NCBI GenBank assembly: GCA_963845755.1
Contig: CAWJTV010000039.1
Coordinates: forward strand, 401,457-465,456
Length of the DNA: 64,000 bases
Direction of reading: 5' to 3'
Origin: an uncultured Planctomycetota bacterium
GTDB lineage: Bacteria > Planctomycetota > Planctomycetia > Isosphaerales > Isosphaeraceae
In this document: piece after piece, positions 1 through 64,000 of the stretch
Position numbering within the stretch: position 1 is the first letter of the stretch
Layout: the number at the start of each line of letters is the position of its first letter
Translations under genes and position numbers: made by a program
The notes under the pieces: generated by a model
What the model saw: the letters and a program-made list of their open reading frames with translations, nothing else
Told to the model about the DNA's origin: nothing
Databases searched by the model: none

Positions 1-430
1 CGGCCAGGTAGACCGGCAGGTCAACACCGCCGGCCGCCACCGCCGCGCGGACCACCGCGGGATCCTCGGCCTCGACGGCTGCCGACACCGGGGCAAACCG
101 CCGATGCGCCCTGAGCCCCTTCCAGGCCGCCTCCAACTCCGGCAGACAGGCCCGTCCCGTCGGCGACCCGGCCGACCAGAAGACCAGCCAGACCACCCGG
201 TCGTTCAGGCCGATCAGCACGATCGGCTCGGATGTCTTCAGGTCGAGCAACCGGAGTGGAGGCGCCACGTCGCCCACCGAGACGTCGGTGACCTCCGGCC
301 GTTGTCGCGAGGAACCCGGTCCGTAACGGACCCACGCCGCCCCGACGACCGCCGTGACCGTGACCACGCCCATGAGCGCGGTGACCGCGTCGAACCCGCC
401 GGCGGCGGGGATGTTCGGTCGGTGTCGCAT
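1..430 (-). CDS. Membrane-anchored thioredoxin-fold (TlpA/redoxin-like) protein, 3' end outside window
   Basis: Manual translation from ATG at 430: N-terminal TM helix, then VGDVAPPLRLLDL...VVWLVFWSAGSPTGRACLPEL; the CxxC position is degenerate. Confidence 0.6.
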   Translation of the reverse strand, partial: MRHRPNIPAAGGFDAVTALMGVVTVTAVVGAAWVRYGPGSSRQRPEVTDVSVGDVAPPLRLLDLKTSEPIVLIGLNDRVVWLVFWSAGSPTGRACLPELEAAWKGLRAHRRFAPVSAAVEAEDPAVVRAAVAAGGVDLPVYLA

Positions 431-476
431 CCATCGATCGGCCTCCCGGCCAGGTTGTTCGCTCGCCCCCCGAGGA

Positions 477-1873
477 TCAGCGGCCGATGACCTGCGGTCT
501 GAGCGTGACGATCGTGTCGATGGGTGTGAGTTCGTCCTCGGGAAGGTCCAGGGCCATCCCGCGCGGCGCCGCGCCTGCGACAGCTTCAACCGTCGGTCCT
601 TGCCGAAGAGGTAGGGCGTCCACGAGGCCGTCGCCTCGTGGAGGATGATCGGCGTCTCGGCCCGCGGGTCGAGGATGTGCAGGAAGATCTCACTCGGGCT
701 ATCCCTCGACCCCTTGGCGGTCGAGACGCCCCAGGGCCGCGGCGCGATCGGGCCGCCGCGGGTGCCGTAGATCGCATCGCCGTGGGTCGCCAGCCACTTC
801 CCGACCTCGATCAGCCGGTCGCGGGATTCCGGGCCGATGGTCCCGTCGGGGTGCGGCCCGACGTTCAAGAGCAAGTTGGCACCCCGGCCCGCGGCGCCGA
901 CCAGGGCGCGGATGAGCTGCTCGGGACTCTTGTAGTGGGTGTCGGCGGCACGGTAGCCCCAGGAGTCGTTGATCGTCAGGCAGGTCTCCAGGGGCAGGTC
1001 GGCGGCGACGCCGGCCTTGTTGAAGCCCGCCGCGTTCTCGCCGGGCAGGTCCTGCTCGAACATCTGGAAGTCCTCGCCGGGCATCGGCGCCACGTGATGA
1101 TTGTTCCCTACCAGCGCACCGGGCTGGAGCTCGTGGATCATCCGGTACGTACCCTCGAGGTCCCAGTCGGCGTCGGGCCGGTCCCACCAACCGTCGAACC
1201 AGATCCCCCCGATCTCCCCGTAATTCGTGCAGAGCTCGCGCACCTGCCCCTGGTAATAGGCGACATACCGCTTCCACTCTCTCCGGGCTTCCGGGTCGTT
1301 GGTCTTGCCCGTCTTGCCCAGGGCGGGATAGCTGGGGTGGTGCCAGTCGAGCAGCGAATAATAGAAGAAGAGCTTGATATTCTGATCGCGACACGCATCC
1401 GCCAGCGCCTTCAACGGATCCTTGCGATAGGGCGTGGCGTCAACGATGTCGAAGTCGGTCCGCTTGGTGTCGAACATGCAGAAGCCGTCGTGGTGCTTGC
1501 TCGTGACGGTGATGTACCGCGCCCCGGCGGACCTGGCCAGCTTGACCCAGGCCTCGGCGTCGAACTTGGTCGGATTGAAGCGCGGGGGGAGCTTGGCATA
1601 CTCGCGGATGGGCAGCTTGTCGTGGTCCATCACCCACTCGCCCTTGCCCAGCAGGGAGTAGACCCCCCAGTGAACGAAGAGGCCGAACTTGGCATCCTGG
1701 AACCATTGCCGAGCCGCCGCGTTGCGCTCGGTCCGGGATCCCGGGGCGGCGGCGGGTCGATCGTCAGGAGAACTTGCGCGGCCCGAGAGGCCCAGGGCGA
1801 CGGCGATCAGGGCAATGCTCCCGGCGATCGCTCGGACTCGCGACGCGTTCGACAACCGCACCGATCGGCTCAT
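477..1873 (-). CDS. Alpha-L-fucosidase (GH29) with signal peptide; apparent frameshift near 565
   Basis: Manual translation gives WFQDAKFGLFVHWGVYS, ITVTSKHHDGFCMF, FYYSLLDWHHP; C-terminus LDLPEDELTPIDTIVTL* lies in a shifted frame ending at 477. Confidence 0.9.
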
Positions 1874-2060
1874 GGCGGTCCCTCCCGTGTTGGCCCCGGC
1901 CGAGGACGTCCTCTTCCGAGTACGATGGTCGTTCCCGGGCGCGCTGTCAACCCGGCGAGCCATGCGAGAGGGCGGAACCGCGTTCGAAACGACCAACCCG
2001 ACCGGCGCGTGATGGGTGCGTCAGTCGGGTTCGTAGGGGGGTGATCGGGCGGACCGATCC

Positions 2061-2383
2061 TCAGATGGGATAGAGGTTCTTGAGCCGCTTGCGGGCCTCG
2101 GCGCTTCCCTTGGCCGCCTTGATCAGCGGGAACGTCTGCATCTTGCCGTCGACCTCCAGGGTCAACTGCCCGTTCCGGATCACCGAGGTCGCCACGCGGC
2201 ACATACGCGCGTCTTGCCGTTGGGCAGCCAGATGTGGATCCACTGGAGGTTGGGCTTGAATGTGCGGCGGCTCACGCCGGTCGTCTTCTTGCCGACGCCG
2301 CCCAGGTATTTCGCCTTGCCGCGCTCGGTCTTGTGATTGCCGAACGAGGTCTTCTTGCCACTCACGGGACATTCACGGCCCAT
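2061..2383 (-). CDS. rpmB: 50S ribosomal protein L28 (indel near 2200, likely sequencing error)
   Basis: MGRECPVSGKKTSFGN...GGVGKKTTGVSRRTFKPNLQ joins RVATSVIR in another frame. Confidence 0.9.
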
Positions 2384-2396
2384 CGCACCCGCTCCT

Positions 2397-2440
2397 CATT
2401 CCGGATTCCGGATTCGAGATTCGAGATTCCGGATTCCAAA
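2397..2440. repeat. Heptamer tandem repeat (GATTCCG/GATTCGA)n; similar tracts at about 20008-20087, 39949-39976, 40118-40160 and 56911-56990
   Basis: attccggattccggattcgagattcgagattccggattcc read directly. Confidence 0.85.
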
Positions 2441-2498
2441 TAATCGACTGCCGATCTCCGAGGCCAAAACGCCGAGCCGAGGAACCCTCGTCACCCGG

Positions 2499-2714
2499 CT
2501 ACTTCTTGGTCTTTTCCTTATCCTTCTTGGCCATCGGATTATGCGGCTTGCTCCGCTGGACGTTGCCGCATTCCTCGACCAGGTCGCACACTTTGTGCGG
2601 CGGGATCGCCTGCTTACACTGCGGGCAGATGTTCAATGCGGGAGCGACCAGGAAATCGTGGCTCCTTCGCATCCCTTGTGCTGATGGCGACTTACGCCGT
2701 TTTGGTACAGCCAC
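2499..2714 (-). CDS. rpmF: 50S ribosomal protein L32
   Basis: MAVPKRRKS...MRRSHD...CPQC...PHKVC. Confidence 0.95.
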   Translation of the reverse strand: MAVPKRRKSPSAQGMRRSHDFLVAPALNICPQCKQAIPPHKVCDLVEECGNVQRSKPHNPMAKKDKEKTKK

Positions 2715-2847
2715 GAACTCACACTCCGAATCCAGTCCGGTTGCGTCAATTTCCGGGGAAAAGTCTTATTATCCGAATCCCGGGTCGCATTTCAAGAGCG
2801 CCCTCGCCGTGCGCCGTCTTCTCCGGCCATTTATCCTGACGACCCCC

Positions 2848-2903
2848 TTGCCAGTTTATGACGACCGTCGTAGAATCGTGGAAGTTTTACGACAAAGGAC
2901 GTA
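2848..2903 (+). promoter_or_regulatory. Sigma70-type promoter with two BlaI-family operator palindromes
   Basis: TTGCCA(2848)-17 nt-TAGAAT(2871); TATGAC-N4-GTCGTA (2857-2872) and TACGAC-N4-GACGTA (2888-2903), each one mismatch from TACGAC-N4-GTCGTA. Confidence 0.75.
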
Positions 2904-2931
2904 ATCGGGTCTTTCGCCGCGAGGGGATGCC

Positions 2932-3339
2932 ATGCCAGAGCGACGAGCCGCGCCCCGGCTGACTTCCGGGGAGATGGAGATCCTGGCGATGCTCTGGGAT
3001 CGCGGGGACTTGACGCTCTCCGAGGCCCACCAGGCGCTGGGGCGGCCGATCGGCTACACGACGATGCAGACGCGCCTGAACCGGCTGGTCGCCAAGGGGG
3101 TGGTCTCGCGGTCGGAGGGACGTCCCGCCCGTTACGGCGCGGCCGTGGGCGCCGAGGCGGTCGGCACGCGGCATCTGGATCTCCTGCTGGAACGGATCCG
3201 GGGGTTCAAGATCGTCCCCCTGGTCGCCCATCTCGTCCGGGATCGGCGGCTGACCTCGGAGGAAATCCGCGAGTTGAAGCGATTGATCAACCAGGCCGAG
3301 GCGTCGAGCCGTGGCCATGGTGAGGAGGACCGGTCATGA
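2932..3339 (+). CDS. BlaI/MecI/CopY family repressor
   Basis: LTSGEMEILAMLW...IGYTTMQTRLNRLVAKG...LTSEEIRELKRLI. Confidence 0.9.
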   Translation: MPERRAAPRLTSGEMEILAMLWDRGDLTLSEAHQALGRPIGYTTMQTRLNRLVAKGVVSRSEGRPARYGAAVGAEAVGTRHLDLLLERIRGFKIVPLVAHLVRDRRLTSEEIRELKRLINQAEASSRGHGEEDRS

Positions 3340-6300
3340 GCCTGCGCGCCGATGAGATCCTCCCGATCCTGCTCCGCACGACCGGGTTGCTCGCTCTGTC
3401 CGTGCTGGCGGTTCGCGTGGTGCTTGGCCGGTTTTGCCCGGCTTCTCCCGCACTCTACCGCGCGGCCTACGCCCTGGCGCTGCTCCAGGGCATCCTGATC
3501 GTACGACTGTCCATCCCGTTGCCCTGGGGTGGGGGGCTGATGACGAGCGATTCGCACGCGCCATCGTCCCTCTCGAGGGACGAACCGACGGCGTTCCCCG
3601 CCATGACGCCCACAACCACCTCATCGGGTGAGCACACGCAAGACACCGGACCGCCGGCAAACGTCGCGGCCCTCCCGACCCGCCACGACGGATCGGCCGC
3701 GATTCCTCGGTCCGTCGTGAACTGGCCGGGATTCCTCGTCGCGGGCTGGCTCGCGGGCATGGTCGGATTGCCGGCCCTGCTGCTCGTCGGTTACGTCCGG
3801 TTCGTCCTCGGGCTCCGCACCAGGCCGCCGGACGAGGCGGTCTGGGCCGAGGAGTGGTCGTCGCTGCTGGCCGAATGCGGCGTCCCGCGATCCATTACCC
3901 TCCGGGTGAGCGATCAGATGGGCCCGATGCTCTGCCGCATCCCCGGCGGCTACTACCTGATCGTGCCCGGTTGGTTGTGGCGCCGGCTTGATGCCGCGGA
4001 ACGGCTGGCGATCCTTCGGCATGAGCTGGCTCACTACACCCGGGGCGATCTCGGAAAGTCGCTGGCGGTCCACGCGCTGGCGCTGCCCCACTGGTTCAAC
4101 CCGTTCGCCTGGTGGGCGGTGCGGACGTTCGACGAGTGCGGCGAATGGGCCTGCGACGACATGGCAACCGGAGGTCCCGGAACCAGCACCAGCGTCGCGT
4201 ACGCCCGGGCCTTGCTCCGATTGGTGGAAGCCGGCCCTCCCACACCTGCGTTCGGTTTCTCGGCCCGGGGCCCATCGCTGTCGACCCGCGTGCGGAGGCT
4301 CCTGCAACCTCGACCGGCTTCCGACCCGCTGCGGACACGTTTGGCTCGTCATCGGCCTTGCGATCGCACTCCTGGCGTTCCACCTGGTTCGTCCCGAGCT
4401 GGGAGCCAGGCCGTCTCGGGCGGCCGATCCTGAGGGCAACCGGTTCGACCTTTACGGCGATCCGCTTCCGCCCGGCGCGTTGGCCCGGCTGGGAACCGTG
4501 CGGTTCCGTCCGGGCCAGAGCGTCGAACGGCTCGCGTACGCGCCGGACGGGAAGACACTGGCCTGCTGGGACTCATCGAACACCCTCACTCTCTTCGAGG
4601 CGGCGACGGGCAAGCCGATTCGCCGACATCCCTTCGCGCAAGCCGGGGCTCACGTGCTGACTTACCTGCCGGGCGGCAAGTCGCTGGCGGTCGTCGGGTC
4701 GCACGACGAAGTCGTCCACTTGTGGGATTTCGCCTCGGGAGCGGAGCCAGCACCCGACCTCGGCCCGCGCCCGCTTCTGGGGTGAGGGAAGTCATGATCG
4801 GCGACGATCGTGAGAAATTCTCCACTTTCGCCGTGTCGCCGGACGGCAAACTCCTGGCCGGCGGCAGCTCCGGCTTCGGCGATCGGGGCCGGATGATCCG
4901 GCTCTGGGACGTGGCCACGGGGAAACGGCTCGACGAGTTGAAACCCCGGCGCGACTTCGAGCGACGGCCGAGTCACATCCTCTGGATCGCGTTCAGCTCC
5001 GACGGCCGGACGCTCTACTCGCTGAGCGGCGATCCTGGCTGGAGTCCCGGGATGTTCAACAAGGGAGGAAGTGGTATCCTCTACACCTGGGACGTGGCCC
5101 GCGGCGCGGAGGTCCACCATTTCGCGGTGCCGCTCCCTTCGCAACAGGGGTTCCGGCGGACCCTAACCATCTCGCCAGACGGGCGGATCCTGGCCGTCGG
5201 GGCACCGACGAAGCCAATCCATCTGATCCGCCTGGCCGATGGCACGGAGCTGCTGCGAATCGACGGCCTCGGGGGACGGGCCCACACGCTGGAGTTCTCG
5301 CCCGATGGGACGCGTCTCCTCAGCGGAGGAGAGGATCAAGCGGCCCGGATCTGGGACGTTGCGACGGGCCGGCCGGTCGGAGAACCGATCAAGCACCGAT
5401 CCTGGGTCGAGGCCATCGCCGTCGCCCCCGGCGGGCGCGTGGCCGCTTCCGGCGGGCAAGACTATCTGATCCGGACCTGGGACCCGAACACGTCTCGGGA
5501 GTTGGTCCAGAGCCCGGCTCACGAGTTCTGGGTGGCGGGTATTGCCTTGTCGCCCGACGGCGCGACCGCGATCACGTCCTCCTGGCACGACACGATCCGG
5601 ATCTGGGATGTGGCAACCGGCCGTCAACGTCGCGTGATCGGTGATCCGGATGGGGCCGGTCGCCATGGCGCTGTCTCCGGACGGTCGTGTGCTGGCGGTC
5701 TCGGCCGGCCGGCCCGCAGAGATCCGCCTGTTCGACCCCGATTCGGGCCGAGAACTGAGGCGGCTGCACGGCCGCACACGGGGCGTCTACCAGTCGATGG
5801 CCTTCTCCCGCGACGGCAGCCGGCTCGTCGCCGCCGGCGGCGAGGATCAGACCGTGCGGCTCTGGGACGTGGCCACGGGCGAATCCCTGTGGATCATGAA
5901 ACACGAGGAAAGTGTCCGCTTCGCCACGATCTCCCCGGACGGCGCCACGATCGCCGCCGCAGGCTGAGGACAATCGACGGGAGGCGCCGGCAACGTCATC
6001 CGAATCTGGGATGCGAAGGACCGGCCGACAGGTCCGCGAGCTCCGGGGACTCAAGGGATCGGCTCAACGCGCTGGTTTTCTCGCCCGATGGAAAACAGCT
6101 CGCGACCGGGGGGATGTCGGTTCGTGAAGGCGTTGGAGACGGCGGCCGTGGATCTCGGCTCTCCCGACTTCAGCGACTCGGTCCATCTCTGGGACGTGGC
6201 CACGGGGACCGATCTCCGCCAGTTCCCGGGCGAACCGGCCGAGTAGTGGGGCCGAAGCCGAACCGTCAACGCCCTGGCGTTCACCCCCGATGGACGTACC

Positions 6301-6501
6301 TTGATCACCGGCGAGGGTGACGGCACGATCGTGCTCTATGACGCGGCGACCGCGGCCGTGCGGGCCACACTCCGCGGACACCTCAATGGCGTCAGTGCTG
6401 TGTCCGTGTCATCGGACGGCCGGAGGCTGGCTTCGGCGGGCATGGACTTGACGGGCTTGGTCTGGGATCTGAACAGGGTGCTTACGCCGGCAAGAAAGTA
6501 G
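3336..6501 (+). CDS. M56 (BlaR1/MecR1) peptidase fused to WD40 beta-propeller; several apparent frameshifts
   Basis: HELAH, HWFNPFAW and ECGEWACD motifs, then DLYGDPLPPGALARLG and many (F/I)SPDG...(L/I)WDVATG repeats across frames; ATGA overlap with blaI. Confidence 0.85.
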
Positions 6502-6502
6502 G

Positions 6503-7915
6503 TCAGTCTGGAAAGCCTGACCGACGTGGGGCCGCGACGGGCTCCAGGCGGATCCGGTTGCGGTACGTCCCCGCCCGGTGGCCGACGCAATCCCAGCCGC
6601 GGCCGACCGACGTCGCCGCCAGCGTGACGAAGATCGATGCCGGTGCCGTGGGCGAGGACGAGTCCGCCGGAAGGCTGAACTCGATGGCATTGACCGGCAC
6701 GCCCCAGCCGGCCGTCGGCGAGAGGGTGGTGTCGGCCTGGGCCGCGTAATCGTCGAGGGAAAGCCGCGCGACGGCTCGCTCCTCGTCGTGGAACGTGATC
6801 GTGAGGGCCTGCTCGGGCTCGAGTCAACCGCGGGCTAGCGTGTGGAATGGACCTTTCTCGCTGTTGGACGCCTCGACGACGCGGAACGTCCGATCGGCCT
6901 CGACGAACGCAAACCGCGCCGGCCGGCCGAACGGATAGTCGAAGGGCCGAACCTCGATCCGGGCGCCCGGACACGGCGAGAACTCCAGAAACAGCCGGCG
7001 ATGCCCCCGGACCTCGACGTCGCAGAACGAATTGAGATGCGAGTCGATCGGCCGGTCCAGCCGCGTCGCGGCCTCGAGCGCGATCCGGCCCGGCTCCGGC
7101 CCCGCGTCGACGCGAGCGTCGCCGAGCCTTGTCCTCGGAACTCGTAGAACAGGACGCACGATCGCTCATCAAGTCGCCGGCCGTCGCGGAACCGGGGCTC
7201 GGGGCCTTCACGATCCCGGCGCGGACCAGCACGGTCGGGCATCCGTCCGGGGATTGGTTCAGGAAGGTCAGGAGCGGCTGGACCGAGATCGTCAACGGCG
7301 CCATGCGGGCGATCAGGGAACCGTCAGAAGTCTGGACCATGGCATTCGGTTCGAACCGGACACTCCCGGACGGCGTGTGGTTCGCCGTGTCGGAAAGCAA
7401 CTCGATCGGGGCCAAGGGGATGTCCCGAGGATGGGTCGCGGGGGTGGGTGGCCGCAACGTGGCGGCGGCGCCGCGCCGGCCAGGGCCGACCCGATCGCCA
7501 ACAGCAAACCCCCAACCCATCCCCGCGCGCCCGGCCCCCGCCAGGGACGGACCGCGGCCATCGCCATGGTGGCGGCGATCGCCACGGGCACCAGCCAGAT
7601 CCCCGCCATCGTGATCGGGAACAGGATCCGCAACACGATGCACCCCCCGACCCAGGCCGCGGGCCATGCGGGCAAGAGTAGCCGGAGGGCCGCGATGCGG
7701 TCCTGCCGCAATGCGGCCAGCGACGCGATCGACAGTCCCAGGACGACCGGCGGCGCCACGCGGTTGGACCAGAACCGCGGGTGCCCGAATCCAAAACCGC
7801 CCGGCGACAACCACCACCACGCCAGGGCCAGCAGACCATGCCCGATCAGCACCATGAGCCAGAACATCCGCCGGATCCGCTGCATCAGACTCACGCCCGT
7901 TTCCTCGCCGCCCAT
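6503..7915 (-). CDS. Hypothetical membrane protein, frameshifted
   Basis: Hydrophobic N-terminus (ORF 7313-7915), continued by ORFs 6824-7159 and 6503-6700. Confidence 0.5.
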
Positions 7916-8275
7916 TCCACGCCCCTTCCAGCTCGGCCCCGCCGGATGAGTCCTCTCGCCGTACAGGAGACGAAGCCTTCCGTGCGCAGGATCAGTGGTG
8001 GCACAGTTCGACGTTCGCCGATTGTTCTTTGTTCTTCAGACATGATCAGAAATGAGGAATTCCGTATTTTTTCCCGTAGCCTTCGGGCGAGAATCCTTTA
8101 TTACTGATCATGTCACTGAGGCACGACCTGTTTCGATTCGGGTGCGACTCACTCGCCCCCGTCACGGGCGGGAACCACGTCCAGCCCCCGTCATTGCGGC
8201 CCATGTCGGTGCGTTCGCATCGTCTTCGAGAGTCGATGGATGAGGTGTTGCCTCCCAACATCTGGAGATTTTCTC

Positions 8276-11200
8276 ATGTCTTCCTTAAACCCCAATTCTC
8301 GCCCCAGGCGCCTGTTCCGGCTGAGGGATGGCCTCGGGAACACCGACCGGTCGCGGACCCGCCGCAGCTCCCGTCTCGGACTGGAGCCGCTGGAAGACCG
8401 CGTCGTCCTGAGCAATTACACGGTCACGAACGTCGACTACAGCGGCACCGGCAGCCTGGGCGCCGCCATCGCGGCCGCCGTCACCAGTGATGATTCGCAT
8501 GCTCAGATCGATTTCAGCTTGCCCGACAACTCGACGATCGCGCTGACGGCCAGCGACGCGGATGCGAGCAGCACCTACGGCCCGACGGCGTACGTCGTCT
8601 CGGGGAGCGGCGTCCATATCACGATCGACGGGTCGGGCTCACCGGGTCTGACGATCGACGGATCGGGCGCGATCCGCGTGTTCGCGGTGACCAGCCCGGC
8701 CTCGCTGACGCTGGAAGACCTGACGGTCTCGGGTGGCCTGGCCCAGGGCTTCAACGGCGGCGACAGCTATCATGGTGGCGGCGGTGGCGGCGGCGCGGGC
8801 TTGGGCGGGGCGGTCTACGACGACGGCGGTTCCTTCACGGCGGAGGGCGTCACGTTCACCAACGACGTCGCCCGCGGCGGGAACGGCGGGAATGCCGGCG
8901 ATGGCGAAGGGGGTAGCGGCGGCGGCGGAGGTGGACTCAGCGGCGCCGGCCAGAGCGGGAGCGCCGGCGGGATTGGTGGGATCAACAGCGGCGGTGACGG
9001 TGGCAGCGGCAACGACGATGACGATGGCGATGACGGCGCCAATGGCGGCTTCGGCGGCGGTGGTGGCGGTGGGGGTTCTGGCTCCGAAGGCGCCGGCGGC
9101 GCCGGCGGCGCCGGCGGTTTCGGCGGCGGTGGCGGTGGTGGCGGTAGCGGGGAATCCCCTGGCAGAGACGGCTTCGGCGGCATCGGTGGCGGTAAGGGTG
9201 GCAGCGGATCGATTGACTCGGGCGGAGGGGGAGGAGGAGGCGCCGGACTCGGCGGCGGCATCTTCAGCAATGGCGGCTCACTCACCCTCGTGAACGACAC
9301 CTTCACCGGCGACACCGCGCAAGGAGGGGCCGGCGGCACCTCCATTACAGCCAGGGCAGTGGATATGGCGGCACCGTCTTCGCCCTCAACGGCACCTTCA
9401 ACGCCACCTTCGACACGTTCAGCAGCAACATCGCCCAGGACGGCGCCGGCAACGTCCTCGATAGCACCGATATCTACATCCTCACCGGCTCGGTAGACTC
9501 CGGTGACTATGGTGGCGGCACGTTCGATGGCACCTTCGAAGATGACATCTTCGGCCAGAGCAACGCCACCACCGCGGATATCGTCATCCCTGATGAGGTC
9601 AACACAGACGTCGTCCCTGACGAGGCCCTCCCCGGTTCAGGGTTCAGCGTGACTGCCCAATACGACCTGGTCAGCAACAACAGCCCACCAGCGGGGGAGG
9701 GGGCTACCGACGGCCTACCCACCGACGGGCCAGGCATGCTCATCGGCGTTGATCCCATCCTCTGTGGCCTGCGCTCCAATGGCGGGCCGACGCCGACGAT
9801 GGCCCTGATGTCCAACAGCCCGGCCCTCGCCGCGGGCATCACGGCCGACGACCCGGTCACGGGCAACCCGACCACCACCGACCAGCGCGGTTACATCCGT
9901 GCGGCCACGCCCGACATCGGGGCCTACGGGGGCACCCAGGCCACCTCGACCCTCCCGACGGTCACCGGCCTGAACCCGACCGATGGTCCGCAATCCGGCG
10001 GCACCTCGGTGACGATCACCGGCACCGGCTTCGCCACCGATACGGCGGTGGACTTCGACACCACGCCGGCGACCGACGTCAAAGTGGTCAGCGACACGAC
10101 CATCACGGCCGACAGCCCGGCCGGTACCGGAGTCGTCGACGTGACCGTGGTCACCCCGGGAGGCACCTCGGCTACCTCAACCGTCGATCAGTTCACCTAC
10201 CTCGCCGCGCCCACGATCACGATCCGCCCGAGTGTCTCTGGACCTGGGTACGACCACGGTGGGGATGGCCGGGACGGAGCAGAGCTACACGATCTGTGGT
10301 GCGAACCTGACCGCCAACGTCACCGTCACCGCGCCAACGGGTGTCGAACTGTCCGACGACGAGGGCACCACGTGGAATTCCTCACTGACGCTGACCGAGA
10401 GCGACGGCACGCTGAACCGGACGACGATCGAGGCGCAGGATCGACGCCTCGGCGGCGGCGGGCAGCCTTACCGGCTCGGTTGCCAGTACCAGTACCGGGG
10501 CGACCACGCAGGACGTGGCCGTCACCGGGACGGTCAAACGCGAGGCGCCAAGTGGCACCCTCGTCGCCTCGATAGCGCAGTCGTCCTACGGCGAGGACGT
10601 GACGTTCACCGCCAACTTCACCGCGGCCGCGGTCGGCACGGACCCCATGACCGGGACGGTCGCCTTCTACGACGGGACCACGTATCTCGGGACCGAGCCC
10701 CTGGCCAGCACGTTTCCACCCGTCGCGGCCGACACCCGCACGGCGACCCCGTTGCTCGTCTTTCTTGGAGTCTTCGGAATCGGCCAGCCTGTCAACCTCG
10801 TCCCTGGCCGTCGGCAGCCATAGCATCACGGCGGTCTACTCGGGCAACGCCAACTATGCCACGGCTACCACGGCGCCTCCGCTCGCGTTCCCGGTGGCCC
10901 AGGCCGCGACGAAGCTCGCGCTGGTCGATTCGAGCACGGCCCAGGGGACCAGGCTCAGCGCCGATGTCGTGGCGACCACGCCCGGCACTCCCAGTGTCGT
11001 CGGCTCGGTCGCGTTCTACGTGGACAACGCGAGCTCGTCGGCACGGAATCGGTCGCGAACAGCGTCGCGGCCCTGAATGTCGCGACGCTGTCCCCGGCGC
11101 GCACACCTTCCGCGCGGTCTTCACCGGCGGTGCGGATTTCTTGTCGAGCACGTCGCAATCGACCGTGACGGCGACGGCGACGGACCCCCCGCAAGTGGCG

Positions 11201-11728
11201 AAGGTGTTGCGCTTCGGGTTCCACGACCAGAAGACCTTCGTGATGATCGATTTCAACGGCCCACTCGACGCGACCTCGGCCGAGGCCATCGCCAACTATA
11301 CGATCGCCGGGCCAGTCGGCAAACATGGGCACAGCAGCCAGCGGATCAAGGTCGGTTCGGCCCTCTACGACGCGGCCACCCACACCGTGACTCTGGTCCC
11401 GACCGCGCGGCTGAACATCCACAAGACCTACACGCTGACGATCAATGGGAGGACACCCAGCGGGGTCGCCAATCCTTCGGGATTGATGCTGGACGAGGTG
11501 GGCAACGGCGTGCCTGGAAGGAACTACCTCACGTCGCTGACCTGGAGGAATCTGTCCGGGCCGGCCCACGCGCTGCCGACCCTGCATCTGGTCGATGCGG
11601 CCCGTGAGGCAAAGGCGGTTGCCAGGACCTCGATCCAGCACGCCCACACGACCGGGCACCACGCGGCCGTCAACTACCTGCTGGAGTCGGGATTGTTGCG
11701 CGTGCCGAAGCACGATGCAAGGAGTTGA
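8276..11728 (+). CDS. Large secreted/surface protein: planctomycete LEPR-XLL signal, Gly-rich region, choice-of-anchor-Q-like segment, IPT/TIG and Ig-like domains; frameshifted
   Basis: RLGLEPLEDRVVLS; GGGGGGAGLGGA; LRSNGGPTPTMAL...DQRG...PDIGAY; PTVTGLNPTDGPQSGGTSVTITGTGF; TGTVAFYDG...HSITAVYSGNANY. Confidence 0.8.
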
Positions 11729-12107
11729 GCGGGTTCTCACAACTTCGGAGTGAATGCCGGGGCGTTATCGAGCGGGATTCCCCCCCATGAATGCGGACCT
11801 GATCACCACGCTTCGTTCGACGCGGCGTCGGTTCGGCGGATTCGAAGTTGACTCATGATGTCGGGCATCCGGCTTCCCGACTCTCCTCGTCAGGACGATT
11901 GCAAAAAACGCGAACTGCTTTCTGAAAAACGACTTGCGCACGGCTAACCCCTGCTCCTGCCGGTTGCATGGCGCGGCGGTTTCGGGTACAATCAGGGTTT
12001 CAAGGAATCCAGCCGCTCGCTGGTCTACCCATGATGGGAATGCCGGCGGTTAGGGACTGCGGCGCGGGTATCCGGACTAGCCTGTGGAGAGGTCTTTCAT
12101 CCCCACC

Positions 12108-13514
12108 ATGTCAACCCTGATCGGCAACCTGGCCCCGGACTTCGATCTCCCTTGCACGCGGTTCGCAGAACCGGGACGGGAGCGGGTCGCACTGAGTGAT
12201 TATCGTGGCCGATGGCTGGTCCTGGTGTTCTACCCGCGCGACTTCTCGCTGATTTGCCCGACCGAGCTGATCGGCCTGAGCCAGCGATTCGACGAATTCG
12301 CGGCGCAGGGACTGCGCGCTACTGGGGATCAGTTGCGACTCGGTCGCCTCGCACGAGGCGCTGGATCGCGACGCCGAGGGCCAACGGTGGGCTGGGGGGA
12401 TTGAACTTCCCGCTGGCGAGCGACCTGGACGGGGCGACCGCCCGGAGCTATGGCGTCTACCTGGAACGGCAGGGGGTCGCGGTTCGTGGGCTGTACATCA
12501 TCGATCCGGGCGGCCTGGTGCAGTACCAGGTCGTCCATAACCTGAGCGTTGGGCGGCGGAGTCAGGAGGTCTTGCGGGTGCTCATGGCCCTCCAATCGGG
12601 CGGGTTGTGCCGCGAGGACTGGATGGCCGAGGACCCGGCCTTCGATCCCTTCAAGGCGATCCGGCCGGGGAGCTATTTTTCCCACTACATGATCGAGGCC
12701 GAGGTCGGCTCCGGGACGTTCGCGCGGGTCTACCGGGCGCGAGACCTCCAGCTCGATCGGCCTGTGGCTCTGAAGGTGTTCAAGCCGGATTGCCCGGTGA
12801 CGCCAAGCGCCGCCCTGGCCGAGGCCCGAGCGGCGGCCGCGCTGAACCACCCGAACCTCTGCACGATCTACGCGGTGGACGACACGGCGGGCGTTCCGAT
12901 CATCACGATGGAGTACATCTCCGGCCAGCCGATCAGCCAGCTCGCGCGGGAGAACCCGCTGCCTCTCGATTCGCTCCTCTCGATCGGCCGGCAGATCGCC
13001 GAGGGGATGGCTGCCGCCCACGGGGCCGGCATCGTCCATGGTGACCTCAAGCCGGAGAACGTCCTGGTGACTGCGGAAGGGCTGGTCAAGGTGCTCGATT
13101 TCGGGCTGGCGCGTCGACTGCGCCAGAGCCCGCCGGTCGCCTCCGATGACACGGCCGATCTGGGCCTCGCCGAGCAAGGCGCCGGGCTCTTCGGCACCCC
13201 CCGGTTCCTCGCCCCCGAGCAGGTGCCGCGGCGAGCCGGCCGGCCAGGCCAGCGACGTCTTCTCGCTGGGCCTCATCCTCTACGAGCTCGCGACCGGCAA
13301 GATGGCTTTCCCTGCCGGCAATCTCCTCCGGATCCTCGACCAGATCCGCTCGGTCGAGCCCGAGTCCCTGGCCGCCGAGGCCCCCGAGCTGTTCACCCCG
13401 CTTCTTCGTCAATTGCTTGTCGCCGACCCGGTCCAGCGCACGATCACTATGAGGGAGGCGGCCGAGTACCTGCTCGGCGCCTCCGAGCCCCCGGCTGGGT
13501 TCTCCGCGCTCTGA
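12108..13514 (+). CDS. Typical 2-Cys peroxiredoxin (AhpC) fused to a Ser/Thr protein kinase; indels near 12325 and 13225
   Basis: FYPRDFSLICPTE, VRGLYIIDP and GGLCREDW, then in the same frame as the last two GSGTFARVY, VALK, HGDLKPEN, DFG, GTPRFLAPE. Confidence 0.85.
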
Positions 13515-13640
13515 GCGAGATTCAATTGTACAGAAACGCGAGATGCGAGATACTTCTCCAGGTCGATCATATTGGCTCCGCGACGTGAGCGGGGCGACTC
13601 TCCCGATCTCGGGACACTTCAGAGTCGGAGGGCGACGATC

Positions 13641-16557
13641 GTGCCCCATTCGAACGCCGACCGGAATTTGCTCTTCGGTGTGCTCGCCCTTCAACTGGAG
13701 CTGATCGACGCTCGCCAGTTCGCCGATGCCTGCGCGGGCTGGGCGTCGCGCAAGGAGATCGCACTGGCCGACCTCTTGACCGAGCGGGGCTGGATCACAA
13801 AGGACGACCAGGACGAGGTGGACCGGCTCCTGGAACGGAAGTTGAAGCGTCACGGCGGCGACATCCACGCCAGCCTGGCGGCGGTCACCGACGAACGGGT
13901 CCAAAGCGCGGCGGCCGAGATCACGGATCCCGATCTGAGACATTCGCTTTCCCCGCCACCACGGGCGGGCGGGCATGTGCTGATCTCCACGATCGGGCAC
14001 ACACCCGAGAGCCGTGAGCGGTATACCTTGACGCGGTTGCACGCCCAGGGAGGGATCGGCCAGGTCTGGCTGGCACGCGACGCCGACCTCGGCCGCGAGG
14101 TTGCGCTCAAGGAACTACGGCCCGAGCGAGCCAGCCACCCGGAAATCTGGGCTCGCTTCCTGGAAGAGGCGCAGGATTACCGGCCAGCTCGAGCATCCCA
14201 ACATCGTCCCGGTCCATGAACTGGTCACGCCCGCCGAGACGGGGAAGCCGTTCTACACCATGCGGTTTGTCAAGGGACGCACCCTGGCCGACGCGATCCA
14301 GGCTTATCACCGTGACCGCGTCGCGGGTGGCGCCGGTGCACTCGGGTTTCAGGCCCTCTTGAATGCGTTTCTCGGGGTCTGCAATGCGGTGGCCTATGCC
14401 CATTCGCGGGGGGTGATTCATCGCGACCTCAAGCCACAGAACGTCGTGCTGGGCGACTACGGCGAAGTGATCGTCCTGGATTGGGGCCTGGCCAAGCTCG
14501 TCGATCGGCCGGAGGAGACGATGACCCCGGCGGTGTCGCTCGAATCGGGCGAGGAGCGCGGCGAGACGATGCAGGGTCAGGTGCTGGGGACACCCGCTTA
14601 CATGGCGCCGGAGCAGGCGGAGGGGCGTTGGGATGACGTGGGTCGATGCAGCGATGTCTACGGCGTGGGGGCAATCCTCTACGAGATCCTGGCCGGGCAG
14701 CCGCCATTCGATGCGTCGGATGTGGCCGTGATCCTCCGCCAGGTCGCCCACGAACCGCCCGTCCGCCCGCGGGTCGTGTGCAACTCGGCGCCGGCGGCAC
14801 TGGAGGCGGTCTGCCTGAAGGCGTTGGCCAAGCGGCCCGGGGACCGATATGGTTCGGTCCGCGAGCTGGCCGACGAAGTCCGGCACCATCTGGCCGACGA
14901 GCCAGTCTCGGCCTATCGGGAGCCGATATCCACCCGATTGACCCGTTGGGGGCGGCGGCACCGAACCGTAGCGGTCGCCCTCGGGGTATTGCTGATCAGC
15001 TCGGTCGTCGGGTTGACCATCGGTACCCTGCTCCTGGGACGCGCGAACGCGCGCATCGAGGACCAGCGCCGGATCGCCGAGGCCAGCTTCCGCAAGGCCC
15101 GAAAGGCCGTGGACGAGTATTTCACCAAGATCAGCGAGAGCAAGCTCCTGAGCGTCCCCGGCCTCCAGCCCTTGCGCAAGGAGTTGCTGGATTCGGCACG
15201 CACGTATTACGAAGAGTTCGCCCGCGAGCATAGCGATGACCCGACCGTTCAGGCCGACCTGGCCGAGGCCTGGTATCGCGTTGCCTACATCACCAACTTC
15301 AAGGGCTCCGGGCAGGAGGCGCTTCCCCTCTTATCCAGGGCACTGACCCTGTATCGCAACCTCGCGCAACGGCACCCCGGAGTCGTCCGTTACCCCTACA
15401 AGGTGGCCATGTGCCTCAACGACCTCGGCATCCTTCAGTCTTCCGCTGGCTCATTCGACGAGGCGGCTCGATCGCATCAAGAGGCCCGCGAAATCCGCGA
15501 GAAGATCGCGAAGGAGAATCCGACCGTCGCGGAATACCAGAAGGAACTGGCCCTGAGTTATGGGAATCTGTCCGGTTGCCGTTACGACGCCGGCCGTATC
15601 TTCGAGGCGCTGGATTACGAAGCGAAGGGCCGCGACCTCCTCGAGACCCTCGTTCGGGAATACCCGGCCGTCGCCGATTACCGCTCTCGTCTCGCCGGTT
15701 CGTACAATGGAATGGGACGGTTTCTCAGGGACATCGGCCGGACCGGCGAGGCACTCCGCATGCATCTCCGGGCCGTTGATCTCCTGGAACAACTCGTCCG
15801 CGAGGACCATGCGGAGAGCCTAGAATTAAATGGTCGCCTGGATTTCCAATCCCACCTTGCGGCGTCCTATCAGAATATCGGCTTCATTCAATGCCGGGTC
15901 ACCGACCAGGTTCCCGAGGCGTTGCAGTCCCATCGGCGAGCCCTCTCGATTCACGAGACCCTCGCTCGCGAAAACCCGACCGTCGATGATTACCAGGACC
16001 AACTCGCCTGGTGCCTCACGAACATTGGCTTGATCCAGGACTCGCTCGGCCAGGTGAATGAGGCGCTACAGACCCATCAGCGCGCCCTTTCAATTCGCGA
16101 TCGGCTCGCACTCCGGCAGCCTTCGGTTGCCTGGTTTCAGAACCAGGTCGCGTACAGCAACTGGTATATCGGCCTGTTGCAGCGGAAAGCCGGCCGGGAG
16201 GACGATGCATTGCAGTCGCTCCGGAAGGCGCAGACGATCTTCGAAAAGCTCGCCGGCTCGAATTCGATCGACCCGTACAACCTCGCCTGTATCCAGGCCA
16301 TTTGTGGCACGTTAGTTGGACTGGGCAAGTCTGAACTCAGTCCCGAAGAGAAGGTCCTGAAGGAGCAGTTTACCGACCGCGCCATGGCCATGCTCCGGGG
16401 CGTTTCCTCGGGCGGTTTCCACAACGCCGATTTCATCCACAACGACCCGGATTTCGCGTCGATTCGCTCTCGCGACGATTTCCGGAATTTGATCGACGAG
16501 TTGCGCTCCAAGGCCAAGGCTGAGCAGACCGTTCACGCCGACGAGACCAACCGCTAA
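13641..16557 (+). CDS. Ser/Thr kinase with TM helix and C-terminal TPR repeats (indel near 14172)
   Basis: DRNLLFGVLALQ N-terminus; AQGGIGQVW, HRDLKPQN, DWGLAK, GTPAYMAPE; repeated LA..Y..LG TPR units. Confidence 0.9.
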
Positions 16558-16699
16558 GAAGCATTCTCTTGGCGGATTCATCGAAGCACTCGACAGGCCA
16601 CAACCCTGGTAGAATACGAGACTCCGCGCGAAGGATCTCACCGCAACGTGAGGACTGAGAGAATCGCCAACAGGGTCTTATCCCGTTCAGGAACCGATC

Positions 16700-17386
16700 A
16701 TGCCCCTTGCAGCCGAACCCTACCTCGCCATTTTCGACCATGACGGAGTCCTCGTGGACTCGCTCGAGGCTCACCAGCAGGCCTGGTTCGAGCTGGAGCG
16801 CCGGACGAAGCTGGGCCTCACGCCCGAGTTCATCCACGCGACCTTCGGCATGACCAATCCCAGCATCTTCCGCCGCCTGCGAGGCGAGGCCATCACCGAG
16901 GACGAGATCCGGCGCTATTCCGATCTGAAGGAAGAGTGCTATCGCGATGTGGCGCGGGGCCGAATCGTGCTCCTGGACGGGATGCGGCCGGTGCTCGACG
17001 CCCTGACGGCGCGCGGCGTGAAGCTGGCGATCGGCTCCAGCGGGCCGCGGGCCAACCTCGAGCTGACCGTCACGGAATGCGGGCTCGACGGCCGGTTCGC
17101 CGCGATCGCGTCGCTGGAGGACATCACCCACGGAAAGCCCGATCCTCAGATTTTCCTGGTCGCGGCGGCCAAATCGGGCGTCGAGCCGATCCGTTCGGTC
17201 GTGTTCGAGGACGCGCCGGTCGGCATCCAGGCCGCCAAGGCCGCCGGCATGTACGCCGTGGGCTTGACCACCACCGTCCCGGCCGCCGCGCTGGAAGCGG
17301 CCGGCGCCGATGAGGTCGTCGCCAACCTCGTGGGCTACGATGTCGATCGGCTCCTCGAACGGCTCGATGCCGGCGCCGGGTCTTGA
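16700..17386 (+). CDS. HAD-family phosphatase (beta-PGM/CbbY-like)
   Basis: IFDHDGVLVDS, GKPDP, FEDAPVGIQAA. Confidence 0.9.
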   Translation: MPLAAEPYLAIFDHDGVLVDSLEAHQQAWFELERRTKLGLTPEFIHATFGMTNPSIFRRLRGEAITEDEIRRYSDLKEECYRDVARGRIVLLDGMRPVLDALTARGVKLAIGSSGPRANLELTVTECGLDGRFAAIASLEDITHGKPDPQIFLVAAAKSGVEPIRSVVFEDAPVGIQAAKAAGMYAVGLTTTVPAAALEAAGADEVVANLVGYDVDRLLERLDAGAGS

Positions 17387-17434
17387 GTCGGGTGGGTGAA
17401 ACGCACCAAGAACGCGGCCCGATACCGAGGGGTT

Positions 17435-19807
17435 TCACCGACCTTGCAAAGGCCGGGGTCTGCGTAGGTCGCTGGAACCCTCGGTGAGCTCGATCGTCTG
17501 ATCCGCGGAGATCTGATGGATTGTCTGGGTCGTGCGGCTCACGGGCCAGGTCACCGTCAGGGTGTCCACCGTGGTGGCGTCTCCCAGCCCGATCAGCTCC
17601 ACCAATGAGCTGCCCCCGTAGCTGGACGTGGCGCCGACCTGGCGGAAGACCGATCGACTCGGGCCGGATGCTGGCGTAACATCCACCCGGATCTTGGCGC
17701 CCAGGCCCGCGCGATTGGTCTTTGTCCCGACGATCTTGACCTTGAGGAAATGTCGGTGGTGGCCGGGGTTCTGGAACAGGAGGTTATGGGCCCGGTCGCC
17801 CGGCACCGCGCCGCCCATCTCGACGAACAGGTCGAGATCGCCGTCGTCATCCCAGTCGGCGAACGAAGACCCGTGCCCCTTCTGGAGGTGGCCGGTGCCC
17901 GACGAGGCCGAGATGTCCTCGAACCGACGGCCCTCCACGTTCTTGTACAGCACGTTGGGCATCAGGCCCGAGTAGTCGGGCCGACCGGTTGCCAGGTAGA
18001 TGTCCAGGAACCCGTCGTTGTCGATGTCGCCGATGGCCATGCCCATCGCCAGGGCGACGCGATCGAGTCCGGCCTCCAGACCGACGTCGCGGAATCCGGC
18101 AGATCCGAGGTTCCGGAATAGCCGCGGGCGTTTCACCTTCGGATCCGGTGGGCCGAGCATGCTGGCCACGTACTCGTTGAGATTGCCGCCGTAGTCGACG
18201 ACGAAGAGATCGAGGCGACCGTCGTTGTCGAAGTCGAGGAACCCGCAGGCGAAGCTCATGATCGGCTCGGTCACGCCCAGCTCGCGGGCGACGTCGGCGA
18301 ACGTGCCGTCGCCGTTGTTCCGATAGAGCCGATTCTCCGCGCCGAAGTTCGAGAGATACAGGTCGAGGTCATCGTCGCCGTCGACGTCGCCCCAGGCCGC
18401 CGCCTTGGCATAGCGATCGTTCTGCACCCCGGCGCGGGCCGCGACGTCGGTGAACGTCCCATCGCCGTTGTTCCGATAGAGCCGGCCGTGATTCCTCGGG
18501 TCACCCGGGATCAAGGACGGATCCCCACCAAAGAGTCCGTCCGCGGCGGACGACGCGTATTCGCCGCAGACATAGAGATCGACGCGCCCGTCGTTGTCGA
18601 AATCGCCCCAGGCCGCCGAGTGGGAGGCAATCGGCTCGCCCAGGCCGCTGGCGATCGTGACGTCCTCGAACGCCCCGCCGCCCGTATTGCGCAGCAGCGT
18701 CATGCGCGGCGGCGTTTTCCCAGCCGCCACGGAGCAGGAGCACGTCCAGCCGCCCGTCGTTGTCGTAATCGGCCTGCACGGCGTTGGTCGCCAGCGGCTG
18801 CGCTTTCAGCACGGCGGATCCGGAGCGGTCCTCGAACCGGCCATCGCCGCGGTTGACGAACAGCGAGGCTCCCAGGTCTGTGTCGAACGCCGTGGTGAAG
18901 ACATCGGGCCGGCCGTCGCCGGTGAAGTCGTCGAACACGCTCCCCCCGGCCATGTTCGGCCCTCGGACATTGAGCCCGACCTGCGTCGCGACGTTCTCGA
19001 ACCGACCGATATCGAGCCGCGAGCGGAATGGATCGAGCGGGATGCGCCACTGGGCGGGGACCTGGTCCGGGTATTCCCCGAGCGTCATGTAGGCGAGGTT
19101 CAACAGCCAGCGCACGCCGAGGTCTTCGGGCCGTCGGCGGAGGTAGGCCGTGAAGTGGCCGATCGCCGCGCGCGAACCCGACGGCTGCTGGTGCACGGCT
19201 TCGGGCACGATCGGCAAGATGCAGCTCGAAGGCCCCCGACAGTCCAGGCAATTCTCGGTCTCCCCGCGGCGCAGATGAATCACGCCCAGCAACGCCTCCA
19301 GGTTGGCCCTCAGGTCGGCGGGGCGCCTGGGTTCTCTTCCAGGGCCCGCTCGGTCCACTCGGCCGCCTCGGCGAATCGCCCCTCGTACATCAACAAGTAG
19401 ACGATCGACGCTTGAACTCGCAGGCGGCGAAACGAAGGGTCGGGGCCTTCCCGCGGGATCGCGCCCAGCTCGGCGAGCCGATCGGCGAGCCCGCGCTGCG
19501 ACCGGGTCGCGAACGCATCACGTACTTGCTCGATCGATCCGCGGTCCTGAATCGGCCCCGTGAACCGGGCCGCCGTTGAGTAGCCCGCCGTCTCGAATCC
19601 CCCCGCGCTGAAGATCGGAAACGCCGGGCTAGAGCCGCGCGGCGTGCCGCGGCGCGGATCCGGCGACGCCAACGCCGCAGCCTGCATCCAGCCGCCCTGC
19701 CCCGGGATGGTCCTCTGGGCCCTGGGGGTCGTCAACACCTTGCCCACCGCACCCAGGAATGTTCCGCACAGCACCAATCCAATCACGAACTTGATGGCCC
19801 GTCGCAT
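17435..19807 (-). CDS. CRTAC1/ASPIC-UnbV family FG-GAP repeat protein; frameshifted
   Basis: Repeated D(F/Y)DNDGRLD(L/V) motifs; C-terminal TNRAGLGAKIRV...IGLG...VTWP. Confidence 0.85.
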
Positions 19808-19968
19808 CGCGGAATCCCTTGAACCTGGATGGCTGCGTTCACGCTCCGTGAGAGACCGGCCACAGGGCCTGATCGTGGTGGACGAACCAACCCAGGTGGT
19901 GAGGCGGGAGACGATCTGGTCGGCGACCACGATCCCTGGATTACACGTCAACATGGTTCCCTGCGAAA

Positions 19969-20131
19969 GACAAGCCCCTAACGCGGCCTTCGGCCGCAAC
20001 CCGATCGGGATTCCCGATTCGAGATTCCGGATTCCCGAAGGGAAATGATTCCGGAATCGGGAATCTCGGATCCGGAATTCGGAATCCCCAGATGCGCGCA
20101 TGGCGCAGGGAGTCTACGGAGGAAGACTCTA
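19969..20131 (-). repeat. About 160 bp dispersed element with heptamer core; second copy at 56865-57027 (+)
   Basis: Reverse complement aligns by eye: tagagtc.tcct.cgtag...tgcgcgcatctggggattccg...gttgcggccgaagg.cgcgttagggg. Confidence 0.8.
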
Positions 20132-20211
20132 GCGCGGCCATGCCGCATCCGCCGTCGTCCACGACCGGATTTCCCGCGGAGACTCTTCCCTTCCCAACTA
20201 CGGACGAACCT

Positions 20212-20808
20212 TCAACCTGGCGCCGGTCCGCGGTAGCCCAGGGCGACCAGCATACGCTCGAGTCGATCGCGAGCCTCCTGGTCTTGCGGACGCACCCAGT
20301 CGCGGCCGATTCGTTCCCAGTCCGGGTCAGTCGGATCGATCCCCCGGGCCTCCAGGAACCCGGCCCCGCAGATGAAGAACTGGTGGCGGAAGGGGAAGAG
20401 GTATCCGCCCTCGGCTTCCAGCGATGCGCGGGCCTCGGAGTATCGGGCGAACCAGCGATTGAGATAGGCCGCGGCGCCCGCCTCGAAGAACCGTTCGGTG
20501 TCGAGCCGCAGCTCCGCCGGAACCTCCAACCTGCGCTTGCAGTCCTTCCAGGCCGGATAGCCCAGCTCGGCGGCGATCACCGCCAGCGCATGCTTGAGCT
20601 GGACCGAATCTCGCCGCCCGAGGATCGCCTCGGCTGCGAGGGCGGCGAAGGCGGGCAGGATTTGAAACCGTTCGGCGGCGCGGGTGGCTCGAGGAGGGTC
20701 CTCGCAGCGGAGGTCCTTGAGCAGGAGCGATGCCCGGATCTTGCATTCCGGAAGGGTCGGGGCCGTCGACGCGGCCCGGCGCGGTGTCCTCATCGCGGAG
20801 TCTCCCAT
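20212..20808 (-). CDS. Conserved hypothetical protein
   Basis: Protein-like ORF with CKIRASLLLK and QLKHALAVIAAELGYPAW motifs. Confidence 0.6.
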   Translation of the reverse strand: MGDSAMRTPRRAASTAPTLPECKIRASLLLKDLRCEDPPRATRAAERFQILPAFAALAAEAILGRRDSVQLKHALAVIAAELGYPAWKDCKRRLEVPAELRLDTERFFEAGAAAYLNRWFARYSEARASLEAEGGYLFPFRHQFFICGAGFLEARGIDPTDPDWERIGRDWVRPQDQEARDRLERMLVALGYRGPAPG

Positions 20809-21067
20809 GATTTCGAACGGCCCTCAACCCGATCTGGGGCCATTCCTGGGGCTCGCGGAGGATGCAAGGCACGTGAGACGAGCCGATCGGGGGTGACGTC
20901 GTCTTTCTCGGGTGCAGGCGCCCCCCGGCACCTGACTCTTGACGATCTTACCAGACCGTCTCAGAAATCGACACCAGGCGGACTCTCGAGGTTCGCCCCG
21001 TATCGAACCCGAGGACGTGGACTCCCATCGGAGAATCGGCACGGAGGGCTCGTGGCGCTCGATCCGT

Positions 21068-21775
21068 TCAATTGCCCTGATGGAGGCCGACGCTCTCGAC
21101 TCCCTCGAGCGCATTGAGCTCCATGACCAGATCGGCCGGTACACAGCCCTGCCGGAGCAGGACGCGATAGGCCAGCTCCAGGGATGCTCCCTGACGCGCC
21201 GTGCCGACGGAGGTCAGCGTGAATTGTCGCGTCGCGGTGCCGAGGAGCTGTTCGGCCGCGGGCCGGGCCCCCGCCGATGCCGCGATCCGGAGCGCCAGGG
21301 TGCATTCGGCCCCGTGCCAGTTGTCGACCCGGCGCGGCCACAGCACCAGCGACGCGGCGAAGACGATCCCCAGGCCCACCAACCCTACCACCAGATGGTT
21401 CGCACCCGAGGCCATGCCGACGACCACGGCGAAGATGACGAAGGCCGTGTCCTGACTGTCCTTGACCACCGTCCGGAACCGCACCACCGACAGGGCCCCG
21501 ACCAGGCTGAACGCCCGGGCCACGTTGTCGCCGATGACCTGCGTCGCCATGGCGATCACTGTGGCCAGCAACACCAGCGTGGTCAGGAACGTCACGCGCA
21601 CCGGCTCCCCGCGCCGGGCCCATCGGTAGATCCCGGCGACCGCCGCGCCGAGGATCAGCGCCATCCCGATCCGCCAGATCAACACCGCGGGCGCCGGTTC
21701 CGAGCCATTCGCCAGCGACGTTTGCAGCCATTCAGGCATCGACCATCTCCCGAAGAAGAGTCCCCCGTTGAGCAT
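21068..21775 (-). CDS. DUF4956 family membrane protein
   Basis: IGDNVARAFSLVGALSVVRFRT. Confidence 0.85.
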   Translation of the reverse strand: MLNGGLFFGRWSMPEWLQTSLANGSEPAPAVLIWRIGMALILGAAVAGIYRWARRGEPVRVTFLTTLVLLATVIAMATQVIGDNVARAFSLVGALSVVRFRTVVKDSQDTAFVIFAVVVGMASGANHLVVGLVGLGIVFAASLVLWPRRVDNWHGAECTLALRIAASAGARPAAEQLLGTATRQFTLTSVGTARQGASLELAYRVLLRQGCVPADLVMELNALEGVESVGLHQGN

Positions 21776-21781
21776 TTCTCG

Positions 21782-24019
21782 TCATGGCGTGACCTTGCGG
21801 ATCTCCGGGTGATTGAGGAGGTACTTGCGCCGTTGCTCGGCGAACGCCCGCAGTCCCGAGCCCGGCCGGCGCCGGAATCCGCTGCCGCCGGGTCCGCGGG
21901 TGCGTCGGCCACGGCCTTCTGGAATGCGGCCAGCGAACTCAACTTGCGCGTGTCGGACTCGACGTCCTTCTCGATCAAGGCCCGGTACTGGGCCACGACC
22001 GGTCCGAGCGTGTTCCAGTCCAGCCACTTCTCGGCGATGGCGCGGACATGGTCGAGGTACCGGGCCTTCAGGCTCGGGACGGCCAGCAACCGGCTCCGCA
22101 ACGGCTTGCGCGCGTCGTCCAGGCCGATCAAGGGATCGATCTCGATCCCCGACGGCCGAGGCCCACCTCCGGCCGCTCGGCCACCCGGACCGCCCGGACC
22201 CGGACCGCCACCCGGTCCACCTCCGCCGGGACCGGGCCGACCACCCGGTCCGCCGCGACCACGACCGCCGAACCCCGGCCCGCCAGGACCGAAACCCATC
22301 GCCGCCTGGAAGGTCTCGTTCGCATCGTGAGGAATCATGTGGAACTTCCCCTTTGCGTCGCGATAGATGCTGTAGTCGCTGGCCCGGGTCCAGTAGCCGT
22401 CGCCGTTGATCAGGGCGTTGTCGATCGCCAGGAACCAGAGCGTGCCGTCGATGTCGAGGATCGGCTTCAAGGCCTCTTCCAGCTTGTCCAGCGGGGTCTC
22501 GTTGAGGACCTTGCAGAGCGCGATCAGGGCTTTCCAGTCCTTCGGGTCATCGTCGGATTTGATCTCGAACCGGCGCTTGTATTCCTCGACGTTCTCGCCG
22601 AGGTAGCGCAGGCCGCCGTCCGCGCCGGGGTTCCCCGGCACTTTCCAGCGGGCGCCTTTGCTACTGGGGAAGTTCTCCGTCAGGAAGGTCTTGTCGAACT
22701 GCTGGGCGTTGACATACAGGCCCCAGCTTTCGCCGTTGATGACCACCCGGACGAAGTTGGCCTTCGGCGCCGGGATGTATTGCCGGGCGACGTGGAGGTA
22801 CAGGACCGTGTGCAGGAAGGTCGGATCGTCGTGCGAATTGAGCAGGTTGAGCGTCTTGTAGCCGAGGAGGCGCTGGTCGGGATCGACGAAATCGAGGGAC
22901 AGATTGAGCGACCGCTTGTGGCCCTCGCGCACCCCCATGAAGGACGAGAGCCCGCGGTTATGCACGCCAACGTTGGGATACGACTTGCCGTCAACGACCA
23001 GCGTCGCCGGGACTTCGACGTCGGAGTGGTAGAAGTCGGCGAGCTCGTCCTCCCAGCCCTTGTCTGCGAAATCGAGGAAGAGGGTTCGAATGATGGTCGG
23101 CTCGTAGAGCGACTTGCCGGGGAAGGTCTCGACGTCGCCCGGTTGGAGGCGTCGGCCGGGTTTCGGCGGATCGGAGTTCTCCCGGCCAAAGCCGCCGGGT
23201 CCGCCGGGCGGTCCGAAGCCGCCGGGGCCGCCGGGTCCGAAGCCGCGACGGCCCCGGCCGCCCGATTCGCGTTCCTTCTTGACGGCAAGTCGAGCGGCCA
23301 GACGCTCGGACTGGCTCAACCGGCCATCGGCGTCCTGATCGAACTTGGCGACGAGTTTGCGATCCCCACCCATGGGACCACCCGGACCGAAGCCGGGAGG
23401 CGGCCCCATGCCGCCGATTCATCGCCGAGGCCAGGCCATCCCCATCAATCGATCCTTTCTTGTCCCGGTCGGCGTCGCGGACGAACTGCTCGGCGGCCTT
23501 GGCCGCTTCTTCCGGGGTGAGTCGTCCGTCCTTGTTCGTGTCGGCGAGCTCCATCACCTGGGGAGCCAGGAACATGCCGGGACCGAAACCCGGCGGCGGG
23601 CCTCCGCCCGGGTCGTCGGGTTCGAAGCCCGGCGGCGGGCCGAGCCGCCGGTTGATCGCTTCCCGCAGTGCCCCCAGGTCCAGCGAGCCCTTTTTCTCGT
23701 TGTCGGCGTCGCGGACGAACTGTTCGGCGGCCCTGGCCGCCTCCCCAGGCGCAAGGCGGTCATCCTCGTCCGCGTCGGCCGCCTCCAGGATCCGGGCGCC
23801 AGGAAGGACCCGGGCCCGAAGCCTCCCGGCGGTCCACCAGGGCCACCGGGCCCGATTCCTCCCGGTGGTTGTGCAGGGTGCGCGCAGCCCGCCCGGATCC
23901 AGCAGGACGACATCCACCGATGCGCTCTGGTCCGGCGGGGCCATCATGCCCAGCGTCACCGCGGAGACCAGTGCGAGCCCGACCGCGATCTGCAAGAACG
24001 AGCCGGTGATTCTTGACAT
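21782..24019 (-). CDS. CotH-family kinase with N-terminal EF-hand-like repeats and Gly/Pro-rich linkers; frameshifted
   Basis: DTNKDGRLTPEE and DQDADGRLSQSE; VGVHNRGLSS...KRSLNL...INGESWGLY...IPHDANETF. Confidence 0.85.
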
Positions 24020-24382
24020 GATGGCTCCCGTCTCGTGTGGTTGGTTCAATCCAGGAAAGCTTGCCACGATTCGATCACGGATCGGCATGCACTCCGGAGC
24101 CCGGATGTCGCGACTCATACGAAGTCCCGGAGGCGACCGCTTCCTCACTCAATCTTCACGTTCCACAATACCCGAGAACGGCCGGAGGGACGATCCGGAG
24201 ACAAATCCGTCCGAAATCATTCGGTGGTCGGCGATGCCGATGACGTTCCCGGCTTTCGGACCCTGACCCACGGCCAACATGCCGGCCCCTCCTCAGCCGG
24301 GCCGTTTTTTGGTACCGTCGAGACCAACCCGACGGATACGGATTTCGGACGAACTTCGACAACCTCAGGAGCTTCATTCGCG

Positions 24383-25233
24383 ATGACGAAAACAACGACG
24401 ATCACGCCGTTGCGCTCGATCCTCTCGGCCGCGATGGCCGTTGCGGTTCTGGTGTCCCCGGTGGGAGCGACCAAGGCGCGCGCCGCGGATCCCGGCCAGG
24501 CGGAGACCGAGAAGGACAAGGCGTTGACCAAGACTCAGAGCGGGCTCCAGTACCGCGACATCGAGGAAGGAAAGGGGGAGAAACCCAAGGAGAGCGAGGT
24601 GTGCGTGGTCCATTACACCGGCTGGCTCTGGGAGAACGACCTCAAGGGCAAGAAGTTTGATAGCTCGAAAGACCGTGGCGTGCCGTTCGCCTTTCCGCTC
24701 GGCCAGCACAAGGTGATCCCGGGCTGGGATGAGGGCGTCGCCACCATGAAGGTCGGCGGCAAGCGCGAGCTGATCATTCCCCCCAAGCTCGGCTATGGAG
24801 AGAGGGGATTCCCCGGCGCCATTCCCCCCAATTCCACGCTCTTCTTCGAGGTCGAGCTGCTGGATAAGTTCACGAAGACCGAGAGCGGACTCCAGTATCG
24901 CGACGTCAAGGTGGGGACCGGTGCGCAGCCCAAGGCCGGCCAGACCTGCGTGATGCATTACACCGGCTGGCTGTGGCACAATCCCGGCAAAGGGAAGAAG
25001 TTTGACAGTTCCCGGGACAACGGCCCACAGCCGAACGGCCAGCCGTTCCCCTTCCGACTGGCCGCGAAGGAGGTCATTGAGGGTTGGGACGAGGGTGTTG
25101 CCACCATGAAAGTCGGCGGCAAGCGCGAGCTGATCATTCCCCCCAAACTGGGCTATGGCGCGACCGGCTCCAGCGGGCCATTCCCCCCAATGCCACCTTG
25201 TTCTTCGAGGTCGAGCTGCTGGACGTGAAGTGA
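24383..25233 (+). CDS. Secreted FKBP-type peptidyl-prolyl isomerase with two FKBP domains
   Basis: Two copies of HYTGWL...KFDSS...VI.GWDEGVATMKVGGKRELIIPP; indel near 25170. Confidence 0.9.
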
Positions 25234-25491
25234 ACTGGCGCGGGGCGTGGGGAGAAAAGACCGGTCCTTCTCGGCACTCACCACGCCCGAGGTCCGATGC
25301 AACTCCGGTTGACCGTAATCGGGATTTCGGTATAGATAGCCCTCGACTTGAGCAAATCTCCGCATCAGATCTCGTTTTTTCGGTTCAACGTCGTGTCCCC
25401 TCCCCGGGTGGGAGCCGCCGGAAACGTCCGGCGGCCGGGGGCCGATCCGAATCTTCCAGTCGCCCGGTGGATTCCCAGGGAGGGCGCCGTG

Positions 25492-26451
25492 ATGGCACGG
25501 AACGGAGTTCGCACTCGGTTTTCCCCGCAGGTCGCACGGCGACATGCCTGGCCGCGGGATCTGATCGTGATGGTGGTCTTGGGCCTGGGCTCGATCGCGC
25601 CGGGCCGCTGCGAAGCGGCCGGGATCGCCCGGTATCTCACACCGCGGGATCAGTCAAATTCCCTCTTGCTCTCGGAGACCGGCCAGCCGATCGCGGACCG
25701 CTCGCCGGCCCATCCCGGAGCGGCGTCATCCCAGGGTAGCCTACCGGCTTACGCCGCGTTCCCCCTCTTCGGCGGCGAACATTTGCCGACGGGAATCCCG
25801 ACGTTGACGACCGGTCCCCAGGCGGGCGATACGACGGTCGGACCGCTGGACCTCACCCCGATGGTCCAGGCCAACCTGAACGCGGTCCTGAACGCCTCGG
25901 GGATGGCCGTCGTGCAGACGCCGACCCAAGGCTACGCCGTCGAGTACCTGCCACGCTATGCCCAGATCCAGGCCCATGAGGCGTCGTCGGCCAGATCTGG
26001 AACGGGCACGACATCAACGAATACCGCCGCAACCAATCCGAGCTCGTTGTCCGCCCTGGAGTCGAATCTCACCATCGAGGGCATCCCGGCCAAGGAGATC
26101 GCGAACTGGGTGAAGACCGGGTCGAACGGGGTCGCCCAGTGGACGTTGACCGAGCTTTCCGCCCTCGAGAAGGCACTCAAGATCAGTCCGAAGCCGACCG
26201 CCACGAAACCCGGCTTGAACGTCCAGGCGCAGGTGCTGGCGCCCCCGCTGGCGAATGGCTCCGCGCCGCTGCCGACTCCTCTCCCGGAGCCCAGCACCTG
26301 GCTGGTCTTCGGCCTGATCCTCGGGGCCGCCGGGTTGCGGCAATGGGCCGGCAGAAGGCGGCATTTCTCCGACAGGCTCCCTCACGGCAACGGGCAGTCC
26401 AGCGCCAGCGCGGCGACAGCCCAGCCGGTGGCTGCCGCCGAGATGAATTGA
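25492..26451 (+). CDS. PEP-CTERM sorting-domain protein
   Basis: Signal-like N-terminus; C-terminal LPEPSTWLVFGLILGAAGLRQWAGRRR. Confidence 0.75.
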   Translation: MARNGVRTRFSPQVARRHAWPRDLIVMVVLGLGSIAPGRCEAAGIARYLTPRDQSNSLLLSETGQPIADRSPAHPGAASSQGSLPAYAAFPLFGGEHLPTGIPTLTTGPQAGDTTVGPLDLTPMVQANLNAVLNASGMAVVQTPTQGYAVEYLPRYAQIQAHEASSARSGTGTTSTNTAATNPSSLSALESNLTIEGIPAKEIANWVKTGSNGVAQWTLTELSALEKALKISPKPTATKPGLNVQAQVLAPPLANGSAPLPTPLPEPSTWLVFGLILGAAGLRQWAGRRRHFSDRLPHGNGQSSASAATAQPVAAAEMN

Positions 26452-27536
26452 TCCGGCCCGTGCGGGAACCCGCTCTCGAAGTAGGGCTGGAATGGGCGGC
26501 TCCGCGACTTGACGAACCAGGAGCCGTCCGCGCGCTGGGTCTTGATCAGGAATGCGAGTCCGCGCCGGTATGCGACGTGGTTGGTGGCCAGGCCGCCGGC
26601 CTGGTGCAGCGCGACCAGCGCCGAGCCGGTGGCGTAGGCATCGCTGGCATGGGCATCGACCGCACTACGTCCTGAGTCCTTCGCCGCCTTGGTCGGTTCG
26701 GCCGGAGCCGGGCCGTCGAGCTGGCTCCAACCGCCATCGGGCTGCTGAGTCCGGATCAGCTCGGCGGTCGCGGCTTCGAGGTCTTTCGCCTCGGCCCCGG
26801 CGAGTTCGAGGCCCCAGAGCCGAAAGACGCGGTCTTCGGTCTCGCGCGGCTTTGCCTGGAGCAGCCACTTCAGGACCTCGCCGCGGCGCCCGAGTTCCGG
26901 CGAAGGCGACCCGGCCGTCGGCTTCGCGTCCCGGTCTTTACCCTTCGATTCGGTCCGTGGACCGAACGCGCGCAGACCCCGCAGCGCCAGGACCGTGGCC
27001 GTGAAGTCGCTCGACTCCGACGGCGGCCGATGCGACCCGGCCAGCCAGTGGCCGCTCCGGAGCGGGACCACGTTCAGATAATGGCTCACTGCGGCCGTCG
27101 TCTCGTCCGGCTCCCAGCCGGCGGCCTCCAGTGCCCACAGAGCATACCCGGCTCGGATGACGCTCCCCGGCTGACCCTTGCCTTTCTGGTAATCGTCGAG
27201 GGCCGTGCCCAGGTCGGCCTCGGTATGCTCGGCGATGGCGCGCAGCGTGTCGGCCTCGACCGCGAACCCGCGCCGACGGGCCAGGTCCAGCGCCACCGCC
27301 GGCACCGCCTGGTTGTGGCAAGAGAAACAATCGCGGTGCCGCGGATACTCCTCGGCGCCGGCCTTTACCAGAAGCGGCAGCGCCCGCTCAACTGCCGTAC
27401 GGATCGATTCCCGGCCCGGATCCGACACCGAGCCGGGTCCTCCATCTTCCGCGGCCATGACGAGGCTACCCCCGGCCAAACCCGCGACCAGGACCAATGA
27501 CGCATGCAGAATTCGCGCAGGCCAATATGAACCCAT
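26382..27536 (-). CDS. Prenyltransferase/squalene-cyclase-repeat protein
   Basis: CFSCHNQ, QQPDGGW, TQRADGSW, FESGFPHGPDQFISAAAT. Confidence 0.8.
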   Translation of the reverse strand: MGSYWPARILHASLVLVAGLAGGSLVMAAEDGGPGSVSDPGRESIRTAVERALPLLVKAGAEEYPRHRDCFSCHNQAVPAVALDLARRRGFAVEADTLRAIAEHTEADLGTALDDYQKGKGQPGSVIRAGYALWALEAAGWEPDETTAAVSHYLNVVPLRSGHWLAGSHRPPSESSDFTATVLALRGLRAFGPRTESKGKDRDAKPTAGSPSPELGRRGEVLKWLLQAKPRETEDRVFRLWGLELAGAEAKDLEAATAELIRTQQPDGGWSQLDGPAPAEPTKAAKDSGRSAVDAHASDAYATGSALVALHQAGGLATNHVAYRRGLAFLIKTQRADGSWFVKSRSRPFQPYFESGFPHGPDQFISAAATGWAVAALALDCPLP

Positions 27537-27598
27537 TGTGATATCCGTATTCGCCTCGACCGGTACAGCCCTTGGTTAAGTGATTGTCCGTGGACCTC

Positions 27599-27662
27599 GT
27601 GGGGTGGGTGAATTCCACCAAGAATCAATCGAACCGATCCTGGTGGGTTTCACCCATCCTAC
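27599..27662. repeat. GTAG-type REP inverted pair (REPIN-like); related copies at about 17388, 31628-31688 and 35251-35308
   Basis: gtggggtgggtgaattccacca...tggtgggtttcacccatcctac; gtagggtgggtacaacccacc...ggtggattgcacccaccctgc. Confidence 0.7.
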
Positions 27663-28056
27663 AAATCTGGCGGCATAACGACTTCGGCCATCATTCTCGG
27701 CGAGCTCGACGACTCACGCCAAGCCATGGACCTCGATTATGCAGTCACGCTCGCTCGCACTGCGACGTATAATCGACAGAGAGGCACACGGGGTGTGCTC
27801 GGAACCGCCGGGAGAATTGTCGCCGATTGGCGCGATCAGTGACAGGGGTGAGTTGCCGTGCGCGGTGGGGCACTCGCCTGATCGAACCGGATCAAAAAGA
27901 GTCTCATTCCTGGCGATCCGGGGGAAGTCGGGGGGCGTAGAATACTCAAGAGGCGGCCCCTAGTGAGTCGAAAAAGATTGTGACATCTGATCGTGGCTCG
28001 ACTCGCCGCCCAACCATTGCAGCCCCGGCTGGGGCTTACTTCTCTGCGAGGGCGTC

Positions 28057-28985
28057 ATGTTACCGTTTGACCTTCGCGAGCCTGTTAACGCCTGGAGTCA
28101 CGGAGCCGGGATGATGATGGCCCTGCCCATCACCTGGTTTCTTTTGAGACAGTGCAACAAGGTCCATCCGTGCGGCCTCGAACGGCGTTGCCGCACGCCG
28201 GATCCGTGCTTACCGGCCGGGGGCACTTGCCGTCTGAAACGGCATCAACGATTCAAGTTTCTGTCCTTGCTGGTCTTCGGCATCAGCCTCACGTTCTGCT
28301 ACGCCGCCAGCGCGGTGTTCCATGCGGTCCCGCTCCAGGGCGAGGCACTGAGCCGGTTCCAGCGTCTGGACCACGTAGGAATCTTCCTGCTGATCGCCGG
28401 GACGTATACGCCGGTGGTGTATTCTCTGCTCCGTCGCCGATGGTTGTGGGGCACGCTCACGACCGTCTGGACGATCGCCCTGGTCTGTGCCGCGCGAGTC
28501 TGGTTCGAGGGGATCTTACCGATCTGGCTCTCGACCTCCGTCTACTTGACGATGGGCTGGGGATCGATCTTTTGTTACCGGGAGCTGGCGCGAACCTACT
28601 CGCACCGCACGCTCCTGCCGCTGCCGCTGGGCGGGCTCTTTTACACGATCGGCGCCTTGATCAACCTGTGCGCTGGCCGATTCTGATTCCGGGCGTCTTC
28701 GCCTCCCACGAACTGTTCCATCTGTTCGTGATCGCCGGCAGTGCGTTCCATGTCTTTTTCATGATCGATGTGGTGATCCCGGCACCCTGGCCGGGCCTGG
28801 CGCCGATGCCGGTCCGATCGCGCCTGCGAGCCCCGTTGTTGCTCCGGTGGACGCGGGCCATGCTGAGTCGTCGCGTCCGGCGGTGGATGCTCCACGTCCT
28901 GCCGCATGCCCAGTGGCTCGACCGTCTGCTGGCTCCGGATCTGCTCGACCCCGTCCCCTCCGAGAGCCGCGCCAAGGTGGTGTAA
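28057..28985 (+). CDS. Hemolysin III / PAQR family membrane protein (indel near 28670)
   Basis: REPVNAWSHG, LDHVGIFLLIAGTYTP, HELFHLFVIAGS. Confidence 0.9.
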
Positions 28986-29047
28986 TCGCGTGCCGCCCTG
29001 GCACCTCGGGAGAGACGCGTATGGCCGCGCCGCCTCCGCGATCTGAG

Positions 29048-29785
29048 TTACACCGTGACGGGGATCCGTTGCTCGCGGCAGGTGCGGTCGTAGGTCGCGT
29101 CCAGGTCAACGCGCAGACAAAACGAGCCTCGCAGCCATAGGGGCCGGCTCGGCAGCGACTCCCCGATCGCCAGGCGCTCGCGCCACATGTCGAGGCTGGG
29201 CTGACTTTCGCGGTCAACCGGCCGATAGGATGCGGCGCGATGGTCCGCGTCGAGGGATGTCGCCGCGTCCGTGCCGAGTCGCTTCAGCAACGCCTCGTGC
29301 CAGGGGAATCGACGCCCGGTCACGACGTGCACGATGGCCAGTCCTACCCCCTCCTGGAGATAGGCCGCGCACCTGGTGATGAAGGCATCGCGATGGTCGG
29401 GCCGATCCTTGTTCGCAGGGCTGACCAGCTCGATGGCTCCGGCCAGGGTCGGTCCCTCTTCACGGTCGAAAATCAGGACTTCCACGATGTCGCTGAGGAG
29501 AGGGAGGGGTATGGTTTGCGCCGGAGCCGGCACGATCCAACCACCGGGGCCAGTGCCGGACAACGCCGGGTTCATCGCGAAATCTGCTTCCTCATAGTCA
29601 GCCACATCAATCTCGATACCGAATTGTACGTTCGGCTCGGCGAAGTAACCCTCGGGCAACTGGCGGTTCAAGTCCGACGAGAGGTAGGTCGCCCAGGCAT
29701 TGTGAAAGGCGTGCCAGTGCCGTCGGGCACCGAGCGGCGGCCGGAAGTGATCTTGCAAAACCACGTGTCGCACCCTCCTCGCCAT
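29048..29785 (-). CDS. DUF4058 family (restriction-endonuclease-like fold) protein
   Basis: WHAFHNAW...LPEGYFAE...AGAIELVSPANKDR. Confidence 0.8.
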   Translation of the reverse strand: MARRVRHVVLQDHFRPPLGARRHWHAFHNAWATYLSSDLNRQLPEGYFAEPNVQFGIEIDVADYEEADFAMNPALSGTGPGGWIVPAPAQTIPLPLLSDIVEVLIFDREEGPTLAGAIELVSPANKDRPDHRDAFITRCAAYLQEGVGLAIVHVVTGRRFPWHEALLKRLGTDAATSLDADHRAASYRPVDRESQPSLDMWRERLAIGESLPSRPLWLRGSFCLRVDLDATYDRTCREQRIPVTV

Positions 29786-30001
29786 GATGCCGCTCCGACC
29801 ACGGCGTTGCCTCTTATCTGTCGGATCGACGAACCATCGGCTAAGCCCAATGATATCGCCGCGGGTCGGCCGCGCGAAGGCAACGGGGCATGATCCGTCC
29901 GCCTTCATCGGGACTGGAAATCCCGACGGCTATGCCTTAGAATGGTCGTCCTCGCGGACTTTCGGATGTGAAGGTCTGCATATCCCATTTAAGGACCGGC
30001 C

Positions 30002-30499
30002 GTGATCTCTCGGACTGCGGAATACGCCCTCCGGGCGGTGGTGTTTCTCGGATGCCAGGCCGGTCGGCCGGCGACGACGCACCGGATCGCGGCCGGGACG
30101 AGGCTGCCGGCCGGCTACCTGGCCAAGGTCTTGCAGGCGTTGGGGCGAGCGGGGCTCGTCGATGCCCAGCGCGGGCTCAACGGCGGTTACGTGCTGGCCC
30201 GGCCGCTGGAGGAGCTCACGGTTCTCCATGTCGTCAATGCTGTGGACCCACTGCGGCGGATCGACCCGTGTCCTCCGGATCTGGCGGAGCATCAAGAGAG
30301 CCTGTACGCACTGCACAGGCGGCTCGACGAGGGGATGGCGTTGATCGAGTCGTTCTTCGAGCAAACAACCGTCGGCCAGTTGCTCGCCCGGCAGGGCCCG
30401 AGTCCACAGCCGTTGTGCGCGGTCCTGACGCCGTCCGAGCTCGGTGAGATCGAGACCGCTTCCACCGCGGTGGCGTCAACGCCGCTGGACTTGCCCTGA
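30002..30499 (+). CDS. Rrf2 family transcriptional regulator
   Basis: ISRTAEYALRA...YLAKVLQAL...QRGLNGGY. Confidence 0.9.
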   Translation: MISRTAEYALRAVVFLGCQAGRPATTHRIAAGTRLPAGYLAKVLQALGRAGLVDAQRGLNGGYVLARPLEELTVLHVVNAVDPLRRIDPCPPDLAEHQESLYALHRRLDEGMALIESFFEQTTVGQLLARQGPSPQPLCAVLTPSELGEIETASTAVASTPLDLP

Positions 30500-30876
30500 G
30501 CCTTCCCCGATTCCCGCCATGATTGGTCCAGTGGCTCGGCTGTCGCCTCCAATCAGTCGAGCGTTGCCCCCCCATCGTAAGCGAGCTCCGGCCCCGGCTT
30601 CTCGAGAAACTCGTAACCGCCGCGAGGAATCCCCGCACTTATTAGTACCGGACCACGCTGAGGGACATGATCAGTCGGGTATGCCGTCGCCGCGATTCAT
30701 CTTCGGCCATCAGGGTCGAGAACGCGGCCGTCGATCATGACGGTTGAAGGATGGCCCGGTTCAGGCATCCGCGCCTGAAACTCAGCGTTTCACAAATGTT
30801 TCTTCTTTGGACATCCTCTTTCCGACACAGAGGGAGAGTCAACATGCGCGCATCGAATCTGGAATTGGACGGGCCG

Positions 30877-31576
30877 ATGTCGACGAGCGATCCGAACGGC
30901 GGCCAGGGCGATCCGGCCGCCCCGTCGCGACGTTCGTTCCTCACCCGCGCCGCGGCGCGCCTCGGCCCTGGTCGTGCCGACCCTGACCCTGATCACCTCC
31001 CGGAAGGCTCGGGCGTCCGGCCCCAGGAGGCTGACCGGCCTGGCGGCCGAGTTGATCAACGAGGTTATGAGTGATGAGGACCAGCATGTCCCGATCATTC
31101 AAGGGCTCCTCGACGACCCGGACAACCCCTTGCCGGTTCCCATCCGGCAGCCGCCGAATTTCAACCGGAAGCGACTGCTGCAACCGAACTTGCAGGCCTT
31201 CCTCGAGACGGCGTCGGCGTTCGAGAACACGGGCTCGGGGCTCTATCACGGGGCCTTACTCAACGTCACGCAGACCCAGGAGTATTTCCCGATCGCGGCG
31301 GGCCTGGCCGCCGTGGAATCTCGCCACGCCTCGTGGCTCAACTCACTCCTGGGTGAATCCCTCGTGCCGGATTTCGCCCCGGTCGAGGCGCCGATTCCCC
31401 AGTCGACCGTGCTTTCGCGCGTCGCAGAATTCGTCACCGATCCCCGGTCCACGTTCCCTGCCTTTGACACGACGGTCGTGACCGACGCGAACAACTTCTT
31501 CATCCTCGATTTCGTCCTGTTCCTCGAGTACATCGAGTCGGAATTCTACGATTTGAACGTACCAAGGTTCACCTGA
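30877..31576 (+). CDS. Ferritin-like domain protein with Tat-like signal; frameshifted
   Basis: SRRSFL; DEDQHV, FENTG.GLY, VESRHA, LEYIE motifs. Confidence 0.7.
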
Positions 31577-32069
31577 TGGGAACGAACTGCCACCAAGGAC
31601 ACCGTCCGATCACGGCGTCCGGACCTTGTAGGGCGGGTGAATCCCAGCAGGAGCGGGCCTCGTCTTGGTGAGTTTCACCCAACCGACTCGGTCCTCGGAT
31701 CGTCTTCAGGGCCCATCGAGGATGTCGCTGACGTCCTGGCGACCCGTGGCATCCCGGGGCGAGCGAACCTCGGGATGTCATGAGTTCCTGGCATCTGCCT
31801 TCAGCAAACCGGCTCACCTCCGATCCCGCCGGTCGGTCGGAGCCCTACCATCGGCCAACGGGTGCGCGGGACGAACAATTCCTCAAGTCCCTCCAAGACA
31901 GAGACCTGCGCGATCAGAGCCGGGATCCTTCGCAAGGTCATCGGTCTCGGCGCACTTTACCGGACGCTTCCAATCCGCCCTCTGGCTCGCGACTTGCAGG
32001 CATGACGCGTTGCTCATCCCTCAACCGTTCGATTAAGCTGGGGGCAGAGAAGGAGGTCCGCGTTTGATC

Positions 32070-33117
32070 ATGAAGCACTGTGGTCGTGTGGTTGCGGTCG
32101 TCACGGGATCCTGGGCACCGGCGCTGGTCGTGATCCTGAGTTTGGGATGGCTCGGGTTCGGACCGTTGGCAGGAATCGCGGTGTGCGCGCCAGGGGACCG
32201 GCGATGGTCCCACTGCGACGACCGAGGGCCCGGGCCGCATCAGCCCTCGTGCTACGGGCGGCGCCGATGAGGCTGGTACGATGTCGGGAGGCGAATCCGA
32301 CGGCCAGGGCCGCCCGACTCGGCTCGATCCCAACGGGACCTTCCTGAGCTGGATGATCCGCGCATCCGGCCCGATCGGCCTGGTCATCGCGTTGATGTCG
32401 TTCTACCTGATCGCGCTGATCGTCTGGATGGCCTTGAACTATCGCGCACCGGTCGCCGTGCCCGGCGAGGTGGTGCACGAGGTCCAGGGCTTGCTGGAAA
32501 AATCGAAGTACAACGAGGCCTATCAACTCCTGATGGAAGACTCGTCGTTCCTGGCACGGGTGCTCTCCGCCGGGGTGCGCAAGCTCGCGGCGGGCCTGGT
32601 CCCGGCGCAGCGCGCCATGGAGCTGGCCAACGAAGACGCCACCATGGAGATGGAGCATCGCACCACGTACCTGGCCACCGTGGGAACGCTTGGGCCGATG
32701 ATCGGGTTGGTCGGGACGGTCTATGGGATGATCCTTTCGTTCCGTGTCATCGCCGTTGAGGGCTCCTCACCGCAGGCCAGCCAGCTTGCCGAGGGGATCT
32801 CGACGGCACTTTTCGCCACGCTCGAAGGGATCGCGCTGTCGATCCCGGCGATTTATTTCTATGCGTTGTTCCGGAACCGAATTGCGCGGCTGTCGCTGGA
32901 GGTCGGAATGACCGCCGAGATGCTCCTGGAGCAGTTCGCGCCCGGCGTGCGGATGTCGTCGCCGTCCGCCGGCGCCGCAACCGGCCCGGTCCCCTCGTCA
33001 ACCCCTCCGGCGCACGCCCATCCGTTCGCCGTCAGCGCGGCCCTGGCCGCGGCCTCGACCCACGCCAATCGCCCGGCCTTGCCGCCGACGGCTCCGGCCC
33101 CGGACCGCGACGCTTGA
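32070..33117 (+). CDS. MotA/TolQ/ExbB proton channel family protein (N-terminal indel)
   Basis: LGPMIGLVGTVYGMI...GISTALFATLEG. Confidence 0.9.
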
Positions 33118-33120
33118 TAG

Positions 33121-33617
33121 ATGGAGACCGACCGCCTCATGCCGCGCCGCCATCGAAGGGCCGCTTCGTCCGTGGCCAATCCCAACCTGACGCCGCTCCT
33201 GGACGTGGTGCTCCAGCTCATCACGTTCTTCATGATGCTGGTGCACTTCGGCGCGCGGCTAGAGGGCTCGACCCGACTGGTGCGGCTGCCGCTGGCCCCG
33301 GCGGCGCTGCCGGGCTCCGACCTGACGTTCGACCGACTCTCGGTGATCCTCGACGCCCAGGGGCGGCTGCGGGTGGGCGGCCAATCGCTGGGGGAGGCCG
33401 ACGCCAATGCGTGGTGGGCCCAGCAGGCCAAGTCGCGGCGCTCGGGGCTCGAGGACCTGGGCGAACGCGGTGCCGCCGCCGAGAACCTGCCGACGGTCGT
33501 GATCGTCTGGGCCGATCGGGCCGTCTCGTACGGCGCGGTCCGCCGCACCCTGGTCGTGGCCCAGGAACAAGGGTTCGCCCACTTCAGCCTGGTGGTCCTT
33601 CGGAGTCGCGGCAATGA
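33121..33617 (+). CDS. ExbD/TolR family protein (3' end uncertain)
   Basis: PNLTPLLDVVLQLITFFM; ADRAVSYG. Confidence 0.85.
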
Positions 33618-34243
33618 GCACGGGGGCCGGTCTGGGGATGGGGTTGTTCTTGTCCGGGCCCGAGGCGGAGCCGACCACCGTCCGGACCGAGGCGATCGAC
33701 GCCGAGTCGCCCCCCGCGCGGCGCTATCGGCCCGGTAGTCCGGAGGAGGTCGCCTTCCCCGTGACGCCGATGCTCGATATGGCCTTCCAGCTCCTGGCCT
33801 TCTTCATCCTGACCTTCAAGGCGCCGTCGGCCGAGACTCACATCGACCTCGACCTCCCCGCGACGCCCGCCGCCTTGCCCACCGCGGTGGAGGGCCGCGC
33901 CCGGCCCCGTACGTCCCGGACCGTCGATACCGACCTGGAGAACGACTTGCTCGTCCGCGCCCAGGCCGATGACCTTGGCGACCTCAAGACCATCCGGCTC
34001 GGCGAGAATGGCCTGCCGGACCTGCCCACACTCGGCCAGCGCCTCCGCGACTACAAAAAGCTCCTCGAAGGCCGGCCGCTCCGCGTCCGACTCGTCGCCG
34101 ACGATCGCCTCCGCTACGAACCGGCCGCCCAGATCATCGCCACCTGCTCCGCCGCCGGCGTCTCCGCGATCCGTCTGGCACCCCCCGGCGCCACGCCGGA
34201 GCTGCCGAGGAATTCGCCGGCAACCAAGAATGGACGCGAATGA
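33614..34243 (+). CDS. ExbD/TolR family protein
   Basis: VTPMLDMAFQLLAFFI; ADDRLRY. Confidence 0.85.
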   Translation: MSTGAGLGMGLFLSGPEAEPTTVRTEAIDAESPPARRYRPGSPEEVAFPVTPMLDMAFQLLAFFILTFKAPSAETHIDLDLPATPAALPTAVEGRARPRTSRTVDTDLENDLLVRAQADDLGDLKTIRLGENGLPDLPTLGQRLRDYKKLLEGRPLRVRLVADDRLRYEPAAQIIATCSAAGVSAIRLAPPGATPELPRNSPATKNGRE

Positions 34244-34300
34244 ATGAATACCGGTCACGCGAATGACGCCGATCCGCCCCGCCGAACTCGAGCCAGGAGC

Positions 34301-35197
34301 ATGGCAAACACTCTCCGCAACCTCACCGCCATCCTGGTAATGATCTCGCTCGGACTCTCGGCCCAAGTTGGATCGTCGCACGCCGAGGATCCGGGACAGG
34401 ACGATGAATTGAGCCTGGCCGACCTCACGGCCTATCGCGCCGCGCTCTCGGGCAAGGCGACCGCCGACGATGCCCGACCGGCGGACCCCTCCGCGCGCGT
34501 CGGCTTCCGGGAGCTGTGGGAACGTTCCGATGCCCATCGCGGTCGTCGCGTGACGATCCAGGGGCGGGTCGAGCGGATCTTCCGGCAAGGACCGGTCGGC
34601 AGCTTCCCTCCACTGGTCCAGGTCTGGGTCTACTCGCCGGCCGGCGACCCGTTCTGCCTGGTGTTCCCGAGGCCGACGGACCCGACCACTCCGGACCCGG
34701 ATCCGGAACATCGCACGGTCTCCCAGCCCGTGGACCGGCGCGGCGAGGATGCTCCGCCGCCGCCGACGGCCATCCCCGACCCGGGTCAAACGGTTCATTT
34801 CACGGGGACATTCTTGAAGATGGTCCGCTACGCAGCGGGGGACGGTCCCCGGCTGGCCCCGTTGATTGTGGGAGACCGCCCGCCAGCGGCGCGGGGCGCG
34901 GGGCTCCCGGCGGCGCCCAGGGCGGCCAAGCCCGGCTCCCCATCCGCCTCGACCCAGATTTTCCGCGCCATCGGAGGCCAGGGCCCCGGCGCCTCCGCCC
35001 CCGTTCCCTGGGCCTGGTCGTCGACAAGCTGGGGGCTGGGCCTGACGCTCGCGGTCGTCGCGGGGAGCATCCTCGCCTGGCAGCATCTCCGAGGCGCCCA
35101 GCTCCGCGCCCGCTCCGCCATGCGAAATCGGCGCCTGGACCCCGAGTTGGCCAGTCCCCCGTCTTTTCTCGATACGACGCAGGAGTCTCGCGTATAG
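34301..35197 (+). CDS. Exported hypothetical protein with OB-fold-like segment and C-terminal TM
   Basis: Signal peptide; HRGRRVTIQGRV...VHFTGTFLK...APLIVG. Confidence 0.6.
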   Translation: MANTLRNLTAILVMISLGLSAQVGSSHAEDPGQDDELSLADLTAYRAALSGKATADDARPADPSARVGFRELWERSDAHRGRRVTIQGRVERIFRQGPVGSFPPLVQVWVYSPAGDPFCLVFPRPTDPTTPDPDPEHRTVSQPVDRRGEDAPPPPTAIPDPGQTVHFTGTFLKMVRYAAGDGPRLAPLIVGDRPPAARGAGLPAAPRAAKPGSPSASTQIFRAIGGQGPGASAPVPWAWSSTSWGLGLTLAVVAGSILAWQHLRGAQLRARSAMRNRRLDPELASPPSFLDTTQESRV

Positions 35198-35369
35198 AAT
35201 ACCGTAAGGCACAGGGGTCGATCCTGGTAAAGTCGATTGGCGGCGGATCGGTAGGGTGGGTACAACCCACCATTCGGCATGGGCTCCGGTGGATTGCACC
35301 CACCCTGCCATCGAATGCGATACAAACCGACCCCGAAAGCACTCATCCCTCCAGAACAGGATGATTTCC

Positions 35370-36413
35370 ATGTCCCGAGACCAGGATTCGTTCGCGGTCG
35401 GTGAGTCGCCGCTGACCGACCTGCGCTCGTTGCTCGGCTCGGTGTTGGTGCACGGTCTCATCTTGCTGCTCGCGTGGCGGGCGGTCCGGAGCGCCGCGGG
35501 GCCGCCGGCGGCGGAGACCAGTGCACGGGCGATTCGTGCCGAACTGGATCCGGTGGACAACCGGGCCGATGTGCCGCAGGTCGCCGGAGAAGGCGGGGGG
35601 AGTCCGGGGGATGTCGGGGGGCTCAACAAGTTCGCGATGAGCTCGCCGGATGACCGGACCAGCAGCGCCCAGGCGGATCGTGATCCGGTCGCCGACGCGC
35701 TGTTGACGGAGATCTTACCCAGCGCACCGCGGGGTCCCGAGATGCACGAGGGTGCCTTGCCGGGCCCGCAGACGACCGGCGAGGGCATCATTCCCGGCTC
35801 GGGGTCGGGGGGTGGCGGGGGTTCCGGCGGCGGTACGGGTACCGGCGTCGGACACGGCATCGGGCCCGGCACCCAGTTCTTCGGTGCCCGCGACCACGCC
35901 CATTCCTTCGCGTACGTCATCGACTGCTCCGGCAGCATGGCCTCTCGAAACTCGCTGGAGGTCGCCAAACGCGAGCTGCTGGCGAGCCTCAATCAGCTCC
36001 CCCCCGACGCTGAATTCAGCGTGATCTTTTACAGCCTCACGGCCACAATGCTCACCGATACCAACGGCCGCAGGGGACTGATGAGTGCGACCTCCACCAA
36101 CAAGACCCGGGTGCGAACTCAGCTCGCGACCATCAATCCCGACGGCGGGACCGACCACATGGCCGCCCTGCGCACTGCGCTGGCCCTCAAGCCCGAGGTC
36201 GTCTTCTTCCTGACCGATGCCGACCTGATGACCAACGGCGACGTCAACGAGATCCTCACCGAGGTCGGCACGACCCGGCTCCAGGCCGTGGAATTCGGCC
36301 ACGGACCTCCCATGGCCCAGCGGTCCCCCTTGCATCGCCTGGCCAATACTACCGGCGGCTCCTACTTCTACATCGACGTCACACGCTTCCCCAGGACCGA
36401 GCGGGGATTCTGA
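35370..36413 (+). CDS. vWA domain membrane protein
   Basis: MIDAS motif VIDCSGSM, GGTD, FLTDA. Confidence 0.85.
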   Translation: MSRDQDSFAVGESPLTDLRSLLGSVLVHGLILLLAWRAVRSAAGPPAAETSARAIRAELDPVDNRADVPQVAGEGGGSPGDVGGLNKFAMSSPDDRTSSAQADRDPVADALLTEILPSAPRGPEMHEGALPGPQTTGEGIIPGSGSGGGGGSGGGTGTGVGHGIGPGTQFFGARDHAHSFAYVIDCSGSMASRNSLEVAKRELLASLNQLPPDAEFSVIFYSLTATMLTDTNGRRGLMSATSTNKTRVRTQLATINPDGGTDHMAALRTALALKPEVVFFLTDADLMTNGDVNEILTEVGTTRLQAVEFGHGPPMAQRSPLHRLANTTGGSYFYIDVTRFPRTERGF

Positions 36414-37149
36414 GCGAGAGCGCCCAGGACCGACCGCACGGCGAGTCGAGCGTGGCCACGATCGGTCCGGCGATTCCTCGAGCCAGGCCTCAGGACGTCC
36501 AAGCTCGCATGGTCGCGAGCGATCCACGACTGGGTCCATAACGAACGGGTGCCGCGGTGGAATGCCGCGTCCGGAAAAGAAAATGTGGAAGACGCAAAGA
36601 CGGACCAGGGACCACTGACCACTACCCAAGCGTCAGGCGGTTGTGTTTAATCGCTTGGGAAAAAAGCGGGGTCTGCGATTCGGATCGGGAAACCCATCCG
36701 GGTCTGGGACGTGCCCGAGTGGACCGGCGCCGGGGGCGAGGGTGATGGCGCCCGCGCCAGAATCCGCGCGTCGGTCAGACCGTCGGAGTCGGACCGACCG
36801 GTCGAACCGGCCTCCGGCCCCGCGGACCGTGAACGTCGTCAGTACTGGCCCGTTGGCGAGTGCCGACCGGTGGAGGGACGGCGTCCCGTTCTCCGATCGG
36901 GCCTTCGTCGAGCGGGGCGGGTGACACGGACACAACGTCAAGCGGAGTCATCACTTCGGCGATGTCGATCTGTTTGCCGTTTCCCGATCGCTCGATCTCG
37001 AACCGACCGGTTCTCTCTCATCACAACCAATCTCGAGGATTCCGTAGGTGCTCTGCGAGCCCCCGACCCCCGTCGCGGTGCTCGTGGCGTTCCCGACAAC
37101 CGCTGTCTACCCAGACCGAAAAAAAACCTTGAATCAGGAGACAAGGATC

Positions 37150-39939
<2,790 letters not shown>

Positions 39940-40200
39940 GCGGCAAGCGGGAATCCGGAATCTCGAATCGGGAATCTGTTGAGCTCGAACACGCCTCCTT
40001 GGGACGGCCCCACCGTCCCCGGGAGGCGTTTCTTCTTCCCGTTCGAACCGAAAGCCTCCCTCGGACGGCTTGGGGCCTTCTCGCCGGCGAGGGCGACCGG
40101 TATAACCAAAGTCAACCGATTCCCGGTTCCCGACAACACCCCGGAATCGCGAATCCGGGATCGTGACGGATCGACGGCTTCTCCCTGGGGACGATGACTC

Positions 40201-41113
40201 ATGCCCACGACGATGGCGACGACGACCGCAGCGACGTCCACGGCCCCTGAGGGCGATCGAGGCGCCCCGATCACCCCGATCCCGCGCCGGCCGCTGGGCC
40301 GCACGGGCCACGAGGTGACCCAGTTCGCGCTCGGGGGCGAGGGCGTGCTCCGGACTCATGGCCGGATGGCCGAGGCGGTGGCTGTGATCCACCGGGCGCT
40401 GGACCAGGGTGTGAACTACTGCGACACGGCGCCAGCCTACGCGGGGAGCCTCGACTACTATGGCGCCGCGCTGGGCGAGCGTCGCCGCGATGTGTTCCTC
40501 GCGTCCAAGACGCACGATCGCACCCGCGACGGCTCGCTCCGGCTGCTGGAGGAGAGCCTGAACCGGCTGCACACCGACCACCTGGACCTCTGGCAGCTCC
40601 ATGACCTGCGCACACCCGGCGACCTGAGCGCGATCTTCGGCCGCGGCGGGGCCCTCGAGGCGCTCGTCCAGGCGCGCGAGGAGGGGCGCGTCCGGTTCCT
40701 GGGCCTGACCGGCCACCACGATCCGGCCATCCTGCTCGAGGCGATGGGCCGGTTCGACTTCGATACCGTGCTGATGGCCCTCAATGCGGCCGACGTCCAC
40801 CGGCTGTCGTTCGCCCGTAGCGTGCTGGTCGAGGCGGTGCGCAAGGGGATGGGCGTCATCGGCATGAAGGTCTACGCCGCCGGGAACCTGGTCCGGGCCG
40901 GCGCAGGGCCTGGCGCCGGCCGAGGCCATGGGGTATGTCCTCAGCCTGGCCGGGGTCTCGACCGTCGTCATCGGCTGCTCCAGCCCGGCTGAGGTTGACC
41001 AGAACGCGGAGATCGCCCGCGCGTTCCGGCCCTTCGACGAGCCGGCACGCGGCGCGCTCGAACAACGCACGGGCCGACACGCGGGGGTATTCACCTCCTA
41101 CAAGCGGCCGTAG
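40201..41113 (+). CDS. Aldo/keto reductase (indel near 40910)
   Basis: RRPLGRTG, DTAPAY, ASKT, SLNRLHTDHLDLWQLH. Confidence 0.9.
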
Positions 41114-41531
41114 GCGACCGGCCGGAATTCCCCAACGCCCGACGGGGTTCATGGCCACCCCCGCCCGACACACCCCGCGTGAGACGGCGACGGGTGCCGG
41201 CGCGAGAACGATGCCCCCGATCCCCCCACGGTCGGGTCGGCTCGGTCTTCGCACCGCGAGGGGTTCGAGTGCATTCTCGTACATGAGTCGCCTTCGATTA
41301 AATCCATGCAATCTGGAATTCATGCGCTACAACTCAGATGGTTCCCCGGCATTCTGGCAACGCGGAATGGCGTCATGCCTGACGCGGGACTGTCGTCTCG
41401 GGAGGACGCGGCCGCGCGGGTTGTCCCGATCGAGATAGATTTGCAGGCTGAAGTGATTAGCGGTTTTTCGCTGACTAGGCTGATCTTGCTGATTTGTGAG
41501 GATTCATAGATTGGGGAAGCTGTATCGGCAG

Positions 41532-41725
41532 TTGGGTTCGTTTTCGCGGGTTTTGGGTCGCGCCGCCTGGGCCTGTGGGTTCGATTTGCGGCTTTCGAGG
41601 CTCGTCGCGCGGTCGGTTGGCTTCGTTTTGCGGGTTTCGAGACCCGTCGCACCGTCAGGGTAGGTTCGTCTTGCGGATTCGGGATCCGGCAACTTCTGGG
41701 GTCTTGAGTTCGTTCGTCCGATTTG
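41532..41725. repeat. Five degenerate about-43 bp units with core TTGG(G/C)TTCGTT
   Basis: Cores at about 41532, 41575, 41617, 41660 and 41704. Confidence 0.65.
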
Positions 41726-42082
41726 TTGCTTCCTGTCCGCGGTCAGTTGGGGTTGATCATTGGTCTCGAAGATATCAAGCAAGGATCGAAGGAAGCATCA
41801 CTCAAATTTTTCATGCTCGATTGCATCGCCATGCCTGAGACGACTCGATGCTCGTGCGAAGGGGCGATTCTCAGCATTTCCAGACGACAGACCAAGGGCC
41901 TCTACCCATTTAGGATGCCTCAACTTTGGAAATCCGTTAATGCACCTATGATGAGAATGGTTCATTCTCTCGACGCAACCGCTGACGTGCATGAAATTTA
42001 AAAAATCTCGCAATAATTTTGTGCCGTGTGATTAAGGGCCTGGTTCAAAGCCATGTATCGCTCACTGATAGTCTGTCGCAAA

Positions 42083-42298
42083 AGCCCCAGCGGGGCGATC
42101 GGCCGTAGCCAGGGGCGTGAGCCCCTGGACGATCGACCGCGTCCCCTCGCTTGTCCTTCGAGCCCCGGAGGGGCGACAGAAGTCCTCAGAGCCACAGGGT
42201 TTCTGTCGCCCATCCGGGGCTTACCAGAACGAAGGAACTCCCCGCGTCCAGGGGCTCACGCCCCTGGCTACGTGCTTTCGCCCCCATCCGGGGGGCTC
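42083..42298. repeat. REP-like palindrome cluster
   Basis: agccccagcggggcga, agccaggggcgtgagcccctgg and inverted ccaggggctcacgcccctggct, tcgccccatccgggg. Confidence 0.75.
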
Positions 42299-42353
42299 AG
42301 GATAGGACTTACGGAACAGACTCTGAGCGGTCGGAGCTTCCGGAGAGTGTCTG

Positions 42354-42515
42354 TTGGCCGACCTGCGGTTGCTGACGCAATGGCCGCGCCAGGACGTGCC
42401 GGCACTGACCGGGCCGGGCCATGCCGATCGCGTGCTGTTGTATGAATTCATTCTGGAGGAACTGCGGGAGAGGGTCCCGGCGTGCTCCCATTGGCTGGGC
42501 CGGACGCCAGGTGAC
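42354..42515 (+). pseudogene. Possible transposase remnant abutting the intI break
   Basis: W.RQDVPALTGPGHADRVLLYEFILEELRERVPACSHW resembles, from memory, an IS transposase segment; not verified. Confidence 0.35.
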
Positions 42516-42529
42516 ACTCATTCACTCGA

Positions 42530-43326
42530 AGGCGTTTCGCCTTCTTGAGGATACCGTCAGGGCGGCGGGCGCCGCGACGGAACGTCTGCAACGGCGTCCT
42601 GGCGAAAGGGTGTCGTCGTTCGATCCTGGCCCGAAGGTCGAGCGATCGATCGCGGGCGGGGAACCGGCATGGCCACTCGAGTTCGCGATCGGGGCCGGGG
42701 TATTCCTCGGCCAGGGGGGATGGCAGATTGAGCCGACCGCATCCCTGTCTGATGTCGCGATCGTGCGGACGACGGCGATCCGAGCCTTCGATGGTTCAAT
42801 TCACGATCGAGGCAGAAGGGTCACCGGGTCCTTCTGACCCTTACCGTCGCGGACCACGAGGTGGTTCTGTCCGAGATCGACATCCTCAATCCGGAGGTGG
42901 CGGGACTCCATCAGCCTCCGCCCGGAGTTGTCCAACCGACTGGCCCTGAGTCGTTCATCGCCATCAAGCCGGGCCAGAAGCGCGCGGACCCCGGCGCGCA
43001 TCGCGACGACGGCGAGACACTCTGGCCGCCTCGCCCTGGAGGCGTCGATGCGACCTTGCAAGAGGTGATCGTGGACGGACTGGTCGAGCAAGACCCAGGC
43101 ACTCAACGCCTGGTTCTGCGTCGAGGCCGCGTCATTCTCCTCGACCGCCAGGTGAGTCAGGAACGCTTCCCGTTCGCGTTCGCCAATACGAGGAAATGCC
43201 GCCTACCTGGACGAGGATGAACCGCGAGACCCATGGAACGTGGGGATCCTCGGTGCGAATGCTGGAATGCTACGTCCAAATGACGGATCGCACCTGATCG
43301 AGCTGCTTTGGCGATCGATCCGTGAT
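42530..43326 (-). pseudogene. intI: Decayed, 3'-truncated integron integrase
   Basis: PKQLDQVR, AFLTHLAVEENDAASTQNQALSA, HLRIEDVDLGQNHLVVRDGKGQKDPVTLLP and the IntI-specific insertion LAEEYPGPDRELEW.CRFPA...ERRH; internal stops and frameshifts; HxxR and catalytic Tyr missing. Confidence 0.9.
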
Positions 43327-43384
43327 CCGGTCTCGGGCGTCTTTCCTGGTCGGTTTTGGTCCGTATAAGCCATAGAGATTCTCG

Positions 43385-43413
43385 TTGCAAACGTCGTCTT
43401 TATCGATCATAAT
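43385..43413 (+). promoter_or_regulatory. Candidate cassette promoter Pc
   Basis: TTGCAA-17 nt-CATAAT pointing into the array, about 70 bp before attI. Confidence 0.65.
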
Positions 43414-43428
43414 CAATCTTACGATGTG

Positions 43429-43491
43429 GAATATACGCCCATCTGGGCGGAAAAGAATACGCCCGCGCGGGCTTCGAAACAATGGTTAGCC
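43429..43491 (+). other. Candidate attI site
   Basis: GAAACAATG-GTTAGCC (core 43485-43491) with no attC arm; direct repeat ATACGCCC twice upstream. Confidence 0.7.
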
Positions 43492-43506
43492 GGCGGGAGT
43501 TCTCCT

Positions 43507-43773
43507 ATGCCACGTCTGCGGTTCACGCGAGCAGAGGCGGAGGCTGAAGCGACACGCCGGGCGACTCAACTGGTCTCCGGCATACCCGGCGCCGCCTCGA
43601 GCCGTTGCATCGGCGCGATCCCCGATCCGTTGGCTCCCCGTGGCCGCAGCACGAAGCATCCGGTCTCCTGGATCGTTGCCTTCGTTTTCCACCCACCCGA
43701 GGTCATAATCGACGGCGGTGAGTTGTTTGTCGCGGTCGATCTGGAGACCGGGGCGGTGGCGATCCGGGAATGA
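43507..43773 (+). CDS. Cassette 1: small hypothetical protein (immunity-protein-like)
   Basis: W.VAF...DGGELFVAVD..TG.V pattern; bounded by attI and attC. Confidence 0.6.
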   Translation: MPRLRFTRAEAEAEATRRATQLVSGIPGAASSRCIGAIPDPLAPRGRSTKHPVSWIVAFVFHPPEVIIDGGELFVAVDLETGAVAIRE

Positions 43774-43871
43774 ACAGCGGCGTGCCACCGTCTAACGAGG
43801 CGATGCAGCGGACCCGCCTGTCGGCGGGCCTCTGATCTATGGCGTTAGCCGTCGTTCGAGGAGCAGTGGGC

Positions 43872-44303
43872 ATGGCTTCTGAAGTCGAGGAGGTCATGGC
43901 GGAACCCGAGTACTTCTTTCGCTTCGGTGCCACGCTCCGGATCTTTGGGGACATCGGAGACTTGGAGGCGATCACAGCCGAACTTGGTATCGTGCCAACT
44001 CATGCGCATCGGAGGGACGAGAAGCTTCTGCCGACCTCTCCCAGGGGCTACGAGCATGACATGTGGTCCTACTCCGCTCCGGTACCCCGGGGTCGTCCGC
44101 TGCAAGTCCATCTGGAATCGCTCTGGCTCGCCGTTCGGCCGCACGTCGCCTATCTGAAAGGCTTGAAGGAGCGCCTGTCCGTCAACGTGTATTGCAGCTA
44201 CCATACGAATTGCAGCACCGGAGGCTTCGAGGTTGATCACCGAGCCCTGATCATCTTCGCCGAGCTTGAGGTGCCGTTCGGCGTGTCCGTCGGCATAGCG
44301 TGA
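43872..44303 (+). CDS. Cassette: DUF4279-like protein, copy 1
   Basis: ATLRIFG...ITAELGIVPT...WSYS...HLESL. Confidence 0.75.
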   Translation: MASEVEEVMAEPEYFFRFGATLRIFGDIGDLEAITAELGIVPTHAHRRDEKLLPTSPRGYEHDMWSYSAPVPRGRPLQVHLESLWLAVRPHVAYLKGLKERLSVNVYCSYHTNCSTGGFEVDHRALIIFAELEVPFGVSVGIA

Positions 44304-44386
44304 CACGTCTAACGAGGCGATGCAGCGGACCCGCCTGCGGCGGGCCGCTGATCTTGGACGTTAGGCGGCAGTGTGGAGGCGACGCT

Positions 44387-44653
44387 ATGCGGTCGGCCAC
44401 CCGATCTTCTCTATTCGTGGTCGCGTGGTCGGTCGGGCTGGCCTCGCGCTACGCGAACCGCGGTGATCCTCAGTGGGCCACGAAGTTGCGGGTGGCGTGC
44501 CTGTTCTTCGTCCTCGGAGGAGCCTTGCTCTGGTCGATCCAGAAGATCTCCAAGCGGCCGTGGCCTTGGTTCGTAGAAGGCATCGCACTACCGTTCGTCG
44601 CCGGCGGCTTGATCTACGGGATCGTCGCCGTACGCAACGCGTTCAGGGGATAG
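44387..44653 (+). CDS. Cassette: small membrane protein
   Basis: GGAGG RBS, three hydrophobic segments. Confidence 0.6.
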   Translation: MRSATRSSLFVVAWSVGLASRYANRGDPQWATKLRVACLFFVLGGALLWSIQKISKRPWPWFVEGIALPFVAGGLIYGIVAVRNAFRG

Positions 44654-44755
44654 CTTTGTCTAACAATGCGATGCAGCGGACCCGCTGTGCGGGCCGCTGA
44701 TCTTGGGCGTTAGGCCGCAGAAGGCATACGACTCGTTGAGGCATCAGCACCCGAT

Positions 44756-45346
44756 ATGCTCGAATTGCGATGGGAAGGACCATTCGGATGGCCGGGCCTT
44801 GATCCGGTGGAGCTGCTGACCTCTCTGGCCGACTCTCCGGTGGCGAGTTCCTCTGGCGTTTACCTCTGGACCGTGGAGTATCTCGACGGGTTCCTTATCT
44901 ACGCTGCTGGGATTACTCGGCGGCCGTTCGTGAGAAGGTTTCGCGAACACACCCGCGCTTACCGAGCCGGGATCTACACTCTTTTCGACATGACGTCCCT
45001 CAAACGGGGCGTCCGAGAAGAGCTCTGGCACGGCTTCTGGATGAGGAGGCGAACGGCGGAGAAACAAAGCGAATACGAGAGGCGTCGCGACGAGCTTCGC
45101 GCGGCTGCCGAACTGCAACTATCGAGCTACCGGGTCTTCGTTGCGCCGCTCGGGCCGGTGCCGCGGTTGCTGGAACGTATTGAAGCGTCGATCATGAATG
45201 CGCTTTATTGTGCCCCGGCACCGGCGTCCGACATTCCAGACCGCGGTATGGCATTGGCTCCGCGTTGGCGGACAGAAGAGGCGATAATCGTGCGGAATGT
45301 CACAGGTTTTCTACTTCATGCTCTCCCCGACGAGTTCGTGGTGTAA
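44756..45346 (+). CDS. Cassette: GIY-YIG-like putative nuclease
   Basis: SGVYLW...IYAAGIT...RRFREH...IE. Confidence 0.6.
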   Translation: MLELRWEGPFGWPGLDPVELLTSLADSPVASSSGVYLWTVEYLDGFLIYAAGITRRPFVRRFREHTRAYRAGIYTLFDMTSLKRGVREELWHGFWMRRRTAEKQSEYERRRDELRAAAELQLSSYRVFVAPLGPVPRLLERIEASIMNALYCAPAPASDIPDRGMALAPRWRTEEAIIVRNVTGFLLHALPDEFVV

Positions 45347-45419
45347 AGCTATAATCATGGCCTTCTATGAACACGCTGAGGTCAAGGCCCCCGACTAATT
45401 TTTTCTCGGCGCACCTGCG

Positions 45420-45790
45420 GGCGCGGACAGCGATCGCTCCGAGTCCGACAGCGTGTGTCCTGGCTCCCCGTTTGCGGGGAGCCAGGACGCACGCTGTTTC
45501 TCGTTCTCCAGACAACGCCGGTGGTCCTGCGATCGACACTCTCCTTGTCCTTGCCGAAGAACTCCCGAGACCGCGGCTGGTGGCTTCGTCACGCGCGTCG
45601 CGCCTTCCAGGAGGCCGCGACCACCTTCTCTCCGTGTCGATCCTCACTCAAGGGACCGAGCACCCGTTACTGTGTTCGTCCGCGGACGACTCCGAAGCCA
45701 GGTGTGGGGACAAACCCATCTAACAAACGGTCGGCTGCCGCCAACCAGACGTGCTCGCCCGGTCGCCCCCTCCAGCCCGGTACGCTCGTG
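45420..45790 (-). ncRNA. Candidate bridge/seek RNA in the 3' non-coding end of the IS110 (boundaries approximate; copy 2 about 57860-58230)
   Basis: Nested stems (gatcgacac/gtgtcgatc, gaccgagcac/gtgctcgcccggtc, ggtgg/ccacc, agcc/ggct) with loops matching target and donor; long terminal hairpin at 45448-45497. Confidence 0.65.
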
Positions 45791-45855
45791 ATTCTTCCCT
45801 CAAGGCCCCTGGTTTCATTTTAGTAATAATGTTATTACATGAACAAATTCAGTGG

Positions 45856-47042
45856 TCATTCGACCTTTGCTGATGCAGGCAGTCGGCCGTTGAGCTTCTT
45901 CTCCCACGGCGTGAATTCCGCCCCCTCGGGCACCTCGCCCTGCTCCAGGTATCGCCAGAGCGCGATCAACAACTTGCGAGCCAGTGCCACGATCCCCACC
46001 TTCCGCGCCCGCGCGTTGCCCTCGCCGAACCGACGCTGATACCACTGGCTCAAGGCGCTATTGGGCTGCCAGTGCAGCCAGCCCCAGGCGATCTCCACCG
46101 CCATCCACCGCAGACGGCGATTGCCCGCCTTGCTGATCCCTTGCTCACGACGGCTGTCGCCGCTGTCGTACGGCGTCGGCGCGAACCCGGCCAGGCTCGC
46201 CAGCTCGCGGCGATTCTTGATCGCTCGCCAGCCGAAGAACTCGCGGACGAACAGCGTCGCGCTCATCGGGCCGATCGCCTTGAGGTTGAGCAAGAGCCGC
46301 AGCTTCTCGACGTCGGCCGTCGCGTCGTCGCGGAACGCACGCCTCTGGGCGTTCTCCAGGTCGCGCGCCTGGCGGTCCACCAAAGTCCAGCGGTCGAACT
46401 CGCGGAGGATGCGGGCACTCAGCTCGGCCGGGACCGGCCTCCCATCCCATTGGCGAAGTTGGCCGAGGCGTTCCGGCAACTGGTCATCGACCTCGACATC
46501 GAGGCCGAGGTTGGCGAGCAGGCCTTTTATGCGATTGGAGTGCTCGGTGCGCTGACCCTTGACGGCGATCAGCTCGCGGTGGGGCTGACGGCGATCTTCG
46601 TCGTCGGGCGTGGGGATGCGGACGACGCTCCAGAGCTTGTGCTCGCCGCCGTGATAGCGGATCAACATCGTCAGGAGCTTGCCGACATCGAGACGATCGC
46701 TCTTGGCGCGACGCGCGCGGCGGTTGACCTCGATGCTGGCGGCGTCGACGACCAGGTTCGTGACGGCGTGGTGTTGGAGATAGCGATGGAGCCAGAAGCC
46801 GTCGCGGCCGGCCTCGTAGCAGGAGAGCACGGGGGCGTCACCGGGGAGGGCGAACCGGTGCCTGGCGAGAGGATCTCGCGCTGAAGGGCGTCGAGATCGC
46901 GAGCGGCGATGGTGCGGAGCCGCGGCTTCTGGGCCATGGCGGTGGTGAAGGCGAGGTTCCAGGAGGTCCAGCCGAGTTCGAACGCGAGGTAGAGCGTGTT
47001 CGAGCCGGTGGTGATAGGATGAAGGTCGTGGGTCGCTGACAT
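45856..47042 (-). CDS. IS110 transposase/recombinase (indel near 46865)
   Basis: YLAFELG, SCYEAG, AKSDRLD (RuvC DEDD-type, first D replaced by E), PYDSGDS, ISKAGN, ALARKL. Confidence 0.95.
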
Positions 47043-47272
47043 GGTGAGACTCCGTGGTTGAGAGGGATTTGGTGAAAGACCTCTTCTGAGGAGCTTACCG
47101 TCAGCGGCTCACAGTTTTCTGCCCGGTCGCTCCGGACATAGTATCTAACAATGCGATGCAGCGGACCCGCTGCGCGGGCCGCTGATCTTGGTCGTTAGGC
47201 AGAGGCAGAGGACCTCACCGGCGGCGGTGCGGGAAGTTCCGATTTGCCCTGGCTGGCGGGAGGACGAGCCCA

Positions 47273-48250
47273 ATGGACCTGACCATGGAGCGATGGGAAG
47301 GCGCCGCGGATTCCGAACGTCGGACCATCGCAGTTCGCGTGGCGAGGGAATTGCCGGCCGGCTTCGAATTTGACTGTATCCGGCGCTGTCACATGGGGGA
47401 CCAACAGCATCATGTCGCCCTCTTCCGGCAGGAAACCTCTATTTTCGTGCTAATTCCTGGCGGACCGGTGGTTCTCGGGTATGATGTGGAGCGACCGTGG
47501 CAACCCACCTCCGACGAGCTGGAGAGCTGGCAGGAAGACCGCGACGATTGGTTCGGGCCGGACAACACGATCCAGGAGTCCATCGCCGCGGTCACATTGC
47601 GGCCCCGTCGGGTCGAATTCACTCCCTTCCTCATCGAGACGAGTCCCGAGGAATTCGGCCGGGAACTGGTCGGACTCGACGATCCCATCGTACAGACGAT
47701 AATCCGACACGCTCGGGCCATACCCCACGGTGTCCGAGATGGGGAGGACGCGAGTCCGCAGGATGGAGGATGGATCGATCTTGGCCGAGCGGCACATTGA
47801 CCGCGCCCGGACTCACGCGGACCTGGCGGAGCAACTGGCGGCAGCCGGGTTCCGGTTCCCGACTTCGGACGAGTGGGAATATGCTTGCGGCGCGGGGCGA
47901 CGACACTCTTCCGATGGGGTGACCACGTCCCGTGTAACTGGCCGGACCGGCTGGCCGGCGGGTATGGGGATTCGCCAGGAGGCTTCCCCTATGATTGGGA
48001 TCCCACAGGGGAACCCAATGCCTTCGGAATTGTGATCGGGTTCAACTCCTACAAGAACGAACTGGTCGCGCAAATCGGCACGACACGCGGCGGGGATGGC
48101 GGCGATGCCGCCTGCGGCGGGGCGAGCCAATTCATCCAGTGGCTGAGGTACGCCACGGCCTACTTCGAAGAGCGGTCCTGTCGATTCGACCCGGCGAAGC
48201 CAATCGCGATCGGGTTCACTGTTGGTCGCCGGGTGCTGGCCTTGTCGTGA
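47273..48250 (+). CDS. Cassette: FGE-sulfatase (SUMF1)-like domain protein; frameshifted
   Basis: FVLIPGG..VLGYD, GFRFPTSDEWEYAC, TTLFRWG, PNAFG. Confidence 0.7.
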
Positions 48251-48341
48251 TCCACGGTCGGGTGGCTCGCCTAACCCGGCGTTGCAGCGGACCCGCCTGG
48301 CGGCGGGTCCGCTGAACTTGTCGTTAGCCGGCGGAGGCGTC

Positions 48342-48698
48342 ATGCCCGAAGGCGATGTCACTCAGCCTGGGCGTATTGCCTTCGTCCACTCGATCCGCGA
48401 CCTCCTGCGCGAGATCCGCGAGCGGCCGGCCCTCTGGCTCAACGCCAAGACGCTGACCGGCCTGAAGTGCCTGCTCATGGGCTACGAGATCGCCTGCGCT
48501 GTACACGACATTGCCGAGACGGAGCAGCTTCCCGACGACGTCCCCTGGCAGGGCTTCAGCGATTGGCTGGCGAAGCGATATGATAAAGGCGGTTGGACGG
48601 TCGATTGGCATTGGCTGCTGGTGGAGCACTCGCGATCGCAGGAAGAGGCATTCGACCGCTTCTTCGATCTGCTTGCCGAGTACGAATCCGGCGGCTAA
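48342..48698 (+). CDS. Cassette: conserved hypothetical helical protein
   Basis: LLREIRERPALWL...GY...FFDLLAEY; stop codon inside attC R''. Confidence 0.7.
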   Translation: MPEGDVTQPGRIAFVHSIRDLLREIRERPALWLNAKTLTGLKCLLMGYEIACAVHDIAETEQLPDDVPWQGFSDWLAKRYDKGGWTVDWHWLLVEHSRSQEEAFDRFFDLLAEYESGG

Positions 48699-48760
48699 CA
48701 AAGCGATGCAGCGGACCCGCTGCGCGGGCCGCTGATCTTTATCGTTAGACTGGTGGGGCC

Positions 48761-49097
48761 ATGAGCGTCACCGACGACCTCGACCGGCTGTTCCCGGGCC
48801 ACCGCTCGCCCGAGCGGGCTGCCGATTGGGAGGCGCTCGAAGCAGCGGCTTGCCTACGGGCAGTCCGTCACTGGTACGGTCGTCGTCAAATCCCCGTTCG
48901 GGGCGTGGGTCGACCTCGGCGTCGGTTTCCCTGCCCTGCTGGAGATCATCGTCATTGTGGGCCTGACGCCCGAGAAATATCGTGCGGGTGACTGGTGCCC
49001 TGTCGGTAGCGAAGTCTCGGCGTTTGTCGGTGGATTCCGCGATGACTCTCATCAGATAGGGCTGTGGCAGGTGCCGGTCGGCCATGGCCGCGTCTAA
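48761..49097 (+). CDS. Cassette: S1/OB-fold domain protein; frameshifted
   Basis: VTGTVVVKSPFGAWVDLG...PVGSEVSAFV; stop in R''. Confidence 0.6.
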
Positions 49098-49174
49098 CTC
49101 CGCGTTGCAGTGGACCCGCCTGCGGCGGGCCGCTGAACTTTCCGTTAGGAGGCATTCGTCTCAGGTCGTATACA

Positions 49175-49615
49175 ATGCGGTGGGTGATTCGCGTAGTTGC
49201 TTCCGCAGTCGCTGTCGCAAGCCTCGGGGCTGGCTGGTGCCTTTACCAAGGTATCTCCGCGTCGCTACATGCGGAGTACGGCTTACACGCCACGTTGCTC
49301 ACAGTCGAGTTGCTGCGGGATTATGTACTCGAGCACGACGGCCAATGGCCGCGTTCCTGGGCCGACCTCGAGGGTCTACCTCCGCGGAAACGGGCGATGT
49401 ACGAGTGGCCGATGGATTCGCGGGAGGTGCAACAGTATGTCGCGGTTGACTTCTCTGCCGATCCACAACGGTTGGTGAAGCAGAGTGTTGATGAGTTCGA
49501 AGCCGTGCGTCCGATCGGACCCTATTACCTTTTCAAGCACTATGGTTCGGTTGAGGCCCTCCTTAAAGCCGTTCGTGAGACGGAGAACCAGAGCGAGGGT
49601 CGCGGATCACCATAA
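49175..49615 (+). CDS. Cassette: membrane-anchored hypothetical protein
   Basis: N-terminal TM; YVLEHDGQWPRSWADL. Confidence 0.65.
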   Translation: MRWVIRVVASAVAVASLGAGWCLYQGISASLHAEYGLHATLLTVELLRDYVLEHDGQWPRSWADLEGLPPRKRAMYEWPMDSREVQQYVAVDFSADPQRLVKQSVDEFEAVRPIGPYYLFKHYGSVEALLKAVRETENQSEGRGSP

Positions 49616-49705
49616 TCGGGGCGCGAGCTAACCCAGCGTTGCAGCGGACCCGCCTGCGGCGGGCCGCTGAACTTTTCGTTAGCCGTCGTTCGAGGAGCAG
49701 TGGGC

Positions 49706-50137
49706 ATGGCTTCTGAAGTCGAGGAGGTCATGGCGGAACCCGAGTACTTCTTTCGCTTCGGTGCCACGCTCCGGATCTTTGGGGACATCGGAGACTTGGA
49801 GGCGATCACAGCCGAACTTGGTATCGTGCCAACTCATGCGCATCGGAGGGACGAGAAGCTTCTGCCGACCTCTCCCAGGGGCTACGAGCATGACATGTGG
49901 TCCTACTCCGCTCCGGTACCCCGGGGTCGTCCGCTGCAAGTCCATCTGGAATCGCTCTGGCTCGCCGTTCGGCCGCACGTCGCCTATCTGAAAGGCTTGA
50001 AGGAGCGCCTGTCCGTCAACGTGTATTGCAGCTACCATACGAATTGCAGCACCGGAGGCTTCGAGGTTGATCACCGAGCCCTGATCATCTTCGCCGAGCT
50101 TGAGGTGCCGTTCGGCGTGTCCGTCGGCATAGCGTGA
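49706..50137 (+). CDS. Cassette: DUF4279-like protein, copy 2
   Basis: Identical translation to 43872-44303. Confidence 0.75.
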   Translation: MASEVEEVMAEPEYFFRFGATLRIFGDIGDLEAITAELGIVPTHAHRRDEKLLPTSPRGYEHDMWSYSAPVPRGRPLQVHLESLWLAVRPHVAYLKGLKERLSVNVYCSYHTNCSTGGFEVDHRALIIFAELEVPFGVSVGIA

Positions 50138-50212
50138 CACGTCTAACGAGGCGATGCAGCGGACCCGCCTGCGGCGGGCCGCTGATCTTGGACGTTAGCC
50201 AGCGGAGGGCTC

Positions 50213-50494
50213 ATGGCCGACGATCTTGTGCACCTCCTGCTCGACATCAAGCTCGCCGGCGACGGGTTCGCATCGCCGGACGAGTTTGATCTCCGGGACC
50301 GGCTCGTTGAGCGGATCGAGCGACTGGGCATCGGTGAGGTCGGCGGCTATGGCTCGGGAGTCGGCGGCATGGACATCTCCGTGCTCGTCGCTGATGAAGC
50401 TGAAGGTCGGGGGCGGCTGAGTCGACTCATGCAGGAGGTCGCGCCGGATGCTCGCTTCACCATCGAGGTACTTGCAGACGAGGATGACGGCTAA
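50213..50494 (+). CDS. Cassette: small acidic hypothetical protein
   Basis: GGAGG RBS; stop in R''. Confidence 0.7.
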   Translation: MADDLVHLLLDIKLAGDGFASPDEFDLRDRLVERIERLGIGEVGGYGSGVGGMDISVLVADEAEGRGRLSRLMQEVAPDARFTIEVLADEDDG

Positions 50495-50587
50495 CGAGGC
50501 GATGCAGCGGACCCGCCTGTCGGCGGGCCGCTGATCTATGGCGTTAGCCGGCCTGCATTCCGAACGAGGTGTGACCGAGGCCGGCAT

Positions 50588-51202
50588 ATGAGGAGGCCAC
50601 GTATTTCGATCGCCGGACTCATGGTGTTTGTCGTGTTCCTCGGCATCACCTTCGCCGCGTTGCGCACCGATACGGAATCCTGGTCACGTGTGATGCTGAG
50701 CCTCGCGATCGCCTCAAACGGCGTTGCCCTGATCGGCCGCCTCTCCACTCGAAGCCCCAATGAGTTGGCCTGGACCGGCTATTTAATCTTCGGGGCAGGC
50801 TACCTCGTGCTCTGCATCGGCCCATGGTGTGACGAGCACATCATGCCGCACCTCGTGACAACGCCACTTATTGATGATCATTATACGAAGCTGCAGTATA
50901 CTCCTACGCATGCCGGAGAGCGGGTCTGGACAACGGATGGGCCCGGTCGAGGGTTCGCGGGAGGCGAGACCTTCGGCGATATCGGCGCCGAGACGGCCAG
51001 TTTCAATGTCGCACACGATCGTGGGACCACGTCTCGATACAATGCGACTCAACTCCGCGCCATCAGCCCGGATGGCTATCGACGACTTTGCCATTCCACC
51101 ATATCCTTCTGGACGGGCCTTCTCGGAGCGCTGCTGGCACGTTGTCTCCGAGGGATCAATCACGATAACTCGATGCGTAGAGCGGCCTCCGGGTCCGCCT
51201 AA
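50588..51202 (+). CDS. Cassette: membrane protein with planctomycete-type RISIAGLM N-terminus
   Basis: MRRPRISIAGLMVFVVFLG; stop in R''. Confidence 0.7.
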   Translation: MRRPRISIAGLMVFVVFLGITFAALRTDTESWSRVMLSLAIASNGVALIGRLSTRSPNELAWTGYLIFGAGYLVLCIGPWCDEHIMPHLVTTPLIDDHYTKLQYTPTHAGERVWTTDGPGRGFAGGETFGDIGAETASFNVAHDRGTTSRYNATQLRAISPDGYRRLCHSTISFWTGLLGALLARCLRGINHDNSMRRAASGSA

Positions 51203-51291
51203 CCGGCGGTTGCAGCGGACTCGCTCCGCGGGCCGCTGAACCTTCACGTTAGACGGCGCTTATACGTGGCATATCCTGGGGACCGACGGCC

Positions 51292-51552
51292 ATGTACCCG
51301 GCTCTCTTCGCATCCTTGGTCGTGCTCACGTGCCTCCTGGGCCTGGCCTGCGCCGGCGTCAGCCTACTCGGAGTCCTCGCGATAACCCGTCGGTGCTTCA
51401 TCCGAGGGCGCGGGCTCCGGGCTGTCGTTCTCTCCGGGCCCGAGGCCGTCAAGGCGGGTGCAATCCTCATCCCGGCAGGGCTCGTCCTGGCGACGCCCTT
51501 CCTCGCCTTCGGGGTGTGGGGTATCATCGTCCTACTGGGCGGCAGGCTGTGA
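51292..51552 (+). CDS. Cassette: two-TM small protein
   Basis: Hydrophobic ORF between attC sites. Confidence 0.6.
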   Translation: MYPALFASLVVLTCLLGLACAGVSLLGVLAITRRCFIRGRGLRAVVLSGPEAVKAGAILIPAGLVLATPFLAFGVWGIIVLLGGRL

Positions 51553-51647
51553 ACGATCGTCGCCTAACGAGGCGATCCAGCGGACCCGCTCCGCGGGCCG
51601 CTGATCTTGGTCATTAGGCCGCGTCGCGCGAACCGTGAGGCGACTCC

Positions 51648-52290
51648 ATGATTGACCTGGTTCCTTCCGAGTACGACGATCCCGACTTTCTGCAACTGAC
51701 GCAGCGGATCGTCGAATGGCGCCGTCAAGACACTTCGGGTGCCTGAAGTCTACCTGGTGCACATAGACAATTGGTTTGATTACAAGTGGCTGGGATGGTG
51801 GAGCTGGAAACTCAAAGAACTGAAGGAGCTGTGCGTTCCCCCCTTTAACCCAAACCGTGTCGTCTCAGAGCAGCACTTCATTTGGGACGCGAATAGCTCG
51901 CTATGGATGTCCGCGGGTCGAGGAAAGCCTCTCCACCTTCGTCAGCCCGGCCGATCCGCGTCGTACGCTCAGACGCTCGATCGATTCTCGAAATCCGCAG
52001 CCTTCATTTGGTACAGTGGGAATACGGTTACAAACCGGGCGGGAAGCGCGATGCTGTACCTATCGGGCGCGGAGGGCTACTCGTGGTATGCCTCGTTCCT
52101 CAAGAAGGAAAAGCACTGGAGGGTTGACGACGAGTGCCGAATTACCAGGAGGGAACTGGTGTCATTCGAAGCCAGCGGTCGCGAAATGGAACTGGTTCGA
52201 ACGTCGTCTTGGTCTCTGAGCAGCGAGACCGAGACAAACCGTCAGGACCTAACCTGCGGTTGCAGCGGACCCGCTGCGCGGGTCCGCTGA
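51648..52290 (+). CDS. Cassette: conserved hypothetical protein (IDNWFDxKWL motif); indel near 51715
   Basis: EVYLVHIDNWFDYKWLGW...VPPFNPNRV. Confidence 0.6.
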
Positions 52291-52321
52291 ACCTTTTCGT
52301 TAGGCGGCTACCATCGGCGCC

Positions 52322-52672
52322 ATGACCTTGATCCTCGGCTACCTGGCATTCGCACTGGGGGCTTTCCTCAGCCTGCTCAACTTCTACCTCAGCTTCGTCC
52401 GCGTCCCGCTGCTACGCGCCCTCTGCCGGCCGTCGCGGTGGGTCTCGGGCTTCCCGCTCGTTGGTTCGCTCCTACTGGTCGCCTCGGCGGCACTGCTGTG
52501 GAGGGTGCGGTGGTTGGCCCTTTGCGCTTTGGGCGTCGCGGCGCTGGACACCGGCGGGTTACACTGGTTCCTTGGCGTCCTACTCTGGATGGCGATCTCT
52601 GGTCGATCCGAGGGCGGAGACGCCGCCGAACATGGCGATGCAGCGGACCCCGCTGCGGCGCGGGGCCGCTGA
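52322..52672 (+). CDS. Cassette: membrane protein
   Basis: LNFYLSFVR...SGFPLVGS...LDTGGLHWF. Confidence 0.65.
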   Translation: MTLILGYLAFALGAFLSLLNFYLSFVRVPLLRALCRPSRWVSGFPLVGSLLLVASAALLWRVRWLALCALGVAALDTGGLHWFLGVLLWMAISGRSEGGDAAEHGDAADPAAARGR

Positions 52673-52703
52673 TCTTGAGCGGTAGGCAGCGAGAGCAGCA
52701 CCG

Positions 52704-53423
52704 GTGGACGAGGTCATCATCCTATATCGCCCGGTCGGTCCGAAGGAGCTTGCGCTCATCGAGGCATCCGGTTGGACAGCCTTCCCACCGCGCTTACCCG
52801 AACAGCCGATCTTCTACCCTGTGCTCAACGAAGAATACGCCGCCTGGATCTCGCGGAGATGGAACGTGAGGGATTACGGGTCGGGCTTCGTCACGAGGTT
52901 CGCGGTCCGATCAGAGTTCGCGAGGCGTTATGTCGTACAGCGCGTCGGGGCCGGCCATGCCGAAGAACTTTGGGTACCCGCCGAAGAGTTGGCGGAATTC
53001 AATCGGAATATTGGACACTCCTCGCTCATCACCACCTCGGTTCGAGACTGTTCCCTACGCCGAAGGCGTTAGACAGCACAGCCCAGGGTCGCCGCAAGGC
53101 GCACCCTGGGAAGCGATCCGCCCTCAGAACACCTGTACCCCAACGGGGTTCCACAACCGAGTCCGCCCCATCGTCCTCAGGGTGCGCCTGCGGCGACCCT
53201 GGGCTGTGTTGTGTAACGCCTTCGGCGTAAGGACACGATGGTGGATAGTCTCCCCGCGATTCCCAGGGTGCGCCTGCGGCGACCCTGGGCTGTGTTGTGT
53301 AACGCCTTCGGCGTAAGGATCGCAACCCAATCCCACGGGTGGCTCCAGGAACCCGGTGGCGTTCGGCGAGGAGTGTCGAATATTGTGGGCTGCATCGAGG
53401 TCATCGCCGAGTTCCATACCTAA
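52704..53423 (+). pseudogene. Cassette: 'ADP-ribosylation/crystallin J1'-type small protein interrupted by a MITE
   Basis: LYRPVGPKEL...FPPRLPEQPIFYPVLNEEYA; C-terminus VGCIEVIAEFHT* resumes after 53385. Confidence 0.75.
53014..53377. mobile_element. 364 bp non-autonomous element (MITE) with 12 bp TIR and 8 bp TSD, containing REP-like hairpins
   Basis: GACACTCCTCGC...GCGAGGAGTGTC flanked by GAATATTG at 53006-53013 and 53378-53385. Confidence 0.9.
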
Positions 53424-53500
53424 CAAGGCGATGCAGCGGACCCGCTTCGCGGGCCGCTGAATTTGGGCGTTAGGCGGTGGTGATTTGACGGGAGGGTCAA

Positions 53501-53990
53501 TTGGACGAGAGCCGCTTCTGGTCGATGATTGAGACCGCGTGGGGTGCGGCTGGCGGCAAGAGCCAGTCTCGTCAGCGGCTCGCCGAGGGTCGGCTCTCGG
53601 AGGACCGTGCCTACGCGCCTGGAGGAGGCGTTGGACGAAGTCATTCCGGCGCTTCGGGACCAGCTCTCCGGCTTGCCCGCCGACGAATTGCTGGAGTTCG
53701 ACCGCATCTTGGAGCGGAAGCTGTACGACATTGACCGGGCCGACATTCATAATCGGACGGATGGGTCTGACGACGGGTTCCTCTACTGCCGTGGGTTCAT
53801 CGTCGCGATGGGCCGGGGCTACTACGAGGCAGTCCGATCGAATCCCGTCATCGCCATTCCGGACGCGGAGTGCGAGGAGATGTGCTACCTGTCGTGGCAC
53901 ATGTACCACGAACGATTCGGCGAAGTGCTTCCATCAGGCATTTCCCGGGAGACGCAGTCCAACTCGGTGGGGTGGCCATCAGACGCCTAA
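53501..53990 (+). CDS. Cassette: DUF4240-like protein (indel near 53615)
   Basis: MDESRFWSMIE...GSDDGFLYCRGFIVAMGR..YE. Confidence 0.8.
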
Positions 53991-54083
53991 CACGACATTC
54001 CAGCGGATCCGCCTACGGCGGGCCGCTGAATTTAGGCGTCAGGCGTCAGATCCCGATTCCGGCATTTGGCATAGGTGTTATCG

Positions 54084-54670
54084 ATGTCCGCACGCGGCTC
54101 TTTCGTCACGAATCCACTCTCTCGGTCGTCGAAATTGATGGCCGAATCGACACGCCGAATCCCTCTGTTTTGGTTGTCGTTCCTTTCGACGGAGGACATC
54201 GATTGCGCCGAGCACCCGGGACAATTCAAGATCGACCGGAAGCAGGCGATCGACAGGGCCTCAAACAATCTTCCCTTTTCTTGAAAATCTTCCCAGAAGT
54301 CGGCGTGTTTGGGGAAATGGCCCGCAGCTTTCTCGAGTTACTCCGATCGCAACGGGCCAAGGCCGTCGGAATCGAGGTCATTGAACTCTTGGAGGAGTTG
54401 CAGGACGGGGAGGGTCACGAGGGGATGCCGAAGCTCCGAAATGCTGTGGAGGCTATAGAGCGCCAAGACGCTGATTATTCGCTGACCGTGCCACCGCGAA
54501 CCGTCAAGAATCCCTTCACCCGCGAGGATACGCAGCTCAAGGAACAGAGGTTTTCCTCTACGCGGGAGATGCTGCTCTACATTTGCTCGCTTCGACCCGA
54601 GGATCTGAACTCAAAAAAGAGAGAGGAAGTACAACATGCGATTGTCGGTTACATTTGGGAGTGGGAGTAA
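54084..54670 (+). CDS. Cassette: hypothetical protein, paralog of 60619-61206; frameshifted
   Basis: Shared RIPLFWLSFLSTEDID and PKLR.AVEAIER...VG.IWEWE. Confidence 0.7.
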
Positions 54671-54769
54671 ACGGTGTAAACCAAATCTGAAGCCTCGCCT
54701 AACCCGCGGTTGCAGCGGACCCGCTGCGCGGGCCGCTGAACCTTGGCGTTAGGCCGAGAAGGGAGCACG

Positions 54770-55228
54770 ATGAAACGGCAGCCGATCACCCTGAATGGCC
54801 TCACCTCCGACGAAGTTCTGGCGTTGCCTGATGACCTCATCGACTCCCAGATCCTGTGCGGCGAGCCGCTGGTGTTCCGCGTCGGCACGGCGGATATCCT
54901 CGGCCGGTTCTGGGTAGCCGACGGGTCGCTGGTGCTGGAGTTGGGCCACATCGATGGGGGCGGCGAGGGAGTGCTGCCAACCATCTCTGAGCTGGCCAAG
55001 CGCTATGCACAACGTCGGGGATTGGTAGCGCTCGACTGGCGGGTTCATGCGCTCAATTGCGCACGGCCCAACCTCAAGCTACGTCGTGTGCTGGAGCGGC
55101 GTGGGTTCGTGGTCGCCGATGTGGCAGGCACCGGCCCCTGCTACCATCAAGTTCAGCCGGTGCAATCAGGACGCGCATTTACGGAACCTAACGAAGCATT
55201 GCAGCCGACCCGCTGGGCGGGCCGCTGA
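54770..55228 (+). CDS. Cassette: hypothetical protein, possibly GNAT-like fold
   Basis: HIDGGGEG...N..LRRVLERRGF. Confidence 0.55.
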   Translation: MKRQPITLNGLTSDEVLALPDDLIDSQILCGEPLVFRVGTADILGRFWVADGSLVLELGHIDGGGEGVLPTISELAKRYAQRRGLVALDWRVHALNCARPNLKLRRVLERRGFVVADVAGTGPCYHQVQPVQSGRAFTEPNEALQPTRWAGR

Positions 55229-55314
55229 ATTTGGGCGTTAGGAGGCGCGGGGTTGAGGTGATTGCGCCGGGTCTCACATTGCGACCCTTCGCACTCCCGC
55301 GGTAGGATGGGAGT

Positions 55315-55616
55315 ATGCTGACGCCAATATTTCTTGACGTCGATCCGCGTACGCTGCACCTGCCGCCCTCATCACGCTGGGGCGCGACCCTGGTAAGCTG
55401 CAGCGGCAGATCGCGCGATTCGGGAGGTCGCCGGTGGGCATGCCCCCACCGTGGGTCTACCGGGGCTTCGATGGAGCCCTGGTGATCTCTGATGGCGTAA
55501 CGCGGGCGACGCGTGTCGCCAAGCTCCTGCCCGGCGTGCTCAAACGCGTCGAGGTCATCAGCGATCAGAAGACGCCCGTCGGCCACTATCCTACAGTAGG
55601 AGATCGCCTGCCATGA
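55315..55616 (+). CDS. Two-gene cassette, gene 1: ParB/sulfiredoxin-like small protein (indel near 55386)
   Basis: FLDVDPRTLHLP...GMPPPWV...VISDGVTRATR. Confidence 0.6.
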
Positions 55617-55828
55617 TCGATCCGGTGCGGAAAGACGTGTTCCATGCCTTGGAGGAGTTAAGCGAGTCTTGTCCGGAATACCGGTTCGGCCAGATGATCG
55701 CCAACTTGACGATGCTGGCGCGGGGGGATGCCGAAGGTGCCCTATGGGATCTGGAGGATGAGGAATTGCTCTCTGCGGCGCGGAAGCATTTGTCGGACTG
55801 GAACGAGCGGCACGCCTCAGTCGCCTAA
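55613..55828 (+). CDS. Two-gene cassette, gene 2: small acidic helical protein
   Basis: ATGA overlap; PEYRFGQMI...WDLEDEELL; stop in R''. Confidence 0.7.
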   Translation: MIDPVRKDVFHALEELSESCPEYRFGQMIANLTMLARGDAEGALWDLEDEELLSAARKHLSDWNERHASVA

Positions 55829-55970
55829 CCCGGCGTTGCAGCGGACCCGCGCGGCGGGCCGCTGATCTTTGGAGTCAGCCGGCTCCGCTGCCGAGGGCGT
55901 CTCGCGCGTCCCTCCGGTGTCGGCGGCCTGCGGTCCCGCCCGAGCCCGCCGAAGCGATCCGGCCACCCGC

Positions 55971-55999
55971 TTGCTAAGAGCCCTCGCGCGCGGCATGCT
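55971..55999 (+). promoter_or_regulatory. Candidate promoter in a gene-less cassette (55874-56177)
   Basis: TTGCTA-17 nt-CATGCT; no credible + strand ORF between the two attC sites. Confidence 0.4.
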
Positions 56000-56202
56000 G
56001 GTGTTATAGGTCCACGACCCCGCGGGCGCCGTCCGCGGCCGGAGCACCGGAGGTGCGGCGCGGGGGCCATCGCGGCGGGGGTAGGCCGTCTCACACGTCG
56101 CTCCAGCGGATCCGGCCCGCTGCCGCGTCTCGTGACATCGGAGCTGTGCCCGGCGGGCCGGTCCGGCGATCTGGTTTGTTATTTGCTTCGAGGTCAGGTG
56201 AG

Positions 56203-56745
56203 ATGTCCGCACGCACCTACATGGTTTCCTTACAGTCCCTGGATCCCATCAGAAGAGCGATCAGCTCGAAGGATCGCGATCTATTGGACGCATTGCTTCC
56301 GGCTGTATCTGAGAATTTCCGATCCGCCGCCGAGGGGATGATCATGGGCCCTCCTCCTGCGAAGGAACCCGGATGCTGGGGTTTTCTGGTTGAACCACTC
56401 GCCCAACACTTCGGCTTGTCCCCTCGCCGCTTGCCACTCGACGATTGGAAGCACTACTACGTCTGGAATGATTACCGTTCGATTGCAGATCCTCACTTGT
56501 CAGGACAGGGGAAGAAGCTCTTGGAATTCATCGATTCCGGGAGGCCGTTCGTTGGTACCAGTATGGATCACGACGGAAGTATGTTCGCCTGGCTAACTGC
56601 CGCTGAGGCCAAGAGCCTCTTGGATGAATTGACCGCAATTGATGCCGCGACGTTTGATGAGTTGGACGAGTTTCATGAAGAGTTGATCGAATCGTTGCAG
56701 CAAACCGTAGATCGCGGCGCAGACCTGTTCGTCGGCGCTTGCTGA
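56203..56745 (+). CDS. Cassette: acidic conserved hypothetical protein
   Basis: IRRAISSKD..LL; WLTAAE; GADLFV. Confidence 0.65.
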   Translation: MSARTYMVSLQSLDPIRRAISSKDRDLLDALLPAVSENFRSAAEGMIMGPPPAKEPGCWGFLVEPLAQHFGLSPRRLPLDDWKHYYVWNDYRSIADPHLSGQGKKLLEFIDSGRPFVGTSMDHDGSMFAWLTAAEAKSLLDELTAIDAATFDELDEFHEELIESLQQTVDRGADLFVGAC

Positions 56746-57044
56746 CCGCAACCAACACCGTGTTGCAGCAGACGCCGGCCCGCTCGACAGGCACCAAACG
56801 GCGGACCCGGCTAACGAGGCGATGCAGCGGACCCGCCTGTCGGCGGGCCGCTGATCTTGATCGTTAGAGTCGTCCTGCGTAGGATCCCTGCCGCAGTGCG
56901 CGCATCTGGGGATTCCGAATTCCGGATTCGCGATTCCGGATTCCCGGATCATTCCCCTTCGGGAATCCGGAATCGCGAATCGGGAATCCCGATGGGGTTG
57001 CGGCCGAAGGTCGCGTTAGGGGTTGTCGTGCGGAGGCGTTCGCG

Positions 57045-57839
57045 ATGTCCACTGCCGATGAAGCGCTGCTGGCTGCATTCGACGGGCACCACGTCGAGGG
57101 CGTCCGCGCCGCGCTGGATGCGGGAGCTGACCCGAGTTCCCCGATTCGAGGCAAGCCGCCCATCTATTGGCTGCTCGAAGAGTACATGCGATCCGATCGA
57201 CTCCCGGCTTGCCTCCGTTTACTGTTTGAGCGCGGGGCCGCGCTCGACGACCCGGCCGTCGTGCCCGTACTGCTGAATGATCCGGAAACGATCAGGGCTG
57301 CTGTCAGGGCAACCCCGTCACTCCTCGAGCACCGTACCACCCTGACCTCATCGTTTACGTCGCTGGTCGGTGTATCCCTGCTCCACGTGGCCGCCGAATA
57401 CGGGCACTTGGATGCCGCACGCGCCCTGGTCGAAGCCGGTGTCGATGTGAACGCGACGGCCGCCGTCGATGAGGATGGCCTCAACGGGCACACCCCGCTG
57501 TTCCACGTGGTGAACTCGCTCGGGAACCGGTCCGAGCCGATCATGCGCTTGCTTCTGGCCGCCGGCGCCAAGCCAGACGTGCGTCTGACCGGAATCTCGT
57601 GGGGGAAGGGGTACCCTTGGGAGACGACGTTCTTCGACGTCACGCCCATCTCGTACGCCCAGATGGGGCTCCTTCCACAGGTACACAGGAGCGAGCGAGA
57701 GATCTACGCAAATATTAGACTTCTGTTGGAAACCGCGGGCCGGAAAGTGCCGTCCCTGGCCAATGTTCCCAATCGCTACCTGCAACCTAAGTCAAAGATC
57801 TTCTTCTATGAACACGCTGAGGTCAAGGCCCCCGACTAA
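57045..57839 (+). CDS. Cassette: ankyrin-repeat protein; original stop removed by the IS110 insertion
   Basis: SLLHVAAEYGHLDAARALVEAGVDVNA, GHTPLFH. Confidence 0.85.
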   Translation: MSTADEALLAAFDGHHVEGVRAALDAGADPSSPIRGKPPIYWLLEEYMRSDRLPACLRLLFERGAALDDPAVVPVLLNDPETIRAAVRATPSLLEHRTTLTSSFTSLVGVSLLHVAAEYGHLDAARALVEAGVDVNATAAVDEDGLNGHTPLFHVVNSLGNRSEPIMRLLLAAGAKPDVRLTGISWGKGYPWETTFFDVTPISYAQMGLLPQVHRSEREIYANIRLLLETAGRKVPSLANVPNRYLQPKSKIFFYEHAEVKAPD

Positions 57840-59584
57840 TTTTTTCTGGGCGCCCTGCGGGGCGCGGACAGCGATCGCTCCGAGTCCGACAGCGTGTGTC
57901 CTGGCTCCCCGTTTGCGGGGAGCCAGGACACACGCTGTTTCTCGTTCTCCAGACAACGCCGGTGGTCCTGCGATCGACACTCTCCTTGTCCTTGCCGAAG
58001 AACTCCCGAGACCGCGGCTGGTGGCTTCGTCACGCGCGTTGCGCCTTCCAGGAGGCCGCGACCACCTTCTCTCCGTGTCGATCCTCACTCAAGGGACCGA
58101 GCACCCGTTACTGTGTTCGTCCGCGGACGACTCCGAAGCCAGGTGTGGGGACAAACCCATCTAACAAACGGTCGGCTGCCGCCAACCAGACGTGCTCGCC
58201 CGGTCGCCCCCTCCAGCCCGGTACGCTCGTGATTCTTCCCTCAAGGCCCCTGGTTTCATTTTAGTAATAATGTTATTACATGAACAAATTCAGTGGTCAT
58301 TCGACCTTTGCTGATGCAGGCAGTCGGCCGTTGAGCTTCTTCTCCCACGGCGTGAATTCCGCCCCCTCGGGCACCTCGCCCTGCTCCAGGTATCGCCAGA
58401 GCGCGATCAACAACTTGCGAGCCAGTGCCACGATCCCCACCTTGCGCCTGCGCGTTGCCCTCGCCGAACCGACGCTGATACCACTGGCTCAAGGCGCTAT
58501 TGGGCTGCCAGTGCAGCCAGCCCCAGGCGATCTCCACCGCCATCCACCGCAGACGGCGATTGCCCGCCTTGCTGATCCCTTGCTCACGACGGCTGTCGCC
58601 GCTGTCGTACGGCGTCGGCGCCAACCCGGCCAGGCTCGCCAGCTCGCGGCGATTCTTGATCGCTCGCCAGCCGAAGAACTCGCGGACGAACAGCGTCGCG
58701 CTCATCGGGCCGATCGCCTTGAGGTTGAGCAAGAGCCGCAGCTTCTCGACGTCGGCCGTCGCGTCGTCGCGGAACGCACGCCTCTGGGCGTTCTCCAGGT
58801 CGTGCGCCTGGCGGTCCACCAAAGTCCAGCGGTCGAACTCGCGGAGGATGCGGGCACTCAGCTCGGCCGGGACCGGCCTCCCATCCCATTGGCGAAGTTG
58901 GCCGAGGCGTTCCGGCAACTGGTCATCGACCTCGACATCGAGGCCGAGGTTGGCGAGCAGGCCTTTTATGCGATTGGAGTGCTCGGTGCGCTGACCCTTG
59001 ACGGCGATCAGCTCGCGGTGGGGCTGACGGCGATCTTCGTCGTCGGGCGTGGGGATGCGGACGACGCTCCAGAGCTTGTGCTCGCCGCCGTGATAGCGGA
59101 TCAACATCGTCAGGAGCTTGCCGACATCGAGACGATCGCTCTTGGCGCGACGCGCGCGGCGGTTGACCTCGATGCTGGCGGCGTTAACGACCAGGTTCGT
59201 GACGGCGTGGTGTTGGAGATAGCGATGGAGCCAGAAGCCGTCGCGGCCGGCCTCGTAGCAGGAGAGCACGGGGGCGTCACCGGGGAGGGCGAACCGGTGC
59301 CTGGCGCAGAGGATCTCGCGCTGAAGGGCGTCGAGATCGCGAGCGGCGATGGTGCGGAGCCGCGGCTTCTGGGCCATGGCGGTGGTGAAGGCGAGGTTCC
59401 AGGAGGTCCAGCCGAGTTCGAACGCGAGGTAGAGCGTGTTCGAGCCGGTGGTGATAGGATGAAGGTCGTGGGTCGCTGACATGGTGAGACTCCGTGGTTG
59501 AGAGGGATTTGGTGAAAGACCTCTTCTGAGGAGCTTACCGTCAGCGGCTCACAGTTTTCTGCCCGGTCGCTCCGGACATAGTAT
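57805..59584 (-). mobile_element. IS110-family element, copy 2, inserted at the attC R'' CT core (CT at 57803-57804 and 59585-59586)
   Basis: Same ends as copy 1; removal restores TTCTAAC and the upstream stop codon. Confidence 0.92.
58296..59482 (-). CDS. IS110 transposase/recombinase (indel near 58445)
   Basis: Same motifs as copy 1. Confidence 0.95.
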
Positions 59585-59668
59585 CTAACGAGGCGATGCA
59601 GCGGACCCGCCTGACAGCGGGCCGCTGATCTGGGTCTTTAGGCGGTATTCCGATTGCACGGGGGCGAC

Positions 59669-60031
59669 ATGAAGGTCGGTGATGACCCATACTTCACGGC
59701 GACTGATAAGGCCAAGTCGCATCCGCCCCGCGGCAAAGCGCTGCTCGTGGTGCGAATCCCTTGGTGCCTCTCCTGGCTCGCCGTGGCGTTCCTGTCCATG
59801 CAGGTGTTCGTCTCACCGATCATCTACTCGTCGCGGCTGGCGACCGGGGCCTACATCATGATGGAGCTCGGGGCCGGGGCGCTGGCTGCTATCGGAGCCT
59901 CCGGCGTGCTCGTCGCTCGACTCGTGCGGTCAAGGGGCTCGTCCGATCTGTACACGAGGAGGCTGGTTTGGTCTATACTGAGGGGCCTGCTTGTCGTCTT
60001 CATTATATTGACGATGATCGAGGTCGCCTGA
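59669..60031 (+). CDS. Cassette: three-TM membrane protein
   Basis: Hydrophobic ORF between attC sites. Confidence 0.6.
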   Translation: MKVGDDPYFTATDKAKSHPPRGKALLVVRIPWCLSWLAVAFLSMQVFVSPIIYSSRLATGAYIMMELGAGALAAIGASGVLVARLVRSRGSSDLYTRRLVWSILRGLLVVFIILTMIEVA

Positions 60032-60117
60032 GGGAGTGCCGGGCTAACGAAGCATTCCAGCGGACCCCACTGCGCGGGGCCGCTGATCTGGGTCGTTGGA
60101 CGGCACGATCGAATCCC

Positions 60118-60516
60118 ATGTTAGGACAAGTCTTCGGATGTACTTCTTGCGACTTCGGTTTCTCGTCCGGGTGGTCCCACCATGCCGGGGGGCAACTGAT
60201 GGTGTGCCGTCACTGCGCGACCCACTTCGTCCTCGGCGGTGGGCAATCATGCTGGGGCGAAACAACGGGCGAGCAACTCCAGCTCTTTCGATCCGATGAC
60301 GAGAAGGATGTCCCGACTGGCGTGCGAGTCAGGGTCCAGGTCCGTGTCGTCCCCGACAGCGAGGACTGGGACGGCATCTCATACCTGGATCTCCCCGACC
60401 TCGCCTGCCCGCATTGCAACCGTCCCGGCGCTTTGGTTCAATCGTTCGTGGTAGGTCATACGTGTCCCGCGTGTCATCAGGGCACCATTATGGTGACGAG
60501 CTCCTGTATCTATTGA
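60118..60516 (+). CDS. Cassette: multi-CxxC zinc-ribbon protein
   Basis: CTSC, CRHC, CPHC, CPAC. Confidence 0.7.
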   Translation: MLGQVFGCTSCDFGFSSGWSHHAGGQLMVCRHCATHFVLGGGQSCWGETTGEQLQLFRSDDEKDVPTGVRVRVQVRVVPDSEDWDGISYLDLPDLACPHCNRPGALVQSFVVGHTCPACHQGTIMVTSSCIY

Positions 60517-60618
60517 GCGCGGTCTAACAAGGCGATGCAGCGGACCCGCTGCGCGGACCGCTGATCTCGAGGGTTAGGCGTCAGGTCCCGATTCCGACCT
60601 TTGGCATAGGCGTTATCA

Positions 60619-61206
60619 ATGTCCGCCCGCGGCTCTTTCGTCACGAATCCAGGCGCTCGGTCGTCGAAATTACTGACCGAGGCGACGAATCGGATCCCTC
60701 TGTTTTGGTTGTCGTTCCTCTCGACGGAGGACATCGATCGCGCCGAGCACGCGGGACAATTCAGGATGGACCGGGTGCGGTCAATCGAACGGGCCTCAAA
60801 CAGCCTTCCCTTTTTCTTGGAACTCTTCCCGGATGTCAACGTGTTCGAGGGAACGGCCGGCAACCTTCTCAAGTTGGTCAGATCCAAAAGGGCCAAGACC
60901 ATTGGAATCGAGATCATTGAACTGTTGGAGGAGTTGCAGGACTCGGAGGGCAACGAGGGGATGCCGAAGCTCCGAACCGCTGTGGAGGCCATCGAGAGGC
61001 GAGACGCTGGCTATTCGCTGACCATTCCAGCGCGAACAATCAAGAATCCCTTCACCCACGAGGATATGCATCTCAAGGAACGGAGGTTTGGCTCTACGAG
61101 GGAGATGCTGCTCTCCATATGCTCGCATCGAACTGAGGATCTGCAATCAAGAAAGAAAGAGGAAGTTCAAGATGCGATTGTCGGTCGGATCTGGGAGTGG
61201 GAGTAA
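60619..61206 (+). CDS. Cassette: hypothetical protein, paralog of 54084-54670
   Basis: Intact 195 aa ORF. Confidence 0.75.
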   Translation: MSARGSFVTNPGARSSKLLTEATNRIPLFWLSFLSTEDIDRAEHAGQFRMDRVRSIERASNSLPFFLELFPDVNVFEGTAGNLLKLVRSKRAKTIGIEIIELLEELQDSEGNEGMPKLRTAVEAIERRDAGYSLTIPARTIKNPFTHEDMHLKERRFGSTREMLLSICSHRTEDLQSRKKEEVQDAIVGRIWEWE

Positions 61207-61297
61207 TCGGTGCAAACCAAACCGGAAGCCGCGCCTAACCCCTCATTGCAGCGGCCCCGCTTCGCGGGCCGCTGAATTCATCCGCTAGGGGGCTCAA

Positions 61298-61612
61298 GTG
61301 AACCGCCTCTACTTCGCGTGTCCGAACTGCCGCGTCTATATCGATGCGGGCTACCGGTGGGCCTACTGGCTCCTGGAAGAACCCAGCATCGCAAGGCACA
61401 ACGCGGGCGTCGATATCGAGGCGGTTCTTGCCACGGCCGGGTATTGGACCGCGCTTCCGGAAGACCGCTCCGAATGGCTTATCGAACGAATCTTGCCCGC
61501 TGTCCGTCAGTTCTTGCACGAACATCGTGCCCATGGCATTGTCTACACCGACGAAGGGGCTCTCTGCAATGAAGACTCGCTTTACTATGACTGGTCGGAA
61601 GTCGAGACCTAG
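61298..61612 (+). CDS. Cassette: small CxxC protein
   Basis: YFACPNCRVYIDAG...FLHEHRAH. Confidence 0.7.
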   Translation: MNRLYFACPNCRVYIDAGYRWAYWLLEEPSIARHNAGVDIEAVLATAGYWTALPEDRSEWLIERILPAVRQFLHEHRAHGIVYTDEGALCNEDSLYYDWSEVET

Positions 61613-61691
61613 CGTCCCCTAACCCGGCGTTGCAGCGGACCCGCCTGGGGCGGGCCGCCAAACCTTTTCGTTAGACGGCGGAGGATTCGAC

Positions 61692-62135
61692 ATGGGAGCC
61701 GAGCCTTACTGGTACGTTGTCAAGTACGAGGACGACATCGACTCTGCTCTGCAATCGCTCAGGCGTCGAGAGTTCCTCGCCGGCCGATACAATCCCGTGA
61801 TGCCGTTCCCCGGATTCCCGCTTGGACCCAATCCCCCCGCGCCCGGTGCCGGTCACGCGACCATCGCGGAGGCGATCGCGGAGGCCGGTGCCGACGGTAC
61901 CCGGTCCATCCTGGACCTGGAGCGCGTCTCGGACGAGCTGGAGTTCGGGGTGGTCGCGACCCTCGCAGACGAGAAGCTGATACGCCTATTCGGCACGACG
62001 AGGCCGTCGCGCCAGGTGGTCGAATCGAACCACGATTTCTGGGACGGCATCGAGAGGGGCGAGGGCATCTACGTCGTTCTCTACAAGAACGACAAGCCGG
62101 ATGAGTTTTTTTTCGCAGGGTACTCGTGCGACTAG
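61692..62135 (+). CDS. Cassette: conserved hypothetical protein
   Basis: MGAEPYWY...GTRSILD...FFAGYSCD; GGAGG RBS. Confidence 0.75.
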   Translation: MGAEPYWYVVKYEDDIDSALQSLRRREFLAGRYNPVMPFPGFPLGPNPPAPGAGHATIAEAIAEAGADGTRSILDLERVSDELEFGVVATLADEKLIRLFGTTRPSRQVVESNHDFWDGIERGEGIYVVLYKNDKPDEFFFAGYSCD

Positions 62136-62216
62136 AGGCATCACTCGCTTAACCTTCGGTTGCAGCGGACCCGCCTGAGGCGGGCCGCCAAACCTTTTCG
62201 TTAGACGGCGAGGTCG

Positions 62217-62576
62217 ATGGACGACATCCCTGACAGCTCCAACTTCTTCGCCTCGCTGCATACTTCGCTCTCCCGGCGGCGAGTCGCCGGGCTCTTCGCG
62301 CGGCTGGGCTGGAGCGTCCGTAAGTGTAGCTGGACGGACTACGAGATCCGGAGCCCGTTCGCCGAATTGGTCATCGAGGCGGAGTCACTGATCCTCATGC
62401 ATGGCCCGGTGGCCGAAGTGGAGATCAACGCCAACCGAATCCTTGTCCCCCTCAGGCATGCCGGGGTACGCTACGCTGCGGAATGCTACAGTGCGGGCAA
62501 TGACCTCCTCCAGGAGTTCCGCTGGGGGACCGTCTCACACGGCGATGCAGCGGACCCGCCTGCGGCGGGCCGCTGA
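62217..62576 (+). CDS. Cassette: hypothetical protein; reads through a mutated attC R''
   Basis: GTCTCAC in place of GTCTAAC removes an in-frame TAA. Confidence 0.65.
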   Translation: MDDIPDSSNFFASLHTSLSRRRVAGLFARLGWSVRKCSWTDYEIRSPFAELVIEAESLILMHGPVAEVEINANRILVPLRHAGVRYAAECYSAGNDLLQEFRWGTVSHGDAADPPAAGR

Positions 62577-62617
62577 TCTTTAGCGTTAGGCCAAGGAAAG
62601 AATGAGGTCCAGCGGCG

Positions 62618-62860
62618 ATGCGATGGCTCCTGCCGAGATTCACGATCCGCCGTCTCCTGTTGGTGACGTCCATCGCTTGCCCGCTTTCGGCCTCGCTTAT
62701 CGGCTATATCACGGGCATCTACTGCCCGCTTTGCTTCTCCGGTGAGACCAACCGAGAATATCGCTGCCTCTTGATTAAATACACTCCAGATGGGCAGAGA
62801 GAAGAGTCTCTCGGAACCCCGCTCGGTTGGCGCTGCCGTCGATGCGAATTGTTGTGGTAG
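62618..62860 (+). CDS. Cassette: small protein with RFTIRRLLL N-terminus and CxxC pairs
   Basis: CPLC...CRRC. Confidence 0.6.
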   Translation: MRWLLPRFTIRRLLLVTSIACPLSASLIGYITGIYCPLCFSGETNREYRCLLIKYTPDGQREESLGTPLGWRCRRCELLW

Positions 62861-62871
62861 GTCGGGCGCCT

Positions 62872-63215
62872 TCTATGAACCCGCTGAAGCCAAGCCCCCG
62901 ACTGATTTTTCCCGGGCGCCCCGCGGGGGCAGACCGCGATCTACAGCGAGTGTCCTGGCTCCCCGCAAACGGGGAGCCAGGACACTCGCCGCTTCTCGTT
63001 CTCCAGACAACGCCGGTGGTCCTGCGATCGACACACTCCTTGCCCTTGCCGACGGACTCCCAAGACCGCGGCTGGTGGCTTCGTCACGCGCGTCGCGCCT
63101 GCCAGGAGGCCGCGACCACCTTCTCTCCGTGTCGATCCCCACTCAAGGGACCGAGCACTCGTTACTCTGTTCGTCCGCGGACGACTCCGAAGCCAGGGGT
63201 GGAGGCAAACCCATC
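62872..63215 (-). mobile_element. Truncated, diverged IS110 3' end (non-coding part only) at a presumed attC R'' (GC-CT)
   Basis: Homologous to 45364-45720; preceded by gcgc-CT. Confidence 0.8.
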
Positions 63216-63321
63216 GATACTTCACGCGGCCATGAGTGAAACATCTTTGAACTGCTGAAAATGGGGCGTCATTAGACCCCTTTAAGGAGAAGATTTGGCG
63301 CACTTGAGTCAAGTTTTTGGA

Positions 63322-64000
63322 TCAAGCGGCCACAGGAACTTTTGCTTTCTCTATATATCGGTTCACCTCTCGATCGAAACGGTCCACGCGCGGCGCAGCG
63401 GAGTGCCGTCGGGGAACTCTTCCGCGAAGATCTCCACGAGTGCCGGCCGGAACAACCGCGCATGACACCGCGTGAACCACATCGCCACCCGGAGCCCCTT
63501 GGCGGTCACCGTGTAGCGATGGGATGCGGGGCGCGTTCAATCAGCCCGTGTAGACGCAAGCGGCGGAGTTGGTACGTCAGTCGGCCCTGGGTCCATTGGC
63601 TGGGATCAACCCCCAGCAGTGAAGCCAGATGCTCCCGCAGATCACCACTGCGAAATCCCCGGGGCAACAACCGCAGCACCAACAACACGCTCAACAACGC
63701 CTGCACCAGCTCGTCACCGAACCGCAAGGCCGACGCCCGTTGCTCGCCCACGCGGCAGGGACCGGTCACTTCCGGGAACACCGCCTCGGAGAAGGCGAAG
63801 TCTTGGCTGGTCTTTTCGACATCCAACAGCCGTCGTGTGGCTTGAAAGCCCAACTCCCGCAACGCGGGAAGATTCTCCAGCTTCCGACCCAGGCCGAACT
63901 CCCCGGCATCGTTGACGGTCAGTTCCGTCCGCAACGCACGGCCTTCCTTGAAATACTGCTTCAGGCGACTCGACTTATAGTCCACGTACAGCGACGGGAT
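63322..64000 (-). CDS. Putative transposase of an unclassified family with C-terminal winged helix; 5' part outside window; frameshifted
   Basis: KQYFKEGRALRTELTVND...LTYQLRRLRLHGLIER..HRYTVT. Confidence 0.6.

Follow-up and report, generated by a model that had tools for sequence, protein, structure and literature searches.

A planctomycete integron array with a broken integrase gene that probably still exchanges cassettes, served by an intact integrase elsewhere in the genome

Predictions put the share of broken intI genes at a third or more (PMC2426708, PMC3108266), and loci with a broken intI are usually read as frozen. In Xanthomonas, a chromosomal array with homogeneous attC sites carries an intI with stops, frameshifts, and deletions, and the locus is fixed next to ilvD, inactivation going together with stable arrays (10.1101/2025.06.18.660453, citing Gillings 2005). 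A second close parallel is Phycisphaera mikurensis, where a complete integron of 9 attC occurs together with an integrase-less array of 13 attC, the two sharing one attC family (Cury 2016, PMC4889954, supplementary file 12). The same study reported an intI pseudogene nearby in 15 of 279 CALINs (two or more attC with no intI close by), took >19 attC as an operational rule for sedentary chromosomal integrons, and speculated on cassette exchange between CALINs and integrons, so that trans exchange between such elements has already been proposed in print (Cury 2016, PMC4889954). No passage on trans loading was found in PMC8876359, PMC3321497, and PMC11023631. For taxon-conserved chromosomal attC, a Planctomycetes model (length 103) has been built from 188 sites (Ghaly et al. 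2021, PMC8352920), and the earlier note's description of such integrons as little characterised in this phylum is thus only partly right.

The locus described here lies in a 64,000-nt stretch of an uncultured planctomycete genome (the window; Table 1). It resembles the Xanthomonas array in its damaged intI and homogeneous attC, but the platform (intI or its remains, Pc, and attI) is present at five loci, and young cassettes are found in the array whose intI is dead. Its attC match those of P. mikurensis in their R and L boxes, yet measure 58-63 bp rather than 108 bp; moreover, the integrase-less arrays of the window genome, four of them, keep Pc and attI, and their near-identical cassettes would date exchange to after the loss of intI. 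We consider it probable that the window array still gains and gives cassettes through an integrase acting in trans from another contig, C3, and that this enzyme probably also serves the three other integrase-less platforms, on contigs C41, C18, and C47. Cassette exchange long after integrase death, previously a matter of speculation (Cury 2016), would thereby gain sequence evidence.

Table 1. Features of the integron locus (window coordinates).
Feature	Position	Strand	Remarks
intI pseudogene	42539..43373	-	2 in-frame stops, 4 frameshifting deletions, catalytic C-terminus missing
Pc-like promoter, TTGCAA-17-CATAAT	43385..43413	+	same two boxes in each of the genome's five platforms
attI-like site	43430..43491	+	two CGCCC-N4-GGGC(G/T) palindromes (43436-43449, 43460-43473), then core
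Cassette array	43486..62869	+	27 units closing with a short attC, plus a last unit
Cassette 2 (DUF4279)	43845..44360	+	identical to cassette 9; 99.3-99.8% to two C41 cassettes
Cassette 3	44361..44709	+	identical to C18 cassette 3; 97.9% to first cassette of the intact C3 integron
IS110-family element 1	45362..47146	-	inserted at CT of R'' box of attC 4
Cassette 7	48745..49144	+	97% identity to cassettes of C18 and C41
Cassette 9	49679..50194	+	exact duplicate of cassette 2, 0 differences/508 nt
Cassettes 10 and 11	50195..51248	+	99.6% to C18 cassette 4; 99.4% to cassette of C41 unit 14
Long, decayed attC (28th)	about 56088..56184	+	long terminal loop like the Phycisphaera form
IS110-family copy 2	57803..59586	-	in R'' of attC 21; 99.2% to first copy; NF033542 145 bits (cut-off 140)
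IS copy 3, right-end remnant	62870..63215	-	array breaks off here
Different repeated element	63216..64000	-	97% to a C6 stretch from 63282 on; reaches contig end

The attC sites were located with a profile built from 61 seeds taken genome-wide. Its 27 + strand matches in the window fall in the interval 43790-62590 and have E-values of 3.5e-17 to 1.7e-6; the reversed genome gave nothing better than E 0.37. These short sites, with a mean column identity of 78%, and one long, decayed site account for the 28 homogeneous attC of the earlier note. The 28th folds with a z of -2.5, and the long-attC pattern is weak alone, since it gives 5 matches on the reversed genome against 7 real ones; a further candidate at 56748-56800 was rejected because it folds no better than shuffles. 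The short sites possess R''/R' cores, L boxes, an unpaired central spacer, and two bottom-strand extrahelical bases, one a nearly invariant T and the first a C in 24 of 27 where G is usual; IntI1 tolerates C at this position (PMC2727003). In an alignment of 26 sites, 90% of cells are paired, and the covariation score was reached by 0 of 500 shuffles, a count that is no probability since the sites are related. On average R'' matches the R' of its own cassette at 3.37 of 5 variable positions, versus 2.58 for the next cassette and 2.75 for shuffled cores (0 of 5000 shuffles as high as own); the complementarity noted previously holds in the mean. Of the 27 window sites only 6 match perfectly over 7 bp (p 0.12), compared with 29 of 74 over five arrays. 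The idea that many cassette stops lie inside R'' was overstated: by longest ORF, a check in which 6 of 27 cassettes are disturbed, 5 of 27 do so, with 4 at the TGA of L' and 12 at 4-27 bp upstream. Nor are the sites host-specific, as had been claimed; an exact attC pattern was found in 83 GTDB genome stretches, and 76 of the 80 listed belong to Planctomycetota, from 24 assemblies. The family is planctomycete-wide, its 108-bp form having been picked up by IntegronFinder in Phycisphaera (Cury 2016), and the carriers of the pattern also point to a planctomycete source for the window. An Rfam scan returned no attC family and only REP-like Acido-Lenti-1 matches at 42083-42297.

The array comprises 27 units, of which each closes with a short attC and one is divided by the long attC, and a terminal unit whose own attC is lost behind the IS remnant that interrupts the array at 62870. 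The stretch ends with its contig, and no overlap that would continue the array on another contig was found from the stretch end, the C34 end, or the C47 start; public sequencing runs contain 7-12% of its words, and none of their contigs spans the array. Pfam names could be given to 4 of the 30 cassette-region ORFs scanned (DUF4279, DUF4240, ankyrin, and, below cut-off, DUF7691). PADLOC and NCBIfam gave weak matches only, and the applied weight of the array is low because its cassettes yielded no identified resistance or defence gene. With 27-28 attC, it is sedentary by the operational rule only. Related platforms lie at unrelated loci, and the flank was not found in the one same-genus genome: in the comparison with related genomes proposed by the earlier note, the flank at 33000-41000 gave only short repeat matches to G001 (a genome 87% complete), and different flanks surround the nearest platforms of G001 and G074.

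Evidence for traffic comes from six cassette units of the window, all among the first 11 of 27, whose copies in three further arrays of the genome are 97-100% identical to them. Cassettes 2 and 9 differ at 0 of 508 positions and cassette 3 and C18_3 at 0 of 341, while one gap separates cassette 10 from C18_4, 1/508 differences cassette 2 from C41_8, and 5/697 cassette 11 from C41_14. Ten such pairs have their borders at the G|TT crossover and never share neighbours; in 10/10 the shared cassette closes with its own whole attC, and identity ends a few bases from G|TT. The order of events would be integrase death first and cassette traffic later, because decay of the pseudogene amounts to about 0.2 substitutions per site and most shared cassettes differ by 0-0.7%. 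The C3 IntI would excise cassettes as circles from folded bottom-strand attC and insert them either at an attC or at any one of the five attI; the five loci would thus form one cassette pool with five promoter-proximal positions. Two observations count against such loading: cassette 1, which adjoins attI, has no copy elsewhere and so gives no sign of recent use of the window attI, and the C47 array has no cassette in common with the window and no attC score gradient (rho +0.27). In the other arrays the score drops with distance from attI (rho -0.42 in the window, -0.65 in C41, -0.70 in C18, and -0.86 in C3).

The uniqueness of cassette 1 would also suit an array that ceased to gain at the death of its intI and has since been a donor only, its cassettes being copied outward by the C3 integrase. 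This accords with the stable arrays of Xanthomonas (10.1101/2025.06.18.660453) and with the proposal of CALINs as donors (Cury 2016, PMC4889954), and of the five shared cassette types, four leave the direction of copying illegible; cassettes 3, 7, 10, and 11 could have left the window array as copies. Direction is legible for one event only, the duplication of cassettes 2 and 9, which shows that the array received a cassette: the two are identical over 508 nt, with exact borders and unlike neighbours, and therefore one of them entered late. Since shared units are also grouped at the attI end and distal attC are more decayed, an array that has served only as donor is unlikely.

An exchange requiring no integrase at all, through RecA-type recombination or gene conversion between similar attC repeats, might draw on the 82 short attC of the five arrays and on the recA that is present, yet it is very improbable and already largely refuted by the copies adjoining attI. 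Repeats of about 60 bp that are 78% identical offer RecA little length to work with. The ten pairs each retain a whole attC, and their identity is lost no more than a few bases from G|TT; where no intron precedes a copy, the upstream flank is unlike right up to the crossover; and the copies of cassette 2 in C41 (the first at that attI) and of cassette 3 in C3 sit directly on attI, which has only a short core in common with attC.

The reading in which the C3 enzyme loads the window array also rests on the platforms, which were found by similarity: the genome has exactly five (E below 1e-43; next match 0.025), with 8 short attC at C3, 27 in the window, 23 at C41, 15 at C18, and 9 at C47. The search for other intI genes, also proposed earlier, turned up one intact gene: on C3, a 330-aa product is the only one in the genome to pass the TIGR02249 cut-off (485 bits), and it aligns with VchIntI4 over residues 16-327. 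At C41, C18, and C47 only the first 63-66 model positions are left, and the window array itself has no functional intI nearby, yet a recognisable pseudogene, attI, and Pc. The earlier reading had treated the locus alone, the intact intI and the sharing of cassettes with other arrays remaining unseen. A tyrosine recombinase inside the C41 array was rejected as a second integrase, as it leaves the IntI-specific stretch (model positions 181-214) unmatched; it sits in an element inserted between a cassette and its attC.

The Pc-like and attI-like candidates of the earlier note are both present. Consensus-like Pc sites number 1, against 0.7 expected by chance, so support for the putative promoter lies in its conservation. 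Homology among the five platforms stops at G|TT (G43485|T43486 in the window), with a different cassette next in each, as would be expected of an attI crossover between intI and the first cassette. Strictly conserved columns are off consensus in 3/48 cases in the platform versus 77/363 in the pseudogene (p 0.011), but at a looser threshold, with 9/69 in the platform, the difference is not significant (p 0.14). The attI palindrome was rejected as a LexA box: the regions upstream of recA, lexA, and a second lexA-like gene contain no match to it, and its N4 spacing is not enriched genome-wide (119, vs 115 for N3, 86 for N5, and 83 for N6).

Passing integrases, brought by mobile elements or encoded at an unassembled locus, could in principle have placed the cassettes in place of the C3 enzyme. 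Homologues at 86-96% identity in G001, G042, and G043 indicate a cassette pool open between genomes, and with 12% of the genome missing (the assembly is 87.9% complete) another intI may be absent from view. Nevertheless, window cassette 3 and the first C3 cassette are 97.9% identical, C3 and the window agree fully in the final 17 bases of attI, and this source of cassettes is highly unlikely. Against loading by the C3 enzyme, no cassette sharing between arrays of one genome was found in the fetched arrays of G001, G041, G042, and G043; G001 keeps a 24-site array, and an intact intI was not found in it (87% complete genome).

Tentatively, loading by the C3 enzyme may be part of a wider arrangement, a distributed integron in which Pc and attI have been copied to several loci without the integrase, kept there by selection, and loaded by one IntI. 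Several platforms per genome also occur in G001 (3), G072 (3), and G073 (5), each with at most one near-complete intI. If true, several first-position cassettes would be expressed at once for the cost of one enzyme, and the largest arrays would be those with dead integrases, in a clade of very large planctomycete genomes. Should loading in trans itself be borne out, counts of active integrons by adjacent intact intI underestimate cassette traffic. The system lends itself to a direct test, having a single enzyme, an attI in five natural copies, and attC sites of a minimal family.

That the window integrase is dead, as the earlier note claimed, is well supported. Homology ends ahead of the HxxR, H, and Y motifs, the stops are TAG at 43272 and TGA at 42803, and the deletions comprise 4, 1, 1, and 7 nt, the last at about 42770. 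Four lesions, including the 42803 stop, the 7-nt deletion, and the 3' truncation, are matched with 0 differences by short contigs of public runs X1, X3, and X4 (42943-43093, 42747-42897, 42539-42689, 42407-42557, and 42387-42537), which stem from one study and perhaps the same material. An apparent 26-bp insertion relative to C3 was rejected as a separate lesion, being an ancestral 30-nt segment that is absent from C3 and has lost 4 nt here. At codon position 2, the window intI has a terminal branch of 0.234 vs 0.033 for that of C3, and 42/187 vs 11/187 outgroup-conserved position-2 sites differ. An artefact of assembly or binning, whether long-read error in intI or arrays of different strains or species binned together, might be suspected from the 3.3% contamination of the incomplete bin and from one-base frameshifts elsewhere (near 46867 in the IS transposase, a public contig has an extra base), but it is hardly credible given 216 coding substitutions beyond the indels, the agreement of the public contigs, and platforms whose flanks, on contigs of 137-782 kb, differ from about 2 kb outward. 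Were the bin mixed, the cell that carries the window would still depend on an integrase encoded elsewhere.

The array has itself been a target for insertion. The ORF of the repeated element at the contig end gave no family match. The IS110-family copies resemble IS1111-attC elements (ISKpn4, ISPst6, and ISPa21; PMC11187229, PMC3001079) in their IS110/IS1111-type transposase, the long non-coding region downstream of it, and their antisense insertion near the attC 5' end, but 11-13-bp subterminal inverted repeats are a feature of that group (PMC11187229, PMC3001079), whereas the ends of the window element have a 5-bp match. When the first copy is excised in silico, the restored R'' is complementary to its cassette's own core.

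The locus is a genuine integron array of a type already described; the new part is the sequence evidence, which suggests that the array, being among the genome's five docking sites, has stayed in use through an integrase encoded at another locus. The window (C39:401457-465456, its end being the contig end) comes from a 14.27-Mb assembly of 49 contigs, with a bin completeness of 87.9% and a contamination of 3.3%. A nucleotide profile found 27 short attC repeats of 58-63 bp on the + strand and none in the rest of the window, and in the reversed-genome control the best match had an E of 0.37. Together with one long, decayed site, these make up the 28 attC sites counted in the earlier note. Their bottom strands fold in attC-like fashion: the R boxes pair, the spacer stays unpaired, and there are an L stem and two extrahelical bases; 90% of cells pair across an alignment of 26 of the 27 sites (the duplicate at 50141 being excluded), and none of 500 shuffles reached the covariation score. 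At the first extrahelical position, 24 of the 27 sites have C where G is usual, and the same change is described for the VCR of Vibrio as lowering integration 2.7-fold without lowering deletion (PMC2727003). Each R'' matches the R' of its own cassette better than chance. Cassette stop codons do lie inside R'', but this applies to 5 units out of 27, a smaller number than had been implied. In four of the five platform-bearing arrays, attC scores drop with distance from attI.

The window integrase is dead, as had been proposed: its gene carries two stops and four deletions (4, 1, 1 and 7 nt), and homology is lost ahead of the catalytic HxxR, H and Y motifs. Compared with the intact copy on contig C3, 21% of first, 24% of second and 35% of third codon positions differ. 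A tree built from 16 intI sequences gives it a position-2 branch of 0.234 versus 0.033 for the C3 gene, which places the changes on the window copy's own lineage. Five 151-nt stretches of the intI region recur with 0 differences in contigs assembled from three public runs, all of one study; the stop at 42803, the 7-nt deletion and the truncation fall within these stretches, and the 5' lesions lie outside the listed pieces.

Only one intI in the genome, on C3, scores above the TIGR02249 cut-off (485 bits), and its product aligns with VchIntI4 across nearly the entire length. The Pc/attI platform exists in exactly five copies, and two further arrays have none. At C41, C18 and C47 the intI remnant is only ~65 codons, and each of these truncated platforms adjoins one of ~12 dispersed copies of a repeat gene (1.2-1.3 kb), which may be a means of platform spread. 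An intI-less platform in another genome (G043, locus L198) also seems to adjoin the start of a similar repeat gene. The C18 and C47 regions are 97.7% identical over 2168 bp. Since a 30-nt intI deletion common to C3, C41 and C47 is absent from the window's copy, the latter is older and of separate descent. Two CGCCC-N4-GGGC(G/T) palindromes, 24 bp apart in the window, are kept in 18 platforms of six genomes; the motif was not found upstream of recA or lexA.

Arrays and other features of the source genome and a relative (bare positions refer to the window)
Feature	Location	attC sites
C3 platform	C3	8
Window platform		27
C41 platform, with repeat gene	C41:42340-44120	23
C18 platform, with repeat gene	C18:74083-76250	15
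C47 platform, with repeat gene	C47:23487-25652	9
C34 array, no platform	C34	8
Second C39 array, no platform	C39:332-334 kb	4
Short attC repeats	43790 to 62590	27
Long, decayed attC	~56088-56184	1
intI stops	43272, 42803	
End of intI homology	42539	
Palindrome pair	43436-43473	
Left-flank genes	35256-40992	
IS110-family non-coding region	45362-45855	
Cassettes 17 and 24	54039-54748, 60574-61284	
Match to X1 contig	50198 to 48752	
REP-like repeats beside intI end	42083-42297	
REP-like repeats in cassette 15	53070-53330	
~150-bp repeat, cassette 21 start	56875-57030	
Xer-like recombinase element	C41:17590-19729	
Decayed intI of G001	G001:C7:234333-235036	

Cassettes shared between arrays carry the case for continued use. 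Copies of at least 97% identity exist for 6 of the 27 window units, all within the first 11. Cassettes 2 and 9 are identical (0/508 differences), differ from C41_8 at 1/508 positions and also match C41_1, the cassette directly on the C41 attI. Cassette 3 shows 0/341 differences from C18_3 and 9/341 from the first C3 cassette; cassette 10 equals C18_4 except for one gap, cassette 11 differs from C41_14 at 5/697 positions, and cassette 7 from C18_7 by 9 substitutions. Identity does not extend past the crossover, and the copies have different neighbours. An intI with a drift of ~0.2 substitutions per site cannot be what placed a cassette showing zero differences from its twin, so placement was probably by an integrase acting in trans. 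This would most simply be the C3 IntI, whose attI agrees with that of the window over the final 17 bases. Receipt by the window array is shown by the 2/9 pair only, and the unique window cassette 1 counts against the reading. A further point against it is that platform conservation reaches significance at one threshold (departures at 3/48 columns, p 0.011) and not at another (9/69, p 0.14). A distributed integron, one IntI loading several Pc/attI docking sites in a genome, is a tentative but serious possibility.

In print, Cury 2016 (PMC4889954) defined CALINs and speculated on cassette exchange; its supplement lists for Phycisphaera one integron and a 13-site CALIN, whose attC is a long form of the window's family. 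A Planctomycetes attC model was built from 188 sites (Ghaly 2021; PMC8352920), the share of broken intI genes is reported as a third to 46% (Nemergut 2008, Cambray 2011; PMC2426708, PMC3108266), and in Xanthomonas dead intI was tied to stable arrays (10.1101/2025.06.18.660453). The literature search, thin for subscription journals and leaving absence unproven, found no report that, for a set of several attI copies, places the arrival of cassettes later than the loss of the integrase.

Exact matches to the attC pattern are present in 83 GTDB stretches, with Planctomycetota contributing 76 of 80 among the matches listed. Of 121 genomes in the family, 8 matched the window platform type, two of these weakly. 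Three incomplete assemblies with indel noise hold several platforms each: the same-genus G001 has three and no intact intI found, G072 three with intI as broken pieces only, and G073 five, its one intI being split by frameshifts into three pieces. Full-length intI genes are present in G041 (three, beside two frameshifted ones) and in G042 (one, beside two N-terminal halves). Homologues of window cassettes 6, 15, 22 and 23, at 86-96% identity, occur in other genomes. No cassettes common to arrays of one relative were found in the parts of arrays compared; thus multiple platforms recur, and cross-array sharing is shown in the source genome alone. At the decayed intI of G001, the attI core and Pc boxes are decayed too, a possible contrast to the window platform. 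The left-flank genes (VWA-domain gene, H+-pyrophosphatase, aldo-keto reductase) were not found in G001 by DNA search.

Mobile elements also occupy the arrays; IS1111-attC elements (PMC11187229, PMC3001079) and IIC-attC introns provide printed comparisons. An IS110-family element has two complete copies and a remnant in the window, at the CT of R''; genome-wide, 8 of 8 of its copies or fragments lie within arrays or at an attC. Its non-coding region, in the window and other copies, holds on the transposase strand a short stretch equal to attC target plus core, which differs between copies and is a candidate target guide. The C3, C41 and C47 arrays, but not the window array, carry a group II intron positioned after R' on the top strand; copies in C3 unit 3 and C47 unit 5, the latter with more than one, are broken by a serine-recombinase element. 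Arrays of three genomes (C41 of the source genome, G043 L196 and L197, and G001 L180) contain, antisense between cassette and attC, a two-gene element that encodes a Xer-like recombinase and may be a third kind targeting attC.

Most cassette proteins had no match in family searches. Cassettes 17 and 24 are an older duplicate pair of 84% identity. The C34 array begins at a contig end, where 344 bp are 95% identical to part of the C18 unit 14 cassette, and an assembly break may have separated it from the rest of an array. REP-like palindromic repeats match Acido-Lenti-1, and the ~150-bp repeat has many genome copies. A contig of a public run (X1) joins the cassette 2/9 attC to a cassette-7 variant, in the order of C41 units 8-9 without the intron; an intron-free allele is possible.

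Follow-up and report, generated by a model that had tools for sequence, protein, structure and literature searches.

The window analysed here, 64,000 nt from an uncultured Planctomycetota bacterium of the Isosphaeraceae, carries a cassette array on the plus strand (43790–62593) with 26 attC sites from repeat families of the form R'' RYYYAAC ... R' GTTRRRY. Upstream of the array, which starts at ~43790, lies the remnant of an integron integrase gene on the minus strand (42538–43202; genome position G000:C39:443994-444658), in two pieces with one in-frame TGA. attC matches were called with an nhmmer model, which replaced a loose pattern too unspecific for use. In three places an insertion sequence (IS) meets an attC of this window. 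RNA-guided IS1111 elements that invade the attC sites of integrons have been described in Pseudomonas and in clinical class 1 integrons; those elements part R'' from the remaining site and are thought to cripple the attC. Is the element of the window one of them, how does it recognize its site, and what does it leave of the attC?

Insertions at the attC R'' box

Copy 1 occupies 45364–47144 (1781 nt, transposase sense on the minus strand) between CT dinucleotides at 45362–45363 and 47145–47146; the span 45362–47149, given in a sequence-only reading of this DNA, takes in the flanking CT and CTAAC. Copy 2 (57805–59584, minus strand, 1780 nt) lies between CT at 57803–57804 and CT at 59585–59586. 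The third place counted in that reading has the same CT (62870–62871), but what stands there is merely a right-end fragment of 344 nt (62872–63215, minus strand), 88% identical to copy 2. This fragment breaks off inside the DNA encoding the left target guide; a self-targeting event may be considered for the break, though the junction is unlike an IS110-type junction.

Read directly, the junctions are ..ATCATGGC-CT|TCTATGAAC ... GGACATAGTAT|CT-AACAATGCG.. for copy 1, ..AAGATCTT-CT|TCTATG ... AGTAT|CT-AACGAGGCG.. for copy 2 and ..GGGCGC-CT|TCTATG.. upstream of copy 3. All three copies are flanked by CT at the position RYCT^AAC of an attC R'' box, which bears out the earlier claim of one shared CT within R''. 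When the IS and one CT are removed, copy 1 gives GCCTAAC, and its cassette begins with GTTAGGC, the R' of the attC that spans 44658–44733. The same operation on copy 2 gives ATC TTC TAA C, with which an ankyrin-repeat cassette ORF (57045–57839, plus strand; Pfam Ank, 2.2e-11) regains the TAA stop that formerly overlapped R'' (TTC TAA C); at present this ORF runs ~11 extra codons into the IS. Without copy 3 the site reads GCGCCT+, and its cassette begins at the GTTAGGC of the attC at 62530–62595. For copies 1 and 2 these are the empty sites that had been proposed, and the ATCTAAC expected at the downstream junction is seen in copies 1 and 2. The attC downstream of copy 1 (47143–47200, plus strand) starts with ATCTAAC, the AT coming from the IS, and ends with R' GTTAGGC at 47194–47200; that downstream of copy 2 (59583–59643, plus strand) reads ATCTAACGAGG...TCTTTAGGC. 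The transposase is antisense to the cassettes.

The rule holds beyond the window. A blastn search found the element in eight places of the 14.27-Mb genome, all within attC arrays or beside an attC match, and the five places outside the window obey the same insertion rule. Six places keep the left-end junction, with CT|AAC in five and CT|CAC in one, and an attC then follows in 6/6; seven keep the right-end junction, and YCT precedes it in 7/7. Insertion at the attC CT by chance is excluded. Copies lying mostly outside attC sites would have told against R'' as the landing pad, and none of the eight does so.

The genome copies are 88–99% alike and all six full ones, both full window copies included, are frameshifted; for these reasons the family looks old and decaying in this genome. 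In copy 1 the transposase gene (45856–47042, minus strand; Pfam Transposase_20) has a 1-nt deletion near 46867, which leaves open pieces at 46671–47042 and 45856–46830. In copy 2 the ORF (58256–59482, minus strand) has lost 2 nt at 58443, which alters its last ~60 residues; in two soil-metagenome runs, one long contig each has GC at this place. Judged by their frameshifts, the window copies are dead. The copy at C47:4797-6579 has its frameshift only past the last conserved helix, and the fragments C5, C18b and C39c are truncated. Neither a circle junction nor an empty site was found in the contigs of four soil-metagenome sets, a weak test given that they are contigs.

A two-domain transposase of the IS110 family

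Two intact relatives, at loci L001 and L013, were scored against the NCBIfam model NF033542 ('IS110 family RNA-guided transposase'). They reach 166.2 and 187.7 bits (cut-off 140), with matches that begin only at residues 53–59; the L001 type has an ORF of 395 aa and is present in its MAG in more than one copy. The C-terminal Tnp domain of IS110 transposases is recognized by Pfam Transposase_20 at 3e-16, and a phmmer search with the intact L013 ORF matches the C-terminal domain of IS621 and ISCro4. The N-terminal model, Pfam DEDD_Tnp_IS110, stays under its cut-off in L013 (22.1 versus 29 bits) and has no match for the window ORFs. The RuvC-like domain with its acidic tetrad is recognized by fold and by profile alignment. 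The AlphaFold model of L013 (pLDDT 83) has as its best Foldseek matches ISCro4 (9T56) and IS621 (8WT6/8WT9), with an E-value of 1.7e-12 over ~365 aligned columns, and hhalign against ISPst6-type enzymes (98% probability) aligns E/E/D/D/S onto D7/E51/D88/D91/S. On the modelled fold, the transposase is a two-domain RuvC-like plus Tnp enzyme with an acidic tetrad E-E-D-D and the conserved Ser kept.

The catalytic Ser is present in 79/79 matched stretches. The replacement of the first RuvC Asp by Glu, pointed out from the window alone, is clade-wide (Glu in 71 of the 79 stretches, Asp in 8), but within this genome three of the six full copies have Asp.

A predicted guide RNA encoded 3' of the gene

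The element has 492 non-coding nt after the stop codon and ~102 nt before the start, the long right end and short left end of IS1111 elements. Its subterminal repeat is just 5 bp (CTATG/CATAG), as had been stated; some relatives, e.g. L044 and L062, have 9 bp (CTATGAAGG/CCTTCATAG), and the IS1111 definition in the available text of PMC11208160 gives 7–17 bp.

The core region of a putative bridge/seek RNA, whose guides covary with the flanks, lies at 45597–45776 of copy 1 (minus strand). Its target guides would be RTG ACGTCT (complement of 45747–45752) and LTG TTTGTTAG (complement of 45720–45727), and its donor guides an RDG-like CAGTAAC (complement of 45666–45672) and LDG GAGAGAAG (complement of 45625–45632). 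In transposase sense the target loop combines RTG ACGUCU with LTG UUUGUUAG; the cassette-strand equivalent, ACGT-CT-AACAAA, corresponds to the R'' box found in attC sites of this genome, extended by three bases. Of the two guides in the donor loop, AGUA. would pair with the left end and GAGAAG with the right end and core; in this sub-lineage the LDG mismatches the right end of its own element at one position.

Relatives with differing targets provide the main evidence for these assignments. In the motif CCG-[guide]-AG-AUGGG the guide follows the left flank, and 25–45 nt upstream of the motif there is an antisense match to the core and right flank. In 32 of 38 loci taken into a re-pairing test, the contiguous LTG match beyond the core averages 3.4 nt versus 1.07 in 1000 re-pairings (maximum 1.75), and the RTG match 4.2 versus 2.2 (maximum 3.4); the loci are related to one another, so that this control overstates their independence. 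The sequence AUAGAAG, a conserved LDG corresponding to right end plus core, occurs ~85 nt downstream in 31/38 loci, G-N-AU of the RDG covaries, as judged by eye, with the left end AT-N-C, and RNAalifold finds compensatory changes in 11 of 22 pairs. This covariation argues for an IS110-type guide RNA with target and donor loops around the core dinucleotide, and so for the RNA-guided targeting proposed at the outset. The resemblance to IS621 with its CT core, proposed along with it, holds for the cassette strand; it is loose since the transposase-sense strand has AG at the core. An Rfam scan of 42000–64000 (E ≤ 1) gave no bridge-RNA family. The same scan gave chance-level MIR160 matches on an IS hairpin and Acido-Lenti-1 matches elsewhere.

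The right end carries a −35-like TTGACC (45380–45385, minus strand). In a circle it would stand 17 nt from GATACT, which would span the core and left end. TTGAC is present in the right ends of 37/37 relatives, 17–18 nt from the core and left end.

Relatives in other phyla

Relatives with 47–87% identity come from many phyla, and several are likewise inserted at GC|CT|AAC of attC-like hairpins. The element had been taken for a planctomycete lineage; this does not stand, as R''-targeting relatives are found in MAGs labelled Anaerolineaceae, Anaerolineales, Pyrinomonadaceae and Armatimonadota. When the loci of the relatives were scanned with a covariance model built from the window attCs, L001 and L005 showed an attC beside the IS and L062 a weaker match there. 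The model detects no attC in L013, L026 or L052, whose attC-like hairpins come from folding alone. The relatives L002, L004 and L016 insert at ..GTTAG|GC.., where no attC-like hairpin was found.

Comparison with known systems

An IS1111-attC group with ISPst6, ISPa21, ISKpn4 and ISPa25 as members was reportedly described by Tetu and Holmes in 2008 and by Post and Hall in 2009. We read its insertion point from 60 retrieved loci, 59 of them informative: in 59/59 a complete R'' complement lies 4–6 nt beyond the IS right end, so that R'' is whole on the cassette side and severed from the rest of the attC. A seekRNA was demonstrated for ISKpn4 and ISPst6 (Siddiquee et al. 2024, PMC11187229, available text), and in the part of its supplementary identity table at hand the ISPst6 row shows 76–89% to the next eight columns (ISKpn4, ISPa21, ISAzvi12 ...).

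The element of the window shares much with this group. Both are of IS1111 type with a 3' guide RNA (predicted here), both insert into attC at a fixed site and in a fixed orientation, in which the transposase runs antisense to the cassettes and the left end adjoins the attC body (cf. the accessible portion of PMC3001079), and both leave many truncated 'footprints'. One might thus take it for one more member with the same target position, but this is hardly credible. Proteins of the ISPst6 type, that of L080 among them, are 23% identical to it over 159 aa by BLASTP and 26% by hhalign, which places the element outside that close transposase group in both the pairwise and the profile comparison. 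The ISPst6 group inserts past the whole R'', between R'' and the attC stem, whereas the element cuts inside R'' at RYCT^AAC, ~nine bases away; the difference in position expected from the window is thus confirmed by the ISPst6-group loci. Here the left target guide would read the bases CTAACAA, for which the ISPst6 group uses the right arm according to the supplement of PMC11187229. The acidic tetrad is EEDD here and DEDD there, and the hosts belong to environmental phyla, unlike the Pseudomonas and Enterobacteria of the ISPst6 group. As far as sequence comparison goes, attC-hunting relatives are known already, and the present lineage is separate, with a different cut and a site left almost whole. 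In a side search for ISKpn4 in a plasmid collection (tblastn with the window protein) two matches were inspected; one lay beside the merR gene of a mercury-resistance operon, and the second had no relation to integrons.

With IS621 and ISCro4 (PMC11208160, PMC11208158; PDB 8WT6, 8WT9, 9T56) the element has in common the full-length fold, a two-loop RNA (predicted here) with LTG/RTG and LDG/RDG that include the core dinucleotide and, putatively, a junction promoter on circularization. It differs from them in the position of the RNA, 3' of the gene in the IS1111 arrangement rather than 5', in the core, AG on the transposase-sense strand with CT on the other, and in the Glu at the first catalytic position; identity is ~20%. 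Group IIC-attC introns, as described in the part of PMC3001079 at hand, likewise home to the 5' end of attC antisense to cassettes, but they are retroelements with a ribozyme, unrelated in sequence and mechanism.

Proposed mechanism and alternatives

Anatomy, copies, flanks, guide covariation and fold make it very probable that the element represents a deep branch, not named before, within the IS1111 group of IS110 family bridge recombinases, with a two-loop 3' RNA. For an active copy we infer the following course. The RNA would be made and the element would leave its donor as a circle, whose joined ends would form the promoter TTGACC, 17 nt, GATACT. The recombinase–RNA complex would then exchange the strands of circle and target at the AG/CT core, so that a CT remains on each side. 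The left end of the IS (AT...) would supply the first two positions of R'', and the IS would end up with the cassette ORF on one side and a nearly whole attC on the other, its orientation being antisense to the cassettes.

Whether guide pairing is all there is to this specificity can be doubted. Real sites match the RTG by the core plus just 1–2 bases, pairing covers few bases, and the motif [AG][CT]CTAAC[AG]A[AGT] has 78 occurrences in the genome, 40 of them outside attC matches; the presence of 8/8 copies at attC is thus not accounted for by the guides alone. RNA pairing may be only part of the specificity, with the attC hairpin or its single-stranded form as a second layer, or with off-attC insertions purged by selection. 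A target stem-loop is a second specificity determinant of the IS110 element ISPpu10, according to the abstract of a preprint (10.64898/2026.03.19.712850). On the other side, L002, L004 and L016 have their sites without an attC-like hairpin found, which argues that a hairpin is not required in the clade; on balance we consider this explanation, in either form, unlikely, though a serious contender. Much less probable is a spread of the copies by the integron integrase, as cassette cargo, instead of by their own recombinase. Apart from two bases, the attC downstream of every IS is whole, the genome has one intact intI (C3:161245-162186, 485 bits), and a 100% identical cassette pair (43843–44142 and 49677–49976) testifies to recent cassette movement or duplication. 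However, the upstream cassette differs for every copy, no unit of cassette plus IS was found twice, and the three IS-bearing arrays have intI fragments only beside them. The integron integrase crosses over at G|TT of R', whereas the borders of the IS fall in R''.

The preferred reading, RNA-guided insertion by the element's own recombinase, leaves the matter of the rebuilt site. The cut falls after the fourth base of R'', so CTAAC and the remaining attC stay contiguous. That R'' is rebuilt as ATCTAAC, as the sequence-only reading had it, is true at the level of sequence; the completing 'AT' is also present in relatives with non-attC targets, which makes the rebuilding a by-product of an ancestral IS end rather than an evident adaptation. 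The cut inside R'' keeps CTAAC, the whole stem and R' together, and the attC behind the IS might on this ground stay a working integrase substrate. The IS would then be true cassette cargo with two routes, RNA-guided recombination and integron excision/insertion. We hold this possibility to be doubtful.

The Glu found across the clade at the first catalytic position has some minor interest for the enzymology of bridge recombinases. The wider point is that a distant branch, present in several environmental phyla, appears to hit the same landing pad as the known group by programming the opposite guide arm with CTAACAA; guide programming would then have converged on a conserved recombination site of the host. 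Experimental evidence on how IS position in attC affects cassette mobility is limited, at least in the accessible text of PMC11616780; the two groups offer a natural comparison for studying the influence of this position on mobility. If the attC behind the IS does stay functional, and if the lineage arose independently of the ISPst6 group, attC would be a safe harbour repeatedly 'discovered' by bridge-RNA elements across phyla.

Insertion inside the R'' core of attC sites

Three copies of an IS110-family element of the IS1111 type lie in the window: two are complete (copy 1, 45364-47144; copy 2, 57805-59584), while copy 3 (62872-63215) is a fragment holding the last 344 nt only. The sequence-only reading had also counted three copies; the flanking CT bases that it included belong outside the element proper, and its third copy is the fragment. 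Its account of insertion at CT and its reconstructions of the empty sites were confirmed by direct reading of the three copies. Every copy starts with TCTATGAAC, preceded by flank ending in YCT; the complete copies end in GGACATAGTAT, followed by CTAAC and the remainder of attC (the integron recombination site, R''...R'), so that the cut, RYCT^AAC, falls within R''. With the element and one CT removed, copy 1 leaves GCCTAAC, complementary to the GTTAGGC that starts its cassette; copy 2 leaves ATC TTC TAA C, which restores the stop codon of an ankyrin-repeat ORF (Pfam Ank) that now runs into the element; and copy 3 leaves GCGCCT.., its cassette likewise starting with GTTAGGC.

In the whole genome blastn places the element at eight sites (three in the window, two each on contigs C18 and C47, and one on C5), all eight of them inside attC arrays or beside an attC match. 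Both C18 copies share a 167-nt internal deletion, one being additionally cut at its left end, and the C5 copy is a 335-nt left-end fragment. The left-end junction, kept in six places, reads ..AGTAT|CTAAC in five and |CTCAC in one before continuing into attC; the right-end junction, kept in seven, is preceded by YCT in all seven.

Copy 3 breaks off at 63215/63216, exactly inside the DNA encoding the left target guide. The DNA beyond it (63216-64000, the contig end) has one 97% copy on contig C6 and two 55-nt matches elsewhere; the C6 copy carries a 598-aa ORF (L139:1626-3419) for which Pfam gave no match.

After insertion, attC starts with ATCTAAC, a sequence consistent with RYYYAAC, and in other respects resembles the uninterrupted sites nearby (47143 compared with 44658). 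The earlier proposal that the element rebuilds the site thus holds as to form; the AT cannot be taken as an adaptation, because that left end is common to relatives with other targets. Among 22 parsed uninterrupted sites of the window (R' being mis-parsed in a few), the outer two R'' bases are both complementary to R' in 3, one is in 13 and neither in 6. Since both are so rarely paired, replacing them should, judging from the sequence, cost little pairing. The excerpted text of PMC11616780 describes the evidence on how IS1111 insertions affect integrons as limited. A search of the genome for a cassette-plus-IS unit present at two places found none.

Integron arrays and integrases

The window forms the last part of contig C39, in an assembly of 14.27 Mb and 49 contigs. 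Its cassette array runs from ~43790 to the window end, with repeat families of 60-76 nt and the form RYYYAAC ... GTTRRRY, from which 26 attC sites were listed. Just upstream, on the opposite strand, is a decayed integrase gene (42538-43202, minus strand) in two pieces with one in-frame TGA. A profile made from the window attC sites gave 100 matches genome-wide; the array contigs hold 8 (C3), 15 (C18), 8 (C34), 31 (C39), 23 (C41) and 9 (C47). The sole integrase over the family cut-off is intact (G000:C3:161245-162186, 485 bits) and adjoins an array free of the IS, whereas the three IS-bearing arrays have only integrase fragments alongside, those at C18:75908-76096 and C47:23641-23829 being N-terminal only.

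Within the window array, 43843-44142 and 49677-49976 form a cassette duplicate of at least 300 nt that is 100% identical, which may point to a recent duplication or re-insertion of the cassette. Two matches to Rfam Acido-Lenti-1 above the gathering score lie between the integrase remnant and the array (42083-42128, minus; 42248-42297, plus); a third, below that score, lies within the array (53262-53315, plus), where it coincides with direct and inverted repeats of 45-56 nt (inverted repeats at 53052-53319).

A predicted guide RNA encoded in the 3' non-coding end

The non-coding ends of the element comprise 492 nt beyond the stop codon and ~102 nt ahead of the start; a long 3' and a short 5' end are the IS1111 arrangement in the excerpt of PMC11208160. 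In relatives with differing sites, a 3' motif, CCG-[5-9 nt]-AG-AUGGG, repeats in the transposase sense the bases left of the element (for example GGTTAG, TTATTCAG, GGGTCAG, CCGTTAG and ACTGTCAG), and 25-45 nt upstream of it lies a complement to the core and the right flank of the element that matches over as many as 9-10 nt. We compared guides with their own flanks against 1000 re-pairings among loci, 32 of 38 loci having both flanks and the motif. The left guide matched its own flank over a mean of 3.4 contiguous nt beyond the core, compared with 1.07 when re-paired (maximum 1.75), and the right guide, core included, over 4.2 nt, compared with 2.2 (maximum 3.4); related loci have guides and targets in common, and are therefore not independent trials. 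Some 85 nt downstream of the motif, 31 of 38 loci carry AUAGAAG, the right end plus core, and in the alignment, by eye, G-N-A-U before the preceding hairpin tracks the left end A-U-N-C (GUAU-ATAC, GGAU-ATCC, GCAU-ATGC). RNAalifold on 24 sequences gave three hairpins, in which 11 of 22 pairs show changes on both sides that preserve pairing. This is the layout of the bridge RNA, with four guides in two loops (target guides LTG and RTG, donor guides LDG and RDG), as excerpted from PMC11208160; the guide order also agrees with the seekRNA, for which the available text of PMC11187229 gives a 'top-strand match 5' of bottom-strand match'.

The window copies have RTG ACGUCU and LTG UUUGUUAG, spelling ACGT-CT-AACAAA on the cassette strand; with G-U pairs allowed, the LTG also suits CTAACGAG, the array's commonest form. 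The C18 copies have a second guide version, GCGCCU and GUGAGUUAG, and one C47 copy (C47b) combines the LTG of the C18 copies with an RTG region that is the window version one base shorter.

The right ends of all 37 relatives compared contain TTGAC, 17-18 nt from a GATNCT that extends across core and left end. A promoter would form from the two only in the circle; such junction promoters are reported for other IS1111 members, going by the reference list of PMC11187229.

Guide pairing may not be all that confines the element to attC. The motif [AG][CT]CTAAC[AG]A[AGT] (10 nt) occurs 78 times in the genome, 38 of them within attC matches, and the actual sites match the right guide just one or two bases past the core; still, attC holds all eight copies. 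Loss of insertions elsewhere by selection could produce this distribution; so could a contribution of the attC hairpin, by analogy with ISPpu10, for which a role of a hairpin in targeting is described in the excerpt of 10.64898/2026.03.19.712850.

The transposase

The transposase gene runs antisense to the cassettes, on the minus strand. In Pfam, its ORFs in the window match Transposase_20 only. Intact relatives, with 166 and 188 bits, exceed the cut-off (140) of NCBIfam NF033542, 'IS110 family RNA-guided transposase', the match beginning only near residue 55. An AlphaFold model of one intact relative (L013, pLDDT 83) aligned by Foldseek with the bridge recombinases of ISCro4 and IS621 over ~365 columns (E 1.7e-12, TM 0.57/0.65). 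A profile of 29 intact relatives matched ISPst6-type transposases with 98% probability at 26% identity, aligning E, E, D, D and S of the clade with D7, E51, D88, D91 and Ser. In the clade, the first acidic residue is as a rule Glu (Glu in 71 and Asp in 8 of 79 matched stretches, the other four positions being invariant); the six full copies of this genome have three Glu and three Asp.

Judged against the intact 395-aa ORF of relative L001, all six full copies carry at least one frameshift. Copy 1 has lost one base at about codon 59. In copy 2 two bases are missing at 58443, and the conserved C-terminal helix is lost as a result; the C47:4797-6579 copy changes frame only beyond that helix and, from its sequence, may still be active. 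The indels lie outside long homopolymers; assembly error may be behind them. Two soil-metagenome runs each contain one long contig with GC at the position of the copy 2 deletion, and therefore versions intact in this frame exist in soil populations.

Relatives and their targets

Scanning one genome per species gave relatives at 76 loci, with proteins 47-87% identical and record titles from Planctomycetota, Chloroflexota, Acidobacteriota, Armatimonadota, Gemmatimonadota, Rokubacteria and others. Their conserved ends are AG|AT.CTATG and CATAGA|AG, the AGAT of the left end being conserved by construction of the search pattern; six further loci, read by eye, have AGATAATATG. Targets vary among sub-lineages (GGGGTCAG|GAACC, TTATTCAG|GCGTC, CTGAG|TAGTTAC and others). 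Seventeen insertions follow GTTAG, with GC next in most, which is GC|CT|AAC on the other strand. Immediately next to the left end, L001 (two copies) and L005 have matches to the attC model, and L062 has a weaker one. By folding, L013 (Anaerolineaceae), L026 (Pyrinomonadaceae), L052 (Anaerolineales) and L062 (Armatimonadota) have hairpins like those of attC, 73-126 nt long and with R'' and R' paired at the ends; L002, L004 and L016 have none. With attC evidence in such varied phyla, targeting of R'' characterises some members of a wide clade, and the planctomycete lineage envisaged in the sequence-only reading has to be given up.

At L008:746-1877, a 63% identical relative stands directly after three attC sites, yet is inserted in another repeat, GGGGTCAG|GAACC, which its guides match.

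Comparison with the known attC-targeting group

Using a 25-nt right-end motif from the supplement of PMC11187229, we fetched 60 loci of the ISPst6/ISKpn4 type. The insertion point of this group, read off these loci rather than off its original descriptions, is uniform: in all 59 informative loci, GTTAG, GTTAT or TTTAG, the complement of the whole R'', stands on the cassette side 4-6 nt beyond the right end CATAT[A/G], and in full copies the left end adjoins the rest of attC. The known group thus splits the whole R'' from the stem, whereas the cut of the window's element lies about nine bases off, in R'' itself. Orientation is identical in the two (PMC3001079, in excerpt), and the transposases are 23% (BLASTP, 159 aa) to 26% (profile) identical. 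In a literature search covering few subscription journals, the papers examined contain no account of an IS110-family lineage with insertions inside R''.

The fetched loci (L080-L138) are mostly right-end remnants under full element length, few reaching the full ~1.44 kb. Tetu & Holmes (2008) reportedly wrote of 'footprints' of such elements, and the remnants fit that description.

By eye, the ISKpn4/ISPst6 3' region holds AUAACAAU, antisense to TTGTTA; thus the other guide arm reads the same attC bases there. With moderate confidence, from sequence comparison, we regard the attC programming of the guides as convergent in the two groups. Compared with the known attC-targeting IS1111 elements, the mechanism and the landing pad are the same, whereas the branch, the cut point and the first catalytic residue differ.

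Follow-up and report, generated by a model that had tools for sequence, protein, structure and literature searches.

A probable guide-RNA gene downstream of the gene for the transposase in an IS110-family insertion sequence located in the R'' box of integron attC sites in Planctomycetota

This DNA carries, 3' of the transposase gene, a region which very probably encodes the guide RNA of an IS110-family insertion sequence (IS) of the RNA-guided type, homing into the R'' box of integron attC sites. We observed the ends of the IS, a consensus fold with covariation, and co-variation of four guides with the flanks or the ends of the element. Throughout, "the window" is the whole stretch of 64,000 nucleotides which was analysed, and all positions refer to it. 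The main features of the IS and its surroundings are as follows:

45362-47144, minus strand: IS110-family insertion sequence of 1783 bp with the AG core counted once, sitting in an attC R'' box
47144, minus strand: left end of the IS, starting ATACTATG (six-copy comparison)
45364, minus strand: right end of the IS, ...TTCATAGA, then AG at 45363-45362 (six-copy comparison)
47145-47200, plus strand: attC interrupted by the IS, with the R'' remainder CTAAC at 47145-47149 and R' GTTAGGC at 47194-47200
57803-59584, minus strand: second full IS copy, with 99% identity and an unchanged orientation, inserted in a different attC site
62868-63215, minus strand: third copy, truncated, spanning the core G of the left target guide (GAUGGG...) to the right end only
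46671-47042, minus strand: transposase ORF, N-terminal piece, 123 aa
45856-46830, minus strand: transposase ORF, C-terminal piece, 324 aa, containing PF02371
45816-45846, minus strand: AT-rich stretch, TTGTTC...TAAAAT, between the stop codon and the RNA; candidate promoter
45571-45790, minus strand: conserved core of the guide (bridge/seek) RNA gene, from alignment A1 and RNAalifold, with a 5' box CACGAGCGUACC at 45779-45790 and helices P1 to P6
45451-45494: long hairpin with a perfect stem, located after the RNA core and before the right end
45380-45385, minus strand: TTGACC, a -35-like hexamer near the right end

The ends of the IS were set from six copies in one 14.3-Mb assembly, which are 92-100% identical and have differing flanks. 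Common to all six are ...GTTAG followed by ATACTATGTCCGG on the left and ...TTCATAGAAG followed by R on the right, giving junctions of the form ...GTTAG, ATACTATG and ...CATAGAAG, R, and the DNA beyond the right end is unrelated. The right end terminates in ...CATAGAAG (45362-45369), and the dinucleotide AG is present at both junctions. When the IS and one AG were deleted in silico the plus strand read GCCTAAC, which is a canonical R'' box, and so the IS sits inside R'', antisense to the cassettes; the AG core of the target on the minus strand is 47146-47145. The window contains an integron cassette array of at least 20 attC sites in a single orientation (43792-62149), with the interrupted site fitting its repeated attC pattern, and all 5 copies whose left end is intact have attC-like surroundings. 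Both full copies in the window are located in an R'' box on the minus strand with the cassettes on the plus strand, in agreement with the description of the IS1111-attC group in the available part of PMC3001079. The contig ends at the end of the window, and the sequence beside the truncated copy is only partly repeated elsewhere. The ORF at 63506-64000 matched no Pfam family.

When the two ends of the IS were written out joined as a circle, TTGACC lay 17 nt from GATACT (the core G plus the left end), and CTTGAC precedes the right end in related loci as well. From their sequence and spacing these may form a promoter-like pair at the circle junction; a junction promoter is reportedly known for the element family, to judge by the title of a 2006 paper by Prosseda.

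The C-terminal piece of the transposase matched Pfam PF02371 (E = 2.3e-15) and the gene of the second copy (58256-59482) matched NCBIfam NF033542, "IS110 family RNA-guided transposase", with 145.4 bits against a cut-off of 140. Identity to IS5075 was 24-25% (221 residues at 24%) in an alignment covering residues 113-365 only, and the IS621 and ISCro4 chains aligned to the C-terminal domain only (E = 1e-3 and 2e-4, respectively). None of the plasmid records reached 60% identity, the best being from Burkholderiales at ≤ 51%, and enterobacterial hits were at ≤ 26% identity among the matches listed. An ISKpn4-like plasmid reference was also sought, and the contexts of two Klebsiella matches (H41 and H49) were not integrons. 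The non-coding region from the stop codon (45856) to the right end (45364) is 495 nt in length, and the left non-coding end is 102 nt (47043-47144).

We aligned 17 related non-coding regions from 13 genomes (alignment A1) and folded them using RNAalifold. The consensus fold contains 43 pairs with 93.3% of cells paired, and has 56 double-change cells vs 20.4 ± 3.5 in shuffles, with 0 of 500 shuffles reaching its score; slid controls were ≤ 51% paired. The window sequence folded alone produced the same helices P1 to P6. The overall shape is a three-way junction closed by P1, in which the two target guides face each other across the P2/P3 internal loop and the two donor guides lie in a multiloop closed by P4. 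In the order of the minus strand, the helices and guides are:

45772-45780 and 45571-45580, minus strand: P1, 5' strand CCGGGCUGG and 3' strand CCAGCCGCGG; 90.3% paired, with 2 pairs changed on both sides
45761-45770 and 45706-45717, minus strand: P2, 5' strand GGGGGCGACC and 3' strand GGGUUUGUCCCC; 98.8% paired
45747-45753, minus strand: CACGUCU, the right target guide (RTG), located in the P2/P3 loop on its 5' side; the complement of AGACGTG, which consists of core and right target
45729-45746, minus strand: P3 hairpin, GGUUGGC GGCA GCCGACC; three pairs changed on both sides
45720-45727, minus strand: UUUGUUAG, the left target guide (LTG), located in the P2/P3 loop on its 3' side; has the same sequence as left target and AG core together
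45693-45700 and 45581-45588, minus strand: P4, 5' strand UGGCUUCG and 3' strand CGAAGCCA, closing the donor multiloop; 93.3% paired, zero pairs changed on both sides
45678-45687, minus strand: P5 hairpin, GUCCGCGGAC, from the consensus fold
45666-45671, minus strand: right donor guide (RDG), AGUAAC, between P5 and P6; complementary to the left end G-ATACT at 5/6 positions
45634-45663, minus strand: P6 hairpin, GUGCUCGGUCC ... GGAUCGACAC
45625-45631, minus strand: left donor guide (LDG), AGAGAAG; 6/7 identical to right end plus core, ATAGAAG

Both-side changes support P3, whose two strongest pairs, 58:71 and 59:70, each had such changes in 9 of the 17 sequences, and the inner helix of P6, where they were found in 6/6 pairs (94-98% paired). 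P2 has A-U replacements at two pairs in separate lineages. It should be noted that the stability of the core is unremarkable (z = -1.28 for 45565-45792); the value for the whole non-coding region (z = -4.5) is due to the hairpin at 45451-45494. This hairpin is retained in relatives with different stem sequences and is terminator-like only when read on the plus strand, i.e. for transcription entering the IS from outside. A search of 44000-49000 against all Rfam families at E ≤ 1 gave as its sole match a chance mir-160 on the hairpin (45455-45490). A consensus promoter scan found no site satisfying its rule; going by composition and position, the AT-rich stretch at 45816-45846 is a possible promoter of the guide RNA. 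An RNA profile matched 52 of 78 related loci, in each case immediately after the 3' end of the transposase gene and in its orientation, and this placement, together with the covarying fold and the guide/flank covariation described below, supports the preliminary description in its central proposal that a guide RNA encoded 3' of the transposase gene sets attC specificity.

The architecture given in that description fared differently. It had placed the RNA at 45531-45765, with two simple internal loops holding UUUGUUAG and ACCU as the target guides and AGAGAAG and GUCU as the donor guides. All of the strings exist on the minus strand, namely UUUGUUAG at 45720-45727, ACCU at 45700-45703, AGAGAAG at 45625-45631, the donor stem strands GAUCGACAC (45634-45642) and GUGUCGAUC (45531-45539), and GUCU within 45565-45574; the 9-bp stem GAUCGACAC/GUGUCGAUC is perfect in the window copy and UGGG/CCCA is paired in 83.6% of cells. 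However, across the 17 relatives the three stems are only 66% paired, with a covariation of 0.114 vs 0.104 in shuffles and 106 of 500 shuffles reaching it. Two of the pairs in AGCC/GGCU, which with UGGG/CCCA had been drawn as closing the target loop, are retained in only 7/17 sequences and the donor stem is 57% paired. These strands compete with helices that show compensatory changes: AGCC supplies the 3' strand of P3, UGGG...CCCA that of P2 and GAUCGACAC that of P6. The interval itself omits the 5' strands of both P1 and P2 (45761-45780), takes in 40 nt (45531-45570) which are not conserved in distant relatives, and has a minimum-free-energy fold no more stable than shuffles (z = +0.42). Two of the four guide strings, UUUGUUAG and AGAGAAG, proved cognate to the flank and to the right end, respectively. 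ACCU was rejected as the RTG, as it sits in the P2-P4 junction and shows no preference for cognate flanks (the longest complementary run was 3.19 with these vs 3.04 with non-cognate flanks), and GUCU, said to pair with AGAT, was rejected as the RDG, as it shares positions with the 3' strand of P1 and, unlike the left end, is not conserved. We therefore regard the architecture as drawn there as having next to no chance of being right. Of the expectation that the guides would lie in internal loops of a consensus fold, the part concerning RTG and LTG holds, whereas the donor guides lie in a multiloop.

The LTG is identical to the left target plus core, and would therefore pair with the other DNA strand. 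The window's own left flank ATTGTTAG agrees with the LTG at 7/8 positions, and, as had been pointed out, CTAACAAA at 48695-48702 in another attC is the perfect complement of UUUGUUAG. The word TTGTTAGA occurs 5 times in the window vs 0.25 expected, more often than chance would give: two occurrences are the guides of IS copies, one is at the occupied junction and the remaining two are in attC sites that are empty. Among same-order relatives, where the non-coding region is present in 14 of 121 genomes, the LTG word changes with the left flank, with the pairs being: UUGGUUAG and GGTTAG; UGGGUCAG and GGGTCAG; UCGGACAG and GGACAG; UGAGUCAG and GAGTCAG; and UUAUUCAG and TTATTCAG. Over the six non-core bases, cognate LTG/flank pairs from the same order had 4.29 bases in common (n = 24) vs 2.70 for non-cognate pairs (n = 297). 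Contigs from soil differ from the window mainly in the target-guide windows, at 45725/45726 (LTG) and 45743-45759.

A wider scan by transposase alignment found at least 587 relatives, of which 78 loci were retained, including members of the Planctomycetota, Chloroflexota, Acidobacteriota, Gemmatimonadota, Burkholderiales and others. The motif CCG-N6-RG-RNGG was found at the expected place in 33 of the 52 RNA-profile loci, with 22 different words; the 19 loci left out comprised 15 without the motif and 4 with the motif elsewhere. After dropping a further 2 loci with too little upstream DNA and 1 beginning inside the gene, 30 loci remained, which are not independent events, since several come from the same genome. 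Within 240 nt upstream of the gene, an exact copy of the 7-mer LTG was present in 21/30 loci and a copy with ≤ 1 mismatch in 30/30, and it abuts the left end of the element wherever its position was inspected, whereas non-cognate guides (differing at ≥ 3 positions) had an exact copy in 3 of 587 pairings. Loop and target thus covary across homologues, as the preliminary description had anticipated. Sister elements with 58-80% protein identity carry at least 20 other guide words and sit in matching sites.

The RTG also showed a signal. In a fixed register before P3, over 6 non-core bases, the cognate mean was 3.03/6 (n = 34) vs 1.84 for non-cognate pairs (n = 1086), with scores ≥ 5 in 6/34 and 13/1086, respectively; the register anchor on P3 failed in L022, L024, L031/L019, L050 and L074 and these rows were retained, which lowers the cognate mean. 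Clear cases include CGGUCU with AGACCG (G013) and UAAACGCC with GGCGTTTA (L036). In the copies of this genome itself, the right flank fits the RTG at 1-3 of 6 non-core positions. A 7/7 match, AGACGTG, is found in two empty attC sites, at 44309 and at 50143. The weak own right flanks may mean that right-hand pairing is of little weight for attC or that the RTG is misassigned in this lineage. As it is the neighbouring cassette, with its variable tail, that supplies the right half of the target, attC recognition may rest mostly on the LTG and core.

The donor guides follow the ends of the element. For the LDG, the single mismatch to the donor arm noted in the preliminary description is also a mismatch to the element's own right end. 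Across the 17 sequences of A1, ACGG-A(G/U)AGAAG is invariant, and LDG AUAGGAG accompanies right end ATAGGAG in four further loci (L057, L080, L083 and L084), so that the A-to-G change is paired in two lineages. The RDG changes with the left end across phyla, the pairs being AUUAUU/GATAAT, AGCAUU/GATGCT, AGGAUU/GATCCT, GAAUU/GATTC and UUGU/ACAA. When G-U was allowed the RDG scored 5.00/6 for cognate (n = 23) vs 4.16 for non-cognate pairs (n = 440), a small margin over a high baseline due to the left ends being alike.

Taken together with what is described for characterised members of the family, IS621 and the IS1111 seekRNA elements, in the available parts of PMC11208160 and PMC11187229, on which transcription, binding to the transposase, the circular intermediate and the chemistry are modelled here by analogy, we infer the following course of events. 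The IS would excise as a circle joining right end, AG and left end. The RNA, perhaps started from the AT-rich stretch, would bind the DEDD transposase. In the P2-P3 arm, CACGUCU would pair with the core and right target on their top strand and UUUGUUAG with the left target and core on their bottom strand; in the multiloop of the P4 arm, AGUAAC would pair with the left end and AGAGAAG would correspond to the right end and core. The complex of RNA and transposase would then bring the circular donor junction (right end-AG-left end) into contact with the GTT-AG-RC target in attC, and strands would be exchanged at the AG core.

Two other accounts of the conserved region have to be weighed against a working guide-RNA gene. 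The region might act as DNA, being a single-stranded or duplex recombination site or a transposase-binding site with internal copies of target and ends, like the guide sequences of IS200/IS605, and a structured single DNA strand would also yield stem covariation and guide-flank matches. However, many of the retained pairs are of the G-U type when read on the transposase-sense strand, and on that strand alone. Examples are 33:92 (G-U in 9/17) and 106:233 (U-G in 9/17), and this fits an RNA of that strand. The region also lies outside the recombining ends, and the protein family has an RNA guide demonstrated biochemically and structurally, according to the available parts of PMC11208160, PMC11187229 and PMC11208158. 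We consider an action as DNA to be very improbable.

A weightier, if still unlikely, alternative is that the RNA gene is a relic, the copies being dead and the guide matches recording past activity only. In the assembly the frame of the window copy is broken near 46830-46880 and each of the remaining five has, within or beside the transposase gene, either a single or double frameshift or a deletion of 167 bp; with the frame disrupted or deleted in 6/6 copies, the window copy may be inactive. The contigs of four soil-metagenome runs showed neither a circle junction nor a joint of the empty-site form. Against this, contigs from all 4 runs lack the frameshift of the window copy, having one extra C after 46867, and intact 395-aa genes are present in a related genome at 86% DNA identity. 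The frame breaks may therefore be assembly errors, as the assembly may contain indels, or recent decay. The copies are also 92-99% identical and in different attC sites, and the RNA core is intact and folds like the consensus.

These results describe natural guide reprogramming, in which the RNA scaffold is kept across one transposase family and four guide windows change with the insertion site and the ends of the element; the guide positions are readable from sequence alone, for a branch without an experimental member. They also indicate that, in Planctomycetota from soil, RNA-guided elements invade integron cassette arrays, with the R'' box as their point of entry, and an IS in R'' should disable that attC site for cassette excision. 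For engineering, the family supplies many natural scaffold/guide pairs with an AG core. The known principle of RNA-guided IS110-family elements is unchanged by our findings, and the element is new but of an already known kind, and probably belongs to a different lineage, an environmental one. We also put forward, tentatively and at a little short of an even chance, that these elements form a separate and widespread environmental clade outside the gammaproteobacterial IS1111-attC group, with a 395-aa transposase and a three-way-junction RNA, in which homing into attC arose by natural reprogramming of a 5-6 nt guide. At attC, recognition would then in essence be one-sided, by LTG and core, given that the right half of the site comes from the neighbouring cassette, whose end is variable.

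The closest known systems are IS1111 elements which target attC. The IS1111-attC group includes ISPst6, ISPa21 and ISKpn4, with the ISPst6/ISPa21 clade being monophyletic (PMC3001079, available part). For ISKpn4 and ISPst6, seekRNAs co-purify with the transposase, and a seekRNA has been predicted for ISPa25 (Siddiquee et al. 2024, PMC11187229, in the part available). According to the same part of that source, the element studied here resembles all three in having its guide RNA in a long non-coding region downstream of the transposase gene and in having two stretches which match both target strands and overlap at the insertion point, the stretch for the top strand being 5' of that for the bottom strand, and in having one end of attC as its target. 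It should be noted that ISKpn4 and ISPst6 were compared by description, and that the host lineage here is environmental (Planctomycetota, Chloroflexota, Acidobacteriota and Gemmatimonadota). The transposase differs, with 395 aa in intact relatives vs 330-350 aa in IS1111 elements (PMC11187229, available part). The label "IS1111-type" in the preliminary description therefore suits the architecture (3' non-coding region, guide order and multiloop donor site) but not the transposase, given its length and its 24% identity to IS5075. Sub-terminal inverted repeats measuring 7-17 bp are the defining feature of IS1111 elements (Partridge & Hall, as given in the available part of PMC11187229); the IS tips here have 5 bp in common (CTATG/CATAG) and an imperfect gapped inverted match of 17/23 located 30 nt inside the left end.

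The likeness to the bridge RNA of IS621, as far as this is described in the available part of PMC11208160, extends to the four guides LTG, RTG, LDG and RDG, each with a 2-nt core, and to the strands that they pair with, the bottom one for left guides and the top one for right guides; both elements also have a DEDD recombinase with a PF02371 domain (PMC11208160 and PMC11208158, available parts). In IS621 the RNA is 5' of the gene, the LTG is 5' of the RTG, the guides are in two simple internal loops and the core is CT (PMC11208160, same part), whereas the IS studied here has its RNA 3' of the gene, its RTG 5' of its LTG, its donor guides in a multiloop and AG as its core. In the IS1111 group, the bridge RNAs predicted for ISPa11, ISAzs32 and ISCARN28 are also in the right end, and in many IS1111 orthologues the donor-binding nucleotides are in a multiloop rather than a simple internal loop (PMC11208160, available part), which is what the consensus fold shows here, the structures having been compared by description.

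The features considered here are the following, in window positions:
43792-62149: array of integron cassettes that holds at least 20 attC sites, all of a single type (…CTAAC…GCAGCGGACCCGC…GTTAGGC) and in uniform orientation
45451-45494: perfect hairpin of 20 bp, within the IS110-family insertion sequence (IS)
62868-63215: truncated IS copy
63506-64000: open-ended ORF of 164 aa, adjoining the truncated copy

Within the window the IS occupies 2 of 20 attC sites of the array. The internal hairpin is terminator-like solely on the plus strand, for transcription coming in from the right-end side, and it is kept among relatives with differing stem sequences.

The starting point of the truncated copy is precisely the core G in the copy's own left target guide (…GTATC|GATGGG…), and the guide DNA mimics the target, TTTGTTAG|A. 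Because of this mimicry, recombination could conceivably take place at the guide gene itself. The DNA adjoining this copy is repeated elsewhere in part only, and the contig ends at 64000. A Pfam search with the neighbouring 164-aa ORF matched no family; a stretch 98% identical to the ORF region is carried by contig C6, and this region may be another mobile element.

Two further copies in the source genome, L005 and L006 (both on contig C18), are without 167 bp, equivalent to 45749-45915 of the window. The deletion falls between two GAGGGGGCG repeats, of which one lies in the 3' end of the transposase gene and the other in the 5' strand of guide RNA helix P2. The missing DNA comprises the AT-rich stretch and the end of the transposase gene, together with both 5' strands that form helices P1 and P2.

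All IS copies of the assembly have a disrupted transposase frame, each in a different way (at 46867 and within 58256-59482 in the window, and at loci L003 and L004 of the same genome). Contigs from all four soil-metagenome runs compared have one extra C after 46867. These disruptions may be due to indel errors in the assembly which, if present, would reach the cassette ORFs too.

In the related genome G039, three copies (L033, L025 and L037) all have an identical left flank of 18 nt and differing right flanks, which leaves two readings: a repeated target, or a true left boundary situated farther out. Short genomic repeats were found to be targets of sister elements, with an empty target copy adjoining the occupied one (L042 in genome G026, positions 170-260, and the left flank of L022 in genome G046): in G026 the insertion has an empty TTATTCAG|GCGTCAC some 60 nt upstream, and in G046 the left flank holds GGGGTCAG in a tandem repeat.
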